Below, one piece after another: positions 1 through 46,537 of a stretch of DNA of 46,537 nt. Origin of the DNA: Pseudomonadota bacterium. GTDB taxonomy: Bacteria; Desulfobacterota; DSM-4660; Desulfatiglandales; B25-G16. Where the stretch lies: positions 1 through 46,537 of the forward strand of contig JAUVXZ010000003.1 of NCBI GenBank assembly GCA_030603345.1, given 5' to 3'. The position numbers were made by a program, and so were the translations under genes. Below the pieces are notes generated by a model. It worked only from the letters and a program-made list of their open reading frames with translations. It did no database searches and was not told where the DNA came from. Positions within the stretch are counted from its first letter, which is position 1. Each line of letters opens with the position of its first letter.

Positions 1-339
1 TGTAGAAGGACCTCCCCTTTGAATATTGACAATTACACAGGGGGTCTCGGTCATTACAGCAAAACCGATAGCCTCCTGCTTGAGGGAAAACCCCGGTCCG
101 CTTGTTGCTGTCATAACCTTTTTTCCAGTAAGAGAGGCCCCGACTATCGCGCACATGGAAGAGAGCTCATCTTCCATTTGGATAAACTTCCCTCGCTTTG
201 CCGGTAGCCGATACGAGAGCGATTCCGCAATTTCTGTAGAAGGAGTAATAGGGTAGCCTGCAAAAAAATCAAGACCTGCATACAGGGCTCCCTCTACACA
301 GGCTTCGTTACCTTGAACAAAGAGGATATTGTTTTTCAT
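1..339 (-). CDS. korA: 2-oxoacid:ferredoxin oxidoreductase alpha subunit, 5' part (runs off the window edge)
   Basis: Not in the ORF track; translated by hand from ATG at 339: MKNNILFVQGNEACVEGALYAGLDFFAGYPITPSTEIAE...QMEDELSS...TATSGPGFSLKQE...QRGGPST, with the YPITP and SGPG motifs. Confidence 0.93.
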   Translation of the reverse strand, partial: MKNNILFVQGNEACVEGALYAGLDFFAGYPITPSTEIAESLSYRLPAKRGKFIQMEDELSSMCAIVGASLTGKKVMTATSGPGFSLKQEAIGFAVMTETPCVIVNIQRGGPST

Positions 340-414
340 TTACCAAATGCCTTATTTGATTTAGCCACAAACACACGAAGTCACTGGGTTCAATTTTCAA
401 TTGTTTGTGACTTG

Positions 415-437
415 CCCCGCCCCGTTCCGGGTCGGGG
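415..437. repeat. GC-rich intergenic hairpin (REP-like or RNA stability element)
   Basis: CCCCG-C-CCCG-TTC-CGGG-T-CGGGG between korD and korA. Confidence 0.4.
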
Positions 438-443
438 GTGACC

Positions 444-653
444 CTATTGAAGTTCTATTGCAAGATCAGGGCAGCGAAGCTCGCACATTCCGCAGCCATT
501 ACATTTATCCGGATAGGCAAGGTTAGCCTTTTCCATTTCATCCAAAGCCAGGGCATCTTCAGGACAAAACTCCACACAGATGCCACATCCTTTACACCAT
601 TGCCTGTTGATAACAGGCATGCCTTTCTTTTTTTTGGCCATTATATTGGTCAT
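444..653 (-). CDS. korD: 2x[4Fe-4S] ferredoxin, 2-oxoacid oxidoreductase delta subunit
   Basis: CKGCGICVEFCP and CNGCGMCELRCP motifs, directly upstream of korA. Confidence 0.9.
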   Translation of the reverse strand: MTNIMAKKKKGMPVINRQWCKGCGICVEFCPEDALALDEMEKANLAYPDKCNGCGMCELRCPDLAIELQ

Positions 654-691
654 TTGTAATACTGATCTTTTATGTCAAGCGGTTTGGTGAG

Positions 692-776
692 ATATAGGGG
701 GAGGGTAGCCACTTGCGATATGGCTTTCGGTGGATTTTCTCTCGCGCGGCAAGCAGCGAAACACCTCCCCCTATGT
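692..776 (-). terminator. Branched stem-loop downstream of the ABC operon (terminator or stabiliser)
   Basis: 11-bp perfect stem (694-704 with 764-774) enclosing two small hairpins. Confidence 0.4.
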
Positions 777-832
777 TGTTGTTTCTCCAGGCCGGACTCT
801 GAGTATGGCCGGTGATCTTCAAGCTGATACGT

Positions 833-2008
833 CTACTTGAGGACGAATTCTCCACCCGCGACAACCAGGGTCATCACGCCGCCTTTCCCATCACCGACTT
901 CGTCCATGGTGGTGACGCCGGAGATCCCCGGATAGTTCGTCAGCTTTTCCCAACCCTTGCGGATCTTCTCCCGGTCCTTCTGCAGGTCTCCAGGCTTGTT
1001 GGTTACGCCCTCCTCTTCCATGATCTTCTTGATGATGTACATATTATCGTATGAACGTGGCCCACTATAGGGCGGCATCCTACCACCGGGGGAACGACTG
1101 GTGAACTCCTTGAGAAACTTCACCATTCTTGGGTCCGGGTTTCCTACGATCCATGCTGCTGTGGAACCATAATAGCCTTCCACAGCATCCCCCCCGATCT
1201 CGATAAGCCCAGGAGTGCTGTTACAGGCCCCTCCAATGGGCATGGCCTTGATTCCCTGGCGGCGGGCCTCGATCATGAGCTTTGCACCTTGTTCATAGCA
1301 GCTCCCAATGCCGATTCCATCCGGGTTGAGCGCCTTGATCTCAGTCATATAGGGTGAGAAGTCCAAGGTCTGGGTCTGGAAGGTATACATCTTTAGTAGC
1401 TTGATGCCGTATTTCTCGAAGAGGACTGGCAGGATCTTTTTTCCCTCCACCGTGGACACGGCATCTTCGGAATTGTAGAGAATCACCGCAGTTTTGATGT
1501 TGTATTTTTCCTTCCATTTCCTTACCGCAGGGTCGAGCTGCTTATCACTTGTCAGGGTATTCCTGAACCCCCAAGGACTCAGGGCGGACAGCCCCGGTTT
1601 GGACGAGCAGAAGGAGACAAGGACCAGCTTCAGCCTGTCGAGCTTTGGGAAGATGACCTCGCATATGGAACTCTGACAGGGCCCATTGACCACAAGAACC
1701 TTATCTTGACTCACGAGCTTGTTTGCAATTGGGATGGCAGGGCCGGCCTTACATGCTGCGTCGTACCAGGTGACCTCTATCGGAACCCCTCCGATTCCAC
1801 CTGCTGCATTGATCTCCTCAACGGCGATATCTCCGCCTATCTTCGCGGCCATGCCCCACTCGGCACAAACCCCGGAGATTGAATAAATGGCGCCGATCTT
1901 GACCTTTTTGCCGTATAGCTTTGCGGCCTGGGAAGGCGAGGCCAAAATCAGGCCGAGCACCAAAAAACATGCCACTAACATAATGGGTACAAAGTATCTC
2001 CTTTTCAT
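833..2008 (-). CDS. ABC transporter substrate-binding protein (LivJ/LivK-like)
   Basis: Signal peptide, KIGAI...AVEEINAAGGIGG, FRNTL motif, adjacent to LivHMGF homologues. Confidence 0.92.
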   Translation of the reverse strand: MKRRYFVPIMLVACFLVLGLILASPSQAAKLYGKKVKIGAIYSISGVCAEWGMAAKIGGDIAVEEINAAGGIGGVPIEVTWYDAACKAGPAIPIANKLVSQDKVLVVNGPCQSSICEVIFPKLDRLKLVLVSFCSSKPGLSALSPWGFRNTLTSDKQLDPAVRKWKEKYNIKTAVILYNSEDAVSTVEGKKILPVLFEKYGIKLLKMYTFQTQTLDFSPYMTEIKALNPDGIGIGSCYEQGAKLMIEARRQGIKAMPIGGACNSTPGLIEIGGDAVEGYYGSTAAWIVGNPDPRMVKFLKEFTSRSPGGRMPPYSGPRSYDNMYIIKKIMEEEGVTNKPGDLQKDREKIRKGWEKLTNYPGISGVTTMDEVGDGKGGVMTLVVAGGEFVLK

Positions 2009-2149
2009 TGTTGAATCCTCCTTTGTGGTTAAAGTGAAATCATTTAGCCTACAGACCTCTTGTTATTATCACCTCCTTTGCCTTATAGAATGAGTTGTGC
2101 GAACCATGATCTCTAAGATATCCCTTTGTCTCTGGTCAGGTCCAAAAGG

Positions 2150-2878
2150 TTATGTCTCTACGGTTCGCGCAGATTTACCCAGGTAGGCCCTTTGGACCTC
2201 TTCGTTGTTGCGCAACGCCTGACTCTCCCCCTCAAGGACAATGCGTCCGGTCTCCAGCACATATCCGCGATCTGCCACGCCTAGGGCCTGGTTGGCATTC
2301 TGTTCAACGAGGAGGATCGTATAGCCATCCTTCTCACGAAGTTCATGGATCGTCTCGAACACGAACTCCACAAAGGTTGGGGAAAGCCCCAGGGAGGGCT
2401 CATCCATGAGGAGTAACCGCGGCTTTGCCAACAGGGCGCGGCCAATGGCCAGCATCTGTTGCTCACCCCCTGAAAGGGTTCCGGCATTTTGGCCCAGCCG
2501 CTCTTTAAGCCGAGGGAATTTCTCAAAAACCCGCTCCAGATCTCGTATGATCCCATCCTTGTCGGAACGTAGGTAGGCCCCCATGTCCAGATTCTCCTTG
2601 ACGGTCATGCGAGATATGATCCCCCGACCCTCCGGTACCTGAACGATTCCTATCCTTACGATCGAGTGGGGCTTCTTTCCGTCGATCTTCTGGCCTTGAA
2701 AGAGGATGTGGCCCTTTTTTGGCCTCAGGGTCCCAGATATGGTCCTCAAGAGCGTGCTCTTTCCAGCTCCATTGGCCCCGATAAGGACCACCACCTCACC
2801 TTTCTCCACCTTGATGTCCACGCCGTGGACGGCGAGACCCTTTTCGTATCCAGAGGAGACGTTCTCTATAGACAGCAT
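2150..2878 (-). CDS. livF: ABC ATP-binding protein, LivF-like
   Basis: GANGAGKST, LSGGEQQMLAIGRAL, LLMDEPSLGL, VEQN. Confidence 0.93.
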   Translation of the reverse strand: MLSIENVSSGYEKGLAVHGVDIKVEKGEVVVLIGANGAGKSTLLRTISGTLRPKKGHILFQGQKIDGKKPHSIVRIGIVQVPEGRGIISRMTVKENLDMGAYLRSDKDGIIRDLERVFEKFPRLKERLGQNAGTLSGGEQQMLAIGRALLAKPRLLLMDEPSLGLSPTFVEFVFETIHELREKDGYTILLVEQNANQALGVADRGYVLETGRIVLEGESQALRNNEEVQRAYLGKSARTVET

Positions 2879-2883
2879 CTTGG

Positions 2884-3642
2884 TTACCTCTTCCCCAGGT
2901 AGGCCTCGATTACCGCAGGGTTTTCCTGGATCTCAGCAGGAGTCCCTTCGGCGATCTTGCCCCCAAAGTTCAGAACCGAAATGACATCAGACATTCCCAT
3001 CACCAATTCCATATTATGCTCGACTAAAAAGACTGTTTTGCCCATCTGGTTGATCTTTAAGATAAGTAAATTGAGTTCCTCGGTCTCATGGGGATTCATG
3101 CCTGACGCAGGTTCGTCGAGAAGGAGCAAATCAGGCTCCAGGGCAAGGGCTCTGGCGATCTCAACCAGTCTTTGGTCTGCATGAGGGAGGTTGGAGGCGA
3201 TATCATCTGCCTGGTGGGGGAGACCAACGAACTCCAGCCACTTCAAAGCGTTTTCGCGGGTGACCTTCTCTTCCTCCGGCTCCCCAATCGAAAACCTGAA
3301 GAAGGTCTTCAAAAGGCCCGCCTTGGTCTTGCAGTGGCTCCCCAGCATCACGTTCTCCAAAACAGTCATGAAACCAAAGAGACGGACAATCTGAAAGGTT
3401 CTGCCAATTCCAAGCTTGGTTCGCAGATAGGGTTTTACGCCGTCAATACGGGTTCCCTTGAAGCGAATCTCTCCTCGAGTCACATGGTACATCCCGCTGA
3501 TCAGGTTGAACAGGGTGGTCTTCCCTGCTCCATTCGGACCGATGAGGGCATGTATTTTCTTCTCCTGCACATCCATTCCAACATTGGAGAGGGCGCAGAA
3601 TCCATTGAAGTGTTTCACTACGTCCCTGATCTCAAGGATCAT
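2884..3642 (-). CDS. livG: ABC ATP-binding protein, LivG-like
   Basis: GPNGAGKTT, LLLDEPASG, C-terminal VIEAYLG. Confidence 0.93.
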   Translation of the reverse strand: MILEIRDVVKHFNGFCALSNVGMDVQEKKIHALIGPNGAGKTTLFNLISGMYHVTRGEIRFKGTRIDGVKPYLRTKLGIGRTFQIVRLFGFMTVLENVMLGSHCKTKAGLLKTFFRFSIGEPEEEKVTRENALKWLEFVGLPHQADDIASNLPHADQRLVEIARALALEPDLLLLDEPASGMNPHETEELNLLILKINQMGKTVFLVEHNMELVMGMSDVISVLNFGGKIAEGTPAEIQENPAVIEAYLGKR

Positions 3643-3698
3643 CTTGCCTCCAGATCAAAACCATCTATCATCACTTGATTCACATGGCCTGAGGACTC

Positions 3699-4556
3699 TC
3701 AGGCCCACTCCTTGCCAAGGGCATTTCGGAAAAGTCTGTCTAATGCCCGTACTGTATCTAACCCTATGACGCCCTGGGGTCTGATGATCATCATGACGAT
3801 CAGAAGGGCTCCATACAACTCCATTCGCCACTCCTGGATAGCTCGAAGGAATTCCGGTATAAAGGTAAGGGCTAGCGCCCCGAATATTGGTCCCCAGAAT
3901 ATCTGAATCCCTCCAAAGATCGTGAATATGAGAAACTCAATGGCATGCATGATATCAAACATGAGAGGTTCGACATATTCCTGATAATGGGCGAAGATAC
4001 CCCCCCCAATGCCAGCCATAAAAGCCCCGACGGAGAAGGCGAGAAGCTTAGCAGAGACAATGTTCACCCCGATGATCTCGGCAGCGTCCTCGTCGCTTCC
4101 GACAGCCTGGAAGGCCCTTCCCATCCGAGACCTGCGTAACCGACTGAAAAAGATGATCAATATGAGCACCATCCCGTAAGCATAGAGCAAAGTGTATTTT
4201 TGATACGGGATACCTGGGAATCCTTCAGCCGCTCCGGTATATTTCAGGTTGATGGCGACCACCCTGACAATCTCACCGAACCCCAGGGTCAAAAGCAGCA
4301 AATAGATCCCTTTGATCCGAAGGGCCGGCAAACCCAGAATGAGGCCCACGATCCCGGCAAATATCCCCCCTAGTAAGACAGCGGGAACATAGGGGATCCC
4401 CCATTTCACTGTGCAAATCGCCGACACATACGCCCCAATGGCCATGAACCCGGCTTGACCCAGGGATATCTGGCCGGTCATGAAAGGCATATAGAAGCTC
4501 AGGGCCATAATGATGTAGATACCCGCAATAGTCGCTACTGAAATCAGGTAATCCAA
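3699..4556 (-). CDS. livM: ABC permease, LivM-like
   Basis: GQISLGQAGFMAIGAY, LRIKGIYL, hydrophobic. Confidence 0.92.
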   Translation of the reverse strand: MDYLISVATIAGIYIIMALSFYMPFMTGQISLGQAGFMAIGAYVSAICTVKWGIPYVPAVLLGGIFAGIVGLILGLPALRIKGIYLLLLTLGFGEIVRVVAINLKYTGAAEGFPGIPYQKYTLLYAYGMVLILIIFFSRLRRSRMGRAFQAVGSDEDAAEIIGVNIVSAKLLAFSVGAFMAGIGGGIFAHYQEYVEPLMFDIMHAIEFLIFTIFGGIQIFWGPIFGALALTFIPEFLRAIQEWRMELYGALLIVMMIIRPQGVIGLDTVRALDRLFRNALGKEWA

Positions 4557-4566
4557 GACATTCCCC

Positions 4567-5442
4567 CTAACCCTGGGTTACACGCGTTCCAAAAAGCCCA
4601 GTAGGTTTGAATATGAGGATAATAATCATAATCCCGAAGGAAAAGATATCCTGTAAATTGATCTCTGTAGGAAGAAGGACAATGCTGAACACCTCTGCCA
4701 TCCCCAGGATCAATCCCCCAATCATTGCTCCCACCACATTTCCCAGCCCGCCAATGAGCATCACCACAAGTCCTTTCAGCGCAAAGGTAAGCCCGATGAA
4801 AGGGGTAATGGCATGGAAGACAATGCCGATCATCACGCCGGCAGTGCCTGCCAAAGCCGAGGCAATCCCAAAGGTGAGCAGGACAATCCAATCCACATTT
4901 ACCCCGAGCAAGCCTGCGGTAGTGTGGCTTTCAGCAACGGTCCTCATGGCCTTACCGACCTTTGTCTTTGTGATAAAGAAATAGAGGACTACCATCAGGA
5001 ACAGGGAGACTCCCAGTATCAGGATATTTGTAGAGCTGATCAAAAGGGGGCCCACCTTGTAATTGACGGTCTCTATGGCCTCGGGAAAGCGCGTTCCGTA
5101 TCCTCCGAAGAGCTTGACAGCCAGGTTTTGGAGGATGATCGTGACCCCAATGGTACTCAAAAGCGGTGCCAGGTGAAAATCCTTCTTGAGGGGCCTGATA
5201 GCCAGGACATCGATGATAATTCCGAGCACACCGGTTGCCACCATGGCCAGGGGAAGGGCAATGTAAAGGGGTAGACCACTCCACATGATGATATAGAGCC
5301 CCATAAAGGCACCGGCCATCAGAACCTCTCCGTGGGCAAAATGTAGAAGCCCGAGCACCCCGAATATCAAGGTGTAGCCGATTGCCACAAGGGAATACGT
5401 GGCCCCCAGCATAAGGCCATTGATCAACTGTTGAAGGATCAT
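4567..5442 (-). CDS. livH: ABC permease, LivH-like
   Basis: QQLINGLMLGATYSLVAIGYTLIFG, HFAHGE, KPTGLFG. Confidence 0.92.
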   Translation of the reverse strand: MILQQLINGLMLGATYSLVAIGYTLIFGVLGLLHFAHGEVLMAGAFMGLYIIMWSGLPLYIALPLAMVATGVLGIIIDVLAIRPLKKDFHLAPLLSTIGVTIILQNLAVKLFGGYGTRFPEAIETVNYKVGPLLISSTNILILGVSLFLMVVLYFFITKTKVGKAMRTVAESHTTAGLLGVNVDWIVLLTFGIASALAGTAGVMIGIVFHAITPFIGLTFALKGLVVMLIGGLGNVVGAMIGGLILGMAEVFSIVLLPTEINLQDIFSFGIMIIILIFKPTGLFGTRVTQG

Positions 5443-5918
5443 TTTCCTCTCATTTTTGGTGCTGCGGCGATTACGGCATCGATTATCTGCTTATATCCCG
5501 TACAACGACACAATACCCCTGCAATGGCCAGCCTGACCTCTTCCTCGGTAGGATCTGGATTGTCTCTTAACAATTCATAAGCAACCATCAGCATGCCAGG
5601 GGTACAGAATCCGCACTGAAGGGCATGATGCTCCCGAAAAGCCTCCTGCAGGGGATGTAACTTCCCATCCCCTGCAAGACCCTCCACGGTCATGATTTCA
5701 GCTCCATCGGCCTGAACAGCGAACATCAGACATGAGCGGATCGATCTCCCGTTAAATAAGACCGTACAGGCACCACAGAACCCGTGTTCGCATCCAACAT
5801 GGGTTCCGATGAGTTCCAGATCGTCCCTTAAAAAATCCACAAGGAGCCTCTTTGGGTCTACCTCCCTCTCGTATTCCACCCCATTTACCTTCACCGTAAT
5901 GCGACGACGTCCTGCCAT
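5439..5918 (-). CDS. Molybdenum hydroxylase 2Fe-2S subunit (CoxS/HmfC-like)
   Basis: GCEHGFCGACTV, QCGFCTPG, CRCTGY; start placed at MAGRR after a GGAGG Shine-Dalgarno. Confidence 0.93.
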   Translation of the reverse strand: MAGRRRITVKVNGVEYEREVDPKRLLVDFLRDDLELIGTHVGCEHGFCGACTVLFNGRSIRSCLMFAVQADGAEIMTVEGLAGDGKLHPLQEAFREHHALQCGFCTPGMLMVAYELLRDNPDPTEEEVRLAIAGVLCRCTGYKQIIDAVIAAAPKMRGK

Positions 5919-5922
5919 ATGA

Positions 5923-6795
5923 TTAACCTCCCTTTGCCCTGTTCCGTGCCTCTGCGAGTCCTCTTTGGACAAAAACCCTTGTCATATCCCTCCGGTATTC
6001 GGCAGAGGCATGGTAATCCGATTCGGGATCCGCAGCCTCTGCGGCCTTTTGTCCTGCTTTCTCAATCAATGCATCGGTGATCACCTGACCAGCCAGGATC
6101 TCTTCTGCCTCTTCTGCCCGGATAGAGGTGGGACCAACTCCTCCCAAGCAGATGCGTGCCTCTTTGCAGACACCCCCTTTCCCCATAAAGAGGATGGATG
6201 CCACTGCCACAATGTAGAAGTCACCGCGACGGCGGGTCAATTCCACAAAGGACCAGCCTGTTTTCTGAGGAAGGACTGGAATTCTCACCTCCACCAAGAT
6301 CTCCGAAGGTTCCAAGGAGGTTGTCAAGTAGCTCAAGAAAAACTCTTCAGGCTCCAAGGTTCTCTCACCAGAAGGCCCGACGACCTTCATCTTTGCATCC
6401 AAACCATAGATGGCGACAGGGATCTCTGCAGCAGGGTCGGCGTGAACCAGGCTTCCCCCAATAGTCCCCCGGGTCCGAATGGATGCGTGCCCAATAAGAG
6501 AGATCGCTTCCGCCAATATGGGACACTTTTCTTGCACCAATGGGGACAACTCCACGTCTCTCTCTCGAGTCAGGGCACCGATAACGATTTCATCATCTTC
6601 TTGTCTAATGTAGTCGAGTTCCTTGATCCCATTAATATCGATCAGCACCTCCGGCTGGGCAACCCTGAAGTTCATCATGGGCACGAGGCTCTGACCGCCC
6701 GCAATGATCTTGGCTTCATCTTCGTACCGCTCCAACAGGCTAATTGCCTCTGCCACAGTGCTGGCGGTAAAATATTCAAAGGCACTTGGTTTCAT
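5923..6795 (-). CDS. Molybdenum hydroxylase FAD subunit (CoxM/HmfB-like)
   Basis: IAGGQSLVPMMNFR, RGTIGGSLVHADPAAE, ASAEYRR; no 4Fe-4S insertion. Confidence 0.93.
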   Translation of the reverse strand: MKPSAFEYFTASTVAEAISLLERYEDEAKIIAGGQSLVPMMNFRVAQPEVLIDINGIKELDYIRQEDDEIVIGALTRERDVELSPLVQEKCPILAEAISLIGHASIRTRGTIGGSLVHADPAAEIPVAIYGLDAKMKVVGPSGERTLEPEEFFLSYLTTSLEPSEILVEVRIPVLPQKTGWSFVELTRRRGDFYIVAVASILFMGKGGVCKEARICLGGVGPTSIRAEEAEEILAGQVITDALIEKAGQKAAEAADPESDYHASAEYRRDMTRVFVQRGLAEARNRAKGG

Positions 6796-6810
6796 ATCCT
6801 CTCTCCTATC

Positions 6811-7254
6811 TCACTGTTGGGATTTCAGCTCCTTTGCCATTTTCTTGAAGAACTGACCCGCCATCATCTTGGCTATCCCTCCGATCATCCTCTGGCCGAT
6901 CCCTGCTATCAGTCCTCCTACCTGCATGTCACCCTGATAGGATACAATGGTATGCTGGCCCTCCTGGGAAAACTCAATGGTGGCCTCTCCTTTTACAAAG
7001 CCAGGGTTTCCGCTCCCCTCGCCAAGCAGACGGTACCGGTTGGGGGGCTCAGGATCAACCACCTCTACCTTTCCCGTGTATGTCCCCTTGATGGCGGCAA
7101 TCCCTATCTTCAGCAAGACGTCATATTTTCCCGGCTCTCGTTCCTCCATTTTCTCACATCCCGGGATGGCCTTCTCAAGATTCTTTTGATCCATGAAGAG
7201 ATCCCATATCTGCTCTTGAGATGCCAGAAATTTATATTTTCCTTCAATCTTCAT
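6811..7254 (-). CDS. CoxG/SRPBCC family protein
   Basis: AIPGCE, VGGLIAGIGQRMI, position within the cox-like operon. Confidence 0.9.
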   Translation of the reverse strand: MKIEGKYKFLASQEQIWDLFMDQKNLEKAIPGCEKMEEREPGKYDVLLKIGIAAIKGTYTGKVEVVDPEPPNRYRLLGEGSGNPGFVKGEATIEFSQEGQHTIVSYQGDMQVGGLIAGIGQRMIGGIAKMMAGQFFKKMAKELKSQQ

Positions 7255-7277
7255 GATAATCTCCTTTGGCTGCTAAA

Positions 7278-9719
7278 TTATCTCTTCTTCTTTGCCTTCT
7301 GGATCAGGTGCCAGATCTTATTCGGGCTTAGAGGAAGCTCGCTTATGGTCACCCCTAAGGGAGCCAGGGCATCCGCAATGGCATTCCCAATGCAGGCTGG
7401 TACGGACATGCACGAGCTTTCCCCCGCTCCCTTTGAGCCAAGGGCCGTGATGGGCGAAGGGATTTCCACATGCCCGATATCGATCTTCGGGACCTCCATT
7501 GCCGTTGGAACCAGGTAATCCTGAAAGGATGCGGTTATGCACTGACCATTTTCGTCATAGGCCCACTCCTCGTAAAGGCTCCCCCCAAGACCGTGAGCAC
7601 AGCTTCCCATAACCTGGCCTTCGAGGAGCGCGGGGTTTAGGATGGTCCCCGCATCGTGCACGCTGGCCCATTTGAGAATCTTGACTTCCCCTGTTTCGGG
7701 ATCCACTTCCACCACGATCGCCTCCGCCATAAATCCATAGGTGTTGGAAGAATTCACACGGTCTAATTCATCCGGTGGCTGGGAGGTGGGCATGGTATAA
7801 AGGCAAGTCTCATAGAGACCGGCATCCATCCCTTCGGGTAGTGCAGCCTGATTCCAATGGGCGGTACCTGCTACGTGTCTCATTTGCATGGACTTGTCCG
7901 GAGAGCCCTTTACGCAGATCTTTCCCTCCTGTATCTCCAGCTCCTTCACGTTGGCCTCCAGCAGGTGGGCGGCGATCTTTAGCATCTTTTCCGTTAATCT
8001 GCGGGCAGCAGTAACGACTGCAGTAGTTACTACCGAGGAAAAGCGGCTGGAGTAACTGCCGGTTGTGATGCTATAGACCCGATCATGGGTGTCAACCACG
8101 TTGCTGACTGTTACATCGTCTGGATGGACCCCGAGCTCATCAGCCACTATCTGGGATATAACGGTATCGTGTCCCTGTCCCTGAGGGTTGGTACACGCTA
8201 TCACATGGACCTTGCCCAAGGGATCCATCTTGATAATGACGGCCTCACCTGACCCTGACTTGGGGTGGCCTTTGGCCCTCTCCTCCGGGGTCAAAGCCAG
8301 GGTGACGTATGCGATATTGGTGACCGAGGGATCTACAACAGTAGAAAAGCCGATGCCCATGAGCCTCCCTTGCTCTCTGGCCTTCCGCTGCTCTTCCCTC
8401 ATCTTTTTATAGTCGATCTTGTCAAGGGCCATCTGGAAGACCTTCTGGTAATCCCCTGCGTCATAGATCCCTCCCGTTGCCGTAGTATAAGGGAATTGGT
8501 CTGGCTGGATGAAGTTCTTGAATCGGATCTCAGCCGTGTCCATTCCCAGTTCAGAGGCGACCAAGTCAATCATCCGCTCCAGGCTGAAATAGAGTTCCTG
8601 ACAGGTATAACCGCGGTTAGGCGCTGTGAGGCACTTGTTGGTGCCGACGACCAAGACCTCCCTATCCAGGTTCCTGATTTGATAACCCCCTGTGTGGTTT
8701 CCTGTGCTCCGGTAAGCACAGCCCGGCTCTGGTGCACGGATATATCCACCGGTGTTGTCAATGGCCTTATCCTTCAGACCCAGGATCGTTCCATCCTTTT
8801 TGACCGCTGCCTCCATATAGGTGACGCGATCGGTGCCCGTTGCGCTGGCCAGGAGGTGTTCCCTCCGGTCCTCGATCCACTTAACGGTCATGCCCGTTTT
8901 TTTGGCAGCAAGGGCGATCAAGGCGATGGAAGGATACAGCCCTGTCTTCGTACCAAAGCCTCCCCCGATGTCCGTTGGGACAATCCAGCGCATCTTGTTC
9001 TCGGGAATCCCCAAGGCAATGGCTACCAGGGAATGATTTACAAAAGGCCCTTGATAGTTGTTGTAGATCACGAACTCCTCTGAGAAAGGATTGTAGGAAG
9101 CGATGACCCCATAAGTCTCGATGGGTGTGGATCCGTATTTAGGAAAGTGAAACTTGCCCTTCACCACCAAATCCGCCTCCTTATAAGCTTTGTCCATATC
9201 ACCGTACTGAAAGAACCGGTGACTGTAAATGTTGCTGCCGATATTGTCGTGAAGGACGGGGGCCTCAGGGCTCATGGCCTCTTCGATATCCATAACCACT
9301 GGCAAGGGTTCATAGTCTACCGTGATCAAGTCCAGGGCATCCTCCGCGACATACCGGTCATCTGCGACCACAACGGCTACCGGTTCGCCCACAAAGCGAA
9401 CCTTATCAATCGCACAGCAGTAATATTTTGGTGGCACCGGGACCCCGACCGGAAAGGGGTTGGACATCTTGGCTACGTCCTCACCGGTGAGGATTCCCCT
9501 CACTCCGGGAAAATTCAATGCCTCCGAGACATTTATACCCTTGATCCAGGCATGGGGATAGGGGCTTCGGAGTGTGGCTGCATGCTTCATATCTGGCAGC
9601 CGAATGTCATCCATAAAGGTTCCCCTACCCGTCAGAAGCCGCAGGTCTTCCTTTCTTTTTAAAGGCTTACCGACCCAGTTCCTTTTCTTGTGTTCAAATG
9701 TCTTTAGGTGTTCTGGCAT
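7278..9719 (-). CDS. Xanthine dehydrogenase-family molybdopterin large subunit (not CODH; possibly 2-furoyl-CoA dehydrogenase HmfA-like)
   Basis: RSPYPHA, GGGFGTK, WIEDRREH, PQGQGH, SKGAGES; active-site loop APNRGY. Start at MPEHL after GAAGGAG. Confidence 0.9.
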   Translation of the reverse strand: MPEHLKTFEHKKRNWVGKPLKRKEDLRLLTGRGTFMDDIRLPDMKHAATLRSPYPHAWIKGINVSEALNFPGVRGILTGEDVAKMSNPFPVGVPVPPKYYCCAIDKVRFVGEPVAVVVADDRYVAEDALDLITVDYEPLPVVMDIEEAMSPEAPVLHDNIGSNIYSHRFFQYGDMDKAYKEADLVVKGKFHFPKYGSTPIETYGVIASYNPFSEEFVIYNNYQGPFVNHSLVAIALGIPENKMRWIVPTDIGGGFGTKTGLYPSIALIALAAKKTGMTVKWIEDRREHLLASATGTDRVTYMEAAVKKDGTILGLKDKAIDNTGGYIRAPEPGCAYRSTGNHTGGYQIRNLDREVLVVGTNKCLTAPNRGYTCQELYFSLERMIDLVASELGMDTAEIRFKNFIQPDQFPYTTATGGIYDAGDYQKVFQMALDKIDYKKMREEQRKAREQGRLMGIGFSTVVDPSVTNIAYVTLALTPEERAKGHPKSGSGEAVIIKMDPLGKVHVIACTNPQGQGHDTVISQIVADELGVHPDDVTVSNVVDTHDRVYSITTGSYSSRFSSVVTTAVVTAARRLTEKMLKIAAHLLEANVKELEIQEGKICVKGSPDKSMQMRHVAGTAHWNQAALPEGMDAGLYETCLYTMPTSQPPDELDRVNSSNTYGFMAEAIVVEVDPETGEVKILKWASVHDAGTILNPALLEGQVMGSCAHGLGGSLYEEWAYDENGQCITASFQDYLVPTAMEVPKIDIGHVEIPSPITALGSKGAGESSCMSVPACIGNAIADALAPLGVTISELPLSPNKIWHLIQKAKKKR

Positions 9720-9836
9720 GAGCTCTCTCCTTCGGTAATGTGCAGATCGTCTATCCCTTACGCCAAAAATCATTCTCATAGCGGAAGGGGGCACACAATA
9801 GCTAGAGATTCCGTTAACCTTATTGTATATTTCAAT

Positions 9837-9859
9837 GGGCCACTAATTCAATTGGCCCC
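9837..9859. terminator. Short hairpin between DUF2848 and the Mo large subunit gene
   Basis: GGGCCA-N11-TGGCCC inverted repeat. Confidence 0.3.
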
Positions 9860-9865
9860 CAATTC

Positions 9866-10567
9866 TTAGGCTCCAAACCAATCCAGGGTATGAATGGAGT
9901 AGCCGATGGTGATTTTCCGGTTGAGGATTGGATCTAAAAGCTCACCTTCAAAGCGATCTGTAAACACGATTTTTTCGGTCAGCAGGGGGGGTGTGCCAGA
10001 AAAAATGGCGATCCCTTCAAGAGAACCCTTGACTCGCTGCTGGACCGAACGAATTAACTCCTCTGGAGGAAGAATCGTACCAAGGGTTGAGTCCTGGTAA
10101 AGAGTCCTTTTCCCTTCTTTTAAGACCCAGCTGCGGATTTCGATCTGATCCCAGTTGTCTTTGATCTCCTTGTAATTCCATAGATTTTTAGAAAGCACGG
10201 CAGGAGATACCTGTTTAGATTTTAGGATATTGATTCGCTCCAATTCCCGATCCGTATGATCGCTCCCCACAGTCACGTATATGCTGTTCCCATCCACGAG
10301 GAGGACGTACTCTATCTCTCCGGATGTCTCCTGACCCTCTACCTGGATATCCCCTTCCAAAACCATACCCTGAGGAGGTTTGGGATAGAAGGTGGGAACT
10401 GAAGGGGGTGGTTCGACTCCTTCCTTTTTCAGCTCCTCGATATGTCTCTGAACGGCCGAGTGATTGCGACCGGTATATCCACACAGGATGGCCCCTCTCA
10501 TATCGTACGTAATTTCCCTGTTTCCGGCCTTGTCTTCAACGATGAATCGAAACGTCACAGAAATCAA
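9866..10567 (-). CDS. DUF2848 family protein (FAH-like fold)
   Basis: GYTGRN...HIEEL...TSGEIE...GSDHTDRELE...SKQ pattern. Confidence 0.85.
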   Translation of the reverse strand: MISVTFRFIVEDKAGNREITYDMRGAILCGYTGRNHSAVQRHIEELKKEGVEPPPSVPTFYPKPPQGMVLEGDIQVEGQETSGEIEYVLLVDGNSIYVTVGSDHTDRELERINILKSKQVSPAVLSKNLWNYKEIKDNWDQIEIRSWVLKEGKRTLYQDSTLGTILPPEELIRSVQQRVKGSLEGIAIFSGTPPLLTEKIVFTDRFEGELLDPILNRKITIGYSIHTLDWFGA

Positions 10568-10612
10568 GCTCCTTTTCCCTGGAAATCCTTGAGCGTCCTT
10601 TTTCTTAGGATC

Positions 10613-12250
10613 CTACTTTTTCTCGAGCTTCTCCTTTTCCCATCTTCTCAGTTCCCTGCGCAGGATCTTTCCTGAGGATGTCTTGGGAAGCTCCTCGATG
10701 AACTCTATCTCCCTCGGGTACTTATACGGTGCGATGGTTGCCTTTACAAAATCCTGAAGGTTCTTGGCCAGGTCCGGTGTGGGCTCATAGTCCTCATGGA
10801 GCACCACCCAGGCTTTCACCTTTTCTCCCATCTCCGGGTCAATGATCCCTGCAACACCCGACTCCAGCACGGCTTCATGCTCCTGCAAGGCCGTTTCCAC
10901 ATCTGCCGGGGAGATACGATAGCCATGGCAGGTCATGATATCGTCTGACCTGGAACCGTACCAGAAATAACCGTCTTCATCCGTATATGCCAGGTCCTTG
11001 GTATCGTACCAATTGTTGGGAAAAGAGACCTCCTTCATCTGCTCTGGCATCTTGAAATACTCTTTGAAGAGGGCAGGGTGATCCCTCCGTATAGCTAAAT
11101 GGCCCATCTCCCCAGGCGGAAGTCGCTCGCCCTTATCGTTTATAATAGCTACCTCGATTCCAGGGAGTGGTTTTCCCATGGACCCGATCTTCACCTTTAG
11201 GTTTGTCTGGGTGGTACAGAATTCGTGGGCCTCTGTCTGCCCCATGCTATCGATGATCTTTACACCGAACCTGCGCATCCATTCCCGCCATGTCTCTGCC
11301 AAAAGGGGCTCCCCAGAACTGAGGCAGTATTTCAAGGAACTGGTATCGTATCGTTTCTCGGCATCCTTGACTGCCAGCATCATCCTGTATATGGTCGGGG
11401 TGCCTGCAAATATCGTAATCTTATACTTTTCGATGAACTCATAGGCTCTTTCTGAATTAAAGCGCTCATCTGAATAGATAACAGTAGATACGCCCCACCT
11501 GAAGGCAAAGAGGAAGTTATGCCCCAGTGCATACATCCAGGTCAGGGCAGTGGGTCCACCACAAATGTCCCCTCTTTCCAATCCCATCGTGAACTTTCCA
11601 ATTGGGTCTCCGGCTCCTATTATAAAGCGATGGGCGTGTACAACGCCTTTGGGCGCTCCGGTTGTACCGGAGGTATAGAGGTAGTATGCCGGGTCATCCT
11701 TGGAGGTCTCCACAAAGGGGAGAGAGGCCCCGTCTTCTTTCAAGAGATCGTCAAAGGAGATCTGATCCCCCTGGGTCTCACCGATGACTACGACGTGCTT
11801 TAGTGTCTTGTATTTGGCGCGGATGTTTTCGATGGCCTGGATATACCTGGAGGTAGTGATAACCGCTACGGCCTCGCTATTGTTGATAATGTGTTCCAGT
11901 TCCGATTCGCGGAGCATCGTATTCGTGGGGATGGGGACCGCCCCGACCTTCTGTCCTCCCAAGAAAGAGATCTGGTATTCAGGCTGGTTCGGGGTCCGGA
12001 TCACGTAACGCTGGCCCTTGGAGATCCCCAGCTTGTGAAAGCCATTGGCAAAGCGATCCGTAAGATTTTTCAGTTCTTGGTAGGTGATCTTCCGGTCTTC
12101 ATCATAGATCGCCACATCCTGGGCCCTCCCATGTTCAGCCCAGAAGTCAACCATGAGCCTTGCCATGTTCAATTTTTCCGGGATGTCCAACTTGTAAAAT
12201 CCCTGGCTATCCATTCTCAGATAGGTTTGATCTATGTCAATAGTTTTCAT
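10613..12250 (-). CDS. Acyl/aryl-CoA ligase (benzoate-CoA ligase-like AMP-binding enzyme)
   Basis: YTSGTTGAPKGVVH, GQTE, RSDD, YKYPR, PKTSSGKILR. Confidence 0.92.
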   Translation of the reverse strand: MKTIDIDQTYLRMDSQGFYKLDIPEKLNMARLMVDFWAEHGRAQDVAIYDEDRKITYQELKNLTDRFANGFHKLGISKGQRYVIRTPNQPEYQISFLGGQKVGAVPIPTNTMLRESELEHIINNSEAVAVITTSRYIQAIENIRAKYKTLKHVVVIGETQGDQISFDDLLKEDGASLPFVETSKDDPAYYLYTSGTTGAPKGVVHAHRFIIGAGDPIGKFTMGLERGDICGGPTALTWMYALGHNFLFAFRWGVSTVIYSDERFNSERAYEFIEKYKITIFAGTPTIYRMMLAVKDAEKRYDTSSLKYCLSSGEPLLAETWREWMRRFGVKIIDSMGQTEAHEFCTTQTNLKVKIGSMGKPLPGIEVAIINDKGERLPPGEMGHLAIRRDHPALFKEYFKMPEQMKEVSFPNNWYDTKDLAYTDEDGYFWYGSRSDDIMTCHGYRISPADVETALQEHEAVLESGVAGIIDPEMGEKVKAWVVLHEDYEPTPDLAKNLQDFVKATIAPYKYPREIEFIEELPKTSSGKILRRELRRWEKEKLEKK

Positions 12251-12475
12251 ATTATCACCCCTTTTTATTTTATCTTGCCTTTCCTCTTTTTTGGGGGAAA
12301 ATTTGGATATCTTGATATATTAAATACCAGATTATTAGTTGATTTTTTAGTTGAACCTTTGTGCGGTGTCAAGTAAAAAAATCAAAAATTCATCAAATTT
12401 GGGATAAGGCGAACCCTACCGTCAAGATAAAGAATTGCCCTCTCTCAGTCACAGCTTAAGGTCTTCAAGATTTAG
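12053..12475 (-). repeat. Copy 1 (intact context) of the promoter + CoA-ligase 5' cassette
   Basis: Aligns by eye with 22131-22368 and 25533-25960. Confidence 0.92.
12313..12372 (-). promoter_or_regulatory. Sigma70-type promoter plus shared 13-bp motif
   Basis: TTGACA (12367-12372), 17 bp, TAAAAA; TGATATATTAAAT at 12313-12325. Confidence 0.6.
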
Positions 12476-12805
12476 ATTTGTCTTATCTATTAACAAGAGG
12501 TATAATTTCAATCAGGTGATTTAGTCAAAAAAACACACCCAATTATGAGTAAGGGCAGTTTCATTCTGATCTTATCCCTTTTTCTTGCTAGGGGGGACCC
12601 CTAATAGAGAACCGAATCAGTGTTAAGATCAAAGAAAAGGAAATCCAGAAGTTTTCCTTTACAATACCGCGTGGTAAGAAAAAATCAAAACGTTACCGAT
12701 CAGTTATAAGGCATCCCAAGGATCTGGAGGAGGCCTGTTGGACCTCTCATCCATGGAACCTTTCCCGCAGGGGCTCTCAAAATCCGAGTGATTCTTGCAA
12801 AATCC

Positions 12806-13039
12806 TCATACCTTTGTGGGGCGCTTCTTTTCTTGAACGGGTAGGTAGAGGATCTTCCGGTCGATCCTGGAGAGTCCCATAAATGCTGTACCCTTTGGCA
12901 GTTGCTCCCCTTTTCTCTCCTCTGGTTCGAAATAGAGGTCGCAATAGGGGCAGTGAAGGGGTATGTCGAGGCCGAGAAGGTTGGCATCGCAATGGAAGCT
13001 TTTGTTGCACTGGGGACAATTCACATAGTGGATTTTCAT
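12806..13039 (-). CDS. Small CxxC...CxxC zinc-ribbon protein downstream of UbiD
   Basis: MKIHYVNCPQCNKSFHCD...HCPYCD; starts 10 nt after the UbiD stop. Confidence 0.7.
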   Translation of the reverse strand: MKIHYVNCPQCNKSFHCDANLLGLDIPLHCPYCDLYFEPEERKGEQLPKGTAFMGLSRIDRKILYLPVQEKKRPTKV

Positions 13040-13049
13040 TCTTTTGTCT

Positions 13050-14441
13050 CTAAGAACTAATATAGTCTTCAAGGCGGATTTTTTCTAAGGCCTCTGGAGG
13101 AAGCGCTGCCCGCGGTGAATAGGGTCGATCTAAGGGTCTCGTTGCGTCGATAATCAAGCCGGAACCCTTTGTCTCTTGGCGAAGAGAAGGATCCAGGAGT
13201 TGCCCCTGAATGTTATGCAATACTGTAATATCTGAATCGGCCTGGCAGCAGTTTGACACTGCCCACATGACATCTTTGGCATTTTCTGGATCAAGGTCAT
13301 CATCTACCACAAAGACATGTTTGATGAAATTGCTGGCACTAAGGGCTGCCATGGCTGCCCGCATGGGCTCCCCCTCAGTTCTTTTCTTCATACTGATCAC
13401 GAGGTGAAAGGAACCGCCAGAGTGCAGCCAGCAGATATCTTTCACGCCGGTTATCACCTGTTTGACCCTTTGAAAGATGCTTGCTTCAATGGGAAAATGC
13501 GCATACAGGTGATCCAGGTGTGCTCCGAACACAGAGTGCATGATCGGACGGTGTCGGTGGGTGATGGCCCTTGCGCGAAAAAGCCAGGAGAGCCTTTGAG
13601 GGCCTATTAGCTTTGTAAATTCCCCAAAAGGACCTTCAAGGGTTCTCCTTTGTGGCAGGATTTCTCCTTCGATGACGATCTCTGCATCGGCTGGAACGAG
13701 AAGCCTCTCGCCGTATGCCTCCGAGGGGACTACCCTGAGGGGCTCACCCAAAAGACCGCCTGCCACTTCGTATTCATCCTCATCCGGAGGTACCAGGGCA
13801 GATGCGGAAAGCATGAAGGCCATGTGATGTCCCAGAACTACCCCAATGGGCATGGACTCTTGCCTGGCTTCCACCTCCTGAAAATACGTCCAGAGGTGTC
13901 TGGGAGACATATAGATAGCCAAGTGATGAGAGTCGATATACATCATGCGGTTCCAAGAGGTGTTGTAGCGCTCCCCGTTGGGTTCCCTGGCTACTACCAC
14001 TGGTGTAAGATACGGCCCTCCATCCATAGAATTATGCCTCATTATCGGCAGATCACCGATGTCTAGCGACTTCTCCCTGATGATAACCTCCTTCACAGGG
14101 GCCTCTGAAGGAGCGACAATCTCTGTCTTTTTTCTCTGCCTTGAACTCTCCAGGTATTTCTCGAAGAGGGAGACCCGATTTGAGTCTTGAAGATCTAATG
14201 ATACCGCCAGTTTCTCTCTCGTTGTGAACGCATGACACAACAAACGATAGTCCGATGGTTCTGCCTTCACGCTAGTTGGCTTGTCAAAGAAGACTGCAGA
14301 GAGGTTTCCCCGCTCCTCCAGTTGGTGAAGGATAGAGGAGACCTCAAAGGAGGCGGGCTTCACCGCCTTGGATACCCTCAAGGGTTCGCCAGGAATCCTA
14401 TCCTCCAGGTCTCTCAGCCAGGTGCGCAGATCCTTTGGCAT
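13050..14441 (-). CDS. UbiD-family prFMN-dependent (de)carboxylase
   Basis: DGGPY, N...R, RH, VPADAEIVIEG, EGPFGE, VVDDD, QAD...LDPS, IIDAT. Confidence 0.92.
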   Translation of the reverse strand: MPKDLRTWLRDLEDRIPGEPLRVSKAVKPASFEVSSILHQLEERGNLSAVFFDKPTSVKAEPSDYRLLCHAFTTREKLAVSLDLQDSNRVSLFEKYLESSRQRKKTEIVAPSEAPVKEVIIREKSLDIGDLPIMRHNSMDGGPYLTPVVVAREPNGERYNTSWNRMMYIDSHHLAIYMSPRHLWTYFQEVEARQESMPIGVVLGHHMAFMLSASALVPPDEDEYEVAGGLLGEPLRVVPSEAYGERLLVPADAEIVIEGEILPQRRTLEGPFGEFTKLIGPQRLSWLFRARAITHRHRPIMHSVFGAHLDHLYAHFPIEASIFQRVKQVITGVKDICWLHSGGSFHLVISMKKRTEGEPMRAAMAALSASNFIKHVFVVDDDLDPENAKDVMWAVSNCCQADSDITVLHNIQGQLLDPSLRQETKGSGLIIDATRPLDRPYSPRAALPPEALEKIRLEDYISS

Positions 14442-14468
14442 ATTCTATTTCCTTAAGGTGGATTTTTG

Positions 14469-16082
14469 CTATCGCATTTTGGACCAGAGGGCTCTTAGGT
14501 CTTGTGGATTCCACCAGATATCTATCTTTAGGTCCTCACAGATGACCTTGGCTGCATTGTAACCCGGAGCGCCCGTGATGTTTCCAAAAGGGTGGCTCCC
14601 TGATCCGCAGAGATATAGTCCCTGTATAGGCGTGCGATAAGGCTTGAGCCCGGGAAAAGGGCGATTCTCAAGCATCTGATCCCGGCTGGCCATTCCAATG
14701 CAATGGTCTCCTTCGCGCATGTTGATGAGCTTCCGCTCCACATCCAGGGGGGTAAATATATATGTGGCGATGATATTGTCTTTGTCTAGATTGGGTGCAT
14801 ACTCTCGCCATCTTTCCAGACAAACTTCCATGTATTCGGCGCCGATCTTGTCCCATGCCTCGGGTCCGCCATCTTTCAGGTGATAGGGAGCGAACTGCCA
14901 GAGGAAGGCCGTGTGTTTTCCTTGAGGTGCCTGTGCAGGGTCGTATAGGGTTGGTGCTGCGCATTGCATGCCTGGTTTTTTAGGAGGAATCCCTTCATCA
15001 ATCTCTCTCATGTGGGCATAAAAGTCATCCAGGCACTCCAGTCCCACATTGAAATTGAAACCAGAATCGATTTCCGGGTTAAAGGCAGCGGAGGTGTAAT
15101 GAAGAGGCTCGTTGAGTGCAAGATGAACACCAAAGAGTGGGAATTTGCCGAACTTGAAACCCTTTACCTTTTCAATGAAGCTGGATTCGAGCTTGTCTTC
15201 TCCCACCAACTCCAAGAAGGTCTGGGGGATATCGACCGAACTGACAACCAGCTTCCTGGCCTGAAGCTTTCTGCCATCATCCAGCACCACCCCAACAGCG
15301 CGTCCCCCCTCGACCATGATCTCCCGAACATGGGCTGCCTCCCGGACTCTTCCTTGGTTGGACTCAATGACCTTGGAGATGGCATGGGCCAGATAATGCG
15401 ACCCACCCCTGCACATACTTCCTCTGAGTCCTCCGGTGATGGAAGAGGCCACGTTGTAACCTAGCCCTGGCTCATCTGCAAGGAACACCCTTGTGGTGAC
15501 CAGAAAGATAAGCATTGCCCTCATCTGCTCGGTCTCGAAAAACTCCTTTGCCAACTCCATAGGGGATTGCTGGCTGAGGGCCAGATATTCACGGCCTGAT
15601 TCAGTCTTTTCCAGCAAGGCGCGTTTTTCCTCAAAGGGAAGGGGTGGTGAATAGGTTTCTGGTACGATAATCTCTTCGTTCATTCTCTGAAAGCGTTTTA
15701 AAAGATCGCGATAGGTGTCTGCATCCTTTTTTGAAAAGTAAGAGATATTCTTGAGCGTTTTTTCCTCTTCGGTGTGAAAGATAAGGCATTTGCCGTCGCT
15801 GAAGGGGGTCACGGCCTGTACGGGCGGCATAATCATGCGGGCACCATAACGGTCCAGCTCCAAATCCTTGTACCACGGAAGATCCGGTACCCATCTAAGA
15901 AAGTAGGAATGCAGGTTGTGATAAAAACCAGGGATAGTAACCTCCTCGGTGCAAAGCCCTCCCCCGGGCTCCATCCTTCGCTCCAAAACCAGAGTCTCTA
16001 AACCCGCCTTTGTCAGGTATGCAGCTAGAATCTGACCGTTATGACCCCCTCCAATGATGATAGCGTCAAAGATCTCTTTCAT
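14469..16082 (-). CDS. Phytoene dehydrogenase-like FAD-dependent oxidoreductase (PYROXD2-like)
   Basis: IIIGGGHNG, LERR...GGG, YRTPIQGLYLCGSGSHP...GAPGYNAA. Confidence 0.88.
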   Translation of the reverse strand: MKEIFDAIIIGGGHNGQILAAYLTKAGLETLVLERRMEPGGGLCTEEVTIPGFYHNLHSYFLRWVPDLPWYKDLELDRYGARMIMPPVQAVTPFSDGKCLIFHTEEEKTLKNISYFSKKDADTYRDLLKRFQRMNEEIIVPETYSPPLPFEEKRALLEKTESGREYLALSQQSPMELAKEFFETEQMRAMLIFLVTTRVFLADEPGLGYNVASSITGGLRGSMCRGGSHYLAHAISKVIESNQGRVREAAHVREIMVEGGRAVGVVLDDGRKLQARKLVVSSVDIPQTFLELVGEDKLESSFIEKVKGFKFGKFPLFGVHLALNEPLHYTSAAFNPEIDSGFNFNVGLECLDDFYAHMREIDEGIPPKKPGMQCAAPTLYDPAQAPQGKHTAFLWQFAPYHLKDGGPEAWDKIGAEYMEVCLERWREYAPNLDKDNIIATYIFTPLDVERKLINMREGDHCIGMASRDQMLENRPFPGLKPYRTPIQGLYLCGSGSHPFGNITGAPGYNAAKVICEDLKIDIWWNPQDLRALWSKMR

Positions 16083-16097
16083 GGTTTCTTTCTCACA

Positions 16098-16829
16098 CTA
16101 TTTTCGTAAGTCCTGTCTTTTCGCCCGCTTTCCGCCTAAGTATGCTTCGCGGACCTTTTCATTGGAACTGAGCTCTTCACCACTGCCTGCAAGAACGATC
16201 TTTCCAATCTCCAGCACATATCCACGATCTGCGACTTGAAAGGCCTTTCTGGCGTTCTGCTCTACCAGGAGTATGGCGACATCGGCAGTCTTGAGTTCCA
16301 TGATTTTTGCGAAGACCTCGTTTACCAATTTAGGTGCAAGGCCCAGGGAAGGCTCATCCATCATGAAGAGCTTGGGCCGGGCCATCAGGGCCCTGCCGAG
16401 AGCCAGCATCTGCTGTTCTCCGCCACTCAGGGTCTTACCCAACTGCCCCTGCCTTTCCTGAAGGATGGGAAACATCTGAAAAACTGTATCGAGGGAGTCG
16501 TTGAGATCCTCACCAGGCCGGCTGAATCCTCCCATAAGGAGGTTTTCCAAGACAGTCATCTGGCTTAAAACCTCCCTCCCCTCTTGGATCAAACAAATTC
16601 CCCGCCGGACAATTTTGTGAGGAGGGATCTTCACGATATTCTCCCCTTCAAAGATTACCTCTCCTTTGGATGGGGTAAGAATACCCGAAATGACACTGAG
16701 CAGGGTGGTCTTTCCTGCCCCGTTAGCCCCGATCAGCGTAACGATCTCCCCCTTCCTCACCTCCAGGTCAATGCCCTTTAGAACCTGTATGGTTCCGTAA
16801 CGTGCTTCAATCCCTTTGACCTCAAACAT
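16098..16829 (-). CDS. livF: ABC ATP-binding protein, LivF-like
   Basis: GANGAGKTT, LSGGEQQML, DEPSLGLAP; start placed at MFEV. Confidence 0.92.
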   Translation of the reverse strand: MFEVKGIEARYGTIQVLKGIDLEVRKGEIVTLIGANGAGKTTLLSVISGILTPSKGEVIFEGENIVKIPPHKIVRRGICLIQEGREVLSQMTVLENLLMGGFSRPGEDLNDSLDTVFQMFPILQERQGQLGKTLSGGEQQMLALGRALMARPKLFMMDEPSLGLAPKLVNEVFAKIMELKTADVAILLVEQNARKAFQVADRGYVLEIGKIVLAGSGEELSSNEKVREAYLGGKRAKRQDLRK

Positions 16830-16836
16830 AAATTCC

Positions 16837-17586
16837 CTACTCTTCTTCCCTTCCAAGATAGGCCTCAATGACAGCCTCGCTTGCCTGGATTTCATCTGGT
16901 GTGCCCTGGGCGATCAATTCTCCAAAATTGAGTACAGATATATAATCACAGATCCCCATGACCACGTTCATATCGTGCTCGATCAAAAAAACAGTCTTTC
17001 CCGTATTCCGGATCTCACTGATTCTGTCCAGAAGGTCCTCGGTTTCCGCCTCATTCATGCCTGCAGCGGGTTCATCCAGGAGCAAAAGCCGTGGCTCAAG
17101 AGCAAGGGCCCTGGCAATCTCCAGGCGCCTTTGTTCACCATAAGCAAGGCTCAAACTCTGCTCCTTGCGTTTTTCCCAAAGGCCCATCCTTCTCAGCAGG
17201 TCATCGGCCTCTTCTTCAAATCCTCTTTCTTTCGCACTAAAGAGTTGGACCAGACTAGTGACACCTGATCGTGCCCTGATGTTCTGGGCCACCAGTATGT
17301 TTTCCTTCACGGTCATGGTGCCAAAGAGCCTGATATTTTGGAAGGTTCGGGCTATTCCCAATTTTGCAATCTTGTGAGCCTTAAGCCCGGTTAACTCATT
17401 TCCCAGGAATTGGATGGAGCCCACGGTTGCAGGTAAAAACCCGGTAATAAGGTTAAACAGAGTCGTTTTCCCGGCTCCATTGGGACCAATGAGGCCATAA
17501 ATCTGTTTTTCCTTCACATGAAACGTGATCTCCTCAAGAGCTTTTAGGCCTCCGAAGTGTTTTGATATGTGTGCGATCTCAAGCAT
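16837..17586 (-). CDS. livG: ABC ATP-binding protein, LivG-like
   Basis: GPNGAGKTT, ARTFQNIRLF, LDEPAAG, EHDM. Confidence 0.93.
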   Translation of the reverse strand: MLEIAHISKHFGGLKALEEITFHVKEKQIYGLIGPNGAGKTTLFNLITGFLPATVGSIQFLGNELTGLKAHKIAKLGIARTFQNIRLFGTMTVKENILVAQNIRARSGVTSLVQLFSAKERGFEEEADDLLRRMGLWEKRKEQSLSLAYGEQRRLEIARALALEPRLLLLDEPAAGMNEAETEDLLDRISEIRNTGKTVFLIEHDMNVVMGICDYISVLNFGELIAQGTPDEIQASEAVIEAYLGREEE

Positions 17587-17587
17587 C

Positions 17588-18451
17588 TCAAGAACTCGCC
17601 TTTCGGAAAATCCCGCCGACCCATTCTCCGGCGTTCCTTACCATGTGCCGGCTGATGATCCCAGAGGGACGAAAAATCATCATGAGAACCAATACACTAC
17701 CATACACGCTTAGACGCCAACCCCCCATGAAACGCAATACCTCAGGGAGGATGCTAAAGATAACGCCTCCCAGCAAAGCTCCCCAGAAGGTATACATCCC
17801 CCCCAGAATGACGCAAAGGATGGCCATGGCAGAAACGAGGATATGGAAATTACCCGATTCGATATAGAACATATAATGGGCATAGAGACCTCCGGCAATC
17901 CCCGCAGTAAATGACCCGAGCCAGAAAACGCCTAGTTTCAGCAAGGTCACATTCAGTCCGATTGAACTGGCCACCTCCGCATCATCCCGAAGAGCATCCA
18001 AAGAGCGCCCTAACCGCGATCGGCTCAAGAGCCAGAAGAGTATAATTAGTACCAGAACCCAGCCGTATATCATGGGCATGGTTGCTCCAACGGGCCCCCG
18101 GAAGCCATAGGCCCCTCCTGTAGGCTCAAAAATCATAAAAAAGGTCCGCACCACCTCGCCGAAGCCAAACGTCCCCATGACAAAGTAAAGGCCTTCAAGC
18201 CTCAGGAGGGGAATCCCTATCAGGAGCCCTATAAAGCTGGCGGCGAGGGCTCCGATGAGCAGGGCGGGAAAGATGGGCATGCCCAATTTTACGCTAAGAT
18301 ACGCCGATGTGTATGCCCCAATGGCCATAAACCCAGCATTTCCAAGAGAAACCTGATCAGCCATGACTATGGCATATACGCTTAAGGCCATCAGGATATT
18401 GACTCCCATGAGGGCAATCACGCCTTGCGTGTAGACGCTCATCCGTTCCAA
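17588..18451 (-). CDS. livM: ABC permease, LivM-like
   Basis: QVSLGNAGFMAIGAY, LRLEGLY, RPSGI. Confidence 0.9.
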   Translation of the reverse strand: MERMSVYTQGVIALMGVNILMALSVYAIVMADQVSLGNAGFMAIGAYTSAYLSVKLGMPIFPALLIGALAASFIGLLIGIPLLRLEGLYFVMGTFGFGEVVRTFFMIFEPTGGAYGFRGPVGATMPMIYGWVLVLIILFWLLSRSRLGRSLDALRDDAEVASSIGLNVTLLKLGVFWLGSFTAGIAGGLYAHYMFYIESGNFHILVSAMAILCVILGGMYTFWGALLGGVIFSILPEVLRFMGGWRLSVYGSVLVLMMIFRPSGIISRHMVRNAGEWVGGIFRKASS

Positions 18452-18460
18452 CTCCTATGA

Positions 18461-19333
18461 TTACTGTTCTTTGGTTCCAAAAAGTCCCTCGGGTTTAAAG
18501 ACAATAAAGGCCAAGAATAGGCCAAAGAGGATAATATCTCGGTAACCTGCGGTAAAATAGGCATCGTTCATGATCTCGATGATCCCGATCATGAGCCCAC
18601 CGATCATAGCCCCTCTCAGATTCCCCACGCCTCCAATCACCATGGCTACCATACCGATCAGGCCTTGACGGATCCCTATAAAGGGGGTGATCTGCAAGTA
18701 GACCAGGGCTGTCAGGACCCCTGCTACACCGGCCAGTGCACCAGAGACAAAAAAGGTGAAGACAATGACCCAATTGATATTGACTCCCAAAAGACTGGCT
18801 GTCTGCGGTTTTTCCGATGTGGCCCGCATGGCCCGACCGAAGCTGGTCCTTTTTACAAACTGGTCTATTCCCACCATCAATAGGATGGAGGTGGCCAGGA
18901 TAATGATGTCGATGGATGAGACCAGAACGGGACCTAACTGGAATTGGGCTATCTCTGTGGTCTGCGGATATCGAGAAGGCTCCGAGCCCCAGATTTGTGT
19001 GGCTACGTTTTGCAAAACAATCCCGAAGGCAATGGTGCTGAGCAAGGGCATCAGGAAATGAGCCTTCCTGAGGGGACGAAAACAAAGACGCTCGATGATG
19101 ATTGTGACGATGCCTGCTCCTACCATAGCCAGAATCAGGGCGAGGTAAAGAGGCATCCCCAACATGGCGAAGCTCAGCCCAAGAAAGGCCCCGAACATGA
19201 AAACGTCGCCATGGGCAATGTTCAACATCTTAAGGAGCCCCAGCACCAGGGTAAACCCTAAGGCAAGGAGAGAATAGGTGCTGCCCAGCGTCAGCCCGTT
19301 GACGAGTTGTTGCAGAAACATCAGTGGCTCCAA
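18461..19333 (-). CDS. livH: ABC permease, LivH-like (start may be the ATG at 19321)
   Basis: QQLVNGLTLGSTYSLLALG, NIAHGD, KPEGLFG. Confidence 0.9.
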   Translation of the reverse strand: MEPLMFLQQLVNGLTLGSTYSLLALGFTLVLGLLKMLNIAHGDVFMFGAFLGLSFAMLGMPLYLALILAMVGAGIVTIIIERLCFRPLRKAHFLMPLLSTIAFGIVLQNVATQIWGSEPSRYPQTTEIAQFQLGPVLVSSIDIIILATSILLMVGIDQFVKRTSFGRAMRATSEKPQTASLLGVNINWVIVFTFFVSGALAGVAGVLTALVYLQITPFIGIRQGLIGMVAMVIGGVGNLRGAMIGGLMIGIIEIMNDAYFTAGYRDIILFGLFLAFIVFKPEGLFGTKEQ

Positions 19334-19346
19334 AAAGGGATATAGC

Positions 19347-19370
19347 TGGGGCGGCCCAAAGGACCGCCCC
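19347..19370 (-). terminator. Hairpin between binding-protein and permease genes
   Basis: GGGGCGG-loop-CCGCCCC; typical position for differential mRNA stabilisation or attenuation in ABC operons. Confidence 0.5.
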
Positions 19371-19389
19371 CAAGGATATCAGCGATGGA

Positions 19390-20598
19390 TTATTGACCCG
19401 CGATGGGTACCCAATGACCCCCCTTAATCTCAAACACATGCACGTCCTTGATGCCATCGCCTACGCAGTTGAAGCCCCTGCTGGCCACGCCTCTGAAGTC
19501 CCTGAGGGTAGCCATATAGTACATGAGCTTATCCTGATCCATTTGGAGATCTCCGGGCTTGTTGCTGACACACATGTGTTTGATGGCCTCCACGATCATG
19601 AAGACGGCATCATAGCCGTTCACCGGATAATAATCCGGTGTCGCCGTGTATTGGCTTGTATACATGGTCTTGGCCCGCTTCTTGTACGCCTTAACGAACT
19701 CCTTGCTCTCGGGGGTGTCCAGGTCGATGTTCCAGATGGTTCCAGAAAAGGTCCCTACCACGGCCTTGCCTCCAAGCTCGGGGACCTCCCCTTCCATAAT
19801 GGGGGCTGTGCTCATAAAGGGCTGAGTCATCCCTTGTCTTCGGGCCTCTGTTATAATATTGAGTGCATCAGGGCCCAGGGCGCCCATCCCGACCCCATCC
19901 GGGTTCATGGCCTTCAGTTTGGTAATCTGGGCCCTGAACTGGGTGTCATTGGTCTGAAAGGTCACGGGCTTATCGCCTGTCATGACTTCGATTCCCTGTG
20001 CCTTGAATGCAGGTGGAAGGACCTTGGTGCCCACGGACTTGGAGACGGCGTCCTTGATATCCGTGATGATGGCCACCTTCTTGATGTTGTATCTCTTTTT
20101 CCACTCCCTGATCACAGCCACTGCAACCTTGTCTTCTGTCAGGGTATTTCGAAATGCATAGGGCCGGTTTGCAGCGGCCAGCCCCGGTTTGGAGGAGGCC
20201 ACAGCGATCTGGATGATCTTGAGCCTGTTGCCCAAGGGGAAAGTGGTCTCCCCCACAGAACTGTAATGGGGACCCACGATGGCAAGGACCTTGTGGTCTC
20301 CAGCCAACTTGCGCACGGCGTTCACTGCCTCTTGAGGATTGCTTGCCGTATCCTCAATATATAACTTCAGAGGAACGCCGTTTACCCCTCCCCTGGCGTT
20401 GATCACATCCACGGCCGCCTGGGCGCCGATCGCTTCACGCTTGCCCACATTGGCGCCATGACCCGTGATGGGGCAAACCGCACCGATCTTGATCTCTTTG
20501 CCGGCAATAGGCCCGGCAAAAGAGGATGTATGGAATGCCAGTGTACACAATAGGACGGAAAAAAATACGATTATTGCGGTAGTGGTTTTTCTTCCCAT
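19390..20598 (-). CDS. ABC transporter substrate-binding protein (LivJ/K-like), paralogue of 833..2008
   Basis: Signal peptide, INARGGVNG, FRNTLT, NKPGDLQ shared with the first binding protein. Confidence 0.92.
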   Translation of the reverse strand: MGRKTTTAIIVFFSVLLCTLAFHTSSFAGPIAGKEIKIGAVCPITGHGANVGKREAIGAQAAVDVINARGGVNGVPLKLYIEDTASNPQEAVNAVRKLAGDHKVLAIVGPHYSSVGETTFPLGNRLKIIQIAVASSKPGLAAANRPYAFRNTLTEDKVAVAVIREWKKRYNIKKVAIITDIKDAVSKSVGTKVLPPAFKAQGIEVMTGDKPVTFQTNDTQFRAQITKLKAMNPDGVGMGALGPDALNIITEARRQGMTQPFMSTAPIMEGEVPELGGKAVVGTFSGTIWNIDLDTPESKEFVKAYKKRAKTMYTSQYTATPDYYPVNGYDAVFMIVEAIKHMCVSNKPGDLQMDQDKLMYYMATLRDFRGVASRGFNCVGDGIKDVHVFEIKGGHWVPIAGQ

Positions 20599-20744
20599 GA
20601 TTTACCCCTCCTTTTTTGGGTTTTGGATAAACGGTTTTGTTGCTAGGCCCAGTAAAAGCGATAGCATGAAGCTTCCGTTTCCATCACCTCCTTCCAGCTT
20701 TATTCCACGTTTACTGGATACCTATATTTTAGAGAATAACCCTT

Positions 20745-20772
20745 TGTCAAGGCTTTTTATGATATATTAAAT
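20745..20772 (-). promoter_or_regulatory. Putative -35 box and shared 13-bp motif upstream of the second ABC/UbiD operon
   Basis: TTGACA at 20745-20750 (the -10 is unclear); TGATATATTAAAT at 20760-20772. Confidence 0.5.
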
Positions 20773-20841
20773 TATATATATTTAGCTTTGTTTTTCTTAG
20801 AGGCCTGTAGATTCTTTTAGCAATGGTCTTGACTTTTTCTC

Positions 20842-21009
20842 CTACGCGCTAATGGAAGTTCGGAGCAAAATGGAACGAGAATATACGATGAACCAACCTG
20901 TGGTGAGATTTCTGTTCATGGTTTCTTTGACGTGAGATGCCGGGCGGGTGGGGTCCACCATCTCCACATCAGACTGAATCTCGGCAATGGTTATAGAATT
21001 TGGACTCAT
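20842..21009 (-). pseudogene. 55-aa ORF, possibly an N-terminal relic of a nitrilase/carbon-nitrogen hydrolase
   Basis: MSPNSITIAEIQSDVEMVDP...RNL loosely resembles the first strand and helix of nitrilases; weak. Confidence 0.25.
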
Positions 21010-21054
21010 TCCTTTTTTTGCCTTTTCTTCAACCTTATCCAGAAGCTGGCTGGT

Positions 21055-21114
21055 TTACATGGCCAAATAGGTCTTTTTGATTTGCTTGTCTTCGAGTAGT
21101 TCCTTAGACGTGCC
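21055..21114 (-). pseudogene. C-terminal relic of a LivF-type ATPase
   Basis: Reads GTSKELLEDKQIKKTYLAM-stop; compare the LivF end GSGEELSSNEKVREAYLG in this window. Confidence 0.65.
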
Positions 21115-21156
21115 CCACCTTCGCAAGGGACGAAGCAATCTAAATTTTGCTGAGCA

Positions 21157-22125
21157 TTACCTGATAATATCTGCATTAAGCTGCATCAAATCTTCTTTTG
21201 CCGATGATGCGGGAAAATAATCCAGGAACCTGGCCGCCTTGTCCACATAAAGCCTTGCTTCAGATCGAACCTTTTCAATTACCCCATTGTTTCTGACCAT
21301 TTCAATTATCTTCTCATAATCTTCATCGTAGCCGCTATAAGCTTTGAATAAAGCCTCTAGCCGTTCGATTTCGGTTCCCTTAAGATTGGAGAGGGTATAG
21401 ATGAGCGGCAAGGTGATTTTACCCTTTGTCAAATCCTTTCTGACCGGTTTCCTGAATCCGTCTTCACATGAGGTGTAATCTAAAAGATCATCCATTATTT
21501 GAAAGGCGATACCCAGGTCTAATCCAAATTGACTCAAATGATAGACAGCCTGTTTTTCAGCACCGGCCATTATCGCACCACAGGCACAGGCAGCAGAAAA
21601 CAACACAGCAGTTTTTGAAATAACGATTTCCATATATTCATCTCTGCTTATATGCCAATTACCTCTTTGTACTAATTCTAAAACCTGACCTTCGGCAATT
21701 CGGGTTGTTGTATCAGCCAGGGTCTTTAAAAACTCTGAATTATTACTGGCGGCTGCTATGGCAAAGTGCTTTGTTTTCAGAAAATCACCACCCAAAACCG
21801 CCGCCGAGTTTCTCCAGACATGGTTGGCTGAAGGTTTCCTTGTTCCCATTTCGGCGTTGTCTAAAACATCATCATGGAACAGGGAAGCAGTGTGGATATA
21901 TTCAAAAATGGTTGAAAAATGATAGATATCCTCTTCCTGGTAACCGCATAGCCGGCATGACATAACAAACAAGAGTGGTCGTAGCCTCTTCCCTTCCCCT
22001 AAAAAAGAGTGATTGCCGATAACCTCTGTGAGGGATACGAGACTGTTGAAAGTCCTGCTTAATTCAGCATTGATTCTTTCAAAATGGCCGTTGAATTGGT
22101 CTAAGAGTGTTTTGTCTGATCCCAT
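21157..22125 (-). CDS. Polyprenyl diphosphate synthase (IspB-like), possibly degenerate
   Basis: GKRLRP, DDVLD, AEGQ, KTA, AFQIMDDLLD, GKITLP; the RRG motif is missing. Confidence 0.85.
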   Translation of the reverse strand: MGSDKTLLDQFNGHFERINAELSRTFNSLVSLTEVIGNHSFLGEGKRLRPLLFVMSCRLCGYQEEDIYHFSTIFEYIHTASLFHDDVLDNAEMGTRKPSANHVWRNSAAVLGGDFLKTKHFAIAAASNNSEFLKTLADTTTRIAEGQVLELVQRGNWHISRDEYMEIVISKTAVLFSAACACGAIMAGAEKQAVYHLSQFGLDLGIAFQIMDDLLDYTSCEDGFRKPVRKDLTKGKITLPLIYTLSNLKGTEIERLEALFKAYSGYDEDYEKIIEMVRNNGVIEKVRSEARLYVDKAARFLDYFPASSAKEDLMQLNADIIR

Positions 22126-22235
22126 GAGAGGTTAACCATAAGCCTTGCCATGTTCAATTTTTCCGGGATGCCCAATTTGTAAAATCCCTGGCTATCCATT
22201 CTCAGATAGGTTTGATCTATTTCGATGGTCTTCAT
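22101..22235 (-). pseudogene. Truncated 5' copy of the CoA ligase (44 aa)
   Basis: MKTIEIDQTYLRMDSQGFYKLGIPEKLNMARLMVN is nearly identical to the N-terminus of 10613..12250. Confidence 0.9.
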
Positions 22236-22368
22236 ATCGCCACCCTTTTTTATCTTATCTTGACGTTCCTCTTTTTTGAGGCGAAGATTTATATATGTTG
22301 ATATATTAAATACTAGTTTACTAGCCAATTTTCTAGTTGAACCTTTATGTGGTGTCAAGTAAAAAAAA
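22131..22368 (-). repeat. Copy 2 of the promoter + CoA-ligase 5' cassette
   Basis: TTGACA (22353-22358), 17 bp, TAGAAA; TGATATATTAAAT at 22299-22311; coding stub follows. Confidence 0.9.
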
Positions 22369-22387
22369 CAAAAGGGAAAACATCTGG

Positions 22388-22456
22388 ATTCGCACAATTC
22401 GCACAAGAAGAAATTCGCACAAGAAGGTTGACACTACTACTTTGGTACATTATCCT
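22388..22456 (+). promoter_or_regulatory. Three direct repeats ATTCGCACA(AGAAG) abutting a sigma70 promoter
   Basis: Repeats at 22388, 22397 and 22413; TTGACA 22428-22433, 17 bp, TATCCT 22451-22456. Confidence 0.65.
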
Positions 22457-22526
22457 TACGGGCCAGTATTATCAAGTCTAGTGAGGATACATAGCTAGAA
22501 ATCTTTTATAAGGAGTTTCTGTACTG

Positions 22527-23174
22527 GTGGAGATTAAGAATTATAAGGGTAAGATTGGTTTAGAAGACTATTTTGAGCAGTGCAGGAATTTTCACGGCTC
22601 TATGGGCCCGGGTTTAGTTCTGGGAGGCATGATGGTGGATTGGGCCCTGGAGGCCATGGAACCATCTCAGATATTCAATGCCGTAGTAGAAACGAGAAAG
22701 TGTCTCCCCGATGCCGTCCAAATTCTGACCAAATGCAGTGTCGGCAATGGTTGGTTGAAGATCTTAGACTGGGGTAAACTGGCCATAACTCTTTACGACA
22801 TCAATACACTTGTGGGTGCCAGGGTCCATCTCGACTATGAAAAGGTGGCTGGATATCCCCTTGTGAAGGCCTGGGCATTGAAAGAAAAACCCAAGACGGA
22901 GAACCCGTTAGAGCCCTTGATAGAGGAGATGATCAAGGGTGGGCGAGACATGCTCACTTGCAGAAAAGGGGTTATCGGGACAATTCCGGAAAAGCTTGCT
23001 CCTTATGAGCAGCCCAGACTCTGTTCCAATTGCGGGGAGGCCTTCCGATACGGATCAGACAATATATGTCAAGGATGCTTAGAACCTTTTTTTCAAGGAG
23101 GTGTAATCTCCATCCAATCATCTCAACTTGGTAAAACAGAAAACGGTCACTTCCAGCATTCGATTGTGATTTGA
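22527..23174 (+). CDS. FmdE family protein with C-terminal zinc finger
   Basis: FHG...PGLVLGG, ETRKCLPDAVQILTKCSVGN, GKLA, CSNCGE...CQGC. Confidence 0.85.
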   Translation: MEIKNYKGKIGLEDYFEQCRNFHGSMGPGLVLGGMMVDWALEAMEPSQIFNAVVETRKCLPDAVQILTKCSVGNGWLKILDWGKLAITLYDINTLVGARVHLDYEKVAGYPLVKAWALKEKPKTENPLEPLIEEMIKGGRDMLTCRKGVIGTIPEKLAPYEQPRLCSNCGEAFRYGSDNICQGCLEPFFQGGVISIQSSQLGKTENGHFQHSIVI

Positions 23175-23389
23175 GAATCCGGATAGCGACTGGTTTTTAT
23201 AACGAAATGCTCCCCATTTGAATCAGTTGGTTAGGGAGTTGTTGTGTGCCTCAAAAGTTGGAACAATACGGAAAGCGGGTTCTTTCTGGGGCCGAAATGA
23301 TGCGTAGCGGTTTCTATGGCAGCATAGATGCATGCGGGGATGAACTACGTTCGGGGCAGGAACCTCTGGTTTCAATACGGTAGTCTCAG

Positions 23390-23896
23390 TTAAGCAGCTT
23401 CTGCCTTTTCGAAGACGACCTTTGTACCCAGGCCTTTCGCTACGTTCTCTACGAATTGGGCCTCGATTTTTGCTCGCTGACCTTTGATGATAGCCTCGTA
23501 AATTCGCTTCATTTGACCCACTGCATCTGCATTAATACAATAATGGATACGAGTTATATTAGGGCTGATTTCCTCGAGGTCTAAAATGATGTGCAATTTC
23601 GTTACTGTCCCTGTGGCTATTTTACCAAATTTCTTCAGCGTTTCTCCGGCCTCTGTCTCCCCCCTTGCCTCAAGATGCCGATTGCCCTGTCTCTCGGTAA
23701 TTGTTACCCGAGCCTTGCTGTCGAGGGGTATCAATCCAAGTCTTATGCGAAGATCACAATATACTGTATTCTCATCGATGATTTCATACTTCACCATGGT
23801 AGGGACACAAACTGCGACCGAATTTACGTCGTTAAAAAAACTCCAAACTTCGTCAATTCCCTTTTCTGCAATCAAAATGTTTTCCATCGTAGTCAT
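23390..23896 (-). CDS. SRPBCC/CoxG-like protein
   Basis: VWSFFND...VAVCVP N-terminal pattern and size. Confidence 0.7.
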   Translation of the reverse strand: MTTMENILIAEKGIDEVWSFFNDVNSVAVCVPTMVKYEIIDENTVYCDLRIRLGLIPLDSKARVTITERQGNRHLEARGETEAGETLKKFGKIATGTVTKLHIILDLEEISPNITRIHYCINADAVGQMKRIYEAIIKGQRAKIEAQFVENVAKGLGTKVVFEKAEAA

Positions 23897-23936
23897 CCTT
23901 CATCTCCTTTCAGATTCTCAAGGTTTTCTCTTCCGA

Positions 23937-25517
23937 CTATTCCCACCATGTTTTCAGTCCATGGTCCTCGGCGATGATTTCTGCTGCAATAACACCGGGG
24001 GCACCGATGATGCCTCCTCCAGGATGGCAACAGGCCCCGCAAAGGTAGAGATTGTTGATCGGGGTTCTGAACTCGGCCAATTCTGGCAAAGGCCGAAAAT
24101 ACTCCAGTTGACCCAAAATTAATCGACCCATAAATACGCCCCCTGCCTTCATATTATACAGTTTTCTCTCGATATCCAGAGGCGAAAGGGCTGTTTTCTT
24201 CAAGATGTTCCCATCGGTTAGGTTAGGTGCATACTGACGCCATTTGTCGATACAGAGATCCATGTACTCTCCCTTTATCTCATCCCATTTTTCCGGGCCA
24301 CCGTCCTTTAGATCATACGGAGCAGGTTGCCATATCAGGGCCGTATGCTTGCCTCTAGGGGCTTGGCTGGGATCGAATAGAGTGGGCACGGAACAGAACA
24401 TCCCGAGATGTTCCGGAAGCTTCCCTGCCCTTATCTCAGACCAAAGGAGTCGATAGTCTTCTGGTGTTTCCAGGCCAATGTTGAGCTTAAAGGCGTTATC
24501 TATCTCGGGGTTAAATCTTGCACAGGTGTGAGCAGGAGGTTCATTCAATGCCAGGTGCACACCGAAAATTGAAAATTCATCCAACTTGAAATTCTCTATC
24601 TTTTCAACAAAACTCTCCTCCAGGTTTTCTTTTCCTACCAATTCCAGAAAGGTCTGTTTGAGATCTACAGCACTTGCTACCAATTTATTCGCCCGGTACT
24701 TCTCTCCCCCGAGGATCTCAACGCCTTTGGCCTCGCCATTTTCAACCACGATCTTACTGACATGAGAGAACCCTATAGCCATCCCTCCATTGGCAAAAAA
24801 CGACCGCCATAGGGCATGGGCAAGCACATGCGAGCCTCCTAAACAGATCTGGGAGTGCTCAACTTGGCTGACCATCAGAGGGATAACTGTACCCAGACCA
24901 TGATAATCAGGCACTATCCCTCTTGGAATCGGAAGTTGATGAAGAATGAGGGCCTTTACATGCTCGTTTTCAAAGTATTCATCCAACACATCGTTTGGGC
25001 TCAGTCTTCCCATTCTAACGAAATCAAGGCCCTCCGGGCTGTTCTCTAAAATGGCCAGCTGGTTCGAGGGAGGGTGGGGTCGAGTAAATAAGGCCGGCAT
25101 GACAGCCGCCTCCATGAAACTCGCGTAATTCTCGGTCATCTCCCGGTAGGCCTCAGCATCGTGCTTGGATACACGAGCAATGGATGCACATGTTTTGTCC
25201 AGGTCCGTATGCATGGTGATGGCATGACCGCTTTTCAGGGCGATTCCTGCTTGGACGGGAGGACGATAATACCTGGCGTTGAATTCTTCCAGGTCCAGAT
25301 CAACAAAAGGAGGCATTACGTTGATTGTATCGTGAAAGTAGGAGTGCAGATTATGGAGGAATCCCGGAATGGTGATCTCCTCCGTGCTCAAACCACCTCC
25401 GACCTCCAGCCTCCTTTCAACAATGAGCGTTTTTAGACCAGCTTTTACCAGGTAGTTACCCAATACGAGTCCATTGTGTCCTCCACCGATAATTATGGCA
25501 TCATAGTTTTGCATCAT
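23937..25517 (-). CDS. Phytoene dehydrogenase-like FAD oxidoreductase, paralogue of 14469..16082
   Basis: IIIGGGHNG, TEEITIPGFLHNLHSYF, FRTPINNLYLCGACCHPGGG. Confidence 0.88.
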   Translation of the reverse strand: MMQNYDAIIIGGGHNGLVLGNYLVKAGLKTLIVERRLEVGGGLSTEEITIPGFLHNLHSYFHDTINVMPPFVDLDLEEFNARYYRPPVQAGIALKSGHAITMHTDLDKTCASIARVSKHDAEAYREMTENYASFMEAAVMPALFTRPHPPSNQLAILENSPEGLDFVRMGRLSPNDVLDEYFENEHVKALILHQLPIPRGIVPDYHGLGTVIPLMVSQVEHSQICLGGSHVLAHALWRSFFANGGMAIGFSHVSKIVVENGEAKGVEILGGEKYRANKLVASAVDLKQTFLELVGKENLEESFVEKIENFKLDEFSIFGVHLALNEPPAHTCARFNPEIDNAFKLNIGLETPEDYRLLWSEIRAGKLPEHLGMFCSVPTLFDPSQAPRGKHTALIWQPAPYDLKDGGPEKWDEIKGEYMDLCIDKWRQYAPNLTDGNILKKTALSPLDIERKLYNMKAGGVFMGRLILGQLEYFRPLPELAEFRTPINNLYLCGACCHPGGGIIGAPGVIAAEIIAEDHGLKTWWE

Positions 25518-25732
25518 CTTCCTCCTTTGGCACAGCGATCCGTAAGATCTTTCAGTTCTTTGTAGGTGATCTTCCGGTTCTCATCATAGATCGCCACATC
25601 CTGGGCCCTCCCATGGCTAGCCCGGAAGTTAACCATGAGCCTTGCCATGTTCAATTTTTCCGGGATGTCCAATTTATAAAATCCCTGGGTATCCATTCTC
25701 AGATAGGTTTGATCTATTTCAATGGTTTCCAT
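25514..25732 (-). pseudogene. Truncated 5' copy of the CoA ligase (72 aa), coupled to the downstream oxidoreductase
   Basis: METIEIDQTYLRMDTQGFYKLDIPEKLN...DLTDR matches the ligase; its stop overlaps the next ATG (ATGA). Confidence 0.9.
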
Positions 25733-25960
25733 ATTACCACCCCTTGTTTTGCTTTGTCTTGACTTTCCTTTTTTTGAGGGGAAGATTTAGATATCTTGAT
25801 ATATTAAATACCACTTTATTAGTTTAACCTTTATGCGGTGTCAAGTAAAAAAATTGAAGAGTAAATAATCTAGAAATTGTTCAAATTTCGGATAAGGCGA
25901 ACCCTACCGTCAAGATAAAAAATCGCCCTCTCTCAGTCACAGCTTAGGGTCTCCAGGGTT
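25533..25960 (-). repeat. Copy 3 of the promoter + CoA-ligase 5' cassette
   Basis: TTGACA (25839-25844), 17 bp, TAATAA; motif at 25797-25809; the upstream GATAAGGCGAACCCTACCGTCAAGATAAA block is shared with copy 1. Confidence 0.92.
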
Positions 25961-25981
25961 AGGTTTATTTTATAGTTTTTA

Positions 25982-26013
25982 ATACCCCGTCCGCTTGCGG
26001 CGGGGAGGTTCAT
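25982..26013 (+). repeat. REP / IS200-IS605-end-like palindromic element
   Basis: ATACCCCG-T-CCGC-TT-GCGG-CGGGG-AGGTTCA, resembling the hairpin plus TCA tail of Y1-transposon ends. Confidence 0.6.
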
Positions 26014-26123
26014 CGAGCTATGCTATCAGTCAAAGGTAAGGAAAGAGAGTGTCCGAGACTTGACGCCACCTTCCTGGTTATTTATCATGGGTTTTGGTGG
26101 GTGTGACGTTATTTTGGAATAGT

Positions 26124-26152
26124 TTGACTTGTCCTTAGGGGATTGGTAAAAT
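26124..26152 (+). promoter_or_regulatory. Sigma70 promoter of the racemase-like gene
   Basis: TTGACT, 17 bp, TAAAAT with extended -10 TG; Shine-Dalgarno AGGAAGGAG before ATG 26213. Confidence 0.65.
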
Positions 26153-26212
26153 TTTTTATTATGGAAGTTCAACCAAAAATGGGATTTCTCTACATAGGAA
26201 GGAGATATAAAG

Positions 26213-26914
26213 ATGAAATTAGCAGTTATTCTGCCTGGTGATTACGATGAAGAACTTTGTGAACAAAAAGAAAAGTATCTCAATCACTTTGCTTCTGTTG
26301 GAACACAAATAAAAGCATTTCCATCAGGAGGGACAAAATCAATTCGCAGCCTTATTGATTTTGTGCTCATTGCGCCTGGTGCGGTAGAGCAGGCAATAAA
26401 GGCAGAAAAGGCAGGTTTTGACGGTGTTGCTCTTCAAGGGACGTGAGACTTTGGTATTGAGGCTGCTCGTGCAGCAGTCAATATTCCCGTGGTGGGTTTT
26501 GGTTCAGCCATGTATCATATGGCATATCAGTTAACAGATAGATTTGGGGTGGTGGTTGCAAATGATAAAACAATGCCGGAACTTGTGCGGAAGATAAAGT
26601 CAATGGGCTGTTATGATCGTATGGTGTCCATGATTCCACTTAATTTGCCTATAGAGGAGGCATATAAAGATGAGATAGAGAATAGATTTGTCGAGATAGG
26701 GCGATGTCAAATTGATGAACAGGGTGCTAATTTAATAGCTGCAGGACATGCAACCATGTTAGCTACTATAGGGTTTGGATCGAGGGAGAGAATTGAAAAG
26801 AAACTTGGCGTCCCTGTGCTTGAACCACCTGGAATTGGCATAAAGACACTTGAGGCATTGGTAGGGCTAAAACTAAGTCATAGCAAAAAGGCATATCCAT
26901 CGCCAACCGAATAG
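26213..26914 (+). CDS. Asp/Glu/hydantoin racemase-family protein with in-frame UGA at codon 78 (candidate selenoprotein; alternatively a nonsense pseudogene)
   Basis: ORFs 26213..26446 and 26489..26914 are in the same frame. Read-through gives AEKAGFDGVALQGT-U-DFGIEAARAAVNIPVVG...LSHSKKAYP, 233 aa. Confidence 0.75.
26453..26485 (+). promoter_or_regulatory. SECIS-like stem-loop immediately 3' of the UGA
   Basis: GGTATTGA-G-GCTGC-TCGT-GCAGC-AG-TCAATATT; apical loop 20 nt after the UGA. Confidence 0.5.
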
Positions 26915-26917
26915 CCC

Positions 26918-26965
26918 AGGGTGAGCGTTACATTTCATGGCCTTATGATGGATAAGGATATGGAG
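26918..26965 (+). pseudogene. N-terminal relic of a MoaD/ThiS paralogue
   Basis: RVSVTFHGLMMDKDME versus KVTVKFHGLIMDKDVE at the start of the intact gene at 36475. Confidence 0.7.
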
Positions 26966-27082
26966 TCGCTCCCACGAAAATGAACCCGAAGGGGGTGATA
27001 GCAATTGGAGACTGGATAAAGACGTACTGAAAATTCCAGAAATTTTGCCTAAACAAAGAAGTAGAAAGTGACGGGGGGATTA

Positions 27083-27205
27083 GCGAAGTTGACATTTGTG
27101 TTATTTGGCTTGTTAGGATTTGCCGCTCTGTGATTATTCGCACCGAATATTTTCTTGGATTTACTGGGAGCCGCAGTGTTAGCCGCTGTAACGCTCGTGA
27201 GTTGA
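27083..27205 (+). pseudogene. Relic of a membrane protein C-terminus (possibly a TRAP fused permease)
   Basis: AKLTFVLFGLLGFAAL*LFAPNIFLDLLGAAVLAAVTLVS*: two hydrophobic segments interrupted by stops. Confidence 0.35.
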
Positions 27206-27263
27206 AGGAAGAGACTAATTATGATCATAAATTGGGCATTCAAAAACACGAAAGGAGTGTGAA

Positions 27264-27611
27264 ATGCGAAGAATTGTCTTGGTTGATGAAGTAGATTACG
27301 AGAAAGTGGAATGGGGACTGACAAAGAATCTCGTAGGGCCTCAGACCGTGGGATCAAAGAGGATTAAGGTAAACATAACCGAATACCTCCCTAGCTATGT
27401 CCACAAACCCCACTCCCATCCCAATCAAGAAGAAGTTATCTATATCCTTTCGGGCAAAGGTATTACGGAAGCAGAGGGGATGAGGAGCGAAATCGGCCCA
27501 GGTTCCGTGGTCTTTATTCCCGCAGGGGTAAAGCATGCCACTTTAAACCTGAGTGATTCTAAATCTCTAAAGGCAATAGTAATCAAGGCACCCCCAGCAG
27601 AAGATTCCTGA
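27264..27611 (+). CDS. Cupin domain protein
   Basis: HSHPNQEEVIYILSGKG and VFIPAGVKH motifs; AAGGAG Shine-Dalgarno. Confidence 0.9.
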   Translation: MRRIVLVDEVDYEKVEWGLTKNLVGPQTVGSKRIKVNITEYLPSYVHKPHSHPNQEEVIYILSGKGITEAEGMRSEIGPGSVVFIPAGVKHATLNLSDSKSLKAIVIKAPPAEDS

Positions 27612-27772
27612 AGCAAGCGAGCTGTCAAGAGCCTTCCCTATCATCTCATTATCATTAAGGTGGAATGATCAGATAGAGTGTTATCAACAAGAAATACTGA
27701 GAACTTCATAAACGGTATCCTGTCACCTATCCGCTTCCCAAGTTGGATGGCTCGTAAAAGCCCAAATTAAGA

Positions 27773-28225
27773 TCATCCTCTTCGAACCACCTCGACGGTT
27801 CCTTTAGTTCCGTCAACGGTAAGGTAGTCCCCGTCCCTTATGGTCTTGAAGGGATCTTTGTCTAGACTGTCAACTACTGGAACCTCGATGTCATAAAAGA
27901 CACGGGCGAAGACCGGTCCGGCAAGTAATACGCCATCCGTTTTGCTGTTTACTATGGCCTTAGGCCCTACTCCTTGCATTATTGCTTCAAGCAGGGAAAC
28001 TCCACCGGCCAGAGAGCCTATGCTGAAGGGGAATACCAGTATCTTTCCCTCAAGACTCTTCCCAAATAGCTCATGCTTGGTATCTTCTATCTTGGAGAGC
28101 TTTCCTGAGAGAATTCCTTGCATATATGCTCCGAAGAAATTTATCGGTTTTGTGACGAGCGCCTCCCCTTTAGCAATTCCACGGTTGAGTCCACGGCCCT
28201 TGAGAACAACTTTACGCATCTCCAT
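27773..28225 (-). CDS. Aconitase X swivel/small subunit (DUF126)
   Basis: G-A-GEALV, HELFGKSLEGKILVFP...GS, VDGTKGTV. Confidence 0.85.
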   Translation of the reverse strand: MEMRKVVLKGRGLNRGIAKGEALVTKPINFFGAYMQGILSGKLSKIEDTKHELFGKSLEGKILVFPFSIGSLAGGVSLLEAIMQGVGPKAIVNSKTDGVLLAGPVFARVFYDIEVPVVDSLDKDPFKTIRDGDYLTVDGTKGTVEVVRRG

Positions 28226-28231
28226 CCCTCC

Positions 28232-29440
28232 TTAAGCCCTTCCACTTATGGCTGCTGCTATACATTCACGCTGACTTCCATACACAGCCCGTCTATAGTA
28301 ACAGATCTTGCCTGAATCGCTCATAAGTCGCATATCTGAGTAAGGATTGACGGCGTGGAGGCAATATATACACCCGGAAAAGAGTCTACCTCCAGCCTCC
28401 TTGATGATCTGGGCTATACCTTGTTGTTTAGCCAGATCGATAGCACCATTATGGGTGCAGACCCAAAGTTGAACCCCATCCTTCACCTTCTTTCCCTTCA
28501 ATAGCCTAGCAATTGACGCCACCTCTTCGAAGGTATAGTGAGGGCAACCAACACCAACAATATCTATCTCGCCTCCAGCTTCAGCACTAGACATCTCTTC
28601 CTTGGTTTTCCTCAGCACAGTATCGTCGATTTCAACTATTTCAACTGGTTTCTGACCTCCAAAGGCCCTTTCTAATGTAGGGGCTTCAGGCGTCAAACCT
28701 GGAATATGGTACATTGAAATAGCGCCTGTACTGGCAGCCGCGGCCCCCATATTCTTGAGGCTGGAAGTTGAAGCCTTCTCCTGAATACCGTCTATCACCG
28801 GGATCTTTGTGCCACATACCTTGCCAAGATAGTAGCCGATCGCAGCGAAGTCGTCCGACTTCAACCCTTTCACCTTTACATTACAGAGAATTTCCCCTTT
28901 CCTGTTTTTGTCAATGTGGAGTCCGCTGTAAACGGTTTTTCCAGTGATAGCACTCACGAGATCCATAAGGATAGGCTCCCTATTGGCCCTAGCGCCTATC
29001 ACGGAGTTTATGTAGATCACTGCCGAGGATTCTTCCCACGAGAGATGCTGACCAAACCTGGGAATGTTTCCATACACATAGGGGATACAAGTCCAATTAG
29101 GGATTACTCCCAGCGTCCTGTAGTAGCCCTCCAACGGACTTGAGCCTTGGAATGCTTCAGGAATGGATGGTGACTCTGGGTTTCTTGGGTCTGCAGGGTA
29201 AGGATTTACGGATGTGGGAACCTGTACATCCGCACCCAGATCGACGAACTTCTTCACAATACCTATATAGCCTGTACAATGGCGAAGCAGATCAACATTG
29301 CCAAGATGGCTTCCTTCTGTGGCTATTAGGCGTTCCGCATCCAATCCTTCCCCCATCTGGACTATCGCCTTCATAGCGAGCTCTACAGCTGGACCCATTT
29401 TGCCAGCGAGCATCTCTTCCTCTGTTTTTGTAAGCTGCAT
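28232..29440 (-). CDS. Aconitase X catalytic/large subunit (DUF521)
   Basis: LTKTEEEMLAG, TCIPY, WEESSAVIYINSVIGARANRE, GLTPEA, GCPH, DSGK. Confidence 0.88.
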   Translation of the reverse strand: MQLTKTEEEMLAGKMGPAVELAMKAIVQMGEGLDAERLIATEGSHLGNVDLLRHCTGYIGIVKKFVDLGADVQVPTSVNPYPADPRNPESPSIPEAFQGSSPLEGYYRTLGVIPNWTCIPYVYGNIPRFGQHLSWEESSAVIYINSVIGARANREPILMDLVSAITGKTVYSGLHIDKNRKGEILCNVKVKGLKSDDFAAIGYYLGKVCGTKIPVIDGIQEKASTSSLKNMGAAAASTGAISMYHIPGLTPEAPTLERAFGGQKPVEIVEIDDTVLRKTKEEMSSAEAGGEIDIVGVGCPHYTFEEVASIARLLKGKKVKDGVQLWVCTHNGAIDLAKQQGIAQIIKEAGGRLFSGCIYCLHAVNPYSDMRLMSDSGKICYYRRAVYGSQRECIAAAISGRA

Positions 29441-29444
29441 AGCT

Positions 29445-30443
29445 CTAAGACACCCCCCTGGCTTTTATTAACTCGACGTAGTCGTGTATGCACTCTGAGA
29501 AGGGTGTAGGTTTGTAGTTCAATTCTTCAATGGCCCGGGAGATATCAACCGGACCCATAAAGGGATAGGCAGGGTCGGGCTTTTCACCAACCCTAACATC
29601 CGCGTCAGGTTTATACTTCTTTATGATGTCTGCAAACTCTTCTAGAGTTCTCACCTCGCCCGAACCGATGTTGAATACACTGTGTTTGAGATCGTCGGCC
29701 GCGCAGGCTTTGGTTATGGCTTGAGCAACATCCTTCACATACACAAAGTCACAGGGCTGTCTACCACCTTTCTCCACAACCACCGAGTGTCCTGCAAGCG
29801 GGAGCTCGATCAGCCTTCTTGCATGGTCACTAAAGGTTGGATGCTTTACTCCTCGCCGAGCAAGATCTGTGAATCCATACACAGCCATGAGTCTTAATGC
29901 GACAAACTTCACTCCGTAGTTCTGAGCATACGCCTGCCCCATCTTCTCACACAACAATTTTCCTGCGCCATAGACGGTAACTGGATTGACCTCCCTATCT
30001 TCACTGGCTCCTCTCGCTTCCTTCGGCATGATCTGCCCGTAAACTGCAATCGAGCTGGTGAACACGACCTTAAGCTTAGCCATACGGGCTGCTTCCAGCA
30101 CACTGCTCATACCCATAATATTGACCCTGACTCCCAGTTCAGGATTGCTTTGGACCATCGTCGTGCCGAACCCTGCTAGATGAACTATAGTGTCAATCTT
30201 CTTGTCTTGAATTATAGTCGTTAATACCTTTGAGCTGGTCACATCTCCTTCAACAAATGTAATGTCGTCTCTCTTAATCTCAGGAGGTCTCGCGTCAAAG
30301 CAGACTACTTCAGCCCCTCGGTTTGTGAGGGCTTCCGTTGCAAAACCACCTATGAAACCTGTACCACCAGTTACAAGAATTTTTCTATCCTTCAAAGGTA
30401 GGATCATTGTATGTTCTCGCATCCATCTTCCTATTATTAGCAC
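29445..30443 (-). CDS. NAD-dependent epimerase/dehydratase (extended SDR); true start probably near 30407-30422
   Basis: VTGGTGFIG, HLA, TSSIAVYG, YGAGK, DFVYVKDVA. Confidence 0.88.
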   Translation of the reverse strand: MLIIGRWMREHTMILPLKDRKILVTGGTGFIGGFATEALTNRGAEVVCFDARPPEIKRDDITFVEGDVTSSKVLTTIIQDKKIDTIVHLAGFGTTMVQSNPELGVRVNIMGMSSVLEAARMAKLKVVFTSSIAVYGQIMPKEARGASEDREVNPVTVYGAGKLLCEKMGQAYAQNYGVKFVALRLMAVYGFTDLARRGVKHPTFSDHARRLIELPLAGHSVVVEKGGRQPCDFVYVKDVAQAITKACAADDLKHSVFNIGSGEVRTLEEFADIIKKYKPDADVRVGEKPDPAYPFMGPVDISRAIEELNYKPTPFSECIHDYVELIKARGVS

Positions 30444-30458
30444 ACAGGGTCAAAAAAA

Positions 30459-30487
30459 TTGACAACTAAGAGGATATAATTTAGAAC
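30459..30487 (+). promoter_or_regulatory. Putative sigma70 promoter of the ADH-Mo enzyme-AOR operon
   Basis: TTGACA, 17 bp, TAGAAC. Confidence 0.45.
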
Positions 30488-30560
30488 ATACACAACTTGC
30501 AGAGTCAAGCTATTCTAAAATTCACACTGTATCTTTTGCTAATTTAGATTTGGGGAGCTG

Positions 30561-31718
30561 ATGTATCGTATAGTCCAGCCCAAGATCCTTTATATGGGTC
30601 GAGGGGCCTTACAAGGCCTAGAGGAAATCCTGCGGTTGATGGAGCCGAGGAGAATCCTGATTGTTACTGGTCCGACTATCACGAAACTGGGCATCGTCGA
30701 TCGCGCCCTTGAGGCTATGGGATCGTATAAACATCGAGTGGAGACCTTTATCAATCCCAAACCAGAAGGGGATGTGGCGATTGTTGAAGAATGTGCTCAA
30801 AGGGTCCGGGAAAGGGGATATGATCTGATTGTAGGCATTGGAGGTGGCTCTCCCCTGGACGTGGCGAAAGGGGCAGCAGTTGTGGCAGTGCACGAGGAAG
30901 GAATGAGACCTCTCCTTGGTAGAGATCGGTTGATGAGAAAGGGGATACCTGCGGTTTTGGTGCCCACTACAGCTGGGGGTGGCACAGAGGTCACCCAAGC
31001 GGCAGTCGTACACGTTCCGGAGGAAGAGTGCAGGAAATCGATTTGGGACCCTCGCACCATGGCAGAGGCTGCTATCGTTGATCCAGAGCTCACATTGCAT
31101 ATGCCCCCAAGGCTTACGGCAGAGACGGGACTGGATGCCCTTGTGCATGCAGTGGAGGGCTATACAGCCCGTGACGGTAATCCTGTATCAAAGATGTATA
31201 CATCAGAGGCGATGCGACTGATTGGAAGGTATCTCGGGAGAGCATACCGGGATGGTTCGGATATGGAGGCAAGAGAGGCCATGGCCAGGGCAGCTACCCT
31301 CGCAGCCATTGGAGTTACGAACAGCGGGCTCGGAGCAATTCATGCACTTGCACTGGGACTGGACTCAAGGGAGGGCTTTAACCATTGTCGGACCCTGGCT
31401 GTGCTGGCGCCCTGGGTGATGAGATTCAACCGGGTTGGCAACGAGGTATTTTATGCGGACATCGCAAAAGATCTAGGAGAAAGGGTGGAGGGACTCTCCG
31501 TTGAGGAGGCCTCTCTGAAGGCCTCTGAGGCCGTCTTGCGCATATTACATGAGGTAGGGATGTCGTCCTGCCTCAAGGACTATGGGATAAGTGAGGATGA
31601 GCTGAGGCCCCTGGCTTTGAGGGCCCATATGGTTGGCCAGAGGCTTCTTCCCATGAACATTCGAGAGGTCTCTGAGGAAAACGCAATTGCTATATTCCAG
31701 GAGGCTTTTGGAACCTAG
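30561..31718 (+). CDS. Iron-containing alcohol dehydrogenase
   Basis: GGGSPLDVAK, PTTAGGGTEVT, DALVHAVE, GAIHALA...H. Confidence 0.92.
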   Translation: MYRIVQPKILYMGRGALQGLEEILRLMEPRRILIVTGPTITKLGIVDRALEAMGSYKHRVETFINPKPEGDVAIVEECAQRVRERGYDLIVGIGGGSPLDVAKGAAVVAVHEEGMRPLLGRDRLMRKGIPAVLVPTTAGGGTEVTQAAVVHVPEEECRKSIWDPRTMAEAAIVDPELTLHMPPRLTAETGLDALVHAVEGYTARDGNPVSKMYTSEAMRLIGRYLGRAYRDGSDMEAREAMARAATLAAIGVTNSGLGAIHALALGLDSREGFNHCRTLAVLAPWVMRFNRVGNEVFYADIAKDLGERVEGLSVEEASLKASEAVLRILHEVGMSSCLKDYGISEDELRPLALRAHMVGQRLLPMNIREVSEENAIAIFQEAFGT

Positions 31719-31753
31719 AAGGTTTAGGGATCGATTGAAAGGAGGAAAGTGTA

Positions 31754-34012
31754 GTGAAGAAGAGCAATGAGCCAGATAGAAGAGTACATACAGTGACATG
31801 GTCTGCAGGTCCTGGGTGTCACGGGGGATGTGGGGTGTTTATTGATGTCAAGGATGGGAAGTTGGTAAAAATGGAGGGAGACCCGGATCATCCTTACAAC
31901 AATGGTAGGCTTTGCCCAAGAGCTCTCACTATAAAGGACTATATCTACCATCCGGACCGGTTACAAAACCCCTTAAAGAGAACCGGCAAGCGGGGAGAGA
32001 ATAAATGGGAGAAGATCTCCTGGGATGAGGCTTACGACCTCATAGAGGGGAGAATGGAGGACATACGGGAAAAGTACGGGGCTGAGTCTATGCTCTTCAT
32101 CCAGGGAACAGGAAGAAACGTGGGGGGCTGGCTCCTGCTGCTGGGATATTCCTATGGAAGCCCGAATTGGCTCCAGGGAGGACTTACCGGCAATTCCTGC
32201 TTCCATCCCAGGCTTGTCTGTATGCGAATGACCCAGGGGGACTATACGGTGCCCGATTGTTCCCAATTTTCCCAAGATCGGTACGAAGATCCAGAGTTCG
32301 TCCTTCCCGAATGTTGCATGATCTGGGGACAGAACCCTGCTAAAACATGCAACGACGGATTCAATGCCAATTGGATCATAGACATGATGAAGAGGGGAAC
32401 AAAGACGGTGGTCGTCGATCCAGTTTATACCTGGATAGCCTCTAAGGCGACCATCTGGTTACAGCTTCGGCCCGGCACCGATGGGGCCCTTGCCCTGGGG
32501 CTTCTCAATGTCATTATCAACGAGGGCATCTATGACAAGGAGTTCGTCGAAAAATGGACCTATGGTTTCGACAAACTTGCGGAACGGGTGCAGGACTACC
32601 CCCCGGAGAAGGTTTCCCAGATCACCTGGGTCCCAAAGGAAAAGATCATCGAGGCGGCTCGACTCTTCGCAAAGAGTAAGCCGGCATCCATCCAGTGGGG
32701 AGTCCCGGTGGACCTGGCACCAGAGGGCGCCCTCGTGGCCAATTCCATCATCCACCTTTGGACTATAACCGGAAACATCGATATTCCAGGGGGCATGGCT
32801 ATTGCCAGAATGGCCTATGATGTTCCCCCTTACCCTATGAGCCAAGAGGCGATTGCAGAGTATTACGGCGACGTGATGACTCCCGAGCAAATGGCCAAGC
32901 GGATCGGTATAGATGAGTATCCCGTAGCCAAGGAATTTCACTGGAGAGCCCAGGCAGACATGGTCCTCGAGGCCCTGCTTACAGACAAGCCGTATCCCTT
33001 AAAGGGAGCCTGGATCGCTGGCAATAACATGCTTGCTACCTCGGCGAATCCGAGGAAATATTATGAGGCCCTGAATCGTCTCGATTTCATTGTGGTTGTC
33101 GATCTATTTATGAACCCGACAGCAGTGGCCTTGGCCGATGTGGTGCTTCCGGCGGCAACCATGGCCGAACGTGATGGCATCAGGGCCTGGTGGACACCTC
33201 TGAATGCCATGGAGAGATCCGTGGAGGTAGCAGGATGCAAACCTGACGAGGAGATCTGCTTTGAGCTGGCCCGGCGATTGAACCCCAATCTGAAATGGAA
33301 GAGTTTAGAGGACCTTTTTAACGATTTCTTAAGACCGTCAGGCATGAACTATGAACAACTGAAAGAGAAGGGCTGGGTATTTCCACCCAAAGGGCACCCA
33401 ACCCAGCCCTATCGGAGGCACGAGAAGGGGCTTTTGCGAAAGGACGGCAAGCCAGGCTTCAATACCCCCACCGGCAAGGTTGAACTCTATTCCACTCATT
33501 TCGAAAGGTGGGGCTATGATCCTCTGCCCTATTACGAAGAACCCCATATGAGCCCCTATAGTACTCCAGAGCTGGCTAAAGAATATCCCCTAATCCTCAC
33601 TACAGGGAGGCGAAGCGTCCTCTATTTTCATTCGGAGCATAGAAATATCAAACCCTTGAGGGAGTTGGAACCCGATCCGGTTCTCGAGATCCATCCTGAC
33701 ACGGCCTCTTCCCTGGGGATCGAGGACGGAGATTGGGTCTGGGTGGAGAATGCCCATGGCCGCTGCAAGCGAAAGGCCAAATATTTTCATGGGATCCATC
33801 CAAAAGTGGTCCAGTCCTCCCATGGCTGGTGGCTTCCAGAGAAGCGGGCCGAAGACCTCTTTGGTCTCTGGGAGGTAAACATCAATCAGCTGATCCCCGA
33901 TGGAACTCAGGCCAAGTGCGGGTTTGGAGGGGGGCAGTACAAATCACTCCTCTGCAAGGTCTACCGGGCCGATGAAGGAATCGAAGGGATTTATAAGAGG
34001 GAGACTCTCTGA
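31754..34012 (+). CDS. Cytoplasmic Mo/W-bisPGD oxidoreductase (DMSO reductase family; acetylene hydratase / catechol dehydroxylase-like branch)
   Basis: WSAGPGCHGGC...LCPR, HPDRL, ISWDEA, LRPGTDGALA, DVVLP, TPTGKVEL, FHSEHR; no Tat signal. Confidence 0.88.
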   Translation: MKKSNEPDRRVHTVTWSAGPGCHGGCGVFIDVKDGKLVKMEGDPDHPYNNGRLCPRALTIKDYIYHPDRLQNPLKRTGKRGENKWEKISWDEAYDLIEGRMEDIREKYGAESMLFIQGTGRNVGGWLLLLGYSYGSPNWLQGGLTGNSCFHPRLVCMRMTQGDYTVPDCSQFSQDRYEDPEFVLPECCMIWGQNPAKTCNDGFNANWIIDMMKRGTKTVVVDPVYTWIASKATIWLQLRPGTDGALALGLLNVIINEGIYDKEFVEKWTYGFDKLAERVQDYPPEKVSQITWVPKEKIIEAARLFAKSKPASIQWGVPVDLAPEGALVANSIIHLWTITGNIDIPGGMAIARMAYDVPPYPMSQEAIAEYYGDVMTPEQMAKRIGIDEYPVAKEFHWRAQADMVLEALLTDKPYPLKGAWIAGNNMLATSANPRKYYEALNRLDFIVVVDLFMNPTAVALADVVLPAATMAERDGIRAWWTPLNAMERSVEVAGCKPDEEICFELARRLNPNLKWKSLEDLFNDFLRPSGMNYEQLKEKGWVFPPKGHPTQPYRRHEKGLLRKDGKPGFNTPTGKVELYSTHFERWGYDPLPYYEEPHMSPYSTPELAKEYPLILTTGRRSVLYFHSEHRNIKPLRELEPDPVLEIHPDTASSLGIEDGDWVWVENAHGRCKRKAKYFHGIHPKVVQSSHGWWLPEKRAEDLFGLWEVNINQLIPDGTQAKCGFGGGQYKSLLCKVYRADEGIEGIYKRETL

Positions 34013-34377
34013 TGGAATATGGACTTTATATCGATTGGGAATGGTGCAGTGGATGCCATTCTTGCGAGCTTGCCTGTAAGCAGGAGCATAGCCTCAAAAC
34101 CGACGAATGGGGGATTCGTGTGGTGGAACGCCTCCACCGTGCGAAGGATGGCATCGTCAGCGAATATATACCAATCCCTACCGATCTCTGCAACTTCTGC
34201 ATGACCCGGGTGATGGAGGGAAAGCAGCCCGCCTGTGTCCATCATTGTATGACCAAATGCATGGCGTTCGGTCCCATAGAGGAGATGGCCAAACTGGCGG
34301 CAAAAAAGAAGAAGACGGTGGTTTGGGGGAGGACCTATCCCTCCAGATCGGAACTGATCTCCGGAACCTCTGCATGA
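34012..34377 (+). CDS. Small 4Fe-4S subunit of the Mo-bisPGD enzyme
   Basis: YGLYIDWEWCSGCHSCELAC...CNFC...PACVHHCMTKC; overlaps the upstream stop. Confidence 0.88.
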   Translation: MEYGLYIDWEWCSGCHSCELACKQEHSLKTDEWGIRVVERLHRAKDGIVSEYIPIPTDLCNFCMTRVMEGKQPACVHHCMTKCMAFGPIEEMAKLAAKKKKTVVWGRTYPSRSELISGTSA

Positions 34378-34510
34378 CCCGGGTGATGGATGGGAAGCAG
34401 CCTGCCTGTGTCCATCATTGTATGACCAAATGCATGGCGTTCGGTCCCATAGAGGAGATGGCCAAACTGGCGGCAAAAAAGAAAAAGTCGGTGGTGTGGG
34501 GAAAGATCCA
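34180..34510 (+). repeat. Diverged tandem repeat (period 173 nt) of the ferredoxin 3' half
   Basis: ATGACCCGGGTGATGGA...TGGGG at 34201 and 34374; the second copy is out of frame and opens ORF 34374..34559. Confidence 0.93.
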
Positions 34511-34643
34511 CTGGCAGATAGATCCCTCTTTTAGGGAACCGCCCTTCCACAAGAAATAGCGCCCCACTTTTCCCAGAAGTATGTCCACAAAAGAACACAA
34601 TCATAGACCTGCGAGCAGTGGTTAAAAGGGACAGTATACAAAG

Positions 34644-36494
34644 ATGCCGTATTTTTTTTCACTACTCAGGGTTGATCTGACCCAGCGAAAGTTCCGAGAG
34701 GAAAGGATCGATGAATCCATGATTCTCAAATTTCTAGGTGGGAGGGGCCTCGGAGCCAAGATCCTTTTTGATGAGCTAAAGCCCACAACTGACCCATTGG
34801 GGGCGGAAAACAAACTCCTCTTCCTAACCGGCCCCCTGATCGGTACTGGTGCTCCATGGTGCGTCAAGTACACCGTGGTGACCAGATCCCCGCTTTCCGG
34901 GACAATCCTGATGAGTCTGGCCGGTGGTTTTTTTGGGCCACGACTTCGTTGTACGGGATACGATGGCCTTATAATAGAGGGCAAATCGGAAGAGCCGATA
35001 TATCTTTGGATCCATAACGGAAGCGCTGAATTCAAAAAGGCTTCCCATCTATGGGGCATGAGCACGGAGGAGTGCCAGGAGGAAATCCGCGAGGAGTTGA
35101 GGGAGCCCAGGGTTCAGATCGCCTGCATTGGCCCGGCTGGGGAGAGGGCTGTTCGACTGGCCTGTATCATCAGTGGCAGACGCGCGGCAGGCCGTGGAGG
35201 GGCAGGGGCTGTGATGGGCTCCAAGAACCTCAAAGCTATTGCAGTAAACGGCACCAGAAAGGTTCCCATCCTGGAGCCCCAGGGCTTTAAAGAACTCCAG
35301 ATGGCTATTCGGAAAGAGGTTCCCAAGACTGATCGACTGAAGGTTTTTGGGAAATATGGCACGCCCAAGAACCTTTTACTGGTTAATGAAAGGGGCATAT
35401 TCCCGACCCGGAATTTTCAGGGGGGTGTGTTCGAGGGGATCAGGGAGGTCAACCACATAGAGCAACAGCGCAGGGTAATCAGAGAGGTAACCTGCCATGC
35501 CTGTCCGGTGGCCTGCGGCAACCTCACGAGAGCTGCGGAGGGGCCATATGAGGGAATTACAACCGAAGGGCCGGAGTACGAGACCTTCTGGGCCTTTGGA
35601 GCCCAATGCGGAAATAGTTCTATAGATGCTATTATTGCCGCCGACCGGTTGTGCGACCAATTGGGGTTAGACACTATCTCCACCGGAAACATTATTGGTT
35701 TTGCTATGGAGTGCATGGAGAGGGGGCTCCTGAAGCAGGAAGAACTGGAGGACCTGGATCTAAGGTTTGGGAACCACTCGGCCATGGTTGAAATGATTCG
35801 TCGCATCGGCTATCGAGAGGGGATAGGGGACATGCTGGCAGAGGGTGTGCGAAGAGCAGCAGACCGGATTGGAAAAGGTTCCCATAATCTTGTGATGCAT
35901 GTAAAGGGACTGGAACTGGCTGGTTATGATCCGAGGGGTGCCAAGGGAATGGGGATCGAATACGCTACTTCGCCAAGAGGAGGATGCCATGAGAGGGGGC
36001 TTGTCTCCAGAGAGACCTTCGGTGCCCTTCCGTTTATTGACCCACTGTCCAAAGAAGGGAAGGGGGCTGTGGTCAAACATGTGCAGGACGAGACAGCCGT
36101 CCTCGACTCCCTTGGGGTGTGTGTCTTTCCTCCCCATAACGATGGAATGGATATGACGGATATCGCCGGACTCCTTTCCTTTGTGTTGGGAAAGACTATT
36201 ACTCCAGAGGAGCTGATGGAGGCCGGGGATCGGATATGGAACCTGGAGAGATTGTTTAACATACGGGAGGGTTTCACAAGGGATGATGATACCTTGCCAG
36301 CAAGGCTTCTTAAGGAGCCTATGCCCGAAGGGCCAGCTAAAGGGCACGTTGTGGAGCTTGATCAGCTTCTGGACGATTACTATTTGACCCGCCAATGGGA
36401 CAACAATGGGATTCCCACACCTGAGGTGTTAGATAAGCTAGGACTCGCTCAGGAGGGAAGGAGTGTCCACCTCCATGGCAAAGGTGACTGTTAA
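34644..36494 (+). CDS. aor: Tungsten aldehyde:ferredoxin oxidoreductase family protein
   Basis: LGGRGL, RSPLSG, GRGGAGAVMGSKNLKAI, CHACPVACG, GPEYET, GLDTIS, YDPRG, RGGCH. Confidence 0.92.
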   Translation: MPYFFSLLRVDLTQRKFREERIDESMILKFLGGRGLGAKILFDELKPTTDPLGAENKLLFLTGPLIGTGAPWCVKYTVVTRSPLSGTILMSLAGGFFGPRLRCTGYDGLIIEGKSEEPIYLWIHNGSAEFKKASHLWGMSTEECQEEIREELREPRVQIACIGPAGERAVRLACIISGRRAAGRGGAGAVMGSKNLKAIAVNGTRKVPILEPQGFKELQMAIRKEVPKTDRLKVFGKYGTPKNLLLVNERGIFPTRNFQGGVFEGIREVNHIEQQRRVIREVTCHACPVACGNLTRAAEGPYEGITTEGPEYETFWAFGAQCGNSSIDAIIAADRLCDQLGLDTISTGNIIGFAMECMERGLLKQEELEDLDLRFGNHSAMVEMIRRIGYREGIGDMLAEGVRRAADRIGKGSHNLVMHVKGLELAGYDPRGAKGMGIEYATSPRGGCHERGLVSRETFGALPFIDPLSKEGKGAVVKHVQDETAVLDSLGVCVFPPHNDGMDMTDIAGLLSFVLGKTITPEELMEAGDRIWNLERLFNIREGFTRDDDTLPARLLKEPMPEGPAKGHVVELDQLLDDYYLTRQWDNNGIPTPEVLDKLGLAQEGRSVHLHGKGDC

Positions 36495-36765
36495 ATTCCA
36501 TGGGCTAATCATGGACAAGGATGTGGAACGAGCTGAGGAGTATGAGGTCACCCCTGGGACGACCGTAAGGGCTGTGATGGAGCTCTTCGTAAGGAGACAC
36601 CTGGCGTCCTTGAGAGAAGAGTCCCTTTCTGGTGACAGTGGAAAGCTATGGGAAACACACGTGGTGATGCTCAATGGGATCGGGCTCGTTCCAGAAAAGC
36701 AGTTAACAACAGAGGTCAAAGTAGGGGATAATATCTCAATTTTTCTTCCAGTAAGCGGAGGATAA
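36475..36765 (+). CDS. MoaD/ThiS sulfur-carrier protein
   Basis: C-terminal PVSGG; follows the AOR gene. Confidence 0.88.
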   Translation: MAKVTVKFHGLIMDKDVERAEEYEVTPGTTVRAVMELFVRRHLASLREESLSGDSGKLWETHVVMLNGIGLVPEKQLTTEVKVGDNISIFLPVSGG

Positions 36766-36854
36766 AGCCTAGGAAGTCTGATCCTGCTGCTCATATCTGC
36801 CGGAAAGCGGGACATCCTTAAAAACCAAGAAAGTCAATCAGCCAGGTGATAGCT

Positions 36855-36920
36855 ATTGTCTCTGAAGATTTTTCGACGCTCTATCCCCCGGATCATGATG
36901 TGGTGCAAAACACCGGGAGC
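36855..36920 (-). mobile_element. N-terminal relic of a Y1/RAYT (IS200-like) transposase
   Basis: Translates to APGVLHHIMIRGIERRKIFRDN, the typical N-terminal H-x-x-x-RG...IF segment of these transposases. Confidence 0.7.
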
Positions 36921-36976
36921 CTGCCCGCCATCAACTGCGCTTCAGGCGCGTTCCCCTTCACAATGCAAAGGGTCTC

Positions 36977-39100
36977 TTAGGACACCTTATCGCCAGGGAG
37001 CGGTTCACCGTCGAAAGTGGCTATAGATAGACGATCGGCAGCGCTGCCAGAGAGGACCATACCTTCTGAGAGGCCAAATCTCATCTGGCGTGGCTTCAGG
37101 TTCGCAACGACAATGACTTTTTTGCCCACGAGCTTCTCAGGCTCCGGGTAGGCAGAGCGGATTCCCGCAAAGGTCTGACGCAGCCGCCCCTCGCCAAGGT
37201 CGACCATGAGCCGAATCAGCTTCTTTGACCCCTCAAGGAGGCTGGCCTCACGGATGATGCCTACCCGAAGGTCTATCTTGGAAAAATCGTCGATGGTGAT
37301 TTCTCTCTCGATAGGCTCAAGATCCTCACGTTTATCCGATGAGGGGGCGCCAACCTCTCGTTTGGCAGTTTTGGCTTCTTTTTCAGCCTCCCTGACTCCT
37401 GTCATACTGGTTTGCGCCTTCTCGATCTTCGCCCAGGTATCCCGGAGCGTAGCGGTGCGATTGAAGATCAATGCTCCCTGAGAAGAATCAATGGAGTCCA
37501 CGCAGAAATAGCCCAGTCTCTCGAACTGGTAACGACTTCCCGGTGCTGCGCCTGCCAGACTTGGTTCAAGGCGGCAGGAGGTCAATGTCTCTAACGAGTT
37601 CGGATTCAAATGCGTTTCAAAATCAGAACCATCCTTGTTATCGGTTGGGTCTGGTTTGACGAAGAGGTGATCATACAAACGTACCTCGGCTTCGAGCGAA
37701 TGTGAAGCTGAAACCCAGTGCAATGTTGCCCTGACCTTGCGTCCGTCCGGAGAGTCACCGCCTCGTGTCTCCGGATCATAGGTGCAGTGGAGCTCAACCA
37801 CCTCGCCGGTTTGTTCGTCCTTAACCACATCCACACATTTGACAAAATACGCGTATCGCAGCCGTACTTCGCGACCGGGGGCCAGACGGTAGAACTTCTT
37901 CGGGGGGTCCTCACGAAAATCCTCCCGCTCAATGTAGAGCACCCGTGAAAAGGGCACTTTCCGTGTCCCCATACTGGGATCTTCCGGACTGTTCAAGGCG
38001 TCCAGCTCTTCTACCTGGCCCTCTGGATAGTTGTCTATGACCACCCGGAGCGGACGTAGTACTGCCATCACACGGGGAGCTCTTCGATTCAGATCTTCGC
38101 GAACGCAGTGCTCGAGCAGTGCTATATCCACCATACTGCCTCTCTTGGCCACACCGATGCGCTCACAAAAGTCTCGGATTGACTCCGGCGTGTAGCCCCG
38201 TCTCCTGAAGCCAGATATAGTAGGCATCCGTGGGTCGTCCCATCCAGTGACATGCCCGTGTTCTACCAACTCCAGAAGCATTCGCTTACTCATTACGGTG
38301 TAGCTGAGGTTGAGGCGGGCAAACTCAATTTGCTGGGGATGATACAGGTTCAATTCATCAAGGAACCAGTCGTATAATGGGCGATGATCTTCAAATTCAA
38401 GCGTGCATATGGAATGTGTGATCTCTTCGATGGAATCCGACTGCCCATGGGTAAAGTCATATGTCGGATAGATGCACCATTTGTTGCCCGATCGGTGATG
38501 TTCAGCATGAAGGATTCGGTACATCACTGGGTCCCGCATATTCAGATTTGGTGATGCCATATCAATCTTTGCCCGAAGCACACGGGAACCGTCCTCGAAT
38601 TCGCCTGCCTGCATGCGCTCGAATAACTCTAGGTTTTCTTCCACCGTACGATTCCGATAAGGGCTTTCTTTCCCTGGCTTAGTTAAAGTGCCTCGATATT
38701 CACGGATCTCATCTGCACTCAAGTCATCAACATAAGCTTTGCCTGCTTTTATCAATTGTATGGCATATTCATATAATTGCTCAAAGTAGTCTGATGCGTA
38801 GAACTCTCGGTCTTCCCAATCGAATCCAAGCCATCGAACGTCTTCCTTGATCGACTCCACATATTCAAGCTCTTCTTTGCTTGGATTCGTGTCATCGTAT
38901 CGCAAATTGCAGGGCCCTCCGTAATCGGCAGCCAGACCAAAGTTGAGGCAAATGGACTTGGCATGTCCAATATGGAGATAGCCGTTTGGTTCCGGTGGAA
39001 AGCGGGTATGAACGCGACCACCATATTTGTTTGTTTTTAGGTCTTCATCAATGATATTGCGAATGAAGTTAGGTGGGGGGGTTGAATCTGGTTTGGTCAT
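36977..39100 (-). CDS. glnS: Glutamine--tRNA ligase with C-terminal Trbp111/EMAP-type tRNA-binding domain
   Basis: [36 protein letters not shown]; then [14 protein letters not shown]...[19 protein letters not shown]. Confidence 0.95.
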
Positions 39101-39312
39101 ACACGTGACTCCTTTCTCATTTATCGCTCCGCCATTGCTCGGTTACGGTGGCTACATAACTTTTCCCGTGGATTTGGGGAGCGTGCCACTCCATAGATTC
39201 ATATCCTTAACATTGTATTTTAACACATTTTATCACTTTGTTAAGTTTTTATGTTCAGTTTTCAGGTTATTGACTAACTGATCTCTGAGAAGGCAGCAAA
39301 GGAAACGCATGC

Positions 39313-39352
39313 AAATAAAAAGGGGTTGGCCTTAACAAAACCCAACCCCTTG
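39313..39352 (-). terminator. Rho-independent terminator after the tRNA pair
   Basis: Minus strand AAGGGGTTGG-loop-CCAACCCCTT followed by TTTATTT. Confidence 0.75.
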
Positions 39353-39360
39353 ATGCTCTG

Positions 39361-39436
39361 TGGTAGTCCCAACGGGAATCGAACCCGTGTCTTCGGCGTG
39401 AGAGGCCGATATCCTAGACCGCTAGACGATGGGACC
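39361..39436 (-). tRNA. tRNA-Glu (anticodon CUC)
   Basis: GGTCCCATCGTCTAGCGG...TCGGC-CT-CTC-AC-GCCGA...GGTTCGATTCC...ACCA. Confidence 0.96.
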
Positions 39437-39523
39437 CCATAGATAAAGTAAGGAGTATGCAGTAGGCAGTAAGTACCGGTCAGATGTTTACGGCCTGTTT
39501 AGGCCCCACTGCTTACTATCCTA

Positions 39524-39597
39524 TGGCTGGGGGAAAGGGACTCGAACCCCTGTCTGCAGGGCCAGAACCTGCCGTCCTACCACTGAACGATCCCCCA
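39524..39597 (-). tRNA. tRNA-Gln (anticodon CUG)
   Basis: TGGGGGATCGTTCAGTGG...GCAGG-TT-CTG-GC-CCTGC...GGTTCGAGTCC...GCCA. Confidence 0.96.
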
Positions 39598-39784
39598 GTT
39601 CTACGACTTATAATTCTCTCGATCCTCTCCCCAATGTCAAGTAAAATCTGCCACCCATGTCAGCGCAACAACCCTCGAAGCCCTACTTACAACATATTTC
39701 GGATCATTTGGCAGTAATTCGTTCAAAGGATCAGTGATGACCCGAGCGTTTCCTTGGCTTTGTAACATGGAGCAAAGACTGGTG

Positions 39785-40843
39785 CTATTTCCCTTTTCTT
39801 CTTTCAGGCCTTAATGACCGAACTGCTGCACCGGCCCTCCACATCTCCGAGTTTCTTATCTCCTCCAACTCTTTTCCGAGCTTCTCTTTATAGTCTGGTG
39901 CGCTGTTGGCCTGGAGGACGATCCTGGTCTCCTCACCTGAAACAACACTTTCGTAAAGGTCTTCAAAGAGTGGGGCGACGGCATTCCTGAACTTGTGCCT
40001 CCAGTCAAGAGCTCCCCTCTGTGCGGTTGTGCTCGTGTTCGCGTACATCCAATCCATACCATTTTCAGCGACGAGGCGAATGAGGCTCTGGGTGAGTTCT
40101 TCTACGGTCTCGTTAAAGGCCTCGCTGGGGCTATGACCATGCTTGCGAAGCGCATTGTACTGGGCCTCCATGACACCGGCCAGGCAACCCATGAGAACAC
40201 CCCGCTCCCCAACAAGATCACTGTGCACCTCTTTTTCGAAGGTCGTGGGGAAGAGGTATCCAGAACCGATAGCAATCCCCAAGGCACGTGTCCTCTCCTC
40301 TGCTCTCCCCGTAAAATCCTGAAACACCGCATAGCTTGCGTTTATTCCCTTTCCTTCCAGGAAATTAGACCGCACCGTAGTGCCCGAGCCCTTGGGTGCT
40401 ACCATGATCACGTCCACATCTTCCGGCGGGATGACTTTTGTTTGATCCTTATACACAATGGAAAACCCGTGAGAAAAGTAGACGGCATCCCCTGCTTTGA
40501 GATGCCCCTTGATCTTGGGCCACACAGCCACCTGTCCTGCATCGGAGATTAACATCTGAATAATGGTTCCCCGTTCTGCGGCCTCTTCCAGTGGAAAAAG
40601 GGTTTCTCCTGGCTTGAAACCGTCACTGATGGCCTTATCCCAAAATACTTGCTCTTCTTTTCTTTGGCCCACAATAACGTTAATCCCGTTATCTCTCATA
40701 TTCAGGGATTGTGCAGGACCTTGAACGCCATACCCAAGAACAGCCACTGTTTCGCTGGCCAGAACCTCCTGCGCCTTTTCTAATGGAAATTCCTCGGAAG
40801 TAACCACATCCTCTACTACTCCGCCAAAATCAACTTTTGCCAT
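39785..40843 (-). CDS. ilvC: Ketol-acid reductoisomerase
   Basis: LGYGVQG, FSHGF, VAPKGSG, SDLVGERG, STTAQRGALDW. Confidence 0.95.
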   Translation of the reverse strand: MAKVDFGGVVEDVVTSEEFPLEKAQEVLASETVAVLGYGVQGPAQSLNMRDNGINVIVGQRKEEQVFWDKAISDGFKPGETLFPLEEAAERGTIIQMLISDAGQVAVWPKIKGHLKAGDAVYFSHGFSIVYKDQTKVIPPEDVDVIMVAPKGSGTTVRSNFLEGKGINASYAVFQDFTGRAEERTRALGIAIGSGYLFPTTFEKEVHSDLVGERGVLMGCLAGVMEAQYNALRKHGHSPSEAFNETVEELTQSLIRLVAENGMDWMYANTSTTAQRGALDWRHKFRNAVAPLFEDLYESVVSGEETRIVLQANSAPDYKEKLGKELEEIRNSEMWRAGAAVRSLRPERRKGK

Positions 40844-40875
40844 AAAGATCCTCCTGTTAGTTTCGTGTGGAATCG

Positions 40876-41385
40876 TTATTTGTTATTCCGCGACAGTGCG
40901 ATAGAGCCGGTCCGCGCAATCTCCTTGATTCCCATCGGTTTCAAAAGGTTTAGGAATGCCGATAATTTCTCCACCGTGCCTGTTACCTCAATGGTATAAT
41001 GGGTAGTATTCGTATCCACTACCTTACATTTGAAGATATCTACAAGTCGTAAAATCTCGGCTTTGTGCCCCGGCCTTGCTCTTACCTTCACCAGAGCCGT
41101 TTCACGCTCCACAAAATCCGTCTCAGTCAGATCATGAACCTTGATTACATTAACCAATTTGTTGAGCTGTTTATTGATCTGCTCGATAATGAGTTGATCT
41201 CCGGTCGTGACCAGCGTTATCCTGGATACAAGGGGGTCCATGGTCGCAGCGACACAAAGGCTCTCTATATTGTAGCCACGACCGCTAAACATCCCAGCAA
41301 TGCGGGAAAGCACGCCTGGTTGATTGTCCACTAACAGTGAAATAGTATGTTTTTCTTCGGTCATTGTTCTCATAATATGCTCCAT
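40876..41385 (-). CDS. ilvN: Acetolactate synthase small subunit
   Basis: LVDNQPGVLSRIAGMFSGRGYNIESL, EIARTG. Confidence 0.95.
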   Translation of the reverse strand: MEHIMRTMTEEKHTISLLVDNQPGVLSRIAGMFSGRGYNIESLCVAATMDPLVSRITLVTTGDQLIIEQINKQLNKLVNVIKVHDLTETDFVERETALVKVRARPGHKAEILRLVDIFKCKVVDTNTTHYTIEVTGTVEKLSAFLNLLKPMGIKEIARTGSIALSRNNK

Positions 41386-43071
41386 TTACACGAGAAGCAT
41401 CTCGGTCATTGGCGCTCCTGCTGGGACCATCGGGTATACGCATTCTTCGCGGTCTACCCAGAAATCCATAATAACCGGCTTTGGTGTGCTTAGACCTTCC
41501 TTGAGAACGGGCACAACCTCTTGTGGTCGCGTAGCCCTCAGACCAACGGCTCCGTAAGATTCAGCGAGCTTCACAAAGTCCGGCGCCTCATCTATGCTGG
41601 TGGAGGCATATCTCTTTTCATAGAATAATTGCTGCCATTGCCGGACCATACCAAGATATTTGTTATTGAGAATAACTATCTTGACCGGAAGGCTATATTG
41701 CACGGCGGTTGCCATCTCCTGGATGTTCATCTGGATGCTCCCATCGCCGGCTATATCTACAACCAATTTATCCTGAGAGGCCACCTGTGCACCTATAGCA
41801 GCTGGAAAACCAAAGCCCATGCAACCGAGCCCGCCAGAGGTAATAAAGGAGTTTGGCTGATCAAAGTGATAGTATTGAGCTGCCCACATCTGATTCTGTC
41901 CTACTTCAGTGGTGATAATGGCCTGTCCGTTTGTCATGTCATAGAGCCTTTCGATGACATACTGGGGTTTGATTATATCCATTTGCTCATAGGACAAAGG
42001 ATTGGTGCTCTTCCATTCCTCTATCTGGTCCAGCCAAGGTTTGTTTTTGTATGGGTCTATTATTAATGCTTCCTCATCCATGAGCTTTTTAAGCTCACCA
42101 AGTGCGATCTTGCAATCCCCGACTATAGGGACTGCTACCGGGATATTTTTTCGTATAGAGGTAGGATCGATATCGATATGAATAATCTTGGCATGGGGAG
42201 CAAAGGTATCGATCTTTCCTGTTACCCTGTCATCGAAACGAACGCCAATCCCGATTAAAAGATCACACGATCCGATGGACATATTTGCACGGTAGGTACC
42301 ATGCATCCCAGGCATTCCGAGCCATAGCTCATCAGTTCCGGGAAATGCACCGAGACCCATGAGAGAAGCTGTCACAGGGGCATTGAGTCTTCTGGCAAAC
42401 TCGGCAAGTTCTCTGGATGCACCTGAAAGAATTACGCCCCCACCGGCAAATATAACCGGTTTTCTCGCCTCTCTTATGAGGTTGATAGCCTTTTTGACCT
42501 GCTTCATATTCGGCTTGTAGGTTGGATTGTAAGACTTTAGAGAGGGCGCACGTAAGGGTTTATATGCTGTTTTACCCTGGATGATATCTTTTGGGATATC
42601 TACAAGCACGGGACCAGGGCGTCCGGATCGAGCGACGTAGAAAGCCTCTTTAACAGTCCGTGCCAGATCCTCAATGCTTCGTACAAGATAGTTATGTTTG
42701 GTACATGGTCGGGTAATACCTACAATATCAACCTCCTGGAAGGCATCATTTCCTATAAGGTTTGTAGGTACCTGTGCGGTAAAAACAACCACCGGGATGG
42801 AATCCATATAGGCAGAAGCAAGGCCACTAACGGTGTTGGTTGCTCCCGGCCCTGACGTTACAATGCATACCCCAACAGATCTCTTTGCCCTGGCATAGCC
42901 ATCAGCGGCATGCACAGCCCCCTGCTCATGTCTGACCATAATATGTTGAATATTGGTTCGAGCCAGCTCATCGAAGATATCGATGGCAGCACCACCCGTC
43001 ATACCAAATACAGTGTCAACTCTTTCCTCCTTAAAAATCGCCATCAGGATTTGAGCGCCAGTGATTTTCAA
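41386..43071 (-). CDS. ilvB: Acetolactate synthase large subunit
   Basis: RHEQGA, TSGPGATN, RFDDRVTG, GDGS...NN, MVRQWQ. Confidence 0.96.
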   Translation of the reverse strand: MKITGAQILMAIFKEERVDTVFGMTGGAAIDIFDELARTNIQHIMVRHEQGAVHAADGYARAKRSVGVCIVTSGPGATNTVSGLASAYMDSIPVVVFTAQVPTNLIGNDAFQEVDIVGITRPCTKHNYLVRSIEDLARTVKEAFYVARSGRPGPVLVDIPKDIIQGKTAYKPLRAPSLKSYNPTYKPNMKQVKKAINLIREARKPVIFAGGGVILSGASRELAEFARRLNAPVTASLMGLGAFPGTDELWLGMPGMHGTYRANMSIGSCDLLIGIGVRFDDRVTGKIDTFAPHAKIIHIDIDPTSIRKNIPVAVPIVGDCKIALGELKKLMDEEALIIDPYKNKPWLDQIEEWKSTNPLSYEQMDIIKPQYVIERLYDMTNGQAIITTEVGQNQMWAAQYYHFDQPNSFITSGGLGCMGFGFPAAIGAQVASQDKLVVDIAGDGSIQMNIQEMATAVQYSLPVKIVILNNKYLGMVRQWQQLFYEKRYASTSIDEAPDFVKLAESYGAVGLRATRPQEVVPVLKEGLSTPKPVIMDFWVDREECVYPMVPAGAPMTEMLLV

Positions 43072-43123
43072 GTCTTATCTCTCCTCTTTTGCTAGGTTGC
43101 TGTTCTTTTCTCTTAGGCCTACC

Positions 43124-43633
43124 TCATGATGCCCCTCGTCCGGTTAACCCCTTTTTCTTGACGTACTCAACCAATCCCCCGGCATCTACTATCTCCCTCA
43201 TGAACCTGGGGACTGGCTTGGCAAAAAACTGCTGGCCGGTATTCATATTCACTATCTCCCCGGTTGCTAGATCAACGGATACCAAAGAACCTTCGTTAAC
43301 AGACTGAGGCGCCTCCTTGGATTCCAGGATGGGGAGACCCACATTGAAGGCGTTTCTATAAAAGATGCGAGCAAAATTTTCTGCTACGACAACGCCAATT
43401 CCAGCTGCTTTGATGGCGAGAGGAGCGTGTTCCCGAGAGGATCCAGATCCAAAATTATTCCCAGCCACAAGTATATCGCCCGGGGAAATCATATCCATAA
43501 AGCCGGGTCTTATATCGGCAAAACAATTCCTTGCAAGCTCGTCTCTATCAGAGCTGTTCAGAAACCGCGCGGGAATTATGAGATCGGTGTCCACATTGTC
43601 TCCAAACTTCCAAACGGTGCCCTGGACCTTCAT
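43124..43633 (-). CDS. leuD: 3-isopropylmalate dehydratase small subunit
   Basis: DNVDTDLIIP, NFGSGSSREHA, FARIFYRN. Confidence 0.93.
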   Translation of the reverse strand: MKVQGTVWKFGDNVDTDLIIPARFLNSSDRDELARNCFADIRPGFMDMISPGDILVAGNNFGSGSSREHAPLAIKAAGIGVVVAENFARIFYRNAFNVGLPILESKEAPQSVNEGSLVSVDLATGEIVNMNTGQQFFAKPVPRFMREIVDAGGLVEYVKKKGLTGRGAS

Positions 43634-44893
43634 CTAAAGCTCCTCCGGTCCGGCAATATACCCCACAACAGCTGAGGCTGCAGCAATGGCTGGACTTGCC
43701 AGATATACCTCACTCTTGGGGTGCCCCATTCGACCGATGAAATTTCTGTTGCTGGTGGAAACGGCTCTCTCTCCCTCGGCCAGGATACCAAGATGGCCAC
43801 CCAGACACGGTCCACAGCAGGGAGGGCCAATAACCGCACCAGCATCAATCAGTGTCTTTATGATCCCCTGCTCAATAGCTTCACTGTAGATGAGTTGGGA
43901 ACCAGGAATGACGATGAGCCTGATTCCCTTAGCAACCTTTCTGCCTTTGAGTATGGTGGCTGCTTCCCGAAGATCTTCCAAGTAGCCATTGGTGCAGGAC
44001 CCTATAAAGACCTGGTCGAGTGATATATGTGGAACCTTTGATAAAGGCCGGACATTGGCCGGAGAGTGGGGCAAGGCTATTTGAGGTTCGATAGTATCCA
44101 CCACGATCTTGATTACCTTTTCATAGTCTGCACCAGGATCACTGATGCAGACAAGTGGCGTTCTGTGGGATCTTTCAGCCACAAATGCCAAGGTAATCTC
44201 GTCTGGCTCAATTATGCCGTTTTTTGCTCCGGCCTCGATAGCCATATTGGTCATGGTGAACCGTTGAGCCATGGGAAGCTCTTCGATAACGCTCCCAGAG
44301 AATTCCAAGGCGCAGTAGTTTGCGCCGTCAACTCCCAACGTGCCCAAGGTATAGAGTATAAGGTCTTTTCCCCTCACCCAGGGCAGCAGAGAGCCCTCGT
44401 ATTCGATTTTGATTGTTGGAGGTACCTTAAGCCAGGTCTTGCCGGTGGCCAGTATTACCCCGAGATCGGTACTCCCGACACCGGTGGAAAAGGCGCCCAA
44501 GGCGCCGTACGTACAGGTATGGCTATCTGCCCCGATAACCAGATCTCCAGGTATGACGAGGCCCTTTTCAGGCAGAAGTACATGTTCGATACCGGACTGC
44601 CCCACTTCATAGTAATGGTGAATCTGATGGTGAACGGCAAATTCCCGCATCACCTTGGCCTGCTCGGCTGACTCAATATCCTTGTTAGGCACAAAGTGGT
44701 CAGGGATGAGCGCAATTCTGTTGGGATCGAATACCGGCTGATTTCCTACCTCGTTGAAAACCGCTATCGCCAACGGGGCAGTGATATCATTGGCCATGGC
44801 TAGATCCACCTTAACCTCTATGAGATCCCCAGGGGAGACATCGGTACGGGAGGCGTGCTGAGCAAGTATCTTTTCAGTCATGGTCATGGGCAT
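43634..44893 (-). CDS. leuC: 3-isopropylmalate dehydratase large subunit
   Basis: DSHTCTYGA, IGSCTNG, CGPCLG, STSNRNF. Confidence 0.94.
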   Translation of the reverse strand: MPMTMTEKILAQHASRTDVSPGDLIEVKVDLAMANDITAPLAIAVFNEVGNQPVFDPNRIALIPDHFVPNKDIESAEQAKVMREFAVHHQIHHYYEVGQSGIEHVLLPEKGLVIPGDLVIGADSHTCTYGALGAFSTGVGSTDLGVILATGKTWLKVPPTIKIEYEGSLLPWVRGKDLILYTLGTLGVDGANYCALEFSGSVIEELPMAQRFTMTNMAIEAGAKNGIIEPDEITLAFVAERSHRTPLVCISDPGADYEKVIKIVVDTIEPQIALPHSPANVRPLSKVPHISLDQVFIGSCTNGYLEDLREAATILKGRKVAKGIRLIVIPGSQLIYSEAIEQGIIKTLIDAGAVIGPPCCGPCLGGHLGILAEGERAVSTSNRNFIGRMGHPKSEVYLASPAIAAASAVVGYIAGPEEL

Positions 44894-44955
44894 CTTTTAT
44901 GTTCTCCTCCTATCCCCTCCGCGGAGAGCCGACAGAGTACGTGAGCATTGTTGGC

Positions 44956-46491
44956 TCACTTGGTCTTGTGAGCCGATGAGTCCCGCTTAAGATGTGCCAG
45001 TCTATTCAATCCATTAATAAAGGCCTTTGCACTGGCGACTATAATGTCAGGATCGTTCCCTTTACCGAGTGTCTGCACCCCGTTTTCTTCCAGTCGCACC
45101 GTCACGCCTCCCTGGGCATCTGTCCCGCCAGTTAACGAATCAATAGAGAATCGAAGTAGTTTGGATTTCGTTCCGGTCATCTTTGCAATAGTATTGTAAG
45201 TGGCATCAATGGGACCTATGCCAAACCCTGCCTTCTGTTTTTCCTTGCCTTGGATCTCCAATTGTACTGTCGCGGTGGGGACAGTTGCAGTCCCGCTGAT
45301 CACATTAAGGTACTTGAGTTTATAGGTATCTGGAACTCTTAGCACCTCTTCGGCAACGAGGACTTCTAAATCCTCATCCACGATTTCCTTCCTTTTGTCT
45401 GCAAGGTCTTTAAACTTTGTAAACAGACGGTCGATATCTCCTTTGGACAATTCATACCCGAGCTTCCTCAAACGATCCCTAAATGCGTGCCGGCCTGAAT
45501 GCTTCCCCATAATAAGACGATTGGTTTTCAAACCAACGGTAGCAGGCTCGATGATTTCATAGGTGGTTTTATTTTTTAAGACCCCATCCTGATGAATGCC
45601 AGCCTCGTGGGCAAAGGCATTCGCTCCTACAATGGCTTTATTGGGCTGGACCGGTATTCCGGTAATCATTGCGAGCAAACGGCTTGATGGATATATCTCT
45701 CTGGTATCAATTTCTGTATAATAAGGCAGATAATTCCTCCTGGTGTGGAGGGCCATAATGACCTCTTCAAGAGATGTATTGCCTGCACGCTCTCCAATCC
45801 CATTTACCGTAACCTCAACCTGCCTTGCTCCAGCATTGATACTCGCCAAGGTGTTGGCTGTGGCCAGGCCCAGATCGTTGTGACAGTGAACGCTTAGAAT
45901 TGCCTTGCCGATATTTGGCGTGTGACCTTTCACATAGACAACAAGGTCAGCAAACTCAGCAGGAATAGCATAACCCACGGTGTCAGGAAGATTGACTGTG
46001 GTGGCTCCGGCTGAAATAGCCGCCTCAAAAACTTTGCAAAGAAAGTCTCGGTCACTTCGGGAACCGTCCTCAGCTGAGAACTCGACATTGTTCGTGAATT
46101 GTGCGGCGTATTTTACTGCGTCAACTGCCTGGTTGATGACCTGATCTCTACTCATCTTCAATTTATGCTTAAGGTGGATATCAGAGGTGGCAATGAAAAC
46201 ATGAATACGGGGATTTGCAGCCTGTTTGATTGCACCCCATGCGGCGTCAATATCTTCTTTAGAGGTTCGAGCAAGGGCAGCTACCTGCACGGTCCTAACC
46301 TTTTGAGCGATCATCTGAACTGCCTCAAAATCTCCTTCGGAAGAGGACGGAAAACCTGCTTCAAGTACGTCTATCTTTAGGTTTTCCAACTGGGAGGCAA
46401 GGTGGATTTTCTCAGCAGTGTTCATGCTAAAGCCTGGAGACTGCTCCCCATCCCTCAAGGTAGTATCAAACACGATAATCTTGTCTTCCAT
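44956..46491 (-). CDS. leuA: 2-isopropylmalate synthase
   Basis: DTTLRDGEQ, HCHNDLG, GERAGN, HEAGIHQDG, GKHSGR, regulatory domain GPIDA. Confidence 0.96.
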   Translation of the reverse strand: MEDKIIVFDTTLRDGEQSPGFSMNTAEKIHLASQLENLKIDVLEAGFPSSSEGDFEAVQMIAQKVRTVQVAALARTSKEDIDAAWGAIKQAANPRIHVFIATSDIHLKHKLKMSRDQVINQAVDAVKYAAQFTNNVEFSAEDGSRSDRDFLCKVFEAAISAGATTVNLPDTVGYAIPAEFADLVVYVKGHTPNIGKAILSVHCHNDLGLATANTLASINAGARQVEVTVNGIGERAGNTSLEEVIMALHTRRNYLPYYTEIDTREIYPSSRLLAMITGIPVQPNKAIVGANAFAHEAGIHQDGVLKNKTTYEIIEPATVGLKTNRLIMGKHSGRHAFRDRLRKLGYELSKGDIDRLFTKFKDLADKRKEIVDEDLEVLVAEEVLRVPDTYKLKYLNVISGTATVPTATVQLEIQGKEKQKAGFGIGPIDATYNTIAKMTGTKSKLLRFSIDSLTGGTDAQGGVTVRLEENGVQTLGKGNDPDIIVASAKAFINGLNRLAHLKRDSSAHKTK

Positions 46492-46537
46492 GGAAACGCT
46501 CCTTTCATTTCATCACTAGGTGGTAATTATTATGATC

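Follow-up and report, generated by a model that had tools for sequence, protein, structure and literature searches.

A proposed anaerobic form of the lower Hmf pathway that pairs a furoyl-CoA dehydrogenase relative with a DUF2848 protein

The locus analysed here was compared with clusters of the canonical hmfABCDE type, which are present in D. shibae (pDSHI01), C. pinatubonensis and G. kaustophilus (pHTA426). Furfural degradation has been confirmed for D. shibae, and furoate supports the growth of C. pinatubonensis JMP134 (PMC3223595, PMC8091172). Judging from gene order and organism, two of the loci used for comparison (L082 and L085) are probably published hmf clusters. The Mo-CoxG-FAD-FeS genes of the G. 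kaustophilus cluster are collinear with those in our sequence (53, 42, 48 and 58% amino acid identity, respectively), and in both of these CoxG is encoded by a separate gene, whereas D. shibae and C. pinatubonensis have a CoxG-homologous domain fused to the C-terminus of HmfA. D. shibae has a Liv-type ABC importer after hmfE, and the same type of transporter follows the FeS subunit gene here. HmfE in the aerobic clusters occupies the position held in the present operon by a DUF2848 protein.

The window, i.e. the entire stretch of 46,537 bp that was analysed, is the whole of contig C37 of a genome that is 88.6% complete. ORF and Pfam/NCBIfam searches of the window recovered all of the genes named in an earlier note on this DNA, and confirmed their co-directional order, all being on the minus strand. 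The operon begins with an AMP-forming acyl-CoA ligase gene (545 aa, coordinates 10613–12250; Pfam AMP-binding, E = 2e-81), followed by genes for the DUF2848 protein (233 aa, 9866–10567; PF11010, E = 1.3e-59), a Mo large subunit of the XDH family (7278–9719; Ald_Xan_dh_C, MoCoBD_1 and MoCoBD_2), a CoxG/SRPBCC accessory protein (6811–7254; COXG, E = 2.8e-25), a FAD-binding medium subunit (290 aa, 5923–6795; FAD_binding_5 and CO_deh_flav_C) and a 2x[2Fe-2S] small subunit (5439–5972; Fer2_2 and Fer2). A Liv-type ABC importer completes the order, with two permeases (4567–5442 and 3699–4556; both BPD_transp_2), two ABC ATPases (2884–3642 and 2150–2878; both ABC_tran) and a Liv/HAAT-type periplasmic binding protein (833–2008; Peripla_BP_6). 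The Mo subunit frame is open to 9794, and the likely start at 9719 (from P0001) gives a protein of 813 aa.

This arrangement is not due to chance and represents a conserved operon. Among 26 related loci, defined as having a DUF2848 protein at least 55% identical to that of the window, and counting those with enough flank, the ligase is directly upstream of DUF2848 in 18 of 18, and the Mo subunit is downstream in 14 of 14, the synteny that had been proposed as a check of the earlier interpretation. The FAD subunit is at its operon position in 10/10, and downstream of the FeS subunit there is a permease in 8/8 and a binding protein in 6/6. The ligase is 76–98% identical across the related loci, and the DUF2848 proteins from operon-type loci form a single 22-row clade with a local support of 100.

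The Mo large subunit had been likened to the HmfA branch from sequence motifs, and this placement holds: the protein lies within a 15-row HmfA-type clade (100 SH-aLRT, branch 0.42) in a quick-search tree, which lacks the named C. basilensis HmfA, HcrA, QorL, NdhL, KdhL and PicA. The clade also contains the large subunits from the D. shibae, C. pinatubonensis and G. kaustophilus clusters, the first two being 44% identical to the window's protein. Two of the segments named earlier, PS..N..Y...ER..PKSG and D..NSS, correspond to insertions common to the Mo subunit and the HmfA clade that are absent from all nine aligned sequences outside it, and the Mo subunit retains the catalytic Glu of the GSKGAGES motif. 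By these sequence characters the Mo large subunit is a member of the HmfA clade. Identities to plasmid-borne XDH-family proteins are bimodal among the matches listed, the nearest being 42–53% identical and the others at most 37%, and the clusters that contain the nearest plasmid matches examined (H1, H2, H3, H8 and H13) also encode an acyl-CoA ligase and/or an enoyl-CoA hydratase or thioesterase. Homologues with 59–86% identity are automatically named '2-furoyl-CoA dehydrogenase large subunit' by JGI. With the 4-hydroxybenzoyl-CoA reductase beta model (cut-off 404.55) the FAD subunit reaches only 97 bits.

As noted earlier, the window contains no crotonase-type HmfE detectable by ORF and Pfam searches, and DUF2848 had been suggested as a replacement hydrolase. 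An AlphaFold2 model of the protein (pLDDT 97.2) has FAH-family structures as all of its top Foldseek matches (probability 1.0, TM about 0.65), and an hhalign comparison with FAH proteins (93% probability, E = 2.7e-7) aligns H42/E45, E84/E86, D103, K118, Q158 and G191-T192 to conserved FAH columns; 10 of 118 DUF2848 family members match PF01557. DUF2848 is thus predicted, from model and alignment, to be a divergent fumarylacetoacetate-hydrolase (FAH) fold, metal-dependent-type enzyme with a full set of catalytic residues, agreeing with a hydrolase-type protein, and we propose that it opens or tautomerises the ring. Elsewhere, DUF2848 genes are neighbours of ring hydroxylases, C-N hydrolases and 2-oxoacid:ferredoxin oxidoreductases, neighbourhoods that fit a ring-opening step towards 2-oxoglutarate. 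Among 64 non-operon genome loci with a length of 10 kb or more, 25 have an HpaB-type or XDH-type hydroxylase within ~10 kb of DUF2848 and 36 have a C-N hydrolase within this distance.

The ligase scores 363 bits against the NCBIfam benzoate-CoA ligase family model (cut-off 375), and the solved structures closest to it are 9g79 (an entry deposited as acetyl-CoA synthetase) and those of anthranilate-CoA ligase and benzoate-CoA ligase; it belongs to the aryl/medium-chain group. We rejected orthology with HmfD, since the protein shares only 25–29% identity with the ligases that occupy the HmfD position in L081, L082 and L085. The two Liv-type binding proteins of the window are 36% identical to one another and gave no clue to the ligand.

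Upstream of the operon is the UbiD unit, whose presence had been reported but which extends further than described, through a second Liv-type ABC importer at its head (16098–20598; Pfam), also on the minus strand. This is followed by a CrtI/CrtO-like FAD oxidoreductase (537 aa, 14469–16082; Amino_oxidase and NAD_binding_8), the UbiD-family (de)carboxylase (463 aa, 13050–14441; UbiD, UbiD_C and UbiD_N) and, 10 nt after UbiD, a small CxxC...CxxC zinc-ribbon ORF (77 aa, 12806–13039); coordinate 16082, at which the region described earlier ends, belongs to the flavoprotein gene and not to UbiD. Placement of UbiD in the HmfF branch was not supported either, as our tree puts it outside the HmfF clade on a separate long branch, and we rejected it as an HmfF orthologue. 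Its nearest solved structure is PtHmfF (6h6v/6h6x, 241 bits; next 7ae4, 156 bits), and the 'QAD...LDPS' tail, proposed as an HmfF mark, is generic, being present in numerous unrelated UbiDs, one of them a paralogue from the same genome. UbiD gives no support for furandicarboxylate as a substrate. The flavoprotein scores 244 bits against the CrtO model (cut-off 1000), has phytoene desaturase 4dgk as its nearest solved structure (E = 9e-12) and is listed in the protein atlas as 'phytoene desaturase family' only; such a gene is beside UbiD only in L095 and L112. The zinc-ribbon ORF is conserved after the UbiD orthologues of these same two loci (82–84% identity), has only a weak YnfU-family zinc-binding match and has no relative among solved structures. 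The four-component unit appears to be a loosely attached upper module, whose role may be to trim a precursor that is substituted or dicarboxylated.

At the other end of the operon are a korD-like 2x[4Fe-4S] ferredoxin subunit (444–653; Fer4) and the korA N-terminus (1–339; POR_N), of which 113 residues are visible because the window ends with the contig. These are the only parts visible of a four-subunit 2-oxoacid:ferredoxin oxidoreductase. Both genes named earlier are present, but the 'kor' label implies a 2-oxoglutarate specificity that we infer only: the best NCBIfam model for the korA fragment is PRK08659, a generic 2-oxoacid:acceptor oxidoreductase alpha subunit, and full-length homologues beside related clusters score 524–559 bits with this model (cut-off 411) and below the 2-oxoglutarate-specific cut-off. 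Conservation of the kor adjacency had been set in advance as a refutation test, and it is seen in only 3 of the 26 related loci (L094, L100 and L003), with L095 (94% identical) having a CoA-transferase-like gene after the binding protein in the kor position; korA nonetheless recurs in the sister DUF2848 group, whose 16 long loci include 9 with korA, 10 with a Mo enzyme and 13 with a C-N hydrolase. The earlier interpretation as a whole is thus partly supported.

We tentatively favour a reading in which the operon encodes the O2-independent, CoA-dependent breakdown of a 2-carboxylic acid with a five-membered heteroaromatic ring; 2-furoate is our preferred candidate, and thiophene-2-carboxylate the non-nitrogen alternative. 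The acid would be imported by the Liv-type ABC system and, from the ligase's family and the fixed gene order, converted to its CoA thioester; by analogy with the characterised Hmf pathway, the HmfABC-clade Mo dehydrogenase and CoxG would hydroxylate C5 with oxygen from water, and the 5-hydroxy product would tautomerise to an enol-lactone. DUF2848, with its putative metal triad, water-activating His/Glu pair and enolate-stabilising Lys, would then open the ring to the 2-oxoglutarate skeleton, possibly also releasing CoA, and the adjacent oxidoreductase would turn 2-oxoglutarate into succinyl-CoA. An anaerobic setting is suggested by an aldehyde:ferredoxin oxidoreductase encoded in the window and by six further loci elsewhere in the genome matching the korA N-terminus by tblastn. 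Against this pathway, FAH-fold enzymes act on free 2-oxo acids and are not known to act on thioesters, and the operon has no thioesterase or crotonase for release of CoA. The locus most likely encodes a new, anaerobic form of the lower Hmf pathway in an uncultured anaerobe, in which a furoyl-CoA dehydrogenase relative is paired with an uncharacterised hydrolase-like protein replacing the usual last enzyme.

The earlier caution about the substrate, which could be a thiophene, pyrrole or pyridine acid, still applies. The same machinery could act on a nitrogen ring, most likely pyrrole-2-carboxylate, with C5 hydroxylation of the CoA ester, opening by DUF2848 to a 2-oxoglutaramate-type product, and an amidase encoded elsewhere giving ammonia and 2-oxoglutarate; we consider this somewhat unlikely here, although C-N hydrolases are the commonest neighbours across the DUF2848 family (31/80 genome loci by clustering, 75/127 non-operon loci by tblastn). 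Bacilli have clusters with HpaB, a C-N hydrolase, DUF2848, a cupin and flavin reductase, some with UbiD, in agreement with the two-component monooxygenase route for pyrrole-2-carboxylate. Operon-type loci L110 and L165 retain a C-N hydrolase and cupin beside the ligase, four more operon-type loci have the cupin, and in L068 a 57%-identical, HmfA-like Mo subunit occurs together with DUF2848, a C-N hydrolase, an amidohydrolase and two CoA-activating enzymes; such loci suggest that the ring contains nitrogen in the lineages concerned, and the amidase genes of some relatives point to pyrrole-2-carboxylate. However, neither gene is in the cluster in the window or its closest relatives (L094–L100, L112 and L164, with DUF2848 at least 75% identical), and in the 88.6%-complete genome the relatives' C-N hydrolase lacks an orthologue (best match 30% identical; generic ones 26–31%) and their cupin has no match, which counts against a nitrogen ring in this lineage, as does the use of furoyl-CoA by the characterised relatives of the Mo subunit.

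It is less probable again that the Mo enzyme hydroxylates some other acid, such as a free six-membered N-heteroaromatic or aromatic acid (picolinate or nicotinate), with the ligase serving another intermediate and the Hmf resemblance being at clade level only. XDH-family substrates change within clades and DUF2848 accompanies at least three separate XDH lineages, anthranilate- and benzoate-CoA ligases are among the ligase's nearest solved relatives, and the binding proteins do not indicate a ligand; but the ligase, DUF2848 and Mo genes are always contiguous, like the ligase and dehydrogenase genes of hmf clusters, furoyl-CoA dehydrogenases have the same clade-specific insertions, and Pfam searches found no ring reductase or enamidase-type gene in the operon. 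It is very improbable that the enzyme is form-II CoxL-like or 4-hydroxybenzoyl-CoA-reductase-like and has nothing to do with heterocycles, with kor and UbiD nearby by coincidence. CO dehydrogenase large subunits are the best NCBIfam and PDB sequence matches (562 and 540 bits), and XDH-family clusters occur at four other places in the genome, two of which share their contig with UbiD genes, but every NCBIfam score is far below its cut-off, and 4-hydroxybenzoyl-CoA reductase scores only 275 bits. Moreover, a CO dehydrogenase large subunit named by PGAP is outside the HmfA clade, as are all four paralogues from the genome, and the window's Mo subunit has NR--GY where CO dehydrogenase has the YRCSFR loop.

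A promoter/terminator scan did not set the window clearly apart from shuffles (23 versus 15.1 +/- 3.3 and 21 versus 16.5 +/- 4.3). The ligase promoter region and first ~70 ligase codons (12042–12472, minus strand) constitute a repeated element, with the promoter and N-terminal element recurring at 25524–25960 ahead of a second CrtI-like gene and at 22127–22373 ahead of a polyprenyl synthase gene. The repeat families of this 5′ element (D1–D4) have 83–92% identity in a repeat search and are also seen in alignment A3, and tblastn detects fragments of the ligase N-terminus.

All genes of the operon lie on the minus strand of the window, which is the whole of contig C37 in a genome of 3.33 Mb and 330 contigs (88.6% complete, 4.65% contamination). 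An AMP-forming acyl-CoA ligase (12250–10613) is first in transcription order, and is followed by DUF2848 (10567–9866), the XDH-family molybdenum large subunit, CoxG (7254–6811), the FAD subunit (6795–5923), the 2x[2Fe-2S] subunit (5972–5439) and a Liv-type ABC importer with two permeases, two ATPases and a binding protein (5442–833). The molybdenum subunit has an open frame from 9794, and the start at 9719, which gives a protein of 813 aa, is the one shared with a 98%-identical database protein. A 180-bp gap after the binding-protein gene precedes a two-cluster, korD-like ferredoxin of 69 aa (653–444) and then the first 113 residues of a 2-oxoacid:ferredoxin oxidoreductase alpha subunit, also on the minus strand and cut at the contig end. 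Upstream of the ligase is a second minus-strand unit headed by another Liv-type ABC system (20598–16098), with a CrtI/CrtO-like flavoprotein (16082–14469), UbiD (14441–13050) and, starting 10 nt after UbiD, a 77-aa zinc-ribbon ORF with a CxxC...CxxC pattern (13039–12806); about 560 non-coding bases separate this unit from the ligase downstream. The earlier note had listed the genes correctly, including a UbiD operon and a korD-korA pair, but the position at which it ended its finding belongs to the flavoprotein rather than to UbiD, the UbiD unit is longer than it stated, and 'kor' holds only as a family-level call. A promoter and terminator scan of the window gave no excess over shuffled sequence.

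A profile scan of species-representative genomes gave 80 DUF2848 loci and a scan of metagenome contigs with the DUF2848 protein of the window gave 73 more, and of these 153 loci 26 (the operon-type loci) encode a DUF2848 that shares 55% identity or more with that of the window. Wherever the flank is long enough the gene order is the same: the ligase is directly upstream of DUF2848 in 18/18 of these loci and the molybdenum subunit directly downstream in 14/14, and the FAD subunit (10/10), permease (8/8) and binding protein (6/6) are kept in order. The 22 DUF2848 rows from operon-type loci, that of the window included, form one clade with local support of 100 in a FastTree phylogeny of 148 proteins, from which five rows matching over fewer than 180 residues were omitted. 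The shared order together with the single DUF2848 clade indicates that the operon core is a conserved unit of uncultured anaerobes; taxon labels include Desulfarculaceae, 'Deltaproteobacteria' and Riflebacteria. With 26 loci found here, the operon is widespread in metagenomes.

The family-model scores of the molybdenum subunit all stay far under the cut-offs. Its best NCBIfam match is the CO dehydrogenase large subunit, at 562 bits versus a cut-off of 950, and the best match in a PDB sequence search is likewise a CO dehydrogenase large subunit (8uem, 540 bits), with 4-hydroxybenzoyl-CoA reductase reaching only 275 bits. Homologues with 59–86% identity carry the automatic JGI name '2-furoyl-CoA dehydrogenase large subunit', which we took as a lead only. 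When the protein was searched against 72,556 plasmids the identities were bimodal: 53% to proteins of Geobacillus kaustophilus pHTA426 and a Priestia megaterium plasmid, 45–46% to haloarchaeal plasmid proteins and 42–44% to those of Cupriavidus, Paraburkholderia, Caballeronia, Dinoroseobacter and other plasmids, with the remaining plasmid XDH proteins at 37% or less among the matches listed.

Several of these plasmid regions are canonical hmf-type clusters by gene order. That of G. kaustophilus reads UbiD ... XdhC, nucleotidyltransferase, Mo, CoxG, FAD, FeS, AMP ligase and enoyl-CoA hydratase; that of Dinoroseobacter shibae pDSHI01 reads UbiX, LysR, UbiD ... Mo (983 aa, the CoxG domain being fused to it), FAD, FeS, ligase, enoyl-CoA hydratase and a Liv-type ABC system; and that of Cupriavidus pinatubonensis reads LysR, Mo, FAD, FeS, ligase, enoyl-CoA hydratase, MFS and XdhC. 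Passages of two publications (PMC3223595, PMC8091172) describe D. shibae DFL12 as a confirmed furfural degrader whose HmfA homologue shares 54% identity with the C. basilensis protein, G. kaustophilus HTA426 as a putative degrader, and C. pinatubonensis JMP134 as having hmfABCDE and growing on furoate. Judged by organism and gene order, the loci compared here are presumably the published hmf clusters of these organisms.

In a maximum likelihood tree of 30 rows (quick search, LG+C20, three partial sequences left out) the molybdenum subunit and its orthologues fall in a 15-row clade with the HmfA-type subunits and a Halorussus protein, with 100 SH-aLRT support on a branch of 0.42. A CO dehydrogenase large subunit so named by PGAP, an enzyme from an Arthrobacter plasmid and the Mo enzymes of other DUF2848 loci lie outside it, as do all four paralogues from the genome of the window. 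PDB bit scores and the plasmid clusters served in this comparison as stand-ins for the named C. basilensis HmfA, HcrA, QorL, NdhL, KdhL and PicA. Two insertions, PS(V/G/A)xN(I/M)xY...ER..PK(S/N)G and DxxN(S/T)S, are present in 7/7 clade members that reach both positions and in 0/9 aligned outgroups, and these are the segments on which the earlier note had based a resemblance to the HmfA branch; the clade placement and the shared clade-only insertions now support that claim. The catalytic Glu (GSKGAGES) is retained in the protein of the window; the Priestia sequence in the insertion alignment ends before this residue. A string search for the 'AYR' loop of CO dehydrogenase was empty, the loop being visible only in the alignment.

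The similarity to hmfABCDE clusters extends to the whole dehydrogenase, as Pfam matches identify the Mo, FAD and 2x[2Fe-2S] subunits and the CoxG/SRPBCC module, all collinear with G. kaustophilus. CoxG is a separate gene in the operon and in Geobacillus, whereas it is fused to HmfA in the proteobacteria. An AMP-forming CoA ligase adjoins, a UbiD gene is nearby, the predicted end product would likewise be 2-oxoglutarate, and the importer is of the Liv type also found at the D. shibae cluster. The two systems differ in other respects. The order is ligase and then DUF2848 rather than A-B-C-D-E, XdhC/MocA maturation genes are not beside the operon, and the host is an anaerobe with a ferredoxin-dependent 2-oxoacid oxidoreductase after the operon. 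The ligase is only 25–29% identical to the HmfD-position ligases of the hmf-type plasmid clusters L081, L082 and L085, and its nearest solved relatives are 9g79 (deposited as an acetyl-CoA synthetase), anthranilate-CoA ligase and benzoate-CoA ligase; it is plausibly an aryl-acid ligase and not an orthologue of HmfD. An ECH-family gene corresponding to HmfE, the crotonase-type thioesterase, was sought in the window and not found, the crotonases of the genome (24–35% identical) being on other contigs, and DUF2848 occupies its place. Wierckx et al. (2011) recognised hmfABCDE clusters by sequences homologous to HmfA, HmfD and HmfE lying close together; the operon has neither an HmfD-type ligase nor HmfE. 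In a Halorussus vallis plasmid (L084) an HmfA-clade Mo subunit (46%) is accompanied by two AMP ligases, a PaaI thioesterase, DUF6282, BenE and an SRPBCC protein; here too, in a further lineage, a different hydrolase replaces the crotonase HmfE. Four further XDH-family clusters are present in the genome of the window (contigs C34, C170, C206 and C147), of which those on C34 and C170 each have a UbiD gene within about 10 kb, and two UbiD genes stand in tandem on contig C296; anaerobic aromatic-acid chemistry seems to be a speciality of the organism.

DUF2848 has 1,072 relatives (representative clusters at E <=0.001) among 1.84 billion representatives. Sequence comparison with the PDB gave no real match, and relatives of solved structure emerged from the fold search only. 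The AlphaFold2 model has a pLDDT of 97.2, and the top Foldseek entries are all of the FAH superfamily (probability 1.0, TM about 0.65), among them Cg1458, FAHD1, fumarylpyruvate hydrolase, KdaD, YisK and HpcE. PF01557 is matched weakly by 10 members of a 118-member DUF2848 alignment (best E = 3.6e-6), and profile-profile comparison with eight FAH proteins gave a probability of 93%; these proteins came from four other genomes, no FAH-family member having been found in that of the window. E84, E86, K118, Q158 and Y223 are invariant in the 118-member alignment, with H42, E45, D103, R34 and G191-T192 at least 90% conserved, and the His-x-x-Glu pair, Glu-x-Glu, Asp, Lys, Gln and GT(P) motif all align to conserved FAH columns. 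The agreement of the three approaches indicates that DUF2848 is an enzyme of the FAH fold, divergent in sequence, whose catalytic set is complete. In FAHD1 and FAH such a set supports metal-bound 2-oxo-acid or enolate chemistry with activated water, and it would do so here. DUF2848 thus shares fold and catalytic residues with FAHD1, Cg1458, fumarylpyruvate hydrolase, HpcE and KdaD, but it is only 11–19% identical to them, forms a separate Pfam family of unknown function, and is found with heterocycle hydroxylases, C-N hydrolases and kor rather than in aromatic ring-fission or sugar-acid pathways. No paper using the term DUF2848 was found in a search that most subscription journals lay outside, and the present analysis supplies the family with a fold, a set of catalytic residues and the context of a pathway.

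This context is evident from the DUF2848 neighbourhoods elsewhere. The commonest clustered neighbours in the 80 genome loci are a C-N hydrolase (31), a GntR-FCD regulator (30) and a small cupin (23), followed by TRAP transporters (11), an HpaB-type monooxygenase (11) and a flavin reductase (5). Of the genome loci outside the operon type, 64 are 10 kb or longer; tblastn places a hydroxylase in 25 of them (HpaB in 15, an XDH-type enzyme in 10) and a C-N hydrolase in 36. A CoA ligase at 50% identity or more is found in 0/127 non-operon loci. The nearest sister group (40–51% identity) includes 16 long metagenome loci, of which 10 have an XDH-type enzyme, 13 a C-N hydrolase and 9 korA, typically ordered korDABC ... 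cupin, DUF2848, C-N hydrolase, FAD, FeS, Mo and then a PreA-like reductase. DUF2848 therefore recurs directly behind ring hydroxylases of both chemical types and, in anaerobes, beside a 2-oxoacid:ferredoxin oxidoreductase. A role common to all would most simply be to process a hydroxylated, tautomerised ring towards 2-oxoglutarate or 2-oxoglutaramate. The sister anaerobe and Bacilli clusters resemble the operon in placing DUF2848 by a ring hydroxylase, and often by this oxidoreductase, but they use a different XDH lineage or a flavin monooxygenase and include an amidase, from which their substrate probably holds nitrogen. Our searches found no characterisation of these clusters.

Two of these arrangements recur. 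A second anaerobic cluster type, without CoA ligase, has korDABC ... GntR, cupin, DUF2848, C-N hydrolase, XDH-type FAD/FeS/Mo and a PreA-like (DHO_dh plus Fer4) reductase (L114, L130, L133, L137, L139, L150 and other metagenome loci, and L005, L008, L020 and L025), and probably represents a route, as yet uncharacterised, from an N-heterocycle to a 2-oxo acid. Bacillaceae and Paenibacillaceae clusters (L034, L041, L049, L064, L076, L078) have GntR, an HpaB-type monooxygenase, C-N hydrolase, DUF2848, cupin and flavin reductase, and L049 and L076 also have a UbiD that groups with that of the G. kaustophilus hmf cluster. They are candidate genes for aerobic pyrrole-2-carboxylate degradation. These clusters appear to match the two-component pyrrole-2-carboxylate monooxygenase route, of which the literature search, outside most subscription journals, found no confirmation.

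Taken together, the operon may encode the Hmf lower pathway in an anaerobic form, in which the ligase is not orthologous and a protein of the FAH fold stands in the place of HmfE. The acid would be imported and activated to its CoA ester, which the Mo enzyme would hydroxylate at C5 with water, by analogy with 2-furoyl-CoA in the Hmf pathway. The hydroxylated ring would tautomerise to an enol-lactone, and DUF2848 may then open the ring with the metal-held 2-enolate as the leaving group, as in acylpyruvate hydrolysis; 2-oxoglutarate would be released and converted by the oxidoreductase to succinyl-CoA. CoxG may deliver a quinone, as it reportedly does for mycobacterial CO dehydrogenase.

The genes flanking the operon are compatible with a C5 dicarboxylate product, although none is fixed. 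The proposed kor adjacency is seen in only 3/26 operon-type loci, and kor also recurs in the sister DUF2848 group. L094 has kor downstream of the operon; L100 has it upstream on the same strand, along with the beta and gamma subunits (all four Kor subunits being present there), aldehyde:ferredoxin oxidoreductase and an Ldh_2 dehydrogenase; L003 has it upstream on the opposite strand. In L095 (94% identity) about 730 non-coding bases after the binding-protein gene are followed by a gene whose N-terminus looks like that of a CoA-transferase, and in three other loci the gene before the ligase encodes a glutaconyl- or methylmalonyl-CoA decarboxylase-type carboxyl-transferase. The window includes kor delta and the alpha N-terminus and ends before beta and gamma. 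Full-length alpha homologues score 524–559 bits on the generic PRK08659 model (cut-off 411) and 371–389 bits on the 2-oxoglutarate synthase alpha model (cut-off 579). The window (1–339) and the 96–98%-identical metagenome contig L094 (12159–12327) end inside the same korA gene, and tblastn with its N-terminus finds six further loci in the genome, the best two 59–61% identical; repetition of the gene probably broke the assembly here.

As to the substrate, furoate or its sulfur analogue is a reading to which we give a little under half of our confidence, and a nitrogen ring, pyrrole-2-carboxylate, is the rival for which there is most to weigh. The C-N hydrolase and cupin that some relatives carry are absent from the cluster in the window and its closest relatives, the C-N hydrolases elsewhere in the genome are generic (26–31% identical), the cupin has no match in this 88.6%-complete assembly, and furoyl-CoA is the substrate of those relatives of the Mo enzyme that have been characterised, all of which counts for a ring without nitrogen. 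However, both genes lie beside the ligase in L110 and L165, a cupin is present in four more operon-type loci, and L068, from a Bacillota genome, has a 57%-identical Mo subunit together with DUF2848, C-N hydrolase and amidohydrolase. Pyrrole-2-carboxylate is unlikely rather than negligible. The relatives of the binding protein in the PDB gave generic Leu/Ile/Val-type matches only, and action of the operon on another acid is somewhat less likely again; a function unrelated to any of these acids seems very improbable. The L068 cluster (1–20160) is itself a hybrid, comprising Liv ABC, a PaaK-like ligase, UbiD, an ADP-forming acyl-CoA synthetase, GntR, DUF2848, C-N hydrolase, amidohydrolase, the HmfA-like Mo subunit, CoxG, FAD, FeS, a binding protein and a second UbiD.

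The UbiD of the window is not HmfF, although its nearest solved structure is PtHmfF (241 bits over the full length), the furan-2,5-dicarboxylate decarboxylase of 6H6V (PMC8988006). It is 35% identical to the UbiD of G. kaustophilus and 32% to that of D. shibae, no higher than to its paralogue on contig C170 (33%). In a 19-row tree the proteins of D. shibae, G. kaustophilus and two Bacillus DUF2848 clusters form an HmfF clade with support of 99; that of the window is outside it on a branch of 1.22 and groups loosely (92, not starred) with C170 and the UbiDs of operon-type loci L105 and L111. The 'QAD ... LDPS' tail, read previously as a mark of the HmfF branch, is common to many of the UbiDs compared. 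UbiX (HmfG; PF02441) had no match in the 88.6%-complete genome, and neither did dsrA. The unit further differs from HmfF in that UbiD is preceded by the CrtI-like flavoprotein, for which the PDB and protein atlas give family-level names only, and followed by the zinc-ribbon ORF. The UbiD and flavoprotein pair adjoins the operon only in L095 and L112, the closest relatives with enough upstream flank, and the ORF is kept in both at 82–84% identity. The ORF is reminiscent of the small D subunit of VdcCD-type decarboxylases, a resemblance that PDB and NCBIfam sequence searches did not support.

The ligase promoter region, 5′ leader and first ~50–70 codons are present three times in the window (12042–12472, 22127–22373 and 25524–25960), with 83–92% identity among the copies and with a TTGACA box and a downstream TATTTAAT conserved in all three. 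The copy at 25524–25960 ends in a ribosome-binding site and the ATG of a second CrtI-like gene, and that at 22127–22373 runs into a polyprenyl synthase gene, such that three transcription units appear to share one promoter. The second CrtI/CrtO-like flavoprotein (23390–25517, minus strand) is 47% identical to the one beside UbiD. A CoxG-like SRPBCC protein comes after it, and both sit behind a copy of the ligase promoter.

A wider reading can be put forward, which we regard as doubtful when taken as a whole. DUF2848 would supply the missing ring-opening step for five-membered heteroaromatic 2-carboxylates hydroxylated at C5, as an FAH-fold hydrolase of enol-lactones or enamine-lactams common to aerobic (HpaB-type) and anaerobic (Mo-type) routes, with those for furoate, pyrrole-2-carboxylate and perhaps thiophene-2-carboxylate converging on 2-oxoglutarate; the triplicated promoter would tie the operon to the CrtI-like/CoxG-like pair and to a polyprenyl synthase supplying an electron acceptor or cofactor. 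If this were true, the operon would be the first gene-level model of strictly anaerobic furoate degradation. Such degradation has been observed in cultures since 1983, and to our knowledge its genes are not known. Neither an anaerobic hmf-like cluster nor a function for DUF2848 was found among the literature titles and abstracts listed, most subscription journals being outside this search. Lignocellulose hydrolysates contain furfural and furoate as major inhibitors, which a few isolates degrade anaerobically; the operon is a concrete, testable candidate for anaerobic furan breakdown, and an oxygen-independent furoate module would be of interest for anaerobic detoxification of hydrolysates. Passages of a 2011 review name only two Desulfovibrio strains as known anaerobic furfural degraders, and state that no anaerobic pathway was known and that alternative routes were expected in anaerobes (PMC3223595).

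The remainder of the window includes a small cupin, aconitase-X large and swivel subunits and an NAD-dependent epimerase/dehydratase (27264–30443), followed by an iron alcohol dehydrogenase, a bis-MGD molybdopterin oxidoreductase, a small Fe-S protein and an aldehyde:ferredoxin oxidoreductase (30561–36494). Some AcnX proteins are hydroxyproline dehydratases, and the AcnX genes of the window would provide a link to pyrroline or pyrrole carboxylates if they were of this kind. Further to the right (36977–39100, minus strand) is a 707-aa class I Glu/Gln-tRNA synthetase with a C-terminal tRNA_bind (EMAP-like) domain.

Follow-up and report, generated by a model that had tools for sequence, protein, structure and literature searches.

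A single in-frame TGA divides an otherwise intact gene

Positions 26,213 to 26,914 on the plus strand of the window (the entire 46,537-nucleotide stretch of DNA analyzed) pose the question of whether an in-frame TGA ends a short gene or is translated within a longer one. Two open reading frames, 26213–26446 (77 aa) and 26489–26914 (141 aa), share one frame and together yield 233 codons whose sole internal stop is the TGA at codon 78, with 0 further stops or frameshifts; re-reading the frame bears out the initial annotation, which had joined the two fragments across this codon. We put at roughly 85% the probability that the region encodes a 233-residue selenoprotein of the PF01177 superfamily, folded most like the allantoin and hydantoin racemases, in which selenocysteine 78 (Sec78 or U78), delivered by SelB and tRNA-Sec, replaces the Cys of its subfamily. 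The features concerned are all on the plus strand.

26124–26152, plus strand: sigma-70-like promoter match, TTGACT-17-TAAAAT with a TG extension (10/12 consensus matches)
26200–26204, plus strand: Shine-Dalgarno AGGAG, 8 nt upstream of the ATG, read directly from the sequence
26213–26914, plus strand: coding sequence of the proposed 233-aa selenoprotein (PF01177 fold), with its stop TAG at 26912–26914
26258–26260, plus strand: Cys16 codon TGT, its conservation confined to the clade holding Sec forms
26438–26440, plus strand: Gly76 codon, aligned with the first catalytic Cys (Cys1) that is canonical in hydantoin/allantoin racemases
26444–26446, plus strand: in-frame TGA, codon 78, very probably read as selenocysteine (TGA/Cys codon table, dN/dS)
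26453–26485, plus strand: candidate bacterial SECIS hairpin (lower stem 26453/4–26460 with 26478–26484/5; upper stem and loop 26462–26477)
26609–26611, plus strand: Cys133 codon TGT, which co-occurs across the family with Cys/Sec at 78
26747–26749, plus strand: His179 codon CAT, in the column of the canonical catalytic Cys2

The Shine-Dalgarno sequence is as originally described. The promoter site is also present, but the strength claimed for it amounts to a consensus match: the region holds three promoter-like sites against 4.5 ± 2.4 in shuffles, which is not above chance. The translation contains both motifs singled out earlier, G76-T77-U78-D79-F80-G81 and G178-H179-A180-T181-M182, and its C terminus, LSHSKKAYP, fits the family consensus LSHSKxAYP. 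A contig from an RNA library spans 26412–26637 with the TGA unchanged, and contigs from two more studies span the 3′ half; parts of the stretch left uncovered by the RNA runs carry no meaning either way.

Relatives carry TGA or a Cys codon at position 78

Selenocysteine usually shows itself as a conserved site at which Cys and TGA alternate. Tabulating codon 78 by tBLASTn, the check proposed at the outset, covered 18 of 19 matches (L042, which extends over residues 1–75 only, was omitted) and found TGA in 8 of the 18 loci: the window's own (L019), L037, L038, L039, L040, L020/L044, and L021. The close TGA78 clade has 91–97% amino acid identity, and L021 is an orthologue from another genus, 63% identical. 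At 41–51% identity, 18 of 18 homologous loci have TGC or TGT at exactly this codon; Cys also occupies position 78 in P0002 (60% identity), P0006, P0014/15/17/19, and P0048–50, and it is invariant across an 11-sequence subfamily alignment. The initial annotation had named a TGA unique to this genome, or homologues with Trp, Arg, Gly, or Leu rather than Cys or UGA, as evidence against its reading. The TGA is shared by other loci, that of another genus included, and the subfamily homologues do carry Cys, but in the closest clade the position is not always Cys or Sec: P0003 has Leu76/Leu78, P0005 has Trp76/Phe78, and the sister lineage L041 has TGA76/Phe78, its TGA falling in the canonical Cys column of racemases, two codons upstream.

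Between L019 and L021, dN/dS is 0.239/1.757 (0.14) upstream of the TGA and 0.259/1.13 (0.23) downstream of it, values that, at dS > 1, indicate purifying selection on the two halves alike. Residues 79–92 (DFGIEAARAAVNIP), which separate the TGA from the next possible start, form the best conserved stretch of the protein, with 12 of 14 identical between these two loci against 63% overall. Public 77-aa gene calls P0061/P0209 (81%) and P0100 (62%) stop exactly before codon 78, and in the 54-member P0004 cluster, of which 40 members were read, the 15 listed are C-terminal fragments of 131–145 aa. Every public gene call inspected for the U78 clade, one NCBI entry included, is truncated at the UGA, and annotation pipelines therefore miss the protein. 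Two other in-frame stops, in L052 (1 TGA) and L053 (1 TAA), proved to be the terminal stops of those genes themselves. These comparisons indicate that TGA78 is very probably decoded as selenocysteine.

The host encodes selenocysteine machinery

We looked for the Sec machinery in the host genome (G000, 88.6% complete), as the initial annotation had suggested, and found selC (tRNA-Sec, 69.9 bits, anticodon TCA), selA (SelA, 606 bits), and selD (SelD, 394 bits, with an in-frame TGA of its own). A contig end interrupts selB, of which only the C-terminal half appears, covering winged-helix domains 2 and 3. SelA and tRNA-Sec are likewise present in G002 and G025. The code is standard, TGA being the stop of 7 of 37 long frames in the window, and an alternative genetic code was ruled out.

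A hairpin follows the UGA

RNAfold reproduces the structure reported earlier, a 13-bp interrupted hairpin at 26453–26485 (8 bp, 1-nt and 2-nt interruptions, 5 bp) that begins 7 nt past the UGA and bears a UCGU loop (26467–26470) starting 20–21 nt past it. Folded on 50 nt, it reaches −17 kcal/mol (z −2.17), an energy matched by 6 of 200 shuffles. U78 loci form 11–12 of the 12 pairs and Cys loci 7–10; some Cys-form loci nevertheless fold equally well (L055, z −4.18; L052, z −2.28), and the coding stretch Ala-Ala-Arg-Ala-Ala is self-complementary by nature. The covariation check yielded two compensatory pairs, both in L021, but it draws on three lineages, 22–36 of 500 shuffles are as good, and the 33-nt segment of L021 itself does not exceed shuffles in stability (z −0.38). 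Over the 11 codons that follow the TGA, the 91–97% clade has 0 synonymous changes, a silence that is uninformative because clade dS is just 0.02–0.17.

The limits for bacterial SECIS elements in section 5 of PMC13188914 are a loop of 3–9 nt, G in the first two loop positions, a distance of 16–37 nt from the UGA, and an MFE ≤ −7.5. Spacing (20–21 nt), loop size, and energy (−15.0 or −10.2) lie inside these limits, whereas the G rule is obeyed only in the less stable of two registers. That register, with loop CGUGC and G at loop position 2, is common to the other two lineages, and in it the reservation originally voiced about the loop G falls away; the reservation stands for the UCGU register, which in the window is 4.8 kcal/mol more stable. 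An Rfam scan of 26100–27300 at E ≤ 10 found no family. The hairpin downstream of the UGA is real, its covariation support comes from three lineages, and the evidence for it as a SECIS element is equivocal.

Other explanations for the TGA

A nonsense mutation, such as TGC or TGT to TGA, might have killed a Cys-type gene whose frame merely seems intact. The TGA is one step from the TGC/TGT of homologues, at least one gene fragment lies nearby (a 72-aa AMP-binding N terminus at 25514–25732, E 0.015), and public annotation handles the gene as fragments. Such a pseudogene is nonetheless highly improbable, given the same TGA in two genera with constraint on either side of it at dS > 1, the otherwise uninterrupted 233 codons, and the further lineages that break off exactly at codon 77. 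That the UGA simply terminates, leaving a 77-aa N-terminal piece with or without a separate 141-aa C-terminal piece begun at GTG 26489, would match the ORF lists and public gene calls, which give exactly these two pieces. We find this barely credible: residues 79–92 would go untranslated despite being the best conserved of the protein and, in the AlphaFold2 (AF2) model, making up the catalytic loop and helix 82–88, and no Shine-Dalgarno sequence was seen ahead of GTG 26489. Read-through with a standard amino acid (Trp or Cys inserted by a near-cognate tRNA, or a reassigned code) would suit the weak hairpin statistics and the Trp of P0005 that aligns with the TGA of its sister L041, yet it is very unlikely in a genome with dedicated Sec machinery, where TGA serves as an ordinary stop, and at a conserved site where Cys and TGA alternate. 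The preferred reading remains decoding of UGA78 as selenocysteine.

A racemase fold without the canonical thiols

The protein scores 68.2 bits against PF01177 (Pfam gathering cut-off 31), and its AF2 model (pLDDT 97.1) has the two-domain, pseudo-symmetric alpha/beta fold of that superfamily, placing it among the members; NCBIfam gave no meaningful match to the protein (best E 0.067). The best Foldseek matches are the allantoin racemases 3qvk/3qvj/5lfd (TM 0.88, rmsd 2.4 Å, 26% identity). In the model, the loop bearing residue 78 follows strand 71–74.

Hydantoin and allantoin racemases hold one catalytic Cys in C-x-x-D-P-G and a second in G-C-x-x-M. An ungapped profile-profile alignment matches the canonical Cys1 to G76, puts U78 at +2, and matches the canonical Cys2 to H179, the same placement as in the initial annotation, which had the usual Cys missing and the UGA two residues on. 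The subfamily motif G-x-C-D-F-G accordingly has Gly at the canonical Cys1 site, and its alignment suggests a reactive Cys two residues later in the same loop. The canonical second Cys is lost in the window's clade, where its place is taken here by a His that is not conserved. Proteins with G-x-C-D-F-G can be defined as a separate subfamily of PF01177; they have no canonical Cys1 and often no Cys2, and are currently mislabelled "allantoin racemase."

Arylmalonate decarboxylase (AMDase; 3DG9, 2VLB) carries Gly74/Cys188. The window protein also has Gly at the Cys1 column, but the surviving Cys of AMDase is at the second site, where the window protein has His (TM 0.63–0.70), and the decarboxylase pattern of Gly at site 1 and Cys at site 2 is absent. 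Together with E. coli L-DER (Thr83/Cys197; PMC12661438), AMDase belongs to the "unbalanced" members, in which one site has the only catalytic thiol and the other is Gly or Thr. Allantoin racemase (Klebsiella HpxA, 3QVJ/3QVK; Pseudomonas AllR, 5LFD) and hydantoin racemase (2EQ5) share the fold of the window protein (sequence E 3e-14) as well as D-x-G after the catalytic strand, IPVVG, the invariant Ser139, and the LSHSKxAYP C terminus. They possess both catalytic Cys (Cys79 and Cys184 in KpAllR; PMC12661438), whereas Gly76 and His179 in these columns, with Sec at +2, set the window protein apart from two-thiol racemases. Maleate cis-trans isomerase (2XED, 4FQ5), of the same superfamily, relies on covalent adduct formation by a nucleophilic Cys at the first site (title of 2XED), a chemistry that a selenolate would suit. 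That enzyme needs both canonical Cys, however, and the window protein has neither and is not close in fold (TM 0.65, identity 12%–13%).

Catalogued bacterial selenoproteins (SelD, peroxiredoxin-like, crotonase-family) have in common with the window gene an in-frame UGA, Cys orthologues, and a hairpin directly 3′, and the window's host is likewise of a Sec-rich sulfate-reducer lineage. The window protein differs from them in lacking a UxxC/CxxU redox motif and in having a non-redox isomerase fold.

Proposed role of Sec78

In glutamate racemase structures, the +2 residue contacts the substrate; by analogy, and from its place in the modeled catalytic loop, Sec78 may be catalytic. UGA78 would be recoded by SelB and tRNA-Sec, probably at the hairpin directly downstream, and Sec78 would stand in for the Cys that is invariant in the G-x-C-D-F-G subfamily. 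Its single selenol could then serve, independently of any cofactor, as the base or the nucleophile, with a carboxylic acid or the corresponding CoA thioester as substrate. The enzyme would in that case be an epimerase/isomerase or a decarboxylase resembling AMDase, and not a hydantoin racemase of the classical two-thiol type.

Two other accounts of the chemistry were weighed. The initial annotation proposed that Sec78 pairs with His179 in place of the two-thiol dyad. H179 does sit in the canonical Cys2 column and is retained in the window's clade and in P0007/P0008 (66%–73% identity), but within one well-supported clade this column is H, N, T, A, S, or Y: Asn in L021, which is also U78, Thr in P0002, Asn in P0048, and Tyr in 18 of 18 Cys-clade loci. 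Such variation would not be expected of a residue essential to the chemistry, and the proposed pair is improbable. The accompanying claim that Sec is the only chalcogen nucleophile is likewise unsupported, conserved Cys16 and Cys133 being present: Cys16, in the first turn of modeled helix 13–24, occurs in every one of the 8 rows that make up the Sec-holding clade, and position 133 is a Cys in 10 of the 12 proteins that have C78 and lack C76, against 1 of 105 canonical proteins. Either could form a selenenylsulfide with Sec78, which would then be the redox center of a thiol/selenol oxidoreductase on a racemase scaffold rather than part of an isomerase. This alternative draws on the co-occurrence of C133 with C/U78 (the U76 lineage, L041, has F78 plus F133), on the confinement of conserved C16 to the Sec-holding clade, and on the redox nature of most bacterial selenoproteins in the catalogue, which have a Cys close by (PMC9312934, Table 1). 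In the AF2 model, however, C133 lies in loop 131–136 ahead of strand 137–142, at the sheet edge opposite the catalytic loops, so its contact with residue 78 is doubtful on topological grounds; the co-occurrence may also reflect shared ancestry, and the F/F state is that of one lineage. We consider a redox role unlikely, if somewhat less so than the His pairing. It is a tentative proposal, at slightly short of even odds, that the protein is the first selenoenzyme of the cofactor-independent racemase/isomerase superfamily, using Sec in a non-redox role (carbon-acid base or Michael nucleophile), in a subfamily whose catalytic chalcogen has left the canonical site. On this proposal the reactive residue would also shift between two positions of one loop in sister lineages (U78/G76 here, U76/F78 in L041), and Sec and Cys would have interconverted more than once.

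Novelty and genomic setting

Most likely the gene encodes a previously uncatalogued Sec enzyme of hydantoin/allantoin-racemase fold, with Sec two residues from the usual first catalytic Cys. PF01177 is missing from the 87-family list of bacterial selenoproteins of 2022 (PMC9312934, Table 1), and term look-ups in a 2026 review (PMC13188914) gave 0 occurrences of racemase, hydantoin, allantoin, PF01177, or COG4126. Full-text searches of the literature turned up no paper in which selenocysteine is tied to AMDase, maleate isomerase, or a racemase of hydantoin, allantoin, or aspartate; the candidate new selenoproteins of marine Deltaproteobacteria (PMC8318568, Supplementary Table 6) lie outside this comparison and may bear on novelty. 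Nearly all catalogued prokaryotic selenoproteins are redox proteins, and Sec in the catalytic loop of a racemase/isomerase, if true, would broaden selenium chemistry. A natural Sec/Cys pair, if genuine, would allow selenium's gain in proton-abstraction or addition-elimination catalysis to be measured.

The gene had been described as followed by decayed relics, which the analysis did not confirm: two short ORFs in 26943–27294 are without a Pfam match, and the next gene (27264–27611) is an intact cupin, absent from some relatives' loci. Synteny is kept only within the genus, and the neighborhood differs between Sec lineages: L021 has a PanE-like reductase and a solute-binding protein beside it, and L041 a TPP enzyme. 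No pathway emerged from these surroundings. Neighbors in the Cys clade, from which a CoA-linked substrate may be guessed, include AMP-binding ligases (adjacent in 4 of 13 loci), succinyl-CoA-ligase-like subunits (3), and TRAP DctM (2).

A racemase-fold protein encoded across an in-frame TGA

The gene under study is defined by four features of the window:

26213-26914, + strand: coding sequence, from ATG 26213 to the stop TAG 26912-26914, giving a protein of 233 residues when read through (P0001)
26200-26204, + strand: AGGAG, upstream of ATG 26213
26444-26446, + strand: in-frame TGA at codon 78, the sole internal stop of the 26213-26914 frame
26453-26485, + strand: interrupted hairpin of 13 bp (RNAfold, -15.0 kcal/mol for the 33-nt core)

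With selenocysteine (Sec, U) written as C, P0001 scores 68.2 bits for Pfam PF01177 (Asp/Glu/hydantoin racemase), where the cut-off is 31; an NCBIfam search returned no fitting model. Its nearest solved structures by sequence (HMMER) are the allantoin racemases 3QVK/3QVJ (E 3e-14) and 5LFD and the hydantoin racemase 2EQ5. An AlphaFold2 model (mean pLDDT 97.1, 112-sequence alignment) retrieved the same structures in Foldseek (TM 0.88, rmsd 2.4 Å), with arylmalonate decarboxylase (TM 0.63-0.70) and maleate isomerase (TM 0.65) lying farther away in fold. The coordinates, the motifs GTUDFG, GHATM and LSHSKKAYP, and the hairpin downstream of the UGA were all recovered as the initial annotation had them. 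Its "strong promoter" reduces to a consensus match, and the decayed relics it described downstream of the gene were not confirmed.

TGA conservation and selection on both sides of codon 78

Homologous DNA was drawn from the genomes of 61 relatives, all 209 genomes of the order and 401 genomes sampled from the phylum, together with a single scan each of metagenomes (7 loci) and of species genomes (8 loci). Codons were tabulated for 18 of 19 tblastn matches, excluding L042, which ends at residue 75. TGA occupies codon 78 at the gene's own locus (L019) and at L037, L038, L039, L040 and L020/L044, whose proteins are 91-97% identical; the translations of L020 and L044 are identical, and the two are possibly one genome held twice. 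The codon is not confined to the host genome, as it recurs in L021, which belongs to another genus within the family (63% identity, motif HGT-TGA-DFS). Eight loci at 45-51% identity carry TGC or TGT (motif HGICDFG), and L043 (36% identity) has the canonical Cys two codons before codon 78. The phylum sample adds 10 loci, all Cys78, so that the homologues in the Cys clade bear Cys in 18/18 loci, in keeping with the proposal of a selenoprotein.

Comparison of the window gene with L021 shows saturation at synonymous sites (dS 1.76 before the TGA and 1.13 after it) and little change at non-synonymous ones (dN 0.24 and 0.26), so that dN/dS is ~0.14 upstream and ~0.23 downstream. Neither gene contains other stops or frameshifts. 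Twelve of the 14 residues that separate the TGA from the following potential start codon (GTG 26489) are identical, and in the AlphaFold2 model this stretch forms the catalytic loop and helix 82-88. Low dN at saturated dS, intact frames and the conserved post-TGA residues together rule out a drifting pseudogene, and they also argue against a gene made as two separately translated pieces, since the second piece would begin beyond those residues. We put the probability that 26213-26914 is a genuine selenoprotein gene at roughly 85%.

The window orthologue is represented in protein databases by fragments only. P0004 belongs to a 90% cluster of 54 members, of which 40 were read; the 15 of these that are listed have lengths of 131-145 aa and, where named, are called "allantoin racemase" or "hypothetical protein". 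N-terminal gene calls of 77 residues, P0061/P0209 (81% identity) and P0100 (62%), end just before codon 78, as judged from the protein records alone.

Decoding machinery and transcripts

New Sec/Cys families turn up regularly in the host's lineage (Deltaproteobacteria/Desulfobacterales/Thermodesulfobacteriota), which is rich in selenoproteins. The host assembly (3.33 Mb, 330 contigs, 88.6% complete) carries Sec machinery: it encodes tRNA-Sec (69.9 bits, gathering score 47, anticodon TCA), SelA (606 bits) and SelD (394 bits, G000:C59:4551-5477), and the C-terminal half of SelB, with both winged-helix domains, begins at a contig edge. The SelD gene has one in-frame TGA of its own and so provides a case of Sec use within the host itself. 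SelA and tRNA-Sec were also found in the other two TGA-bearing genomes and in two Cys-form genomes. TGA closes 7 of the 37 long frames of the window, indicating a standard genetic code.

Assembled contigs from metatranscriptome libraries of three studies map onto the gene. One of 226 nt (depth 3.1) covers 26412-26637 with the TGA unchanged, and others cover 26672-27055, 26697-26981 and 26790-26995; such libraries may contain DNA, and the contigs say nothing on translation.

A plausible SECIS element downstream of the UGA

The bacterial SECIS model, in the available text of PMC13188914, comprises a loop of 3-9 nt with a G within its first two positions, an upper stem of 4-16 bp, a spacing of 16-37 nt and an MFE <= -7.5. 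The hairpin loop starts 20 nt past the UGA. On 50 nt the hairpin has a z of -2.17, with 6/200 shuffles equally good. As the initial annotation cautioned, the loop of the most stable register, UCGU, has its G at the third position. A register shifted by one (upper stem CUGCU/AGCAG, loop CGUGC) accords with the G rule at a cost of 4.8 kcal/mol in the window, and can also be formed by L021 and by L041, a metagenome locus. In this register 91.7% of cells are paired, and two pairs are compensatory (U-A to C-G), both in L021. Among 500 column shuffles of the hairpin alignment, which holds three independent lineages, 36 match the pair count and 22 the covariation score. In a control comparison, 11-12 of 12 hairpin pairs form in U78 loci and 7-10 of 12 in the 18 Cys loci. 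Three observations count against the hairpin: the L021 segment is no more stable than its shuffles (z -0.38), some Cys loci also fold strongly (L055, z -4.18), and the Ala-Ala-Arg-Ala-Ala codons in the hairpin are inherently self-complementary. Rfam gave no match for the hairpin region. Because only three independent lineages are available, we regard a SECIS at 26453-26485, compatible with the published model, as plausible rather than demonstrated.

Sec probably arose from Cys78, and the recoded site appears to have moved

HMMER alignment to the solved structures and an ungapped profile-profile alignment agree that the canonical Cys1 column holds Gly76, that Sec78 falls on the Gly of canonical C-F-G-D-P-G, and that the Cys2 column holds His179; the corresponding catalytic residues of Klebsiella allantoin racemase are Cys79 and Cys184 (available text of PMC12661438). 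Of 182 single-domain family members, 116 have Cys at column 76 and 23 have it at column 78, which places the window protein, on alignment, in a distinct G-x-C-D-F-G subfamily where Cys78 is invariant (11/11 aligned sequences, 18/18 loci).

In a 41-row tree, the clade holding the Sec forms has 100/98 support. It contains U78 forms (the window clade and L021), Cys78 forms (P0002, P0048), the L041 branch, with TGA at column 76 (confirmed in DNA) and Phe78, and two proteins, P0005 (Trp76/Phe78) and P0003 (Leu76/Leu78), which run counter to a simple rule, having neither Cys nor a visible stop at these columns in the protein sequence alone. All sister clades are G-x-C, so on this tree Cys78 is the ancestral state, from which Sec arose.

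In a sister lineage at 57% identity (L041, with proteins P0009-P0012 and P0005), the L041 contig has its TGA at 243-245, in LH-TGA-MFDMG, two codons upstream of codon 78 and exactly on the canonical Cys1 column, with Phe at 78 and at 133. It appears that the recoded codon has shifted, inside a single loop, between this lineage and that of the window gene. On other branches, P0064 (157 aa) and P0016 (134 aa) are truncated gene calls whose first residues lie immediately past the codon-78 region, and both retain Cys179; from protein records alone, they may be further independent Sec forms. P0016 lies on a contig of 7,366 bases, making a contig end an unlikely cause of its truncation. Nine proteins of ~470-510 aa (P0053, P0055, P0057-P0060, P0065, P0070, P0078) match the query over two separate stretches, and each appears to consist of two PF01177 domains fused in tandem.

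Catalytic residues and precedent

The Sec78/His179 dyad put forward in the initial annotation was not supported: across the clade and its sisters, column 179 varies among His, Asn, Thr, Ala, Ser and Tyr, and it is Asn in the other U78 lineage, L021. Cys133 is present in 10/12 proteins with C78 but without C76, in 0/11 with both, in 1/105 with C76 only and in 8/54 others, mostly fragments of the window subfamily; the U76 branch combines Phe78 with Phe133. In the AlphaFold2 model residue 133 sits in the loop before strand 137-142, at the sheet edge opposite the loops bearing 78 and 179, so direct contact with residue 78 is unlikely, and the association may reflect shared ancestry. Cys16 lies in the opening turn of helix 13-24, which follows strand 2-7; it is conserved in 8/8 rows of the clade with the Sec forms and in no other clade.

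The protein would be a cofactor-independent enzyme in which a single reactive selenol in the catalytic loop acts as base or nucleophile. Such chemistry would be closer to that of the "unbalanced" AMDase and EcL-DER, and to the covalent chemistry of maleate isomerase, than to that of a two-thiol racemase. It would represent a new selenoprotein family on a known fold, its catalytic chalcogen displaced and mobile.

A 2022 "complete list" of 87 prokaryotic selenoprotein families has no PF01177 entry (PMC9312934, Table 1), and the available text of a 2026 review (PMC13188914) contains no occurrence of racemase, hydantoin, allantoin, maleate, arylmalonate, PF01177, COG4126, COG3473 or COG1794. A marine Deltaproteobacteria study places candidate new selenoproteins in a supplementary table, and "racemase" is absent from its main text (PMC8318568). 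Our literature search found no paper joining selenocysteine with the hydantoin/allantoin-racemase family.

Genomic neighbourhood

Genes near the Cys-clade homologues (13 loci) include AMP-binding CoA ligases (4/13), succinyl-CoA-ligase-like subunits (3/13) and TRAP DctM (2/13), a hint that the substrate may be a carboxylic acid or an acyl-CoA. The Sec lineages share no neighbours at the loci compared, so their surroundings point to no particular substrate. The window itself is a catabolic island with a CoA ligase, UbiD, two FAD oxidoreductases (the second paralogous to 23937-25517), a Liv-type ABC transporter, AcnX, an SDR, an Fe-ADH, a molybdopterin oxidoreductase and an aldehyde:ferredoxin oxidoreductase.

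10613-20598 and 31754-36494: catabolic-island stretches (AMP-binding ligase, UbiD-family decarboxylase, others)
25514-25732, - strand: 72-aa ORF abutting the FAD oxidoreductase gene (AMP-binding match, E 0.015)
25976-26013: short GC-rich hairpin element upstream of the TGA-containing gene
27264-27611, + strand: intact cupin gene, shared by the window and L038 and missing from L039 and L044
27773-29440, - strand: aconitase-X pair (swivel PF01989 and catalytic PF04412, 398 bits)

The aconitase-X pair, followed by the SDR epimerase/dehydratase and the Fe-alcohol dehydrogenase, is syntenic with the TGA-containing gene within the genus only; in L039 and L044 the AcnX small subunit comes ~180 bp after that gene. 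Judged by its match, the 72-aa ORF looks like an N-terminal fragment of an AMP-binding CoA ligase, and intact ligases of its family flank Cys-form homologues elsewhere. RNA-library contigs show the element at 25976-26013 in numerous unrelated surroundings, with both of its ends loose and depth reaching 671, and it has one partial second copy in its own genome (C248:3719-3757, 83% identical).
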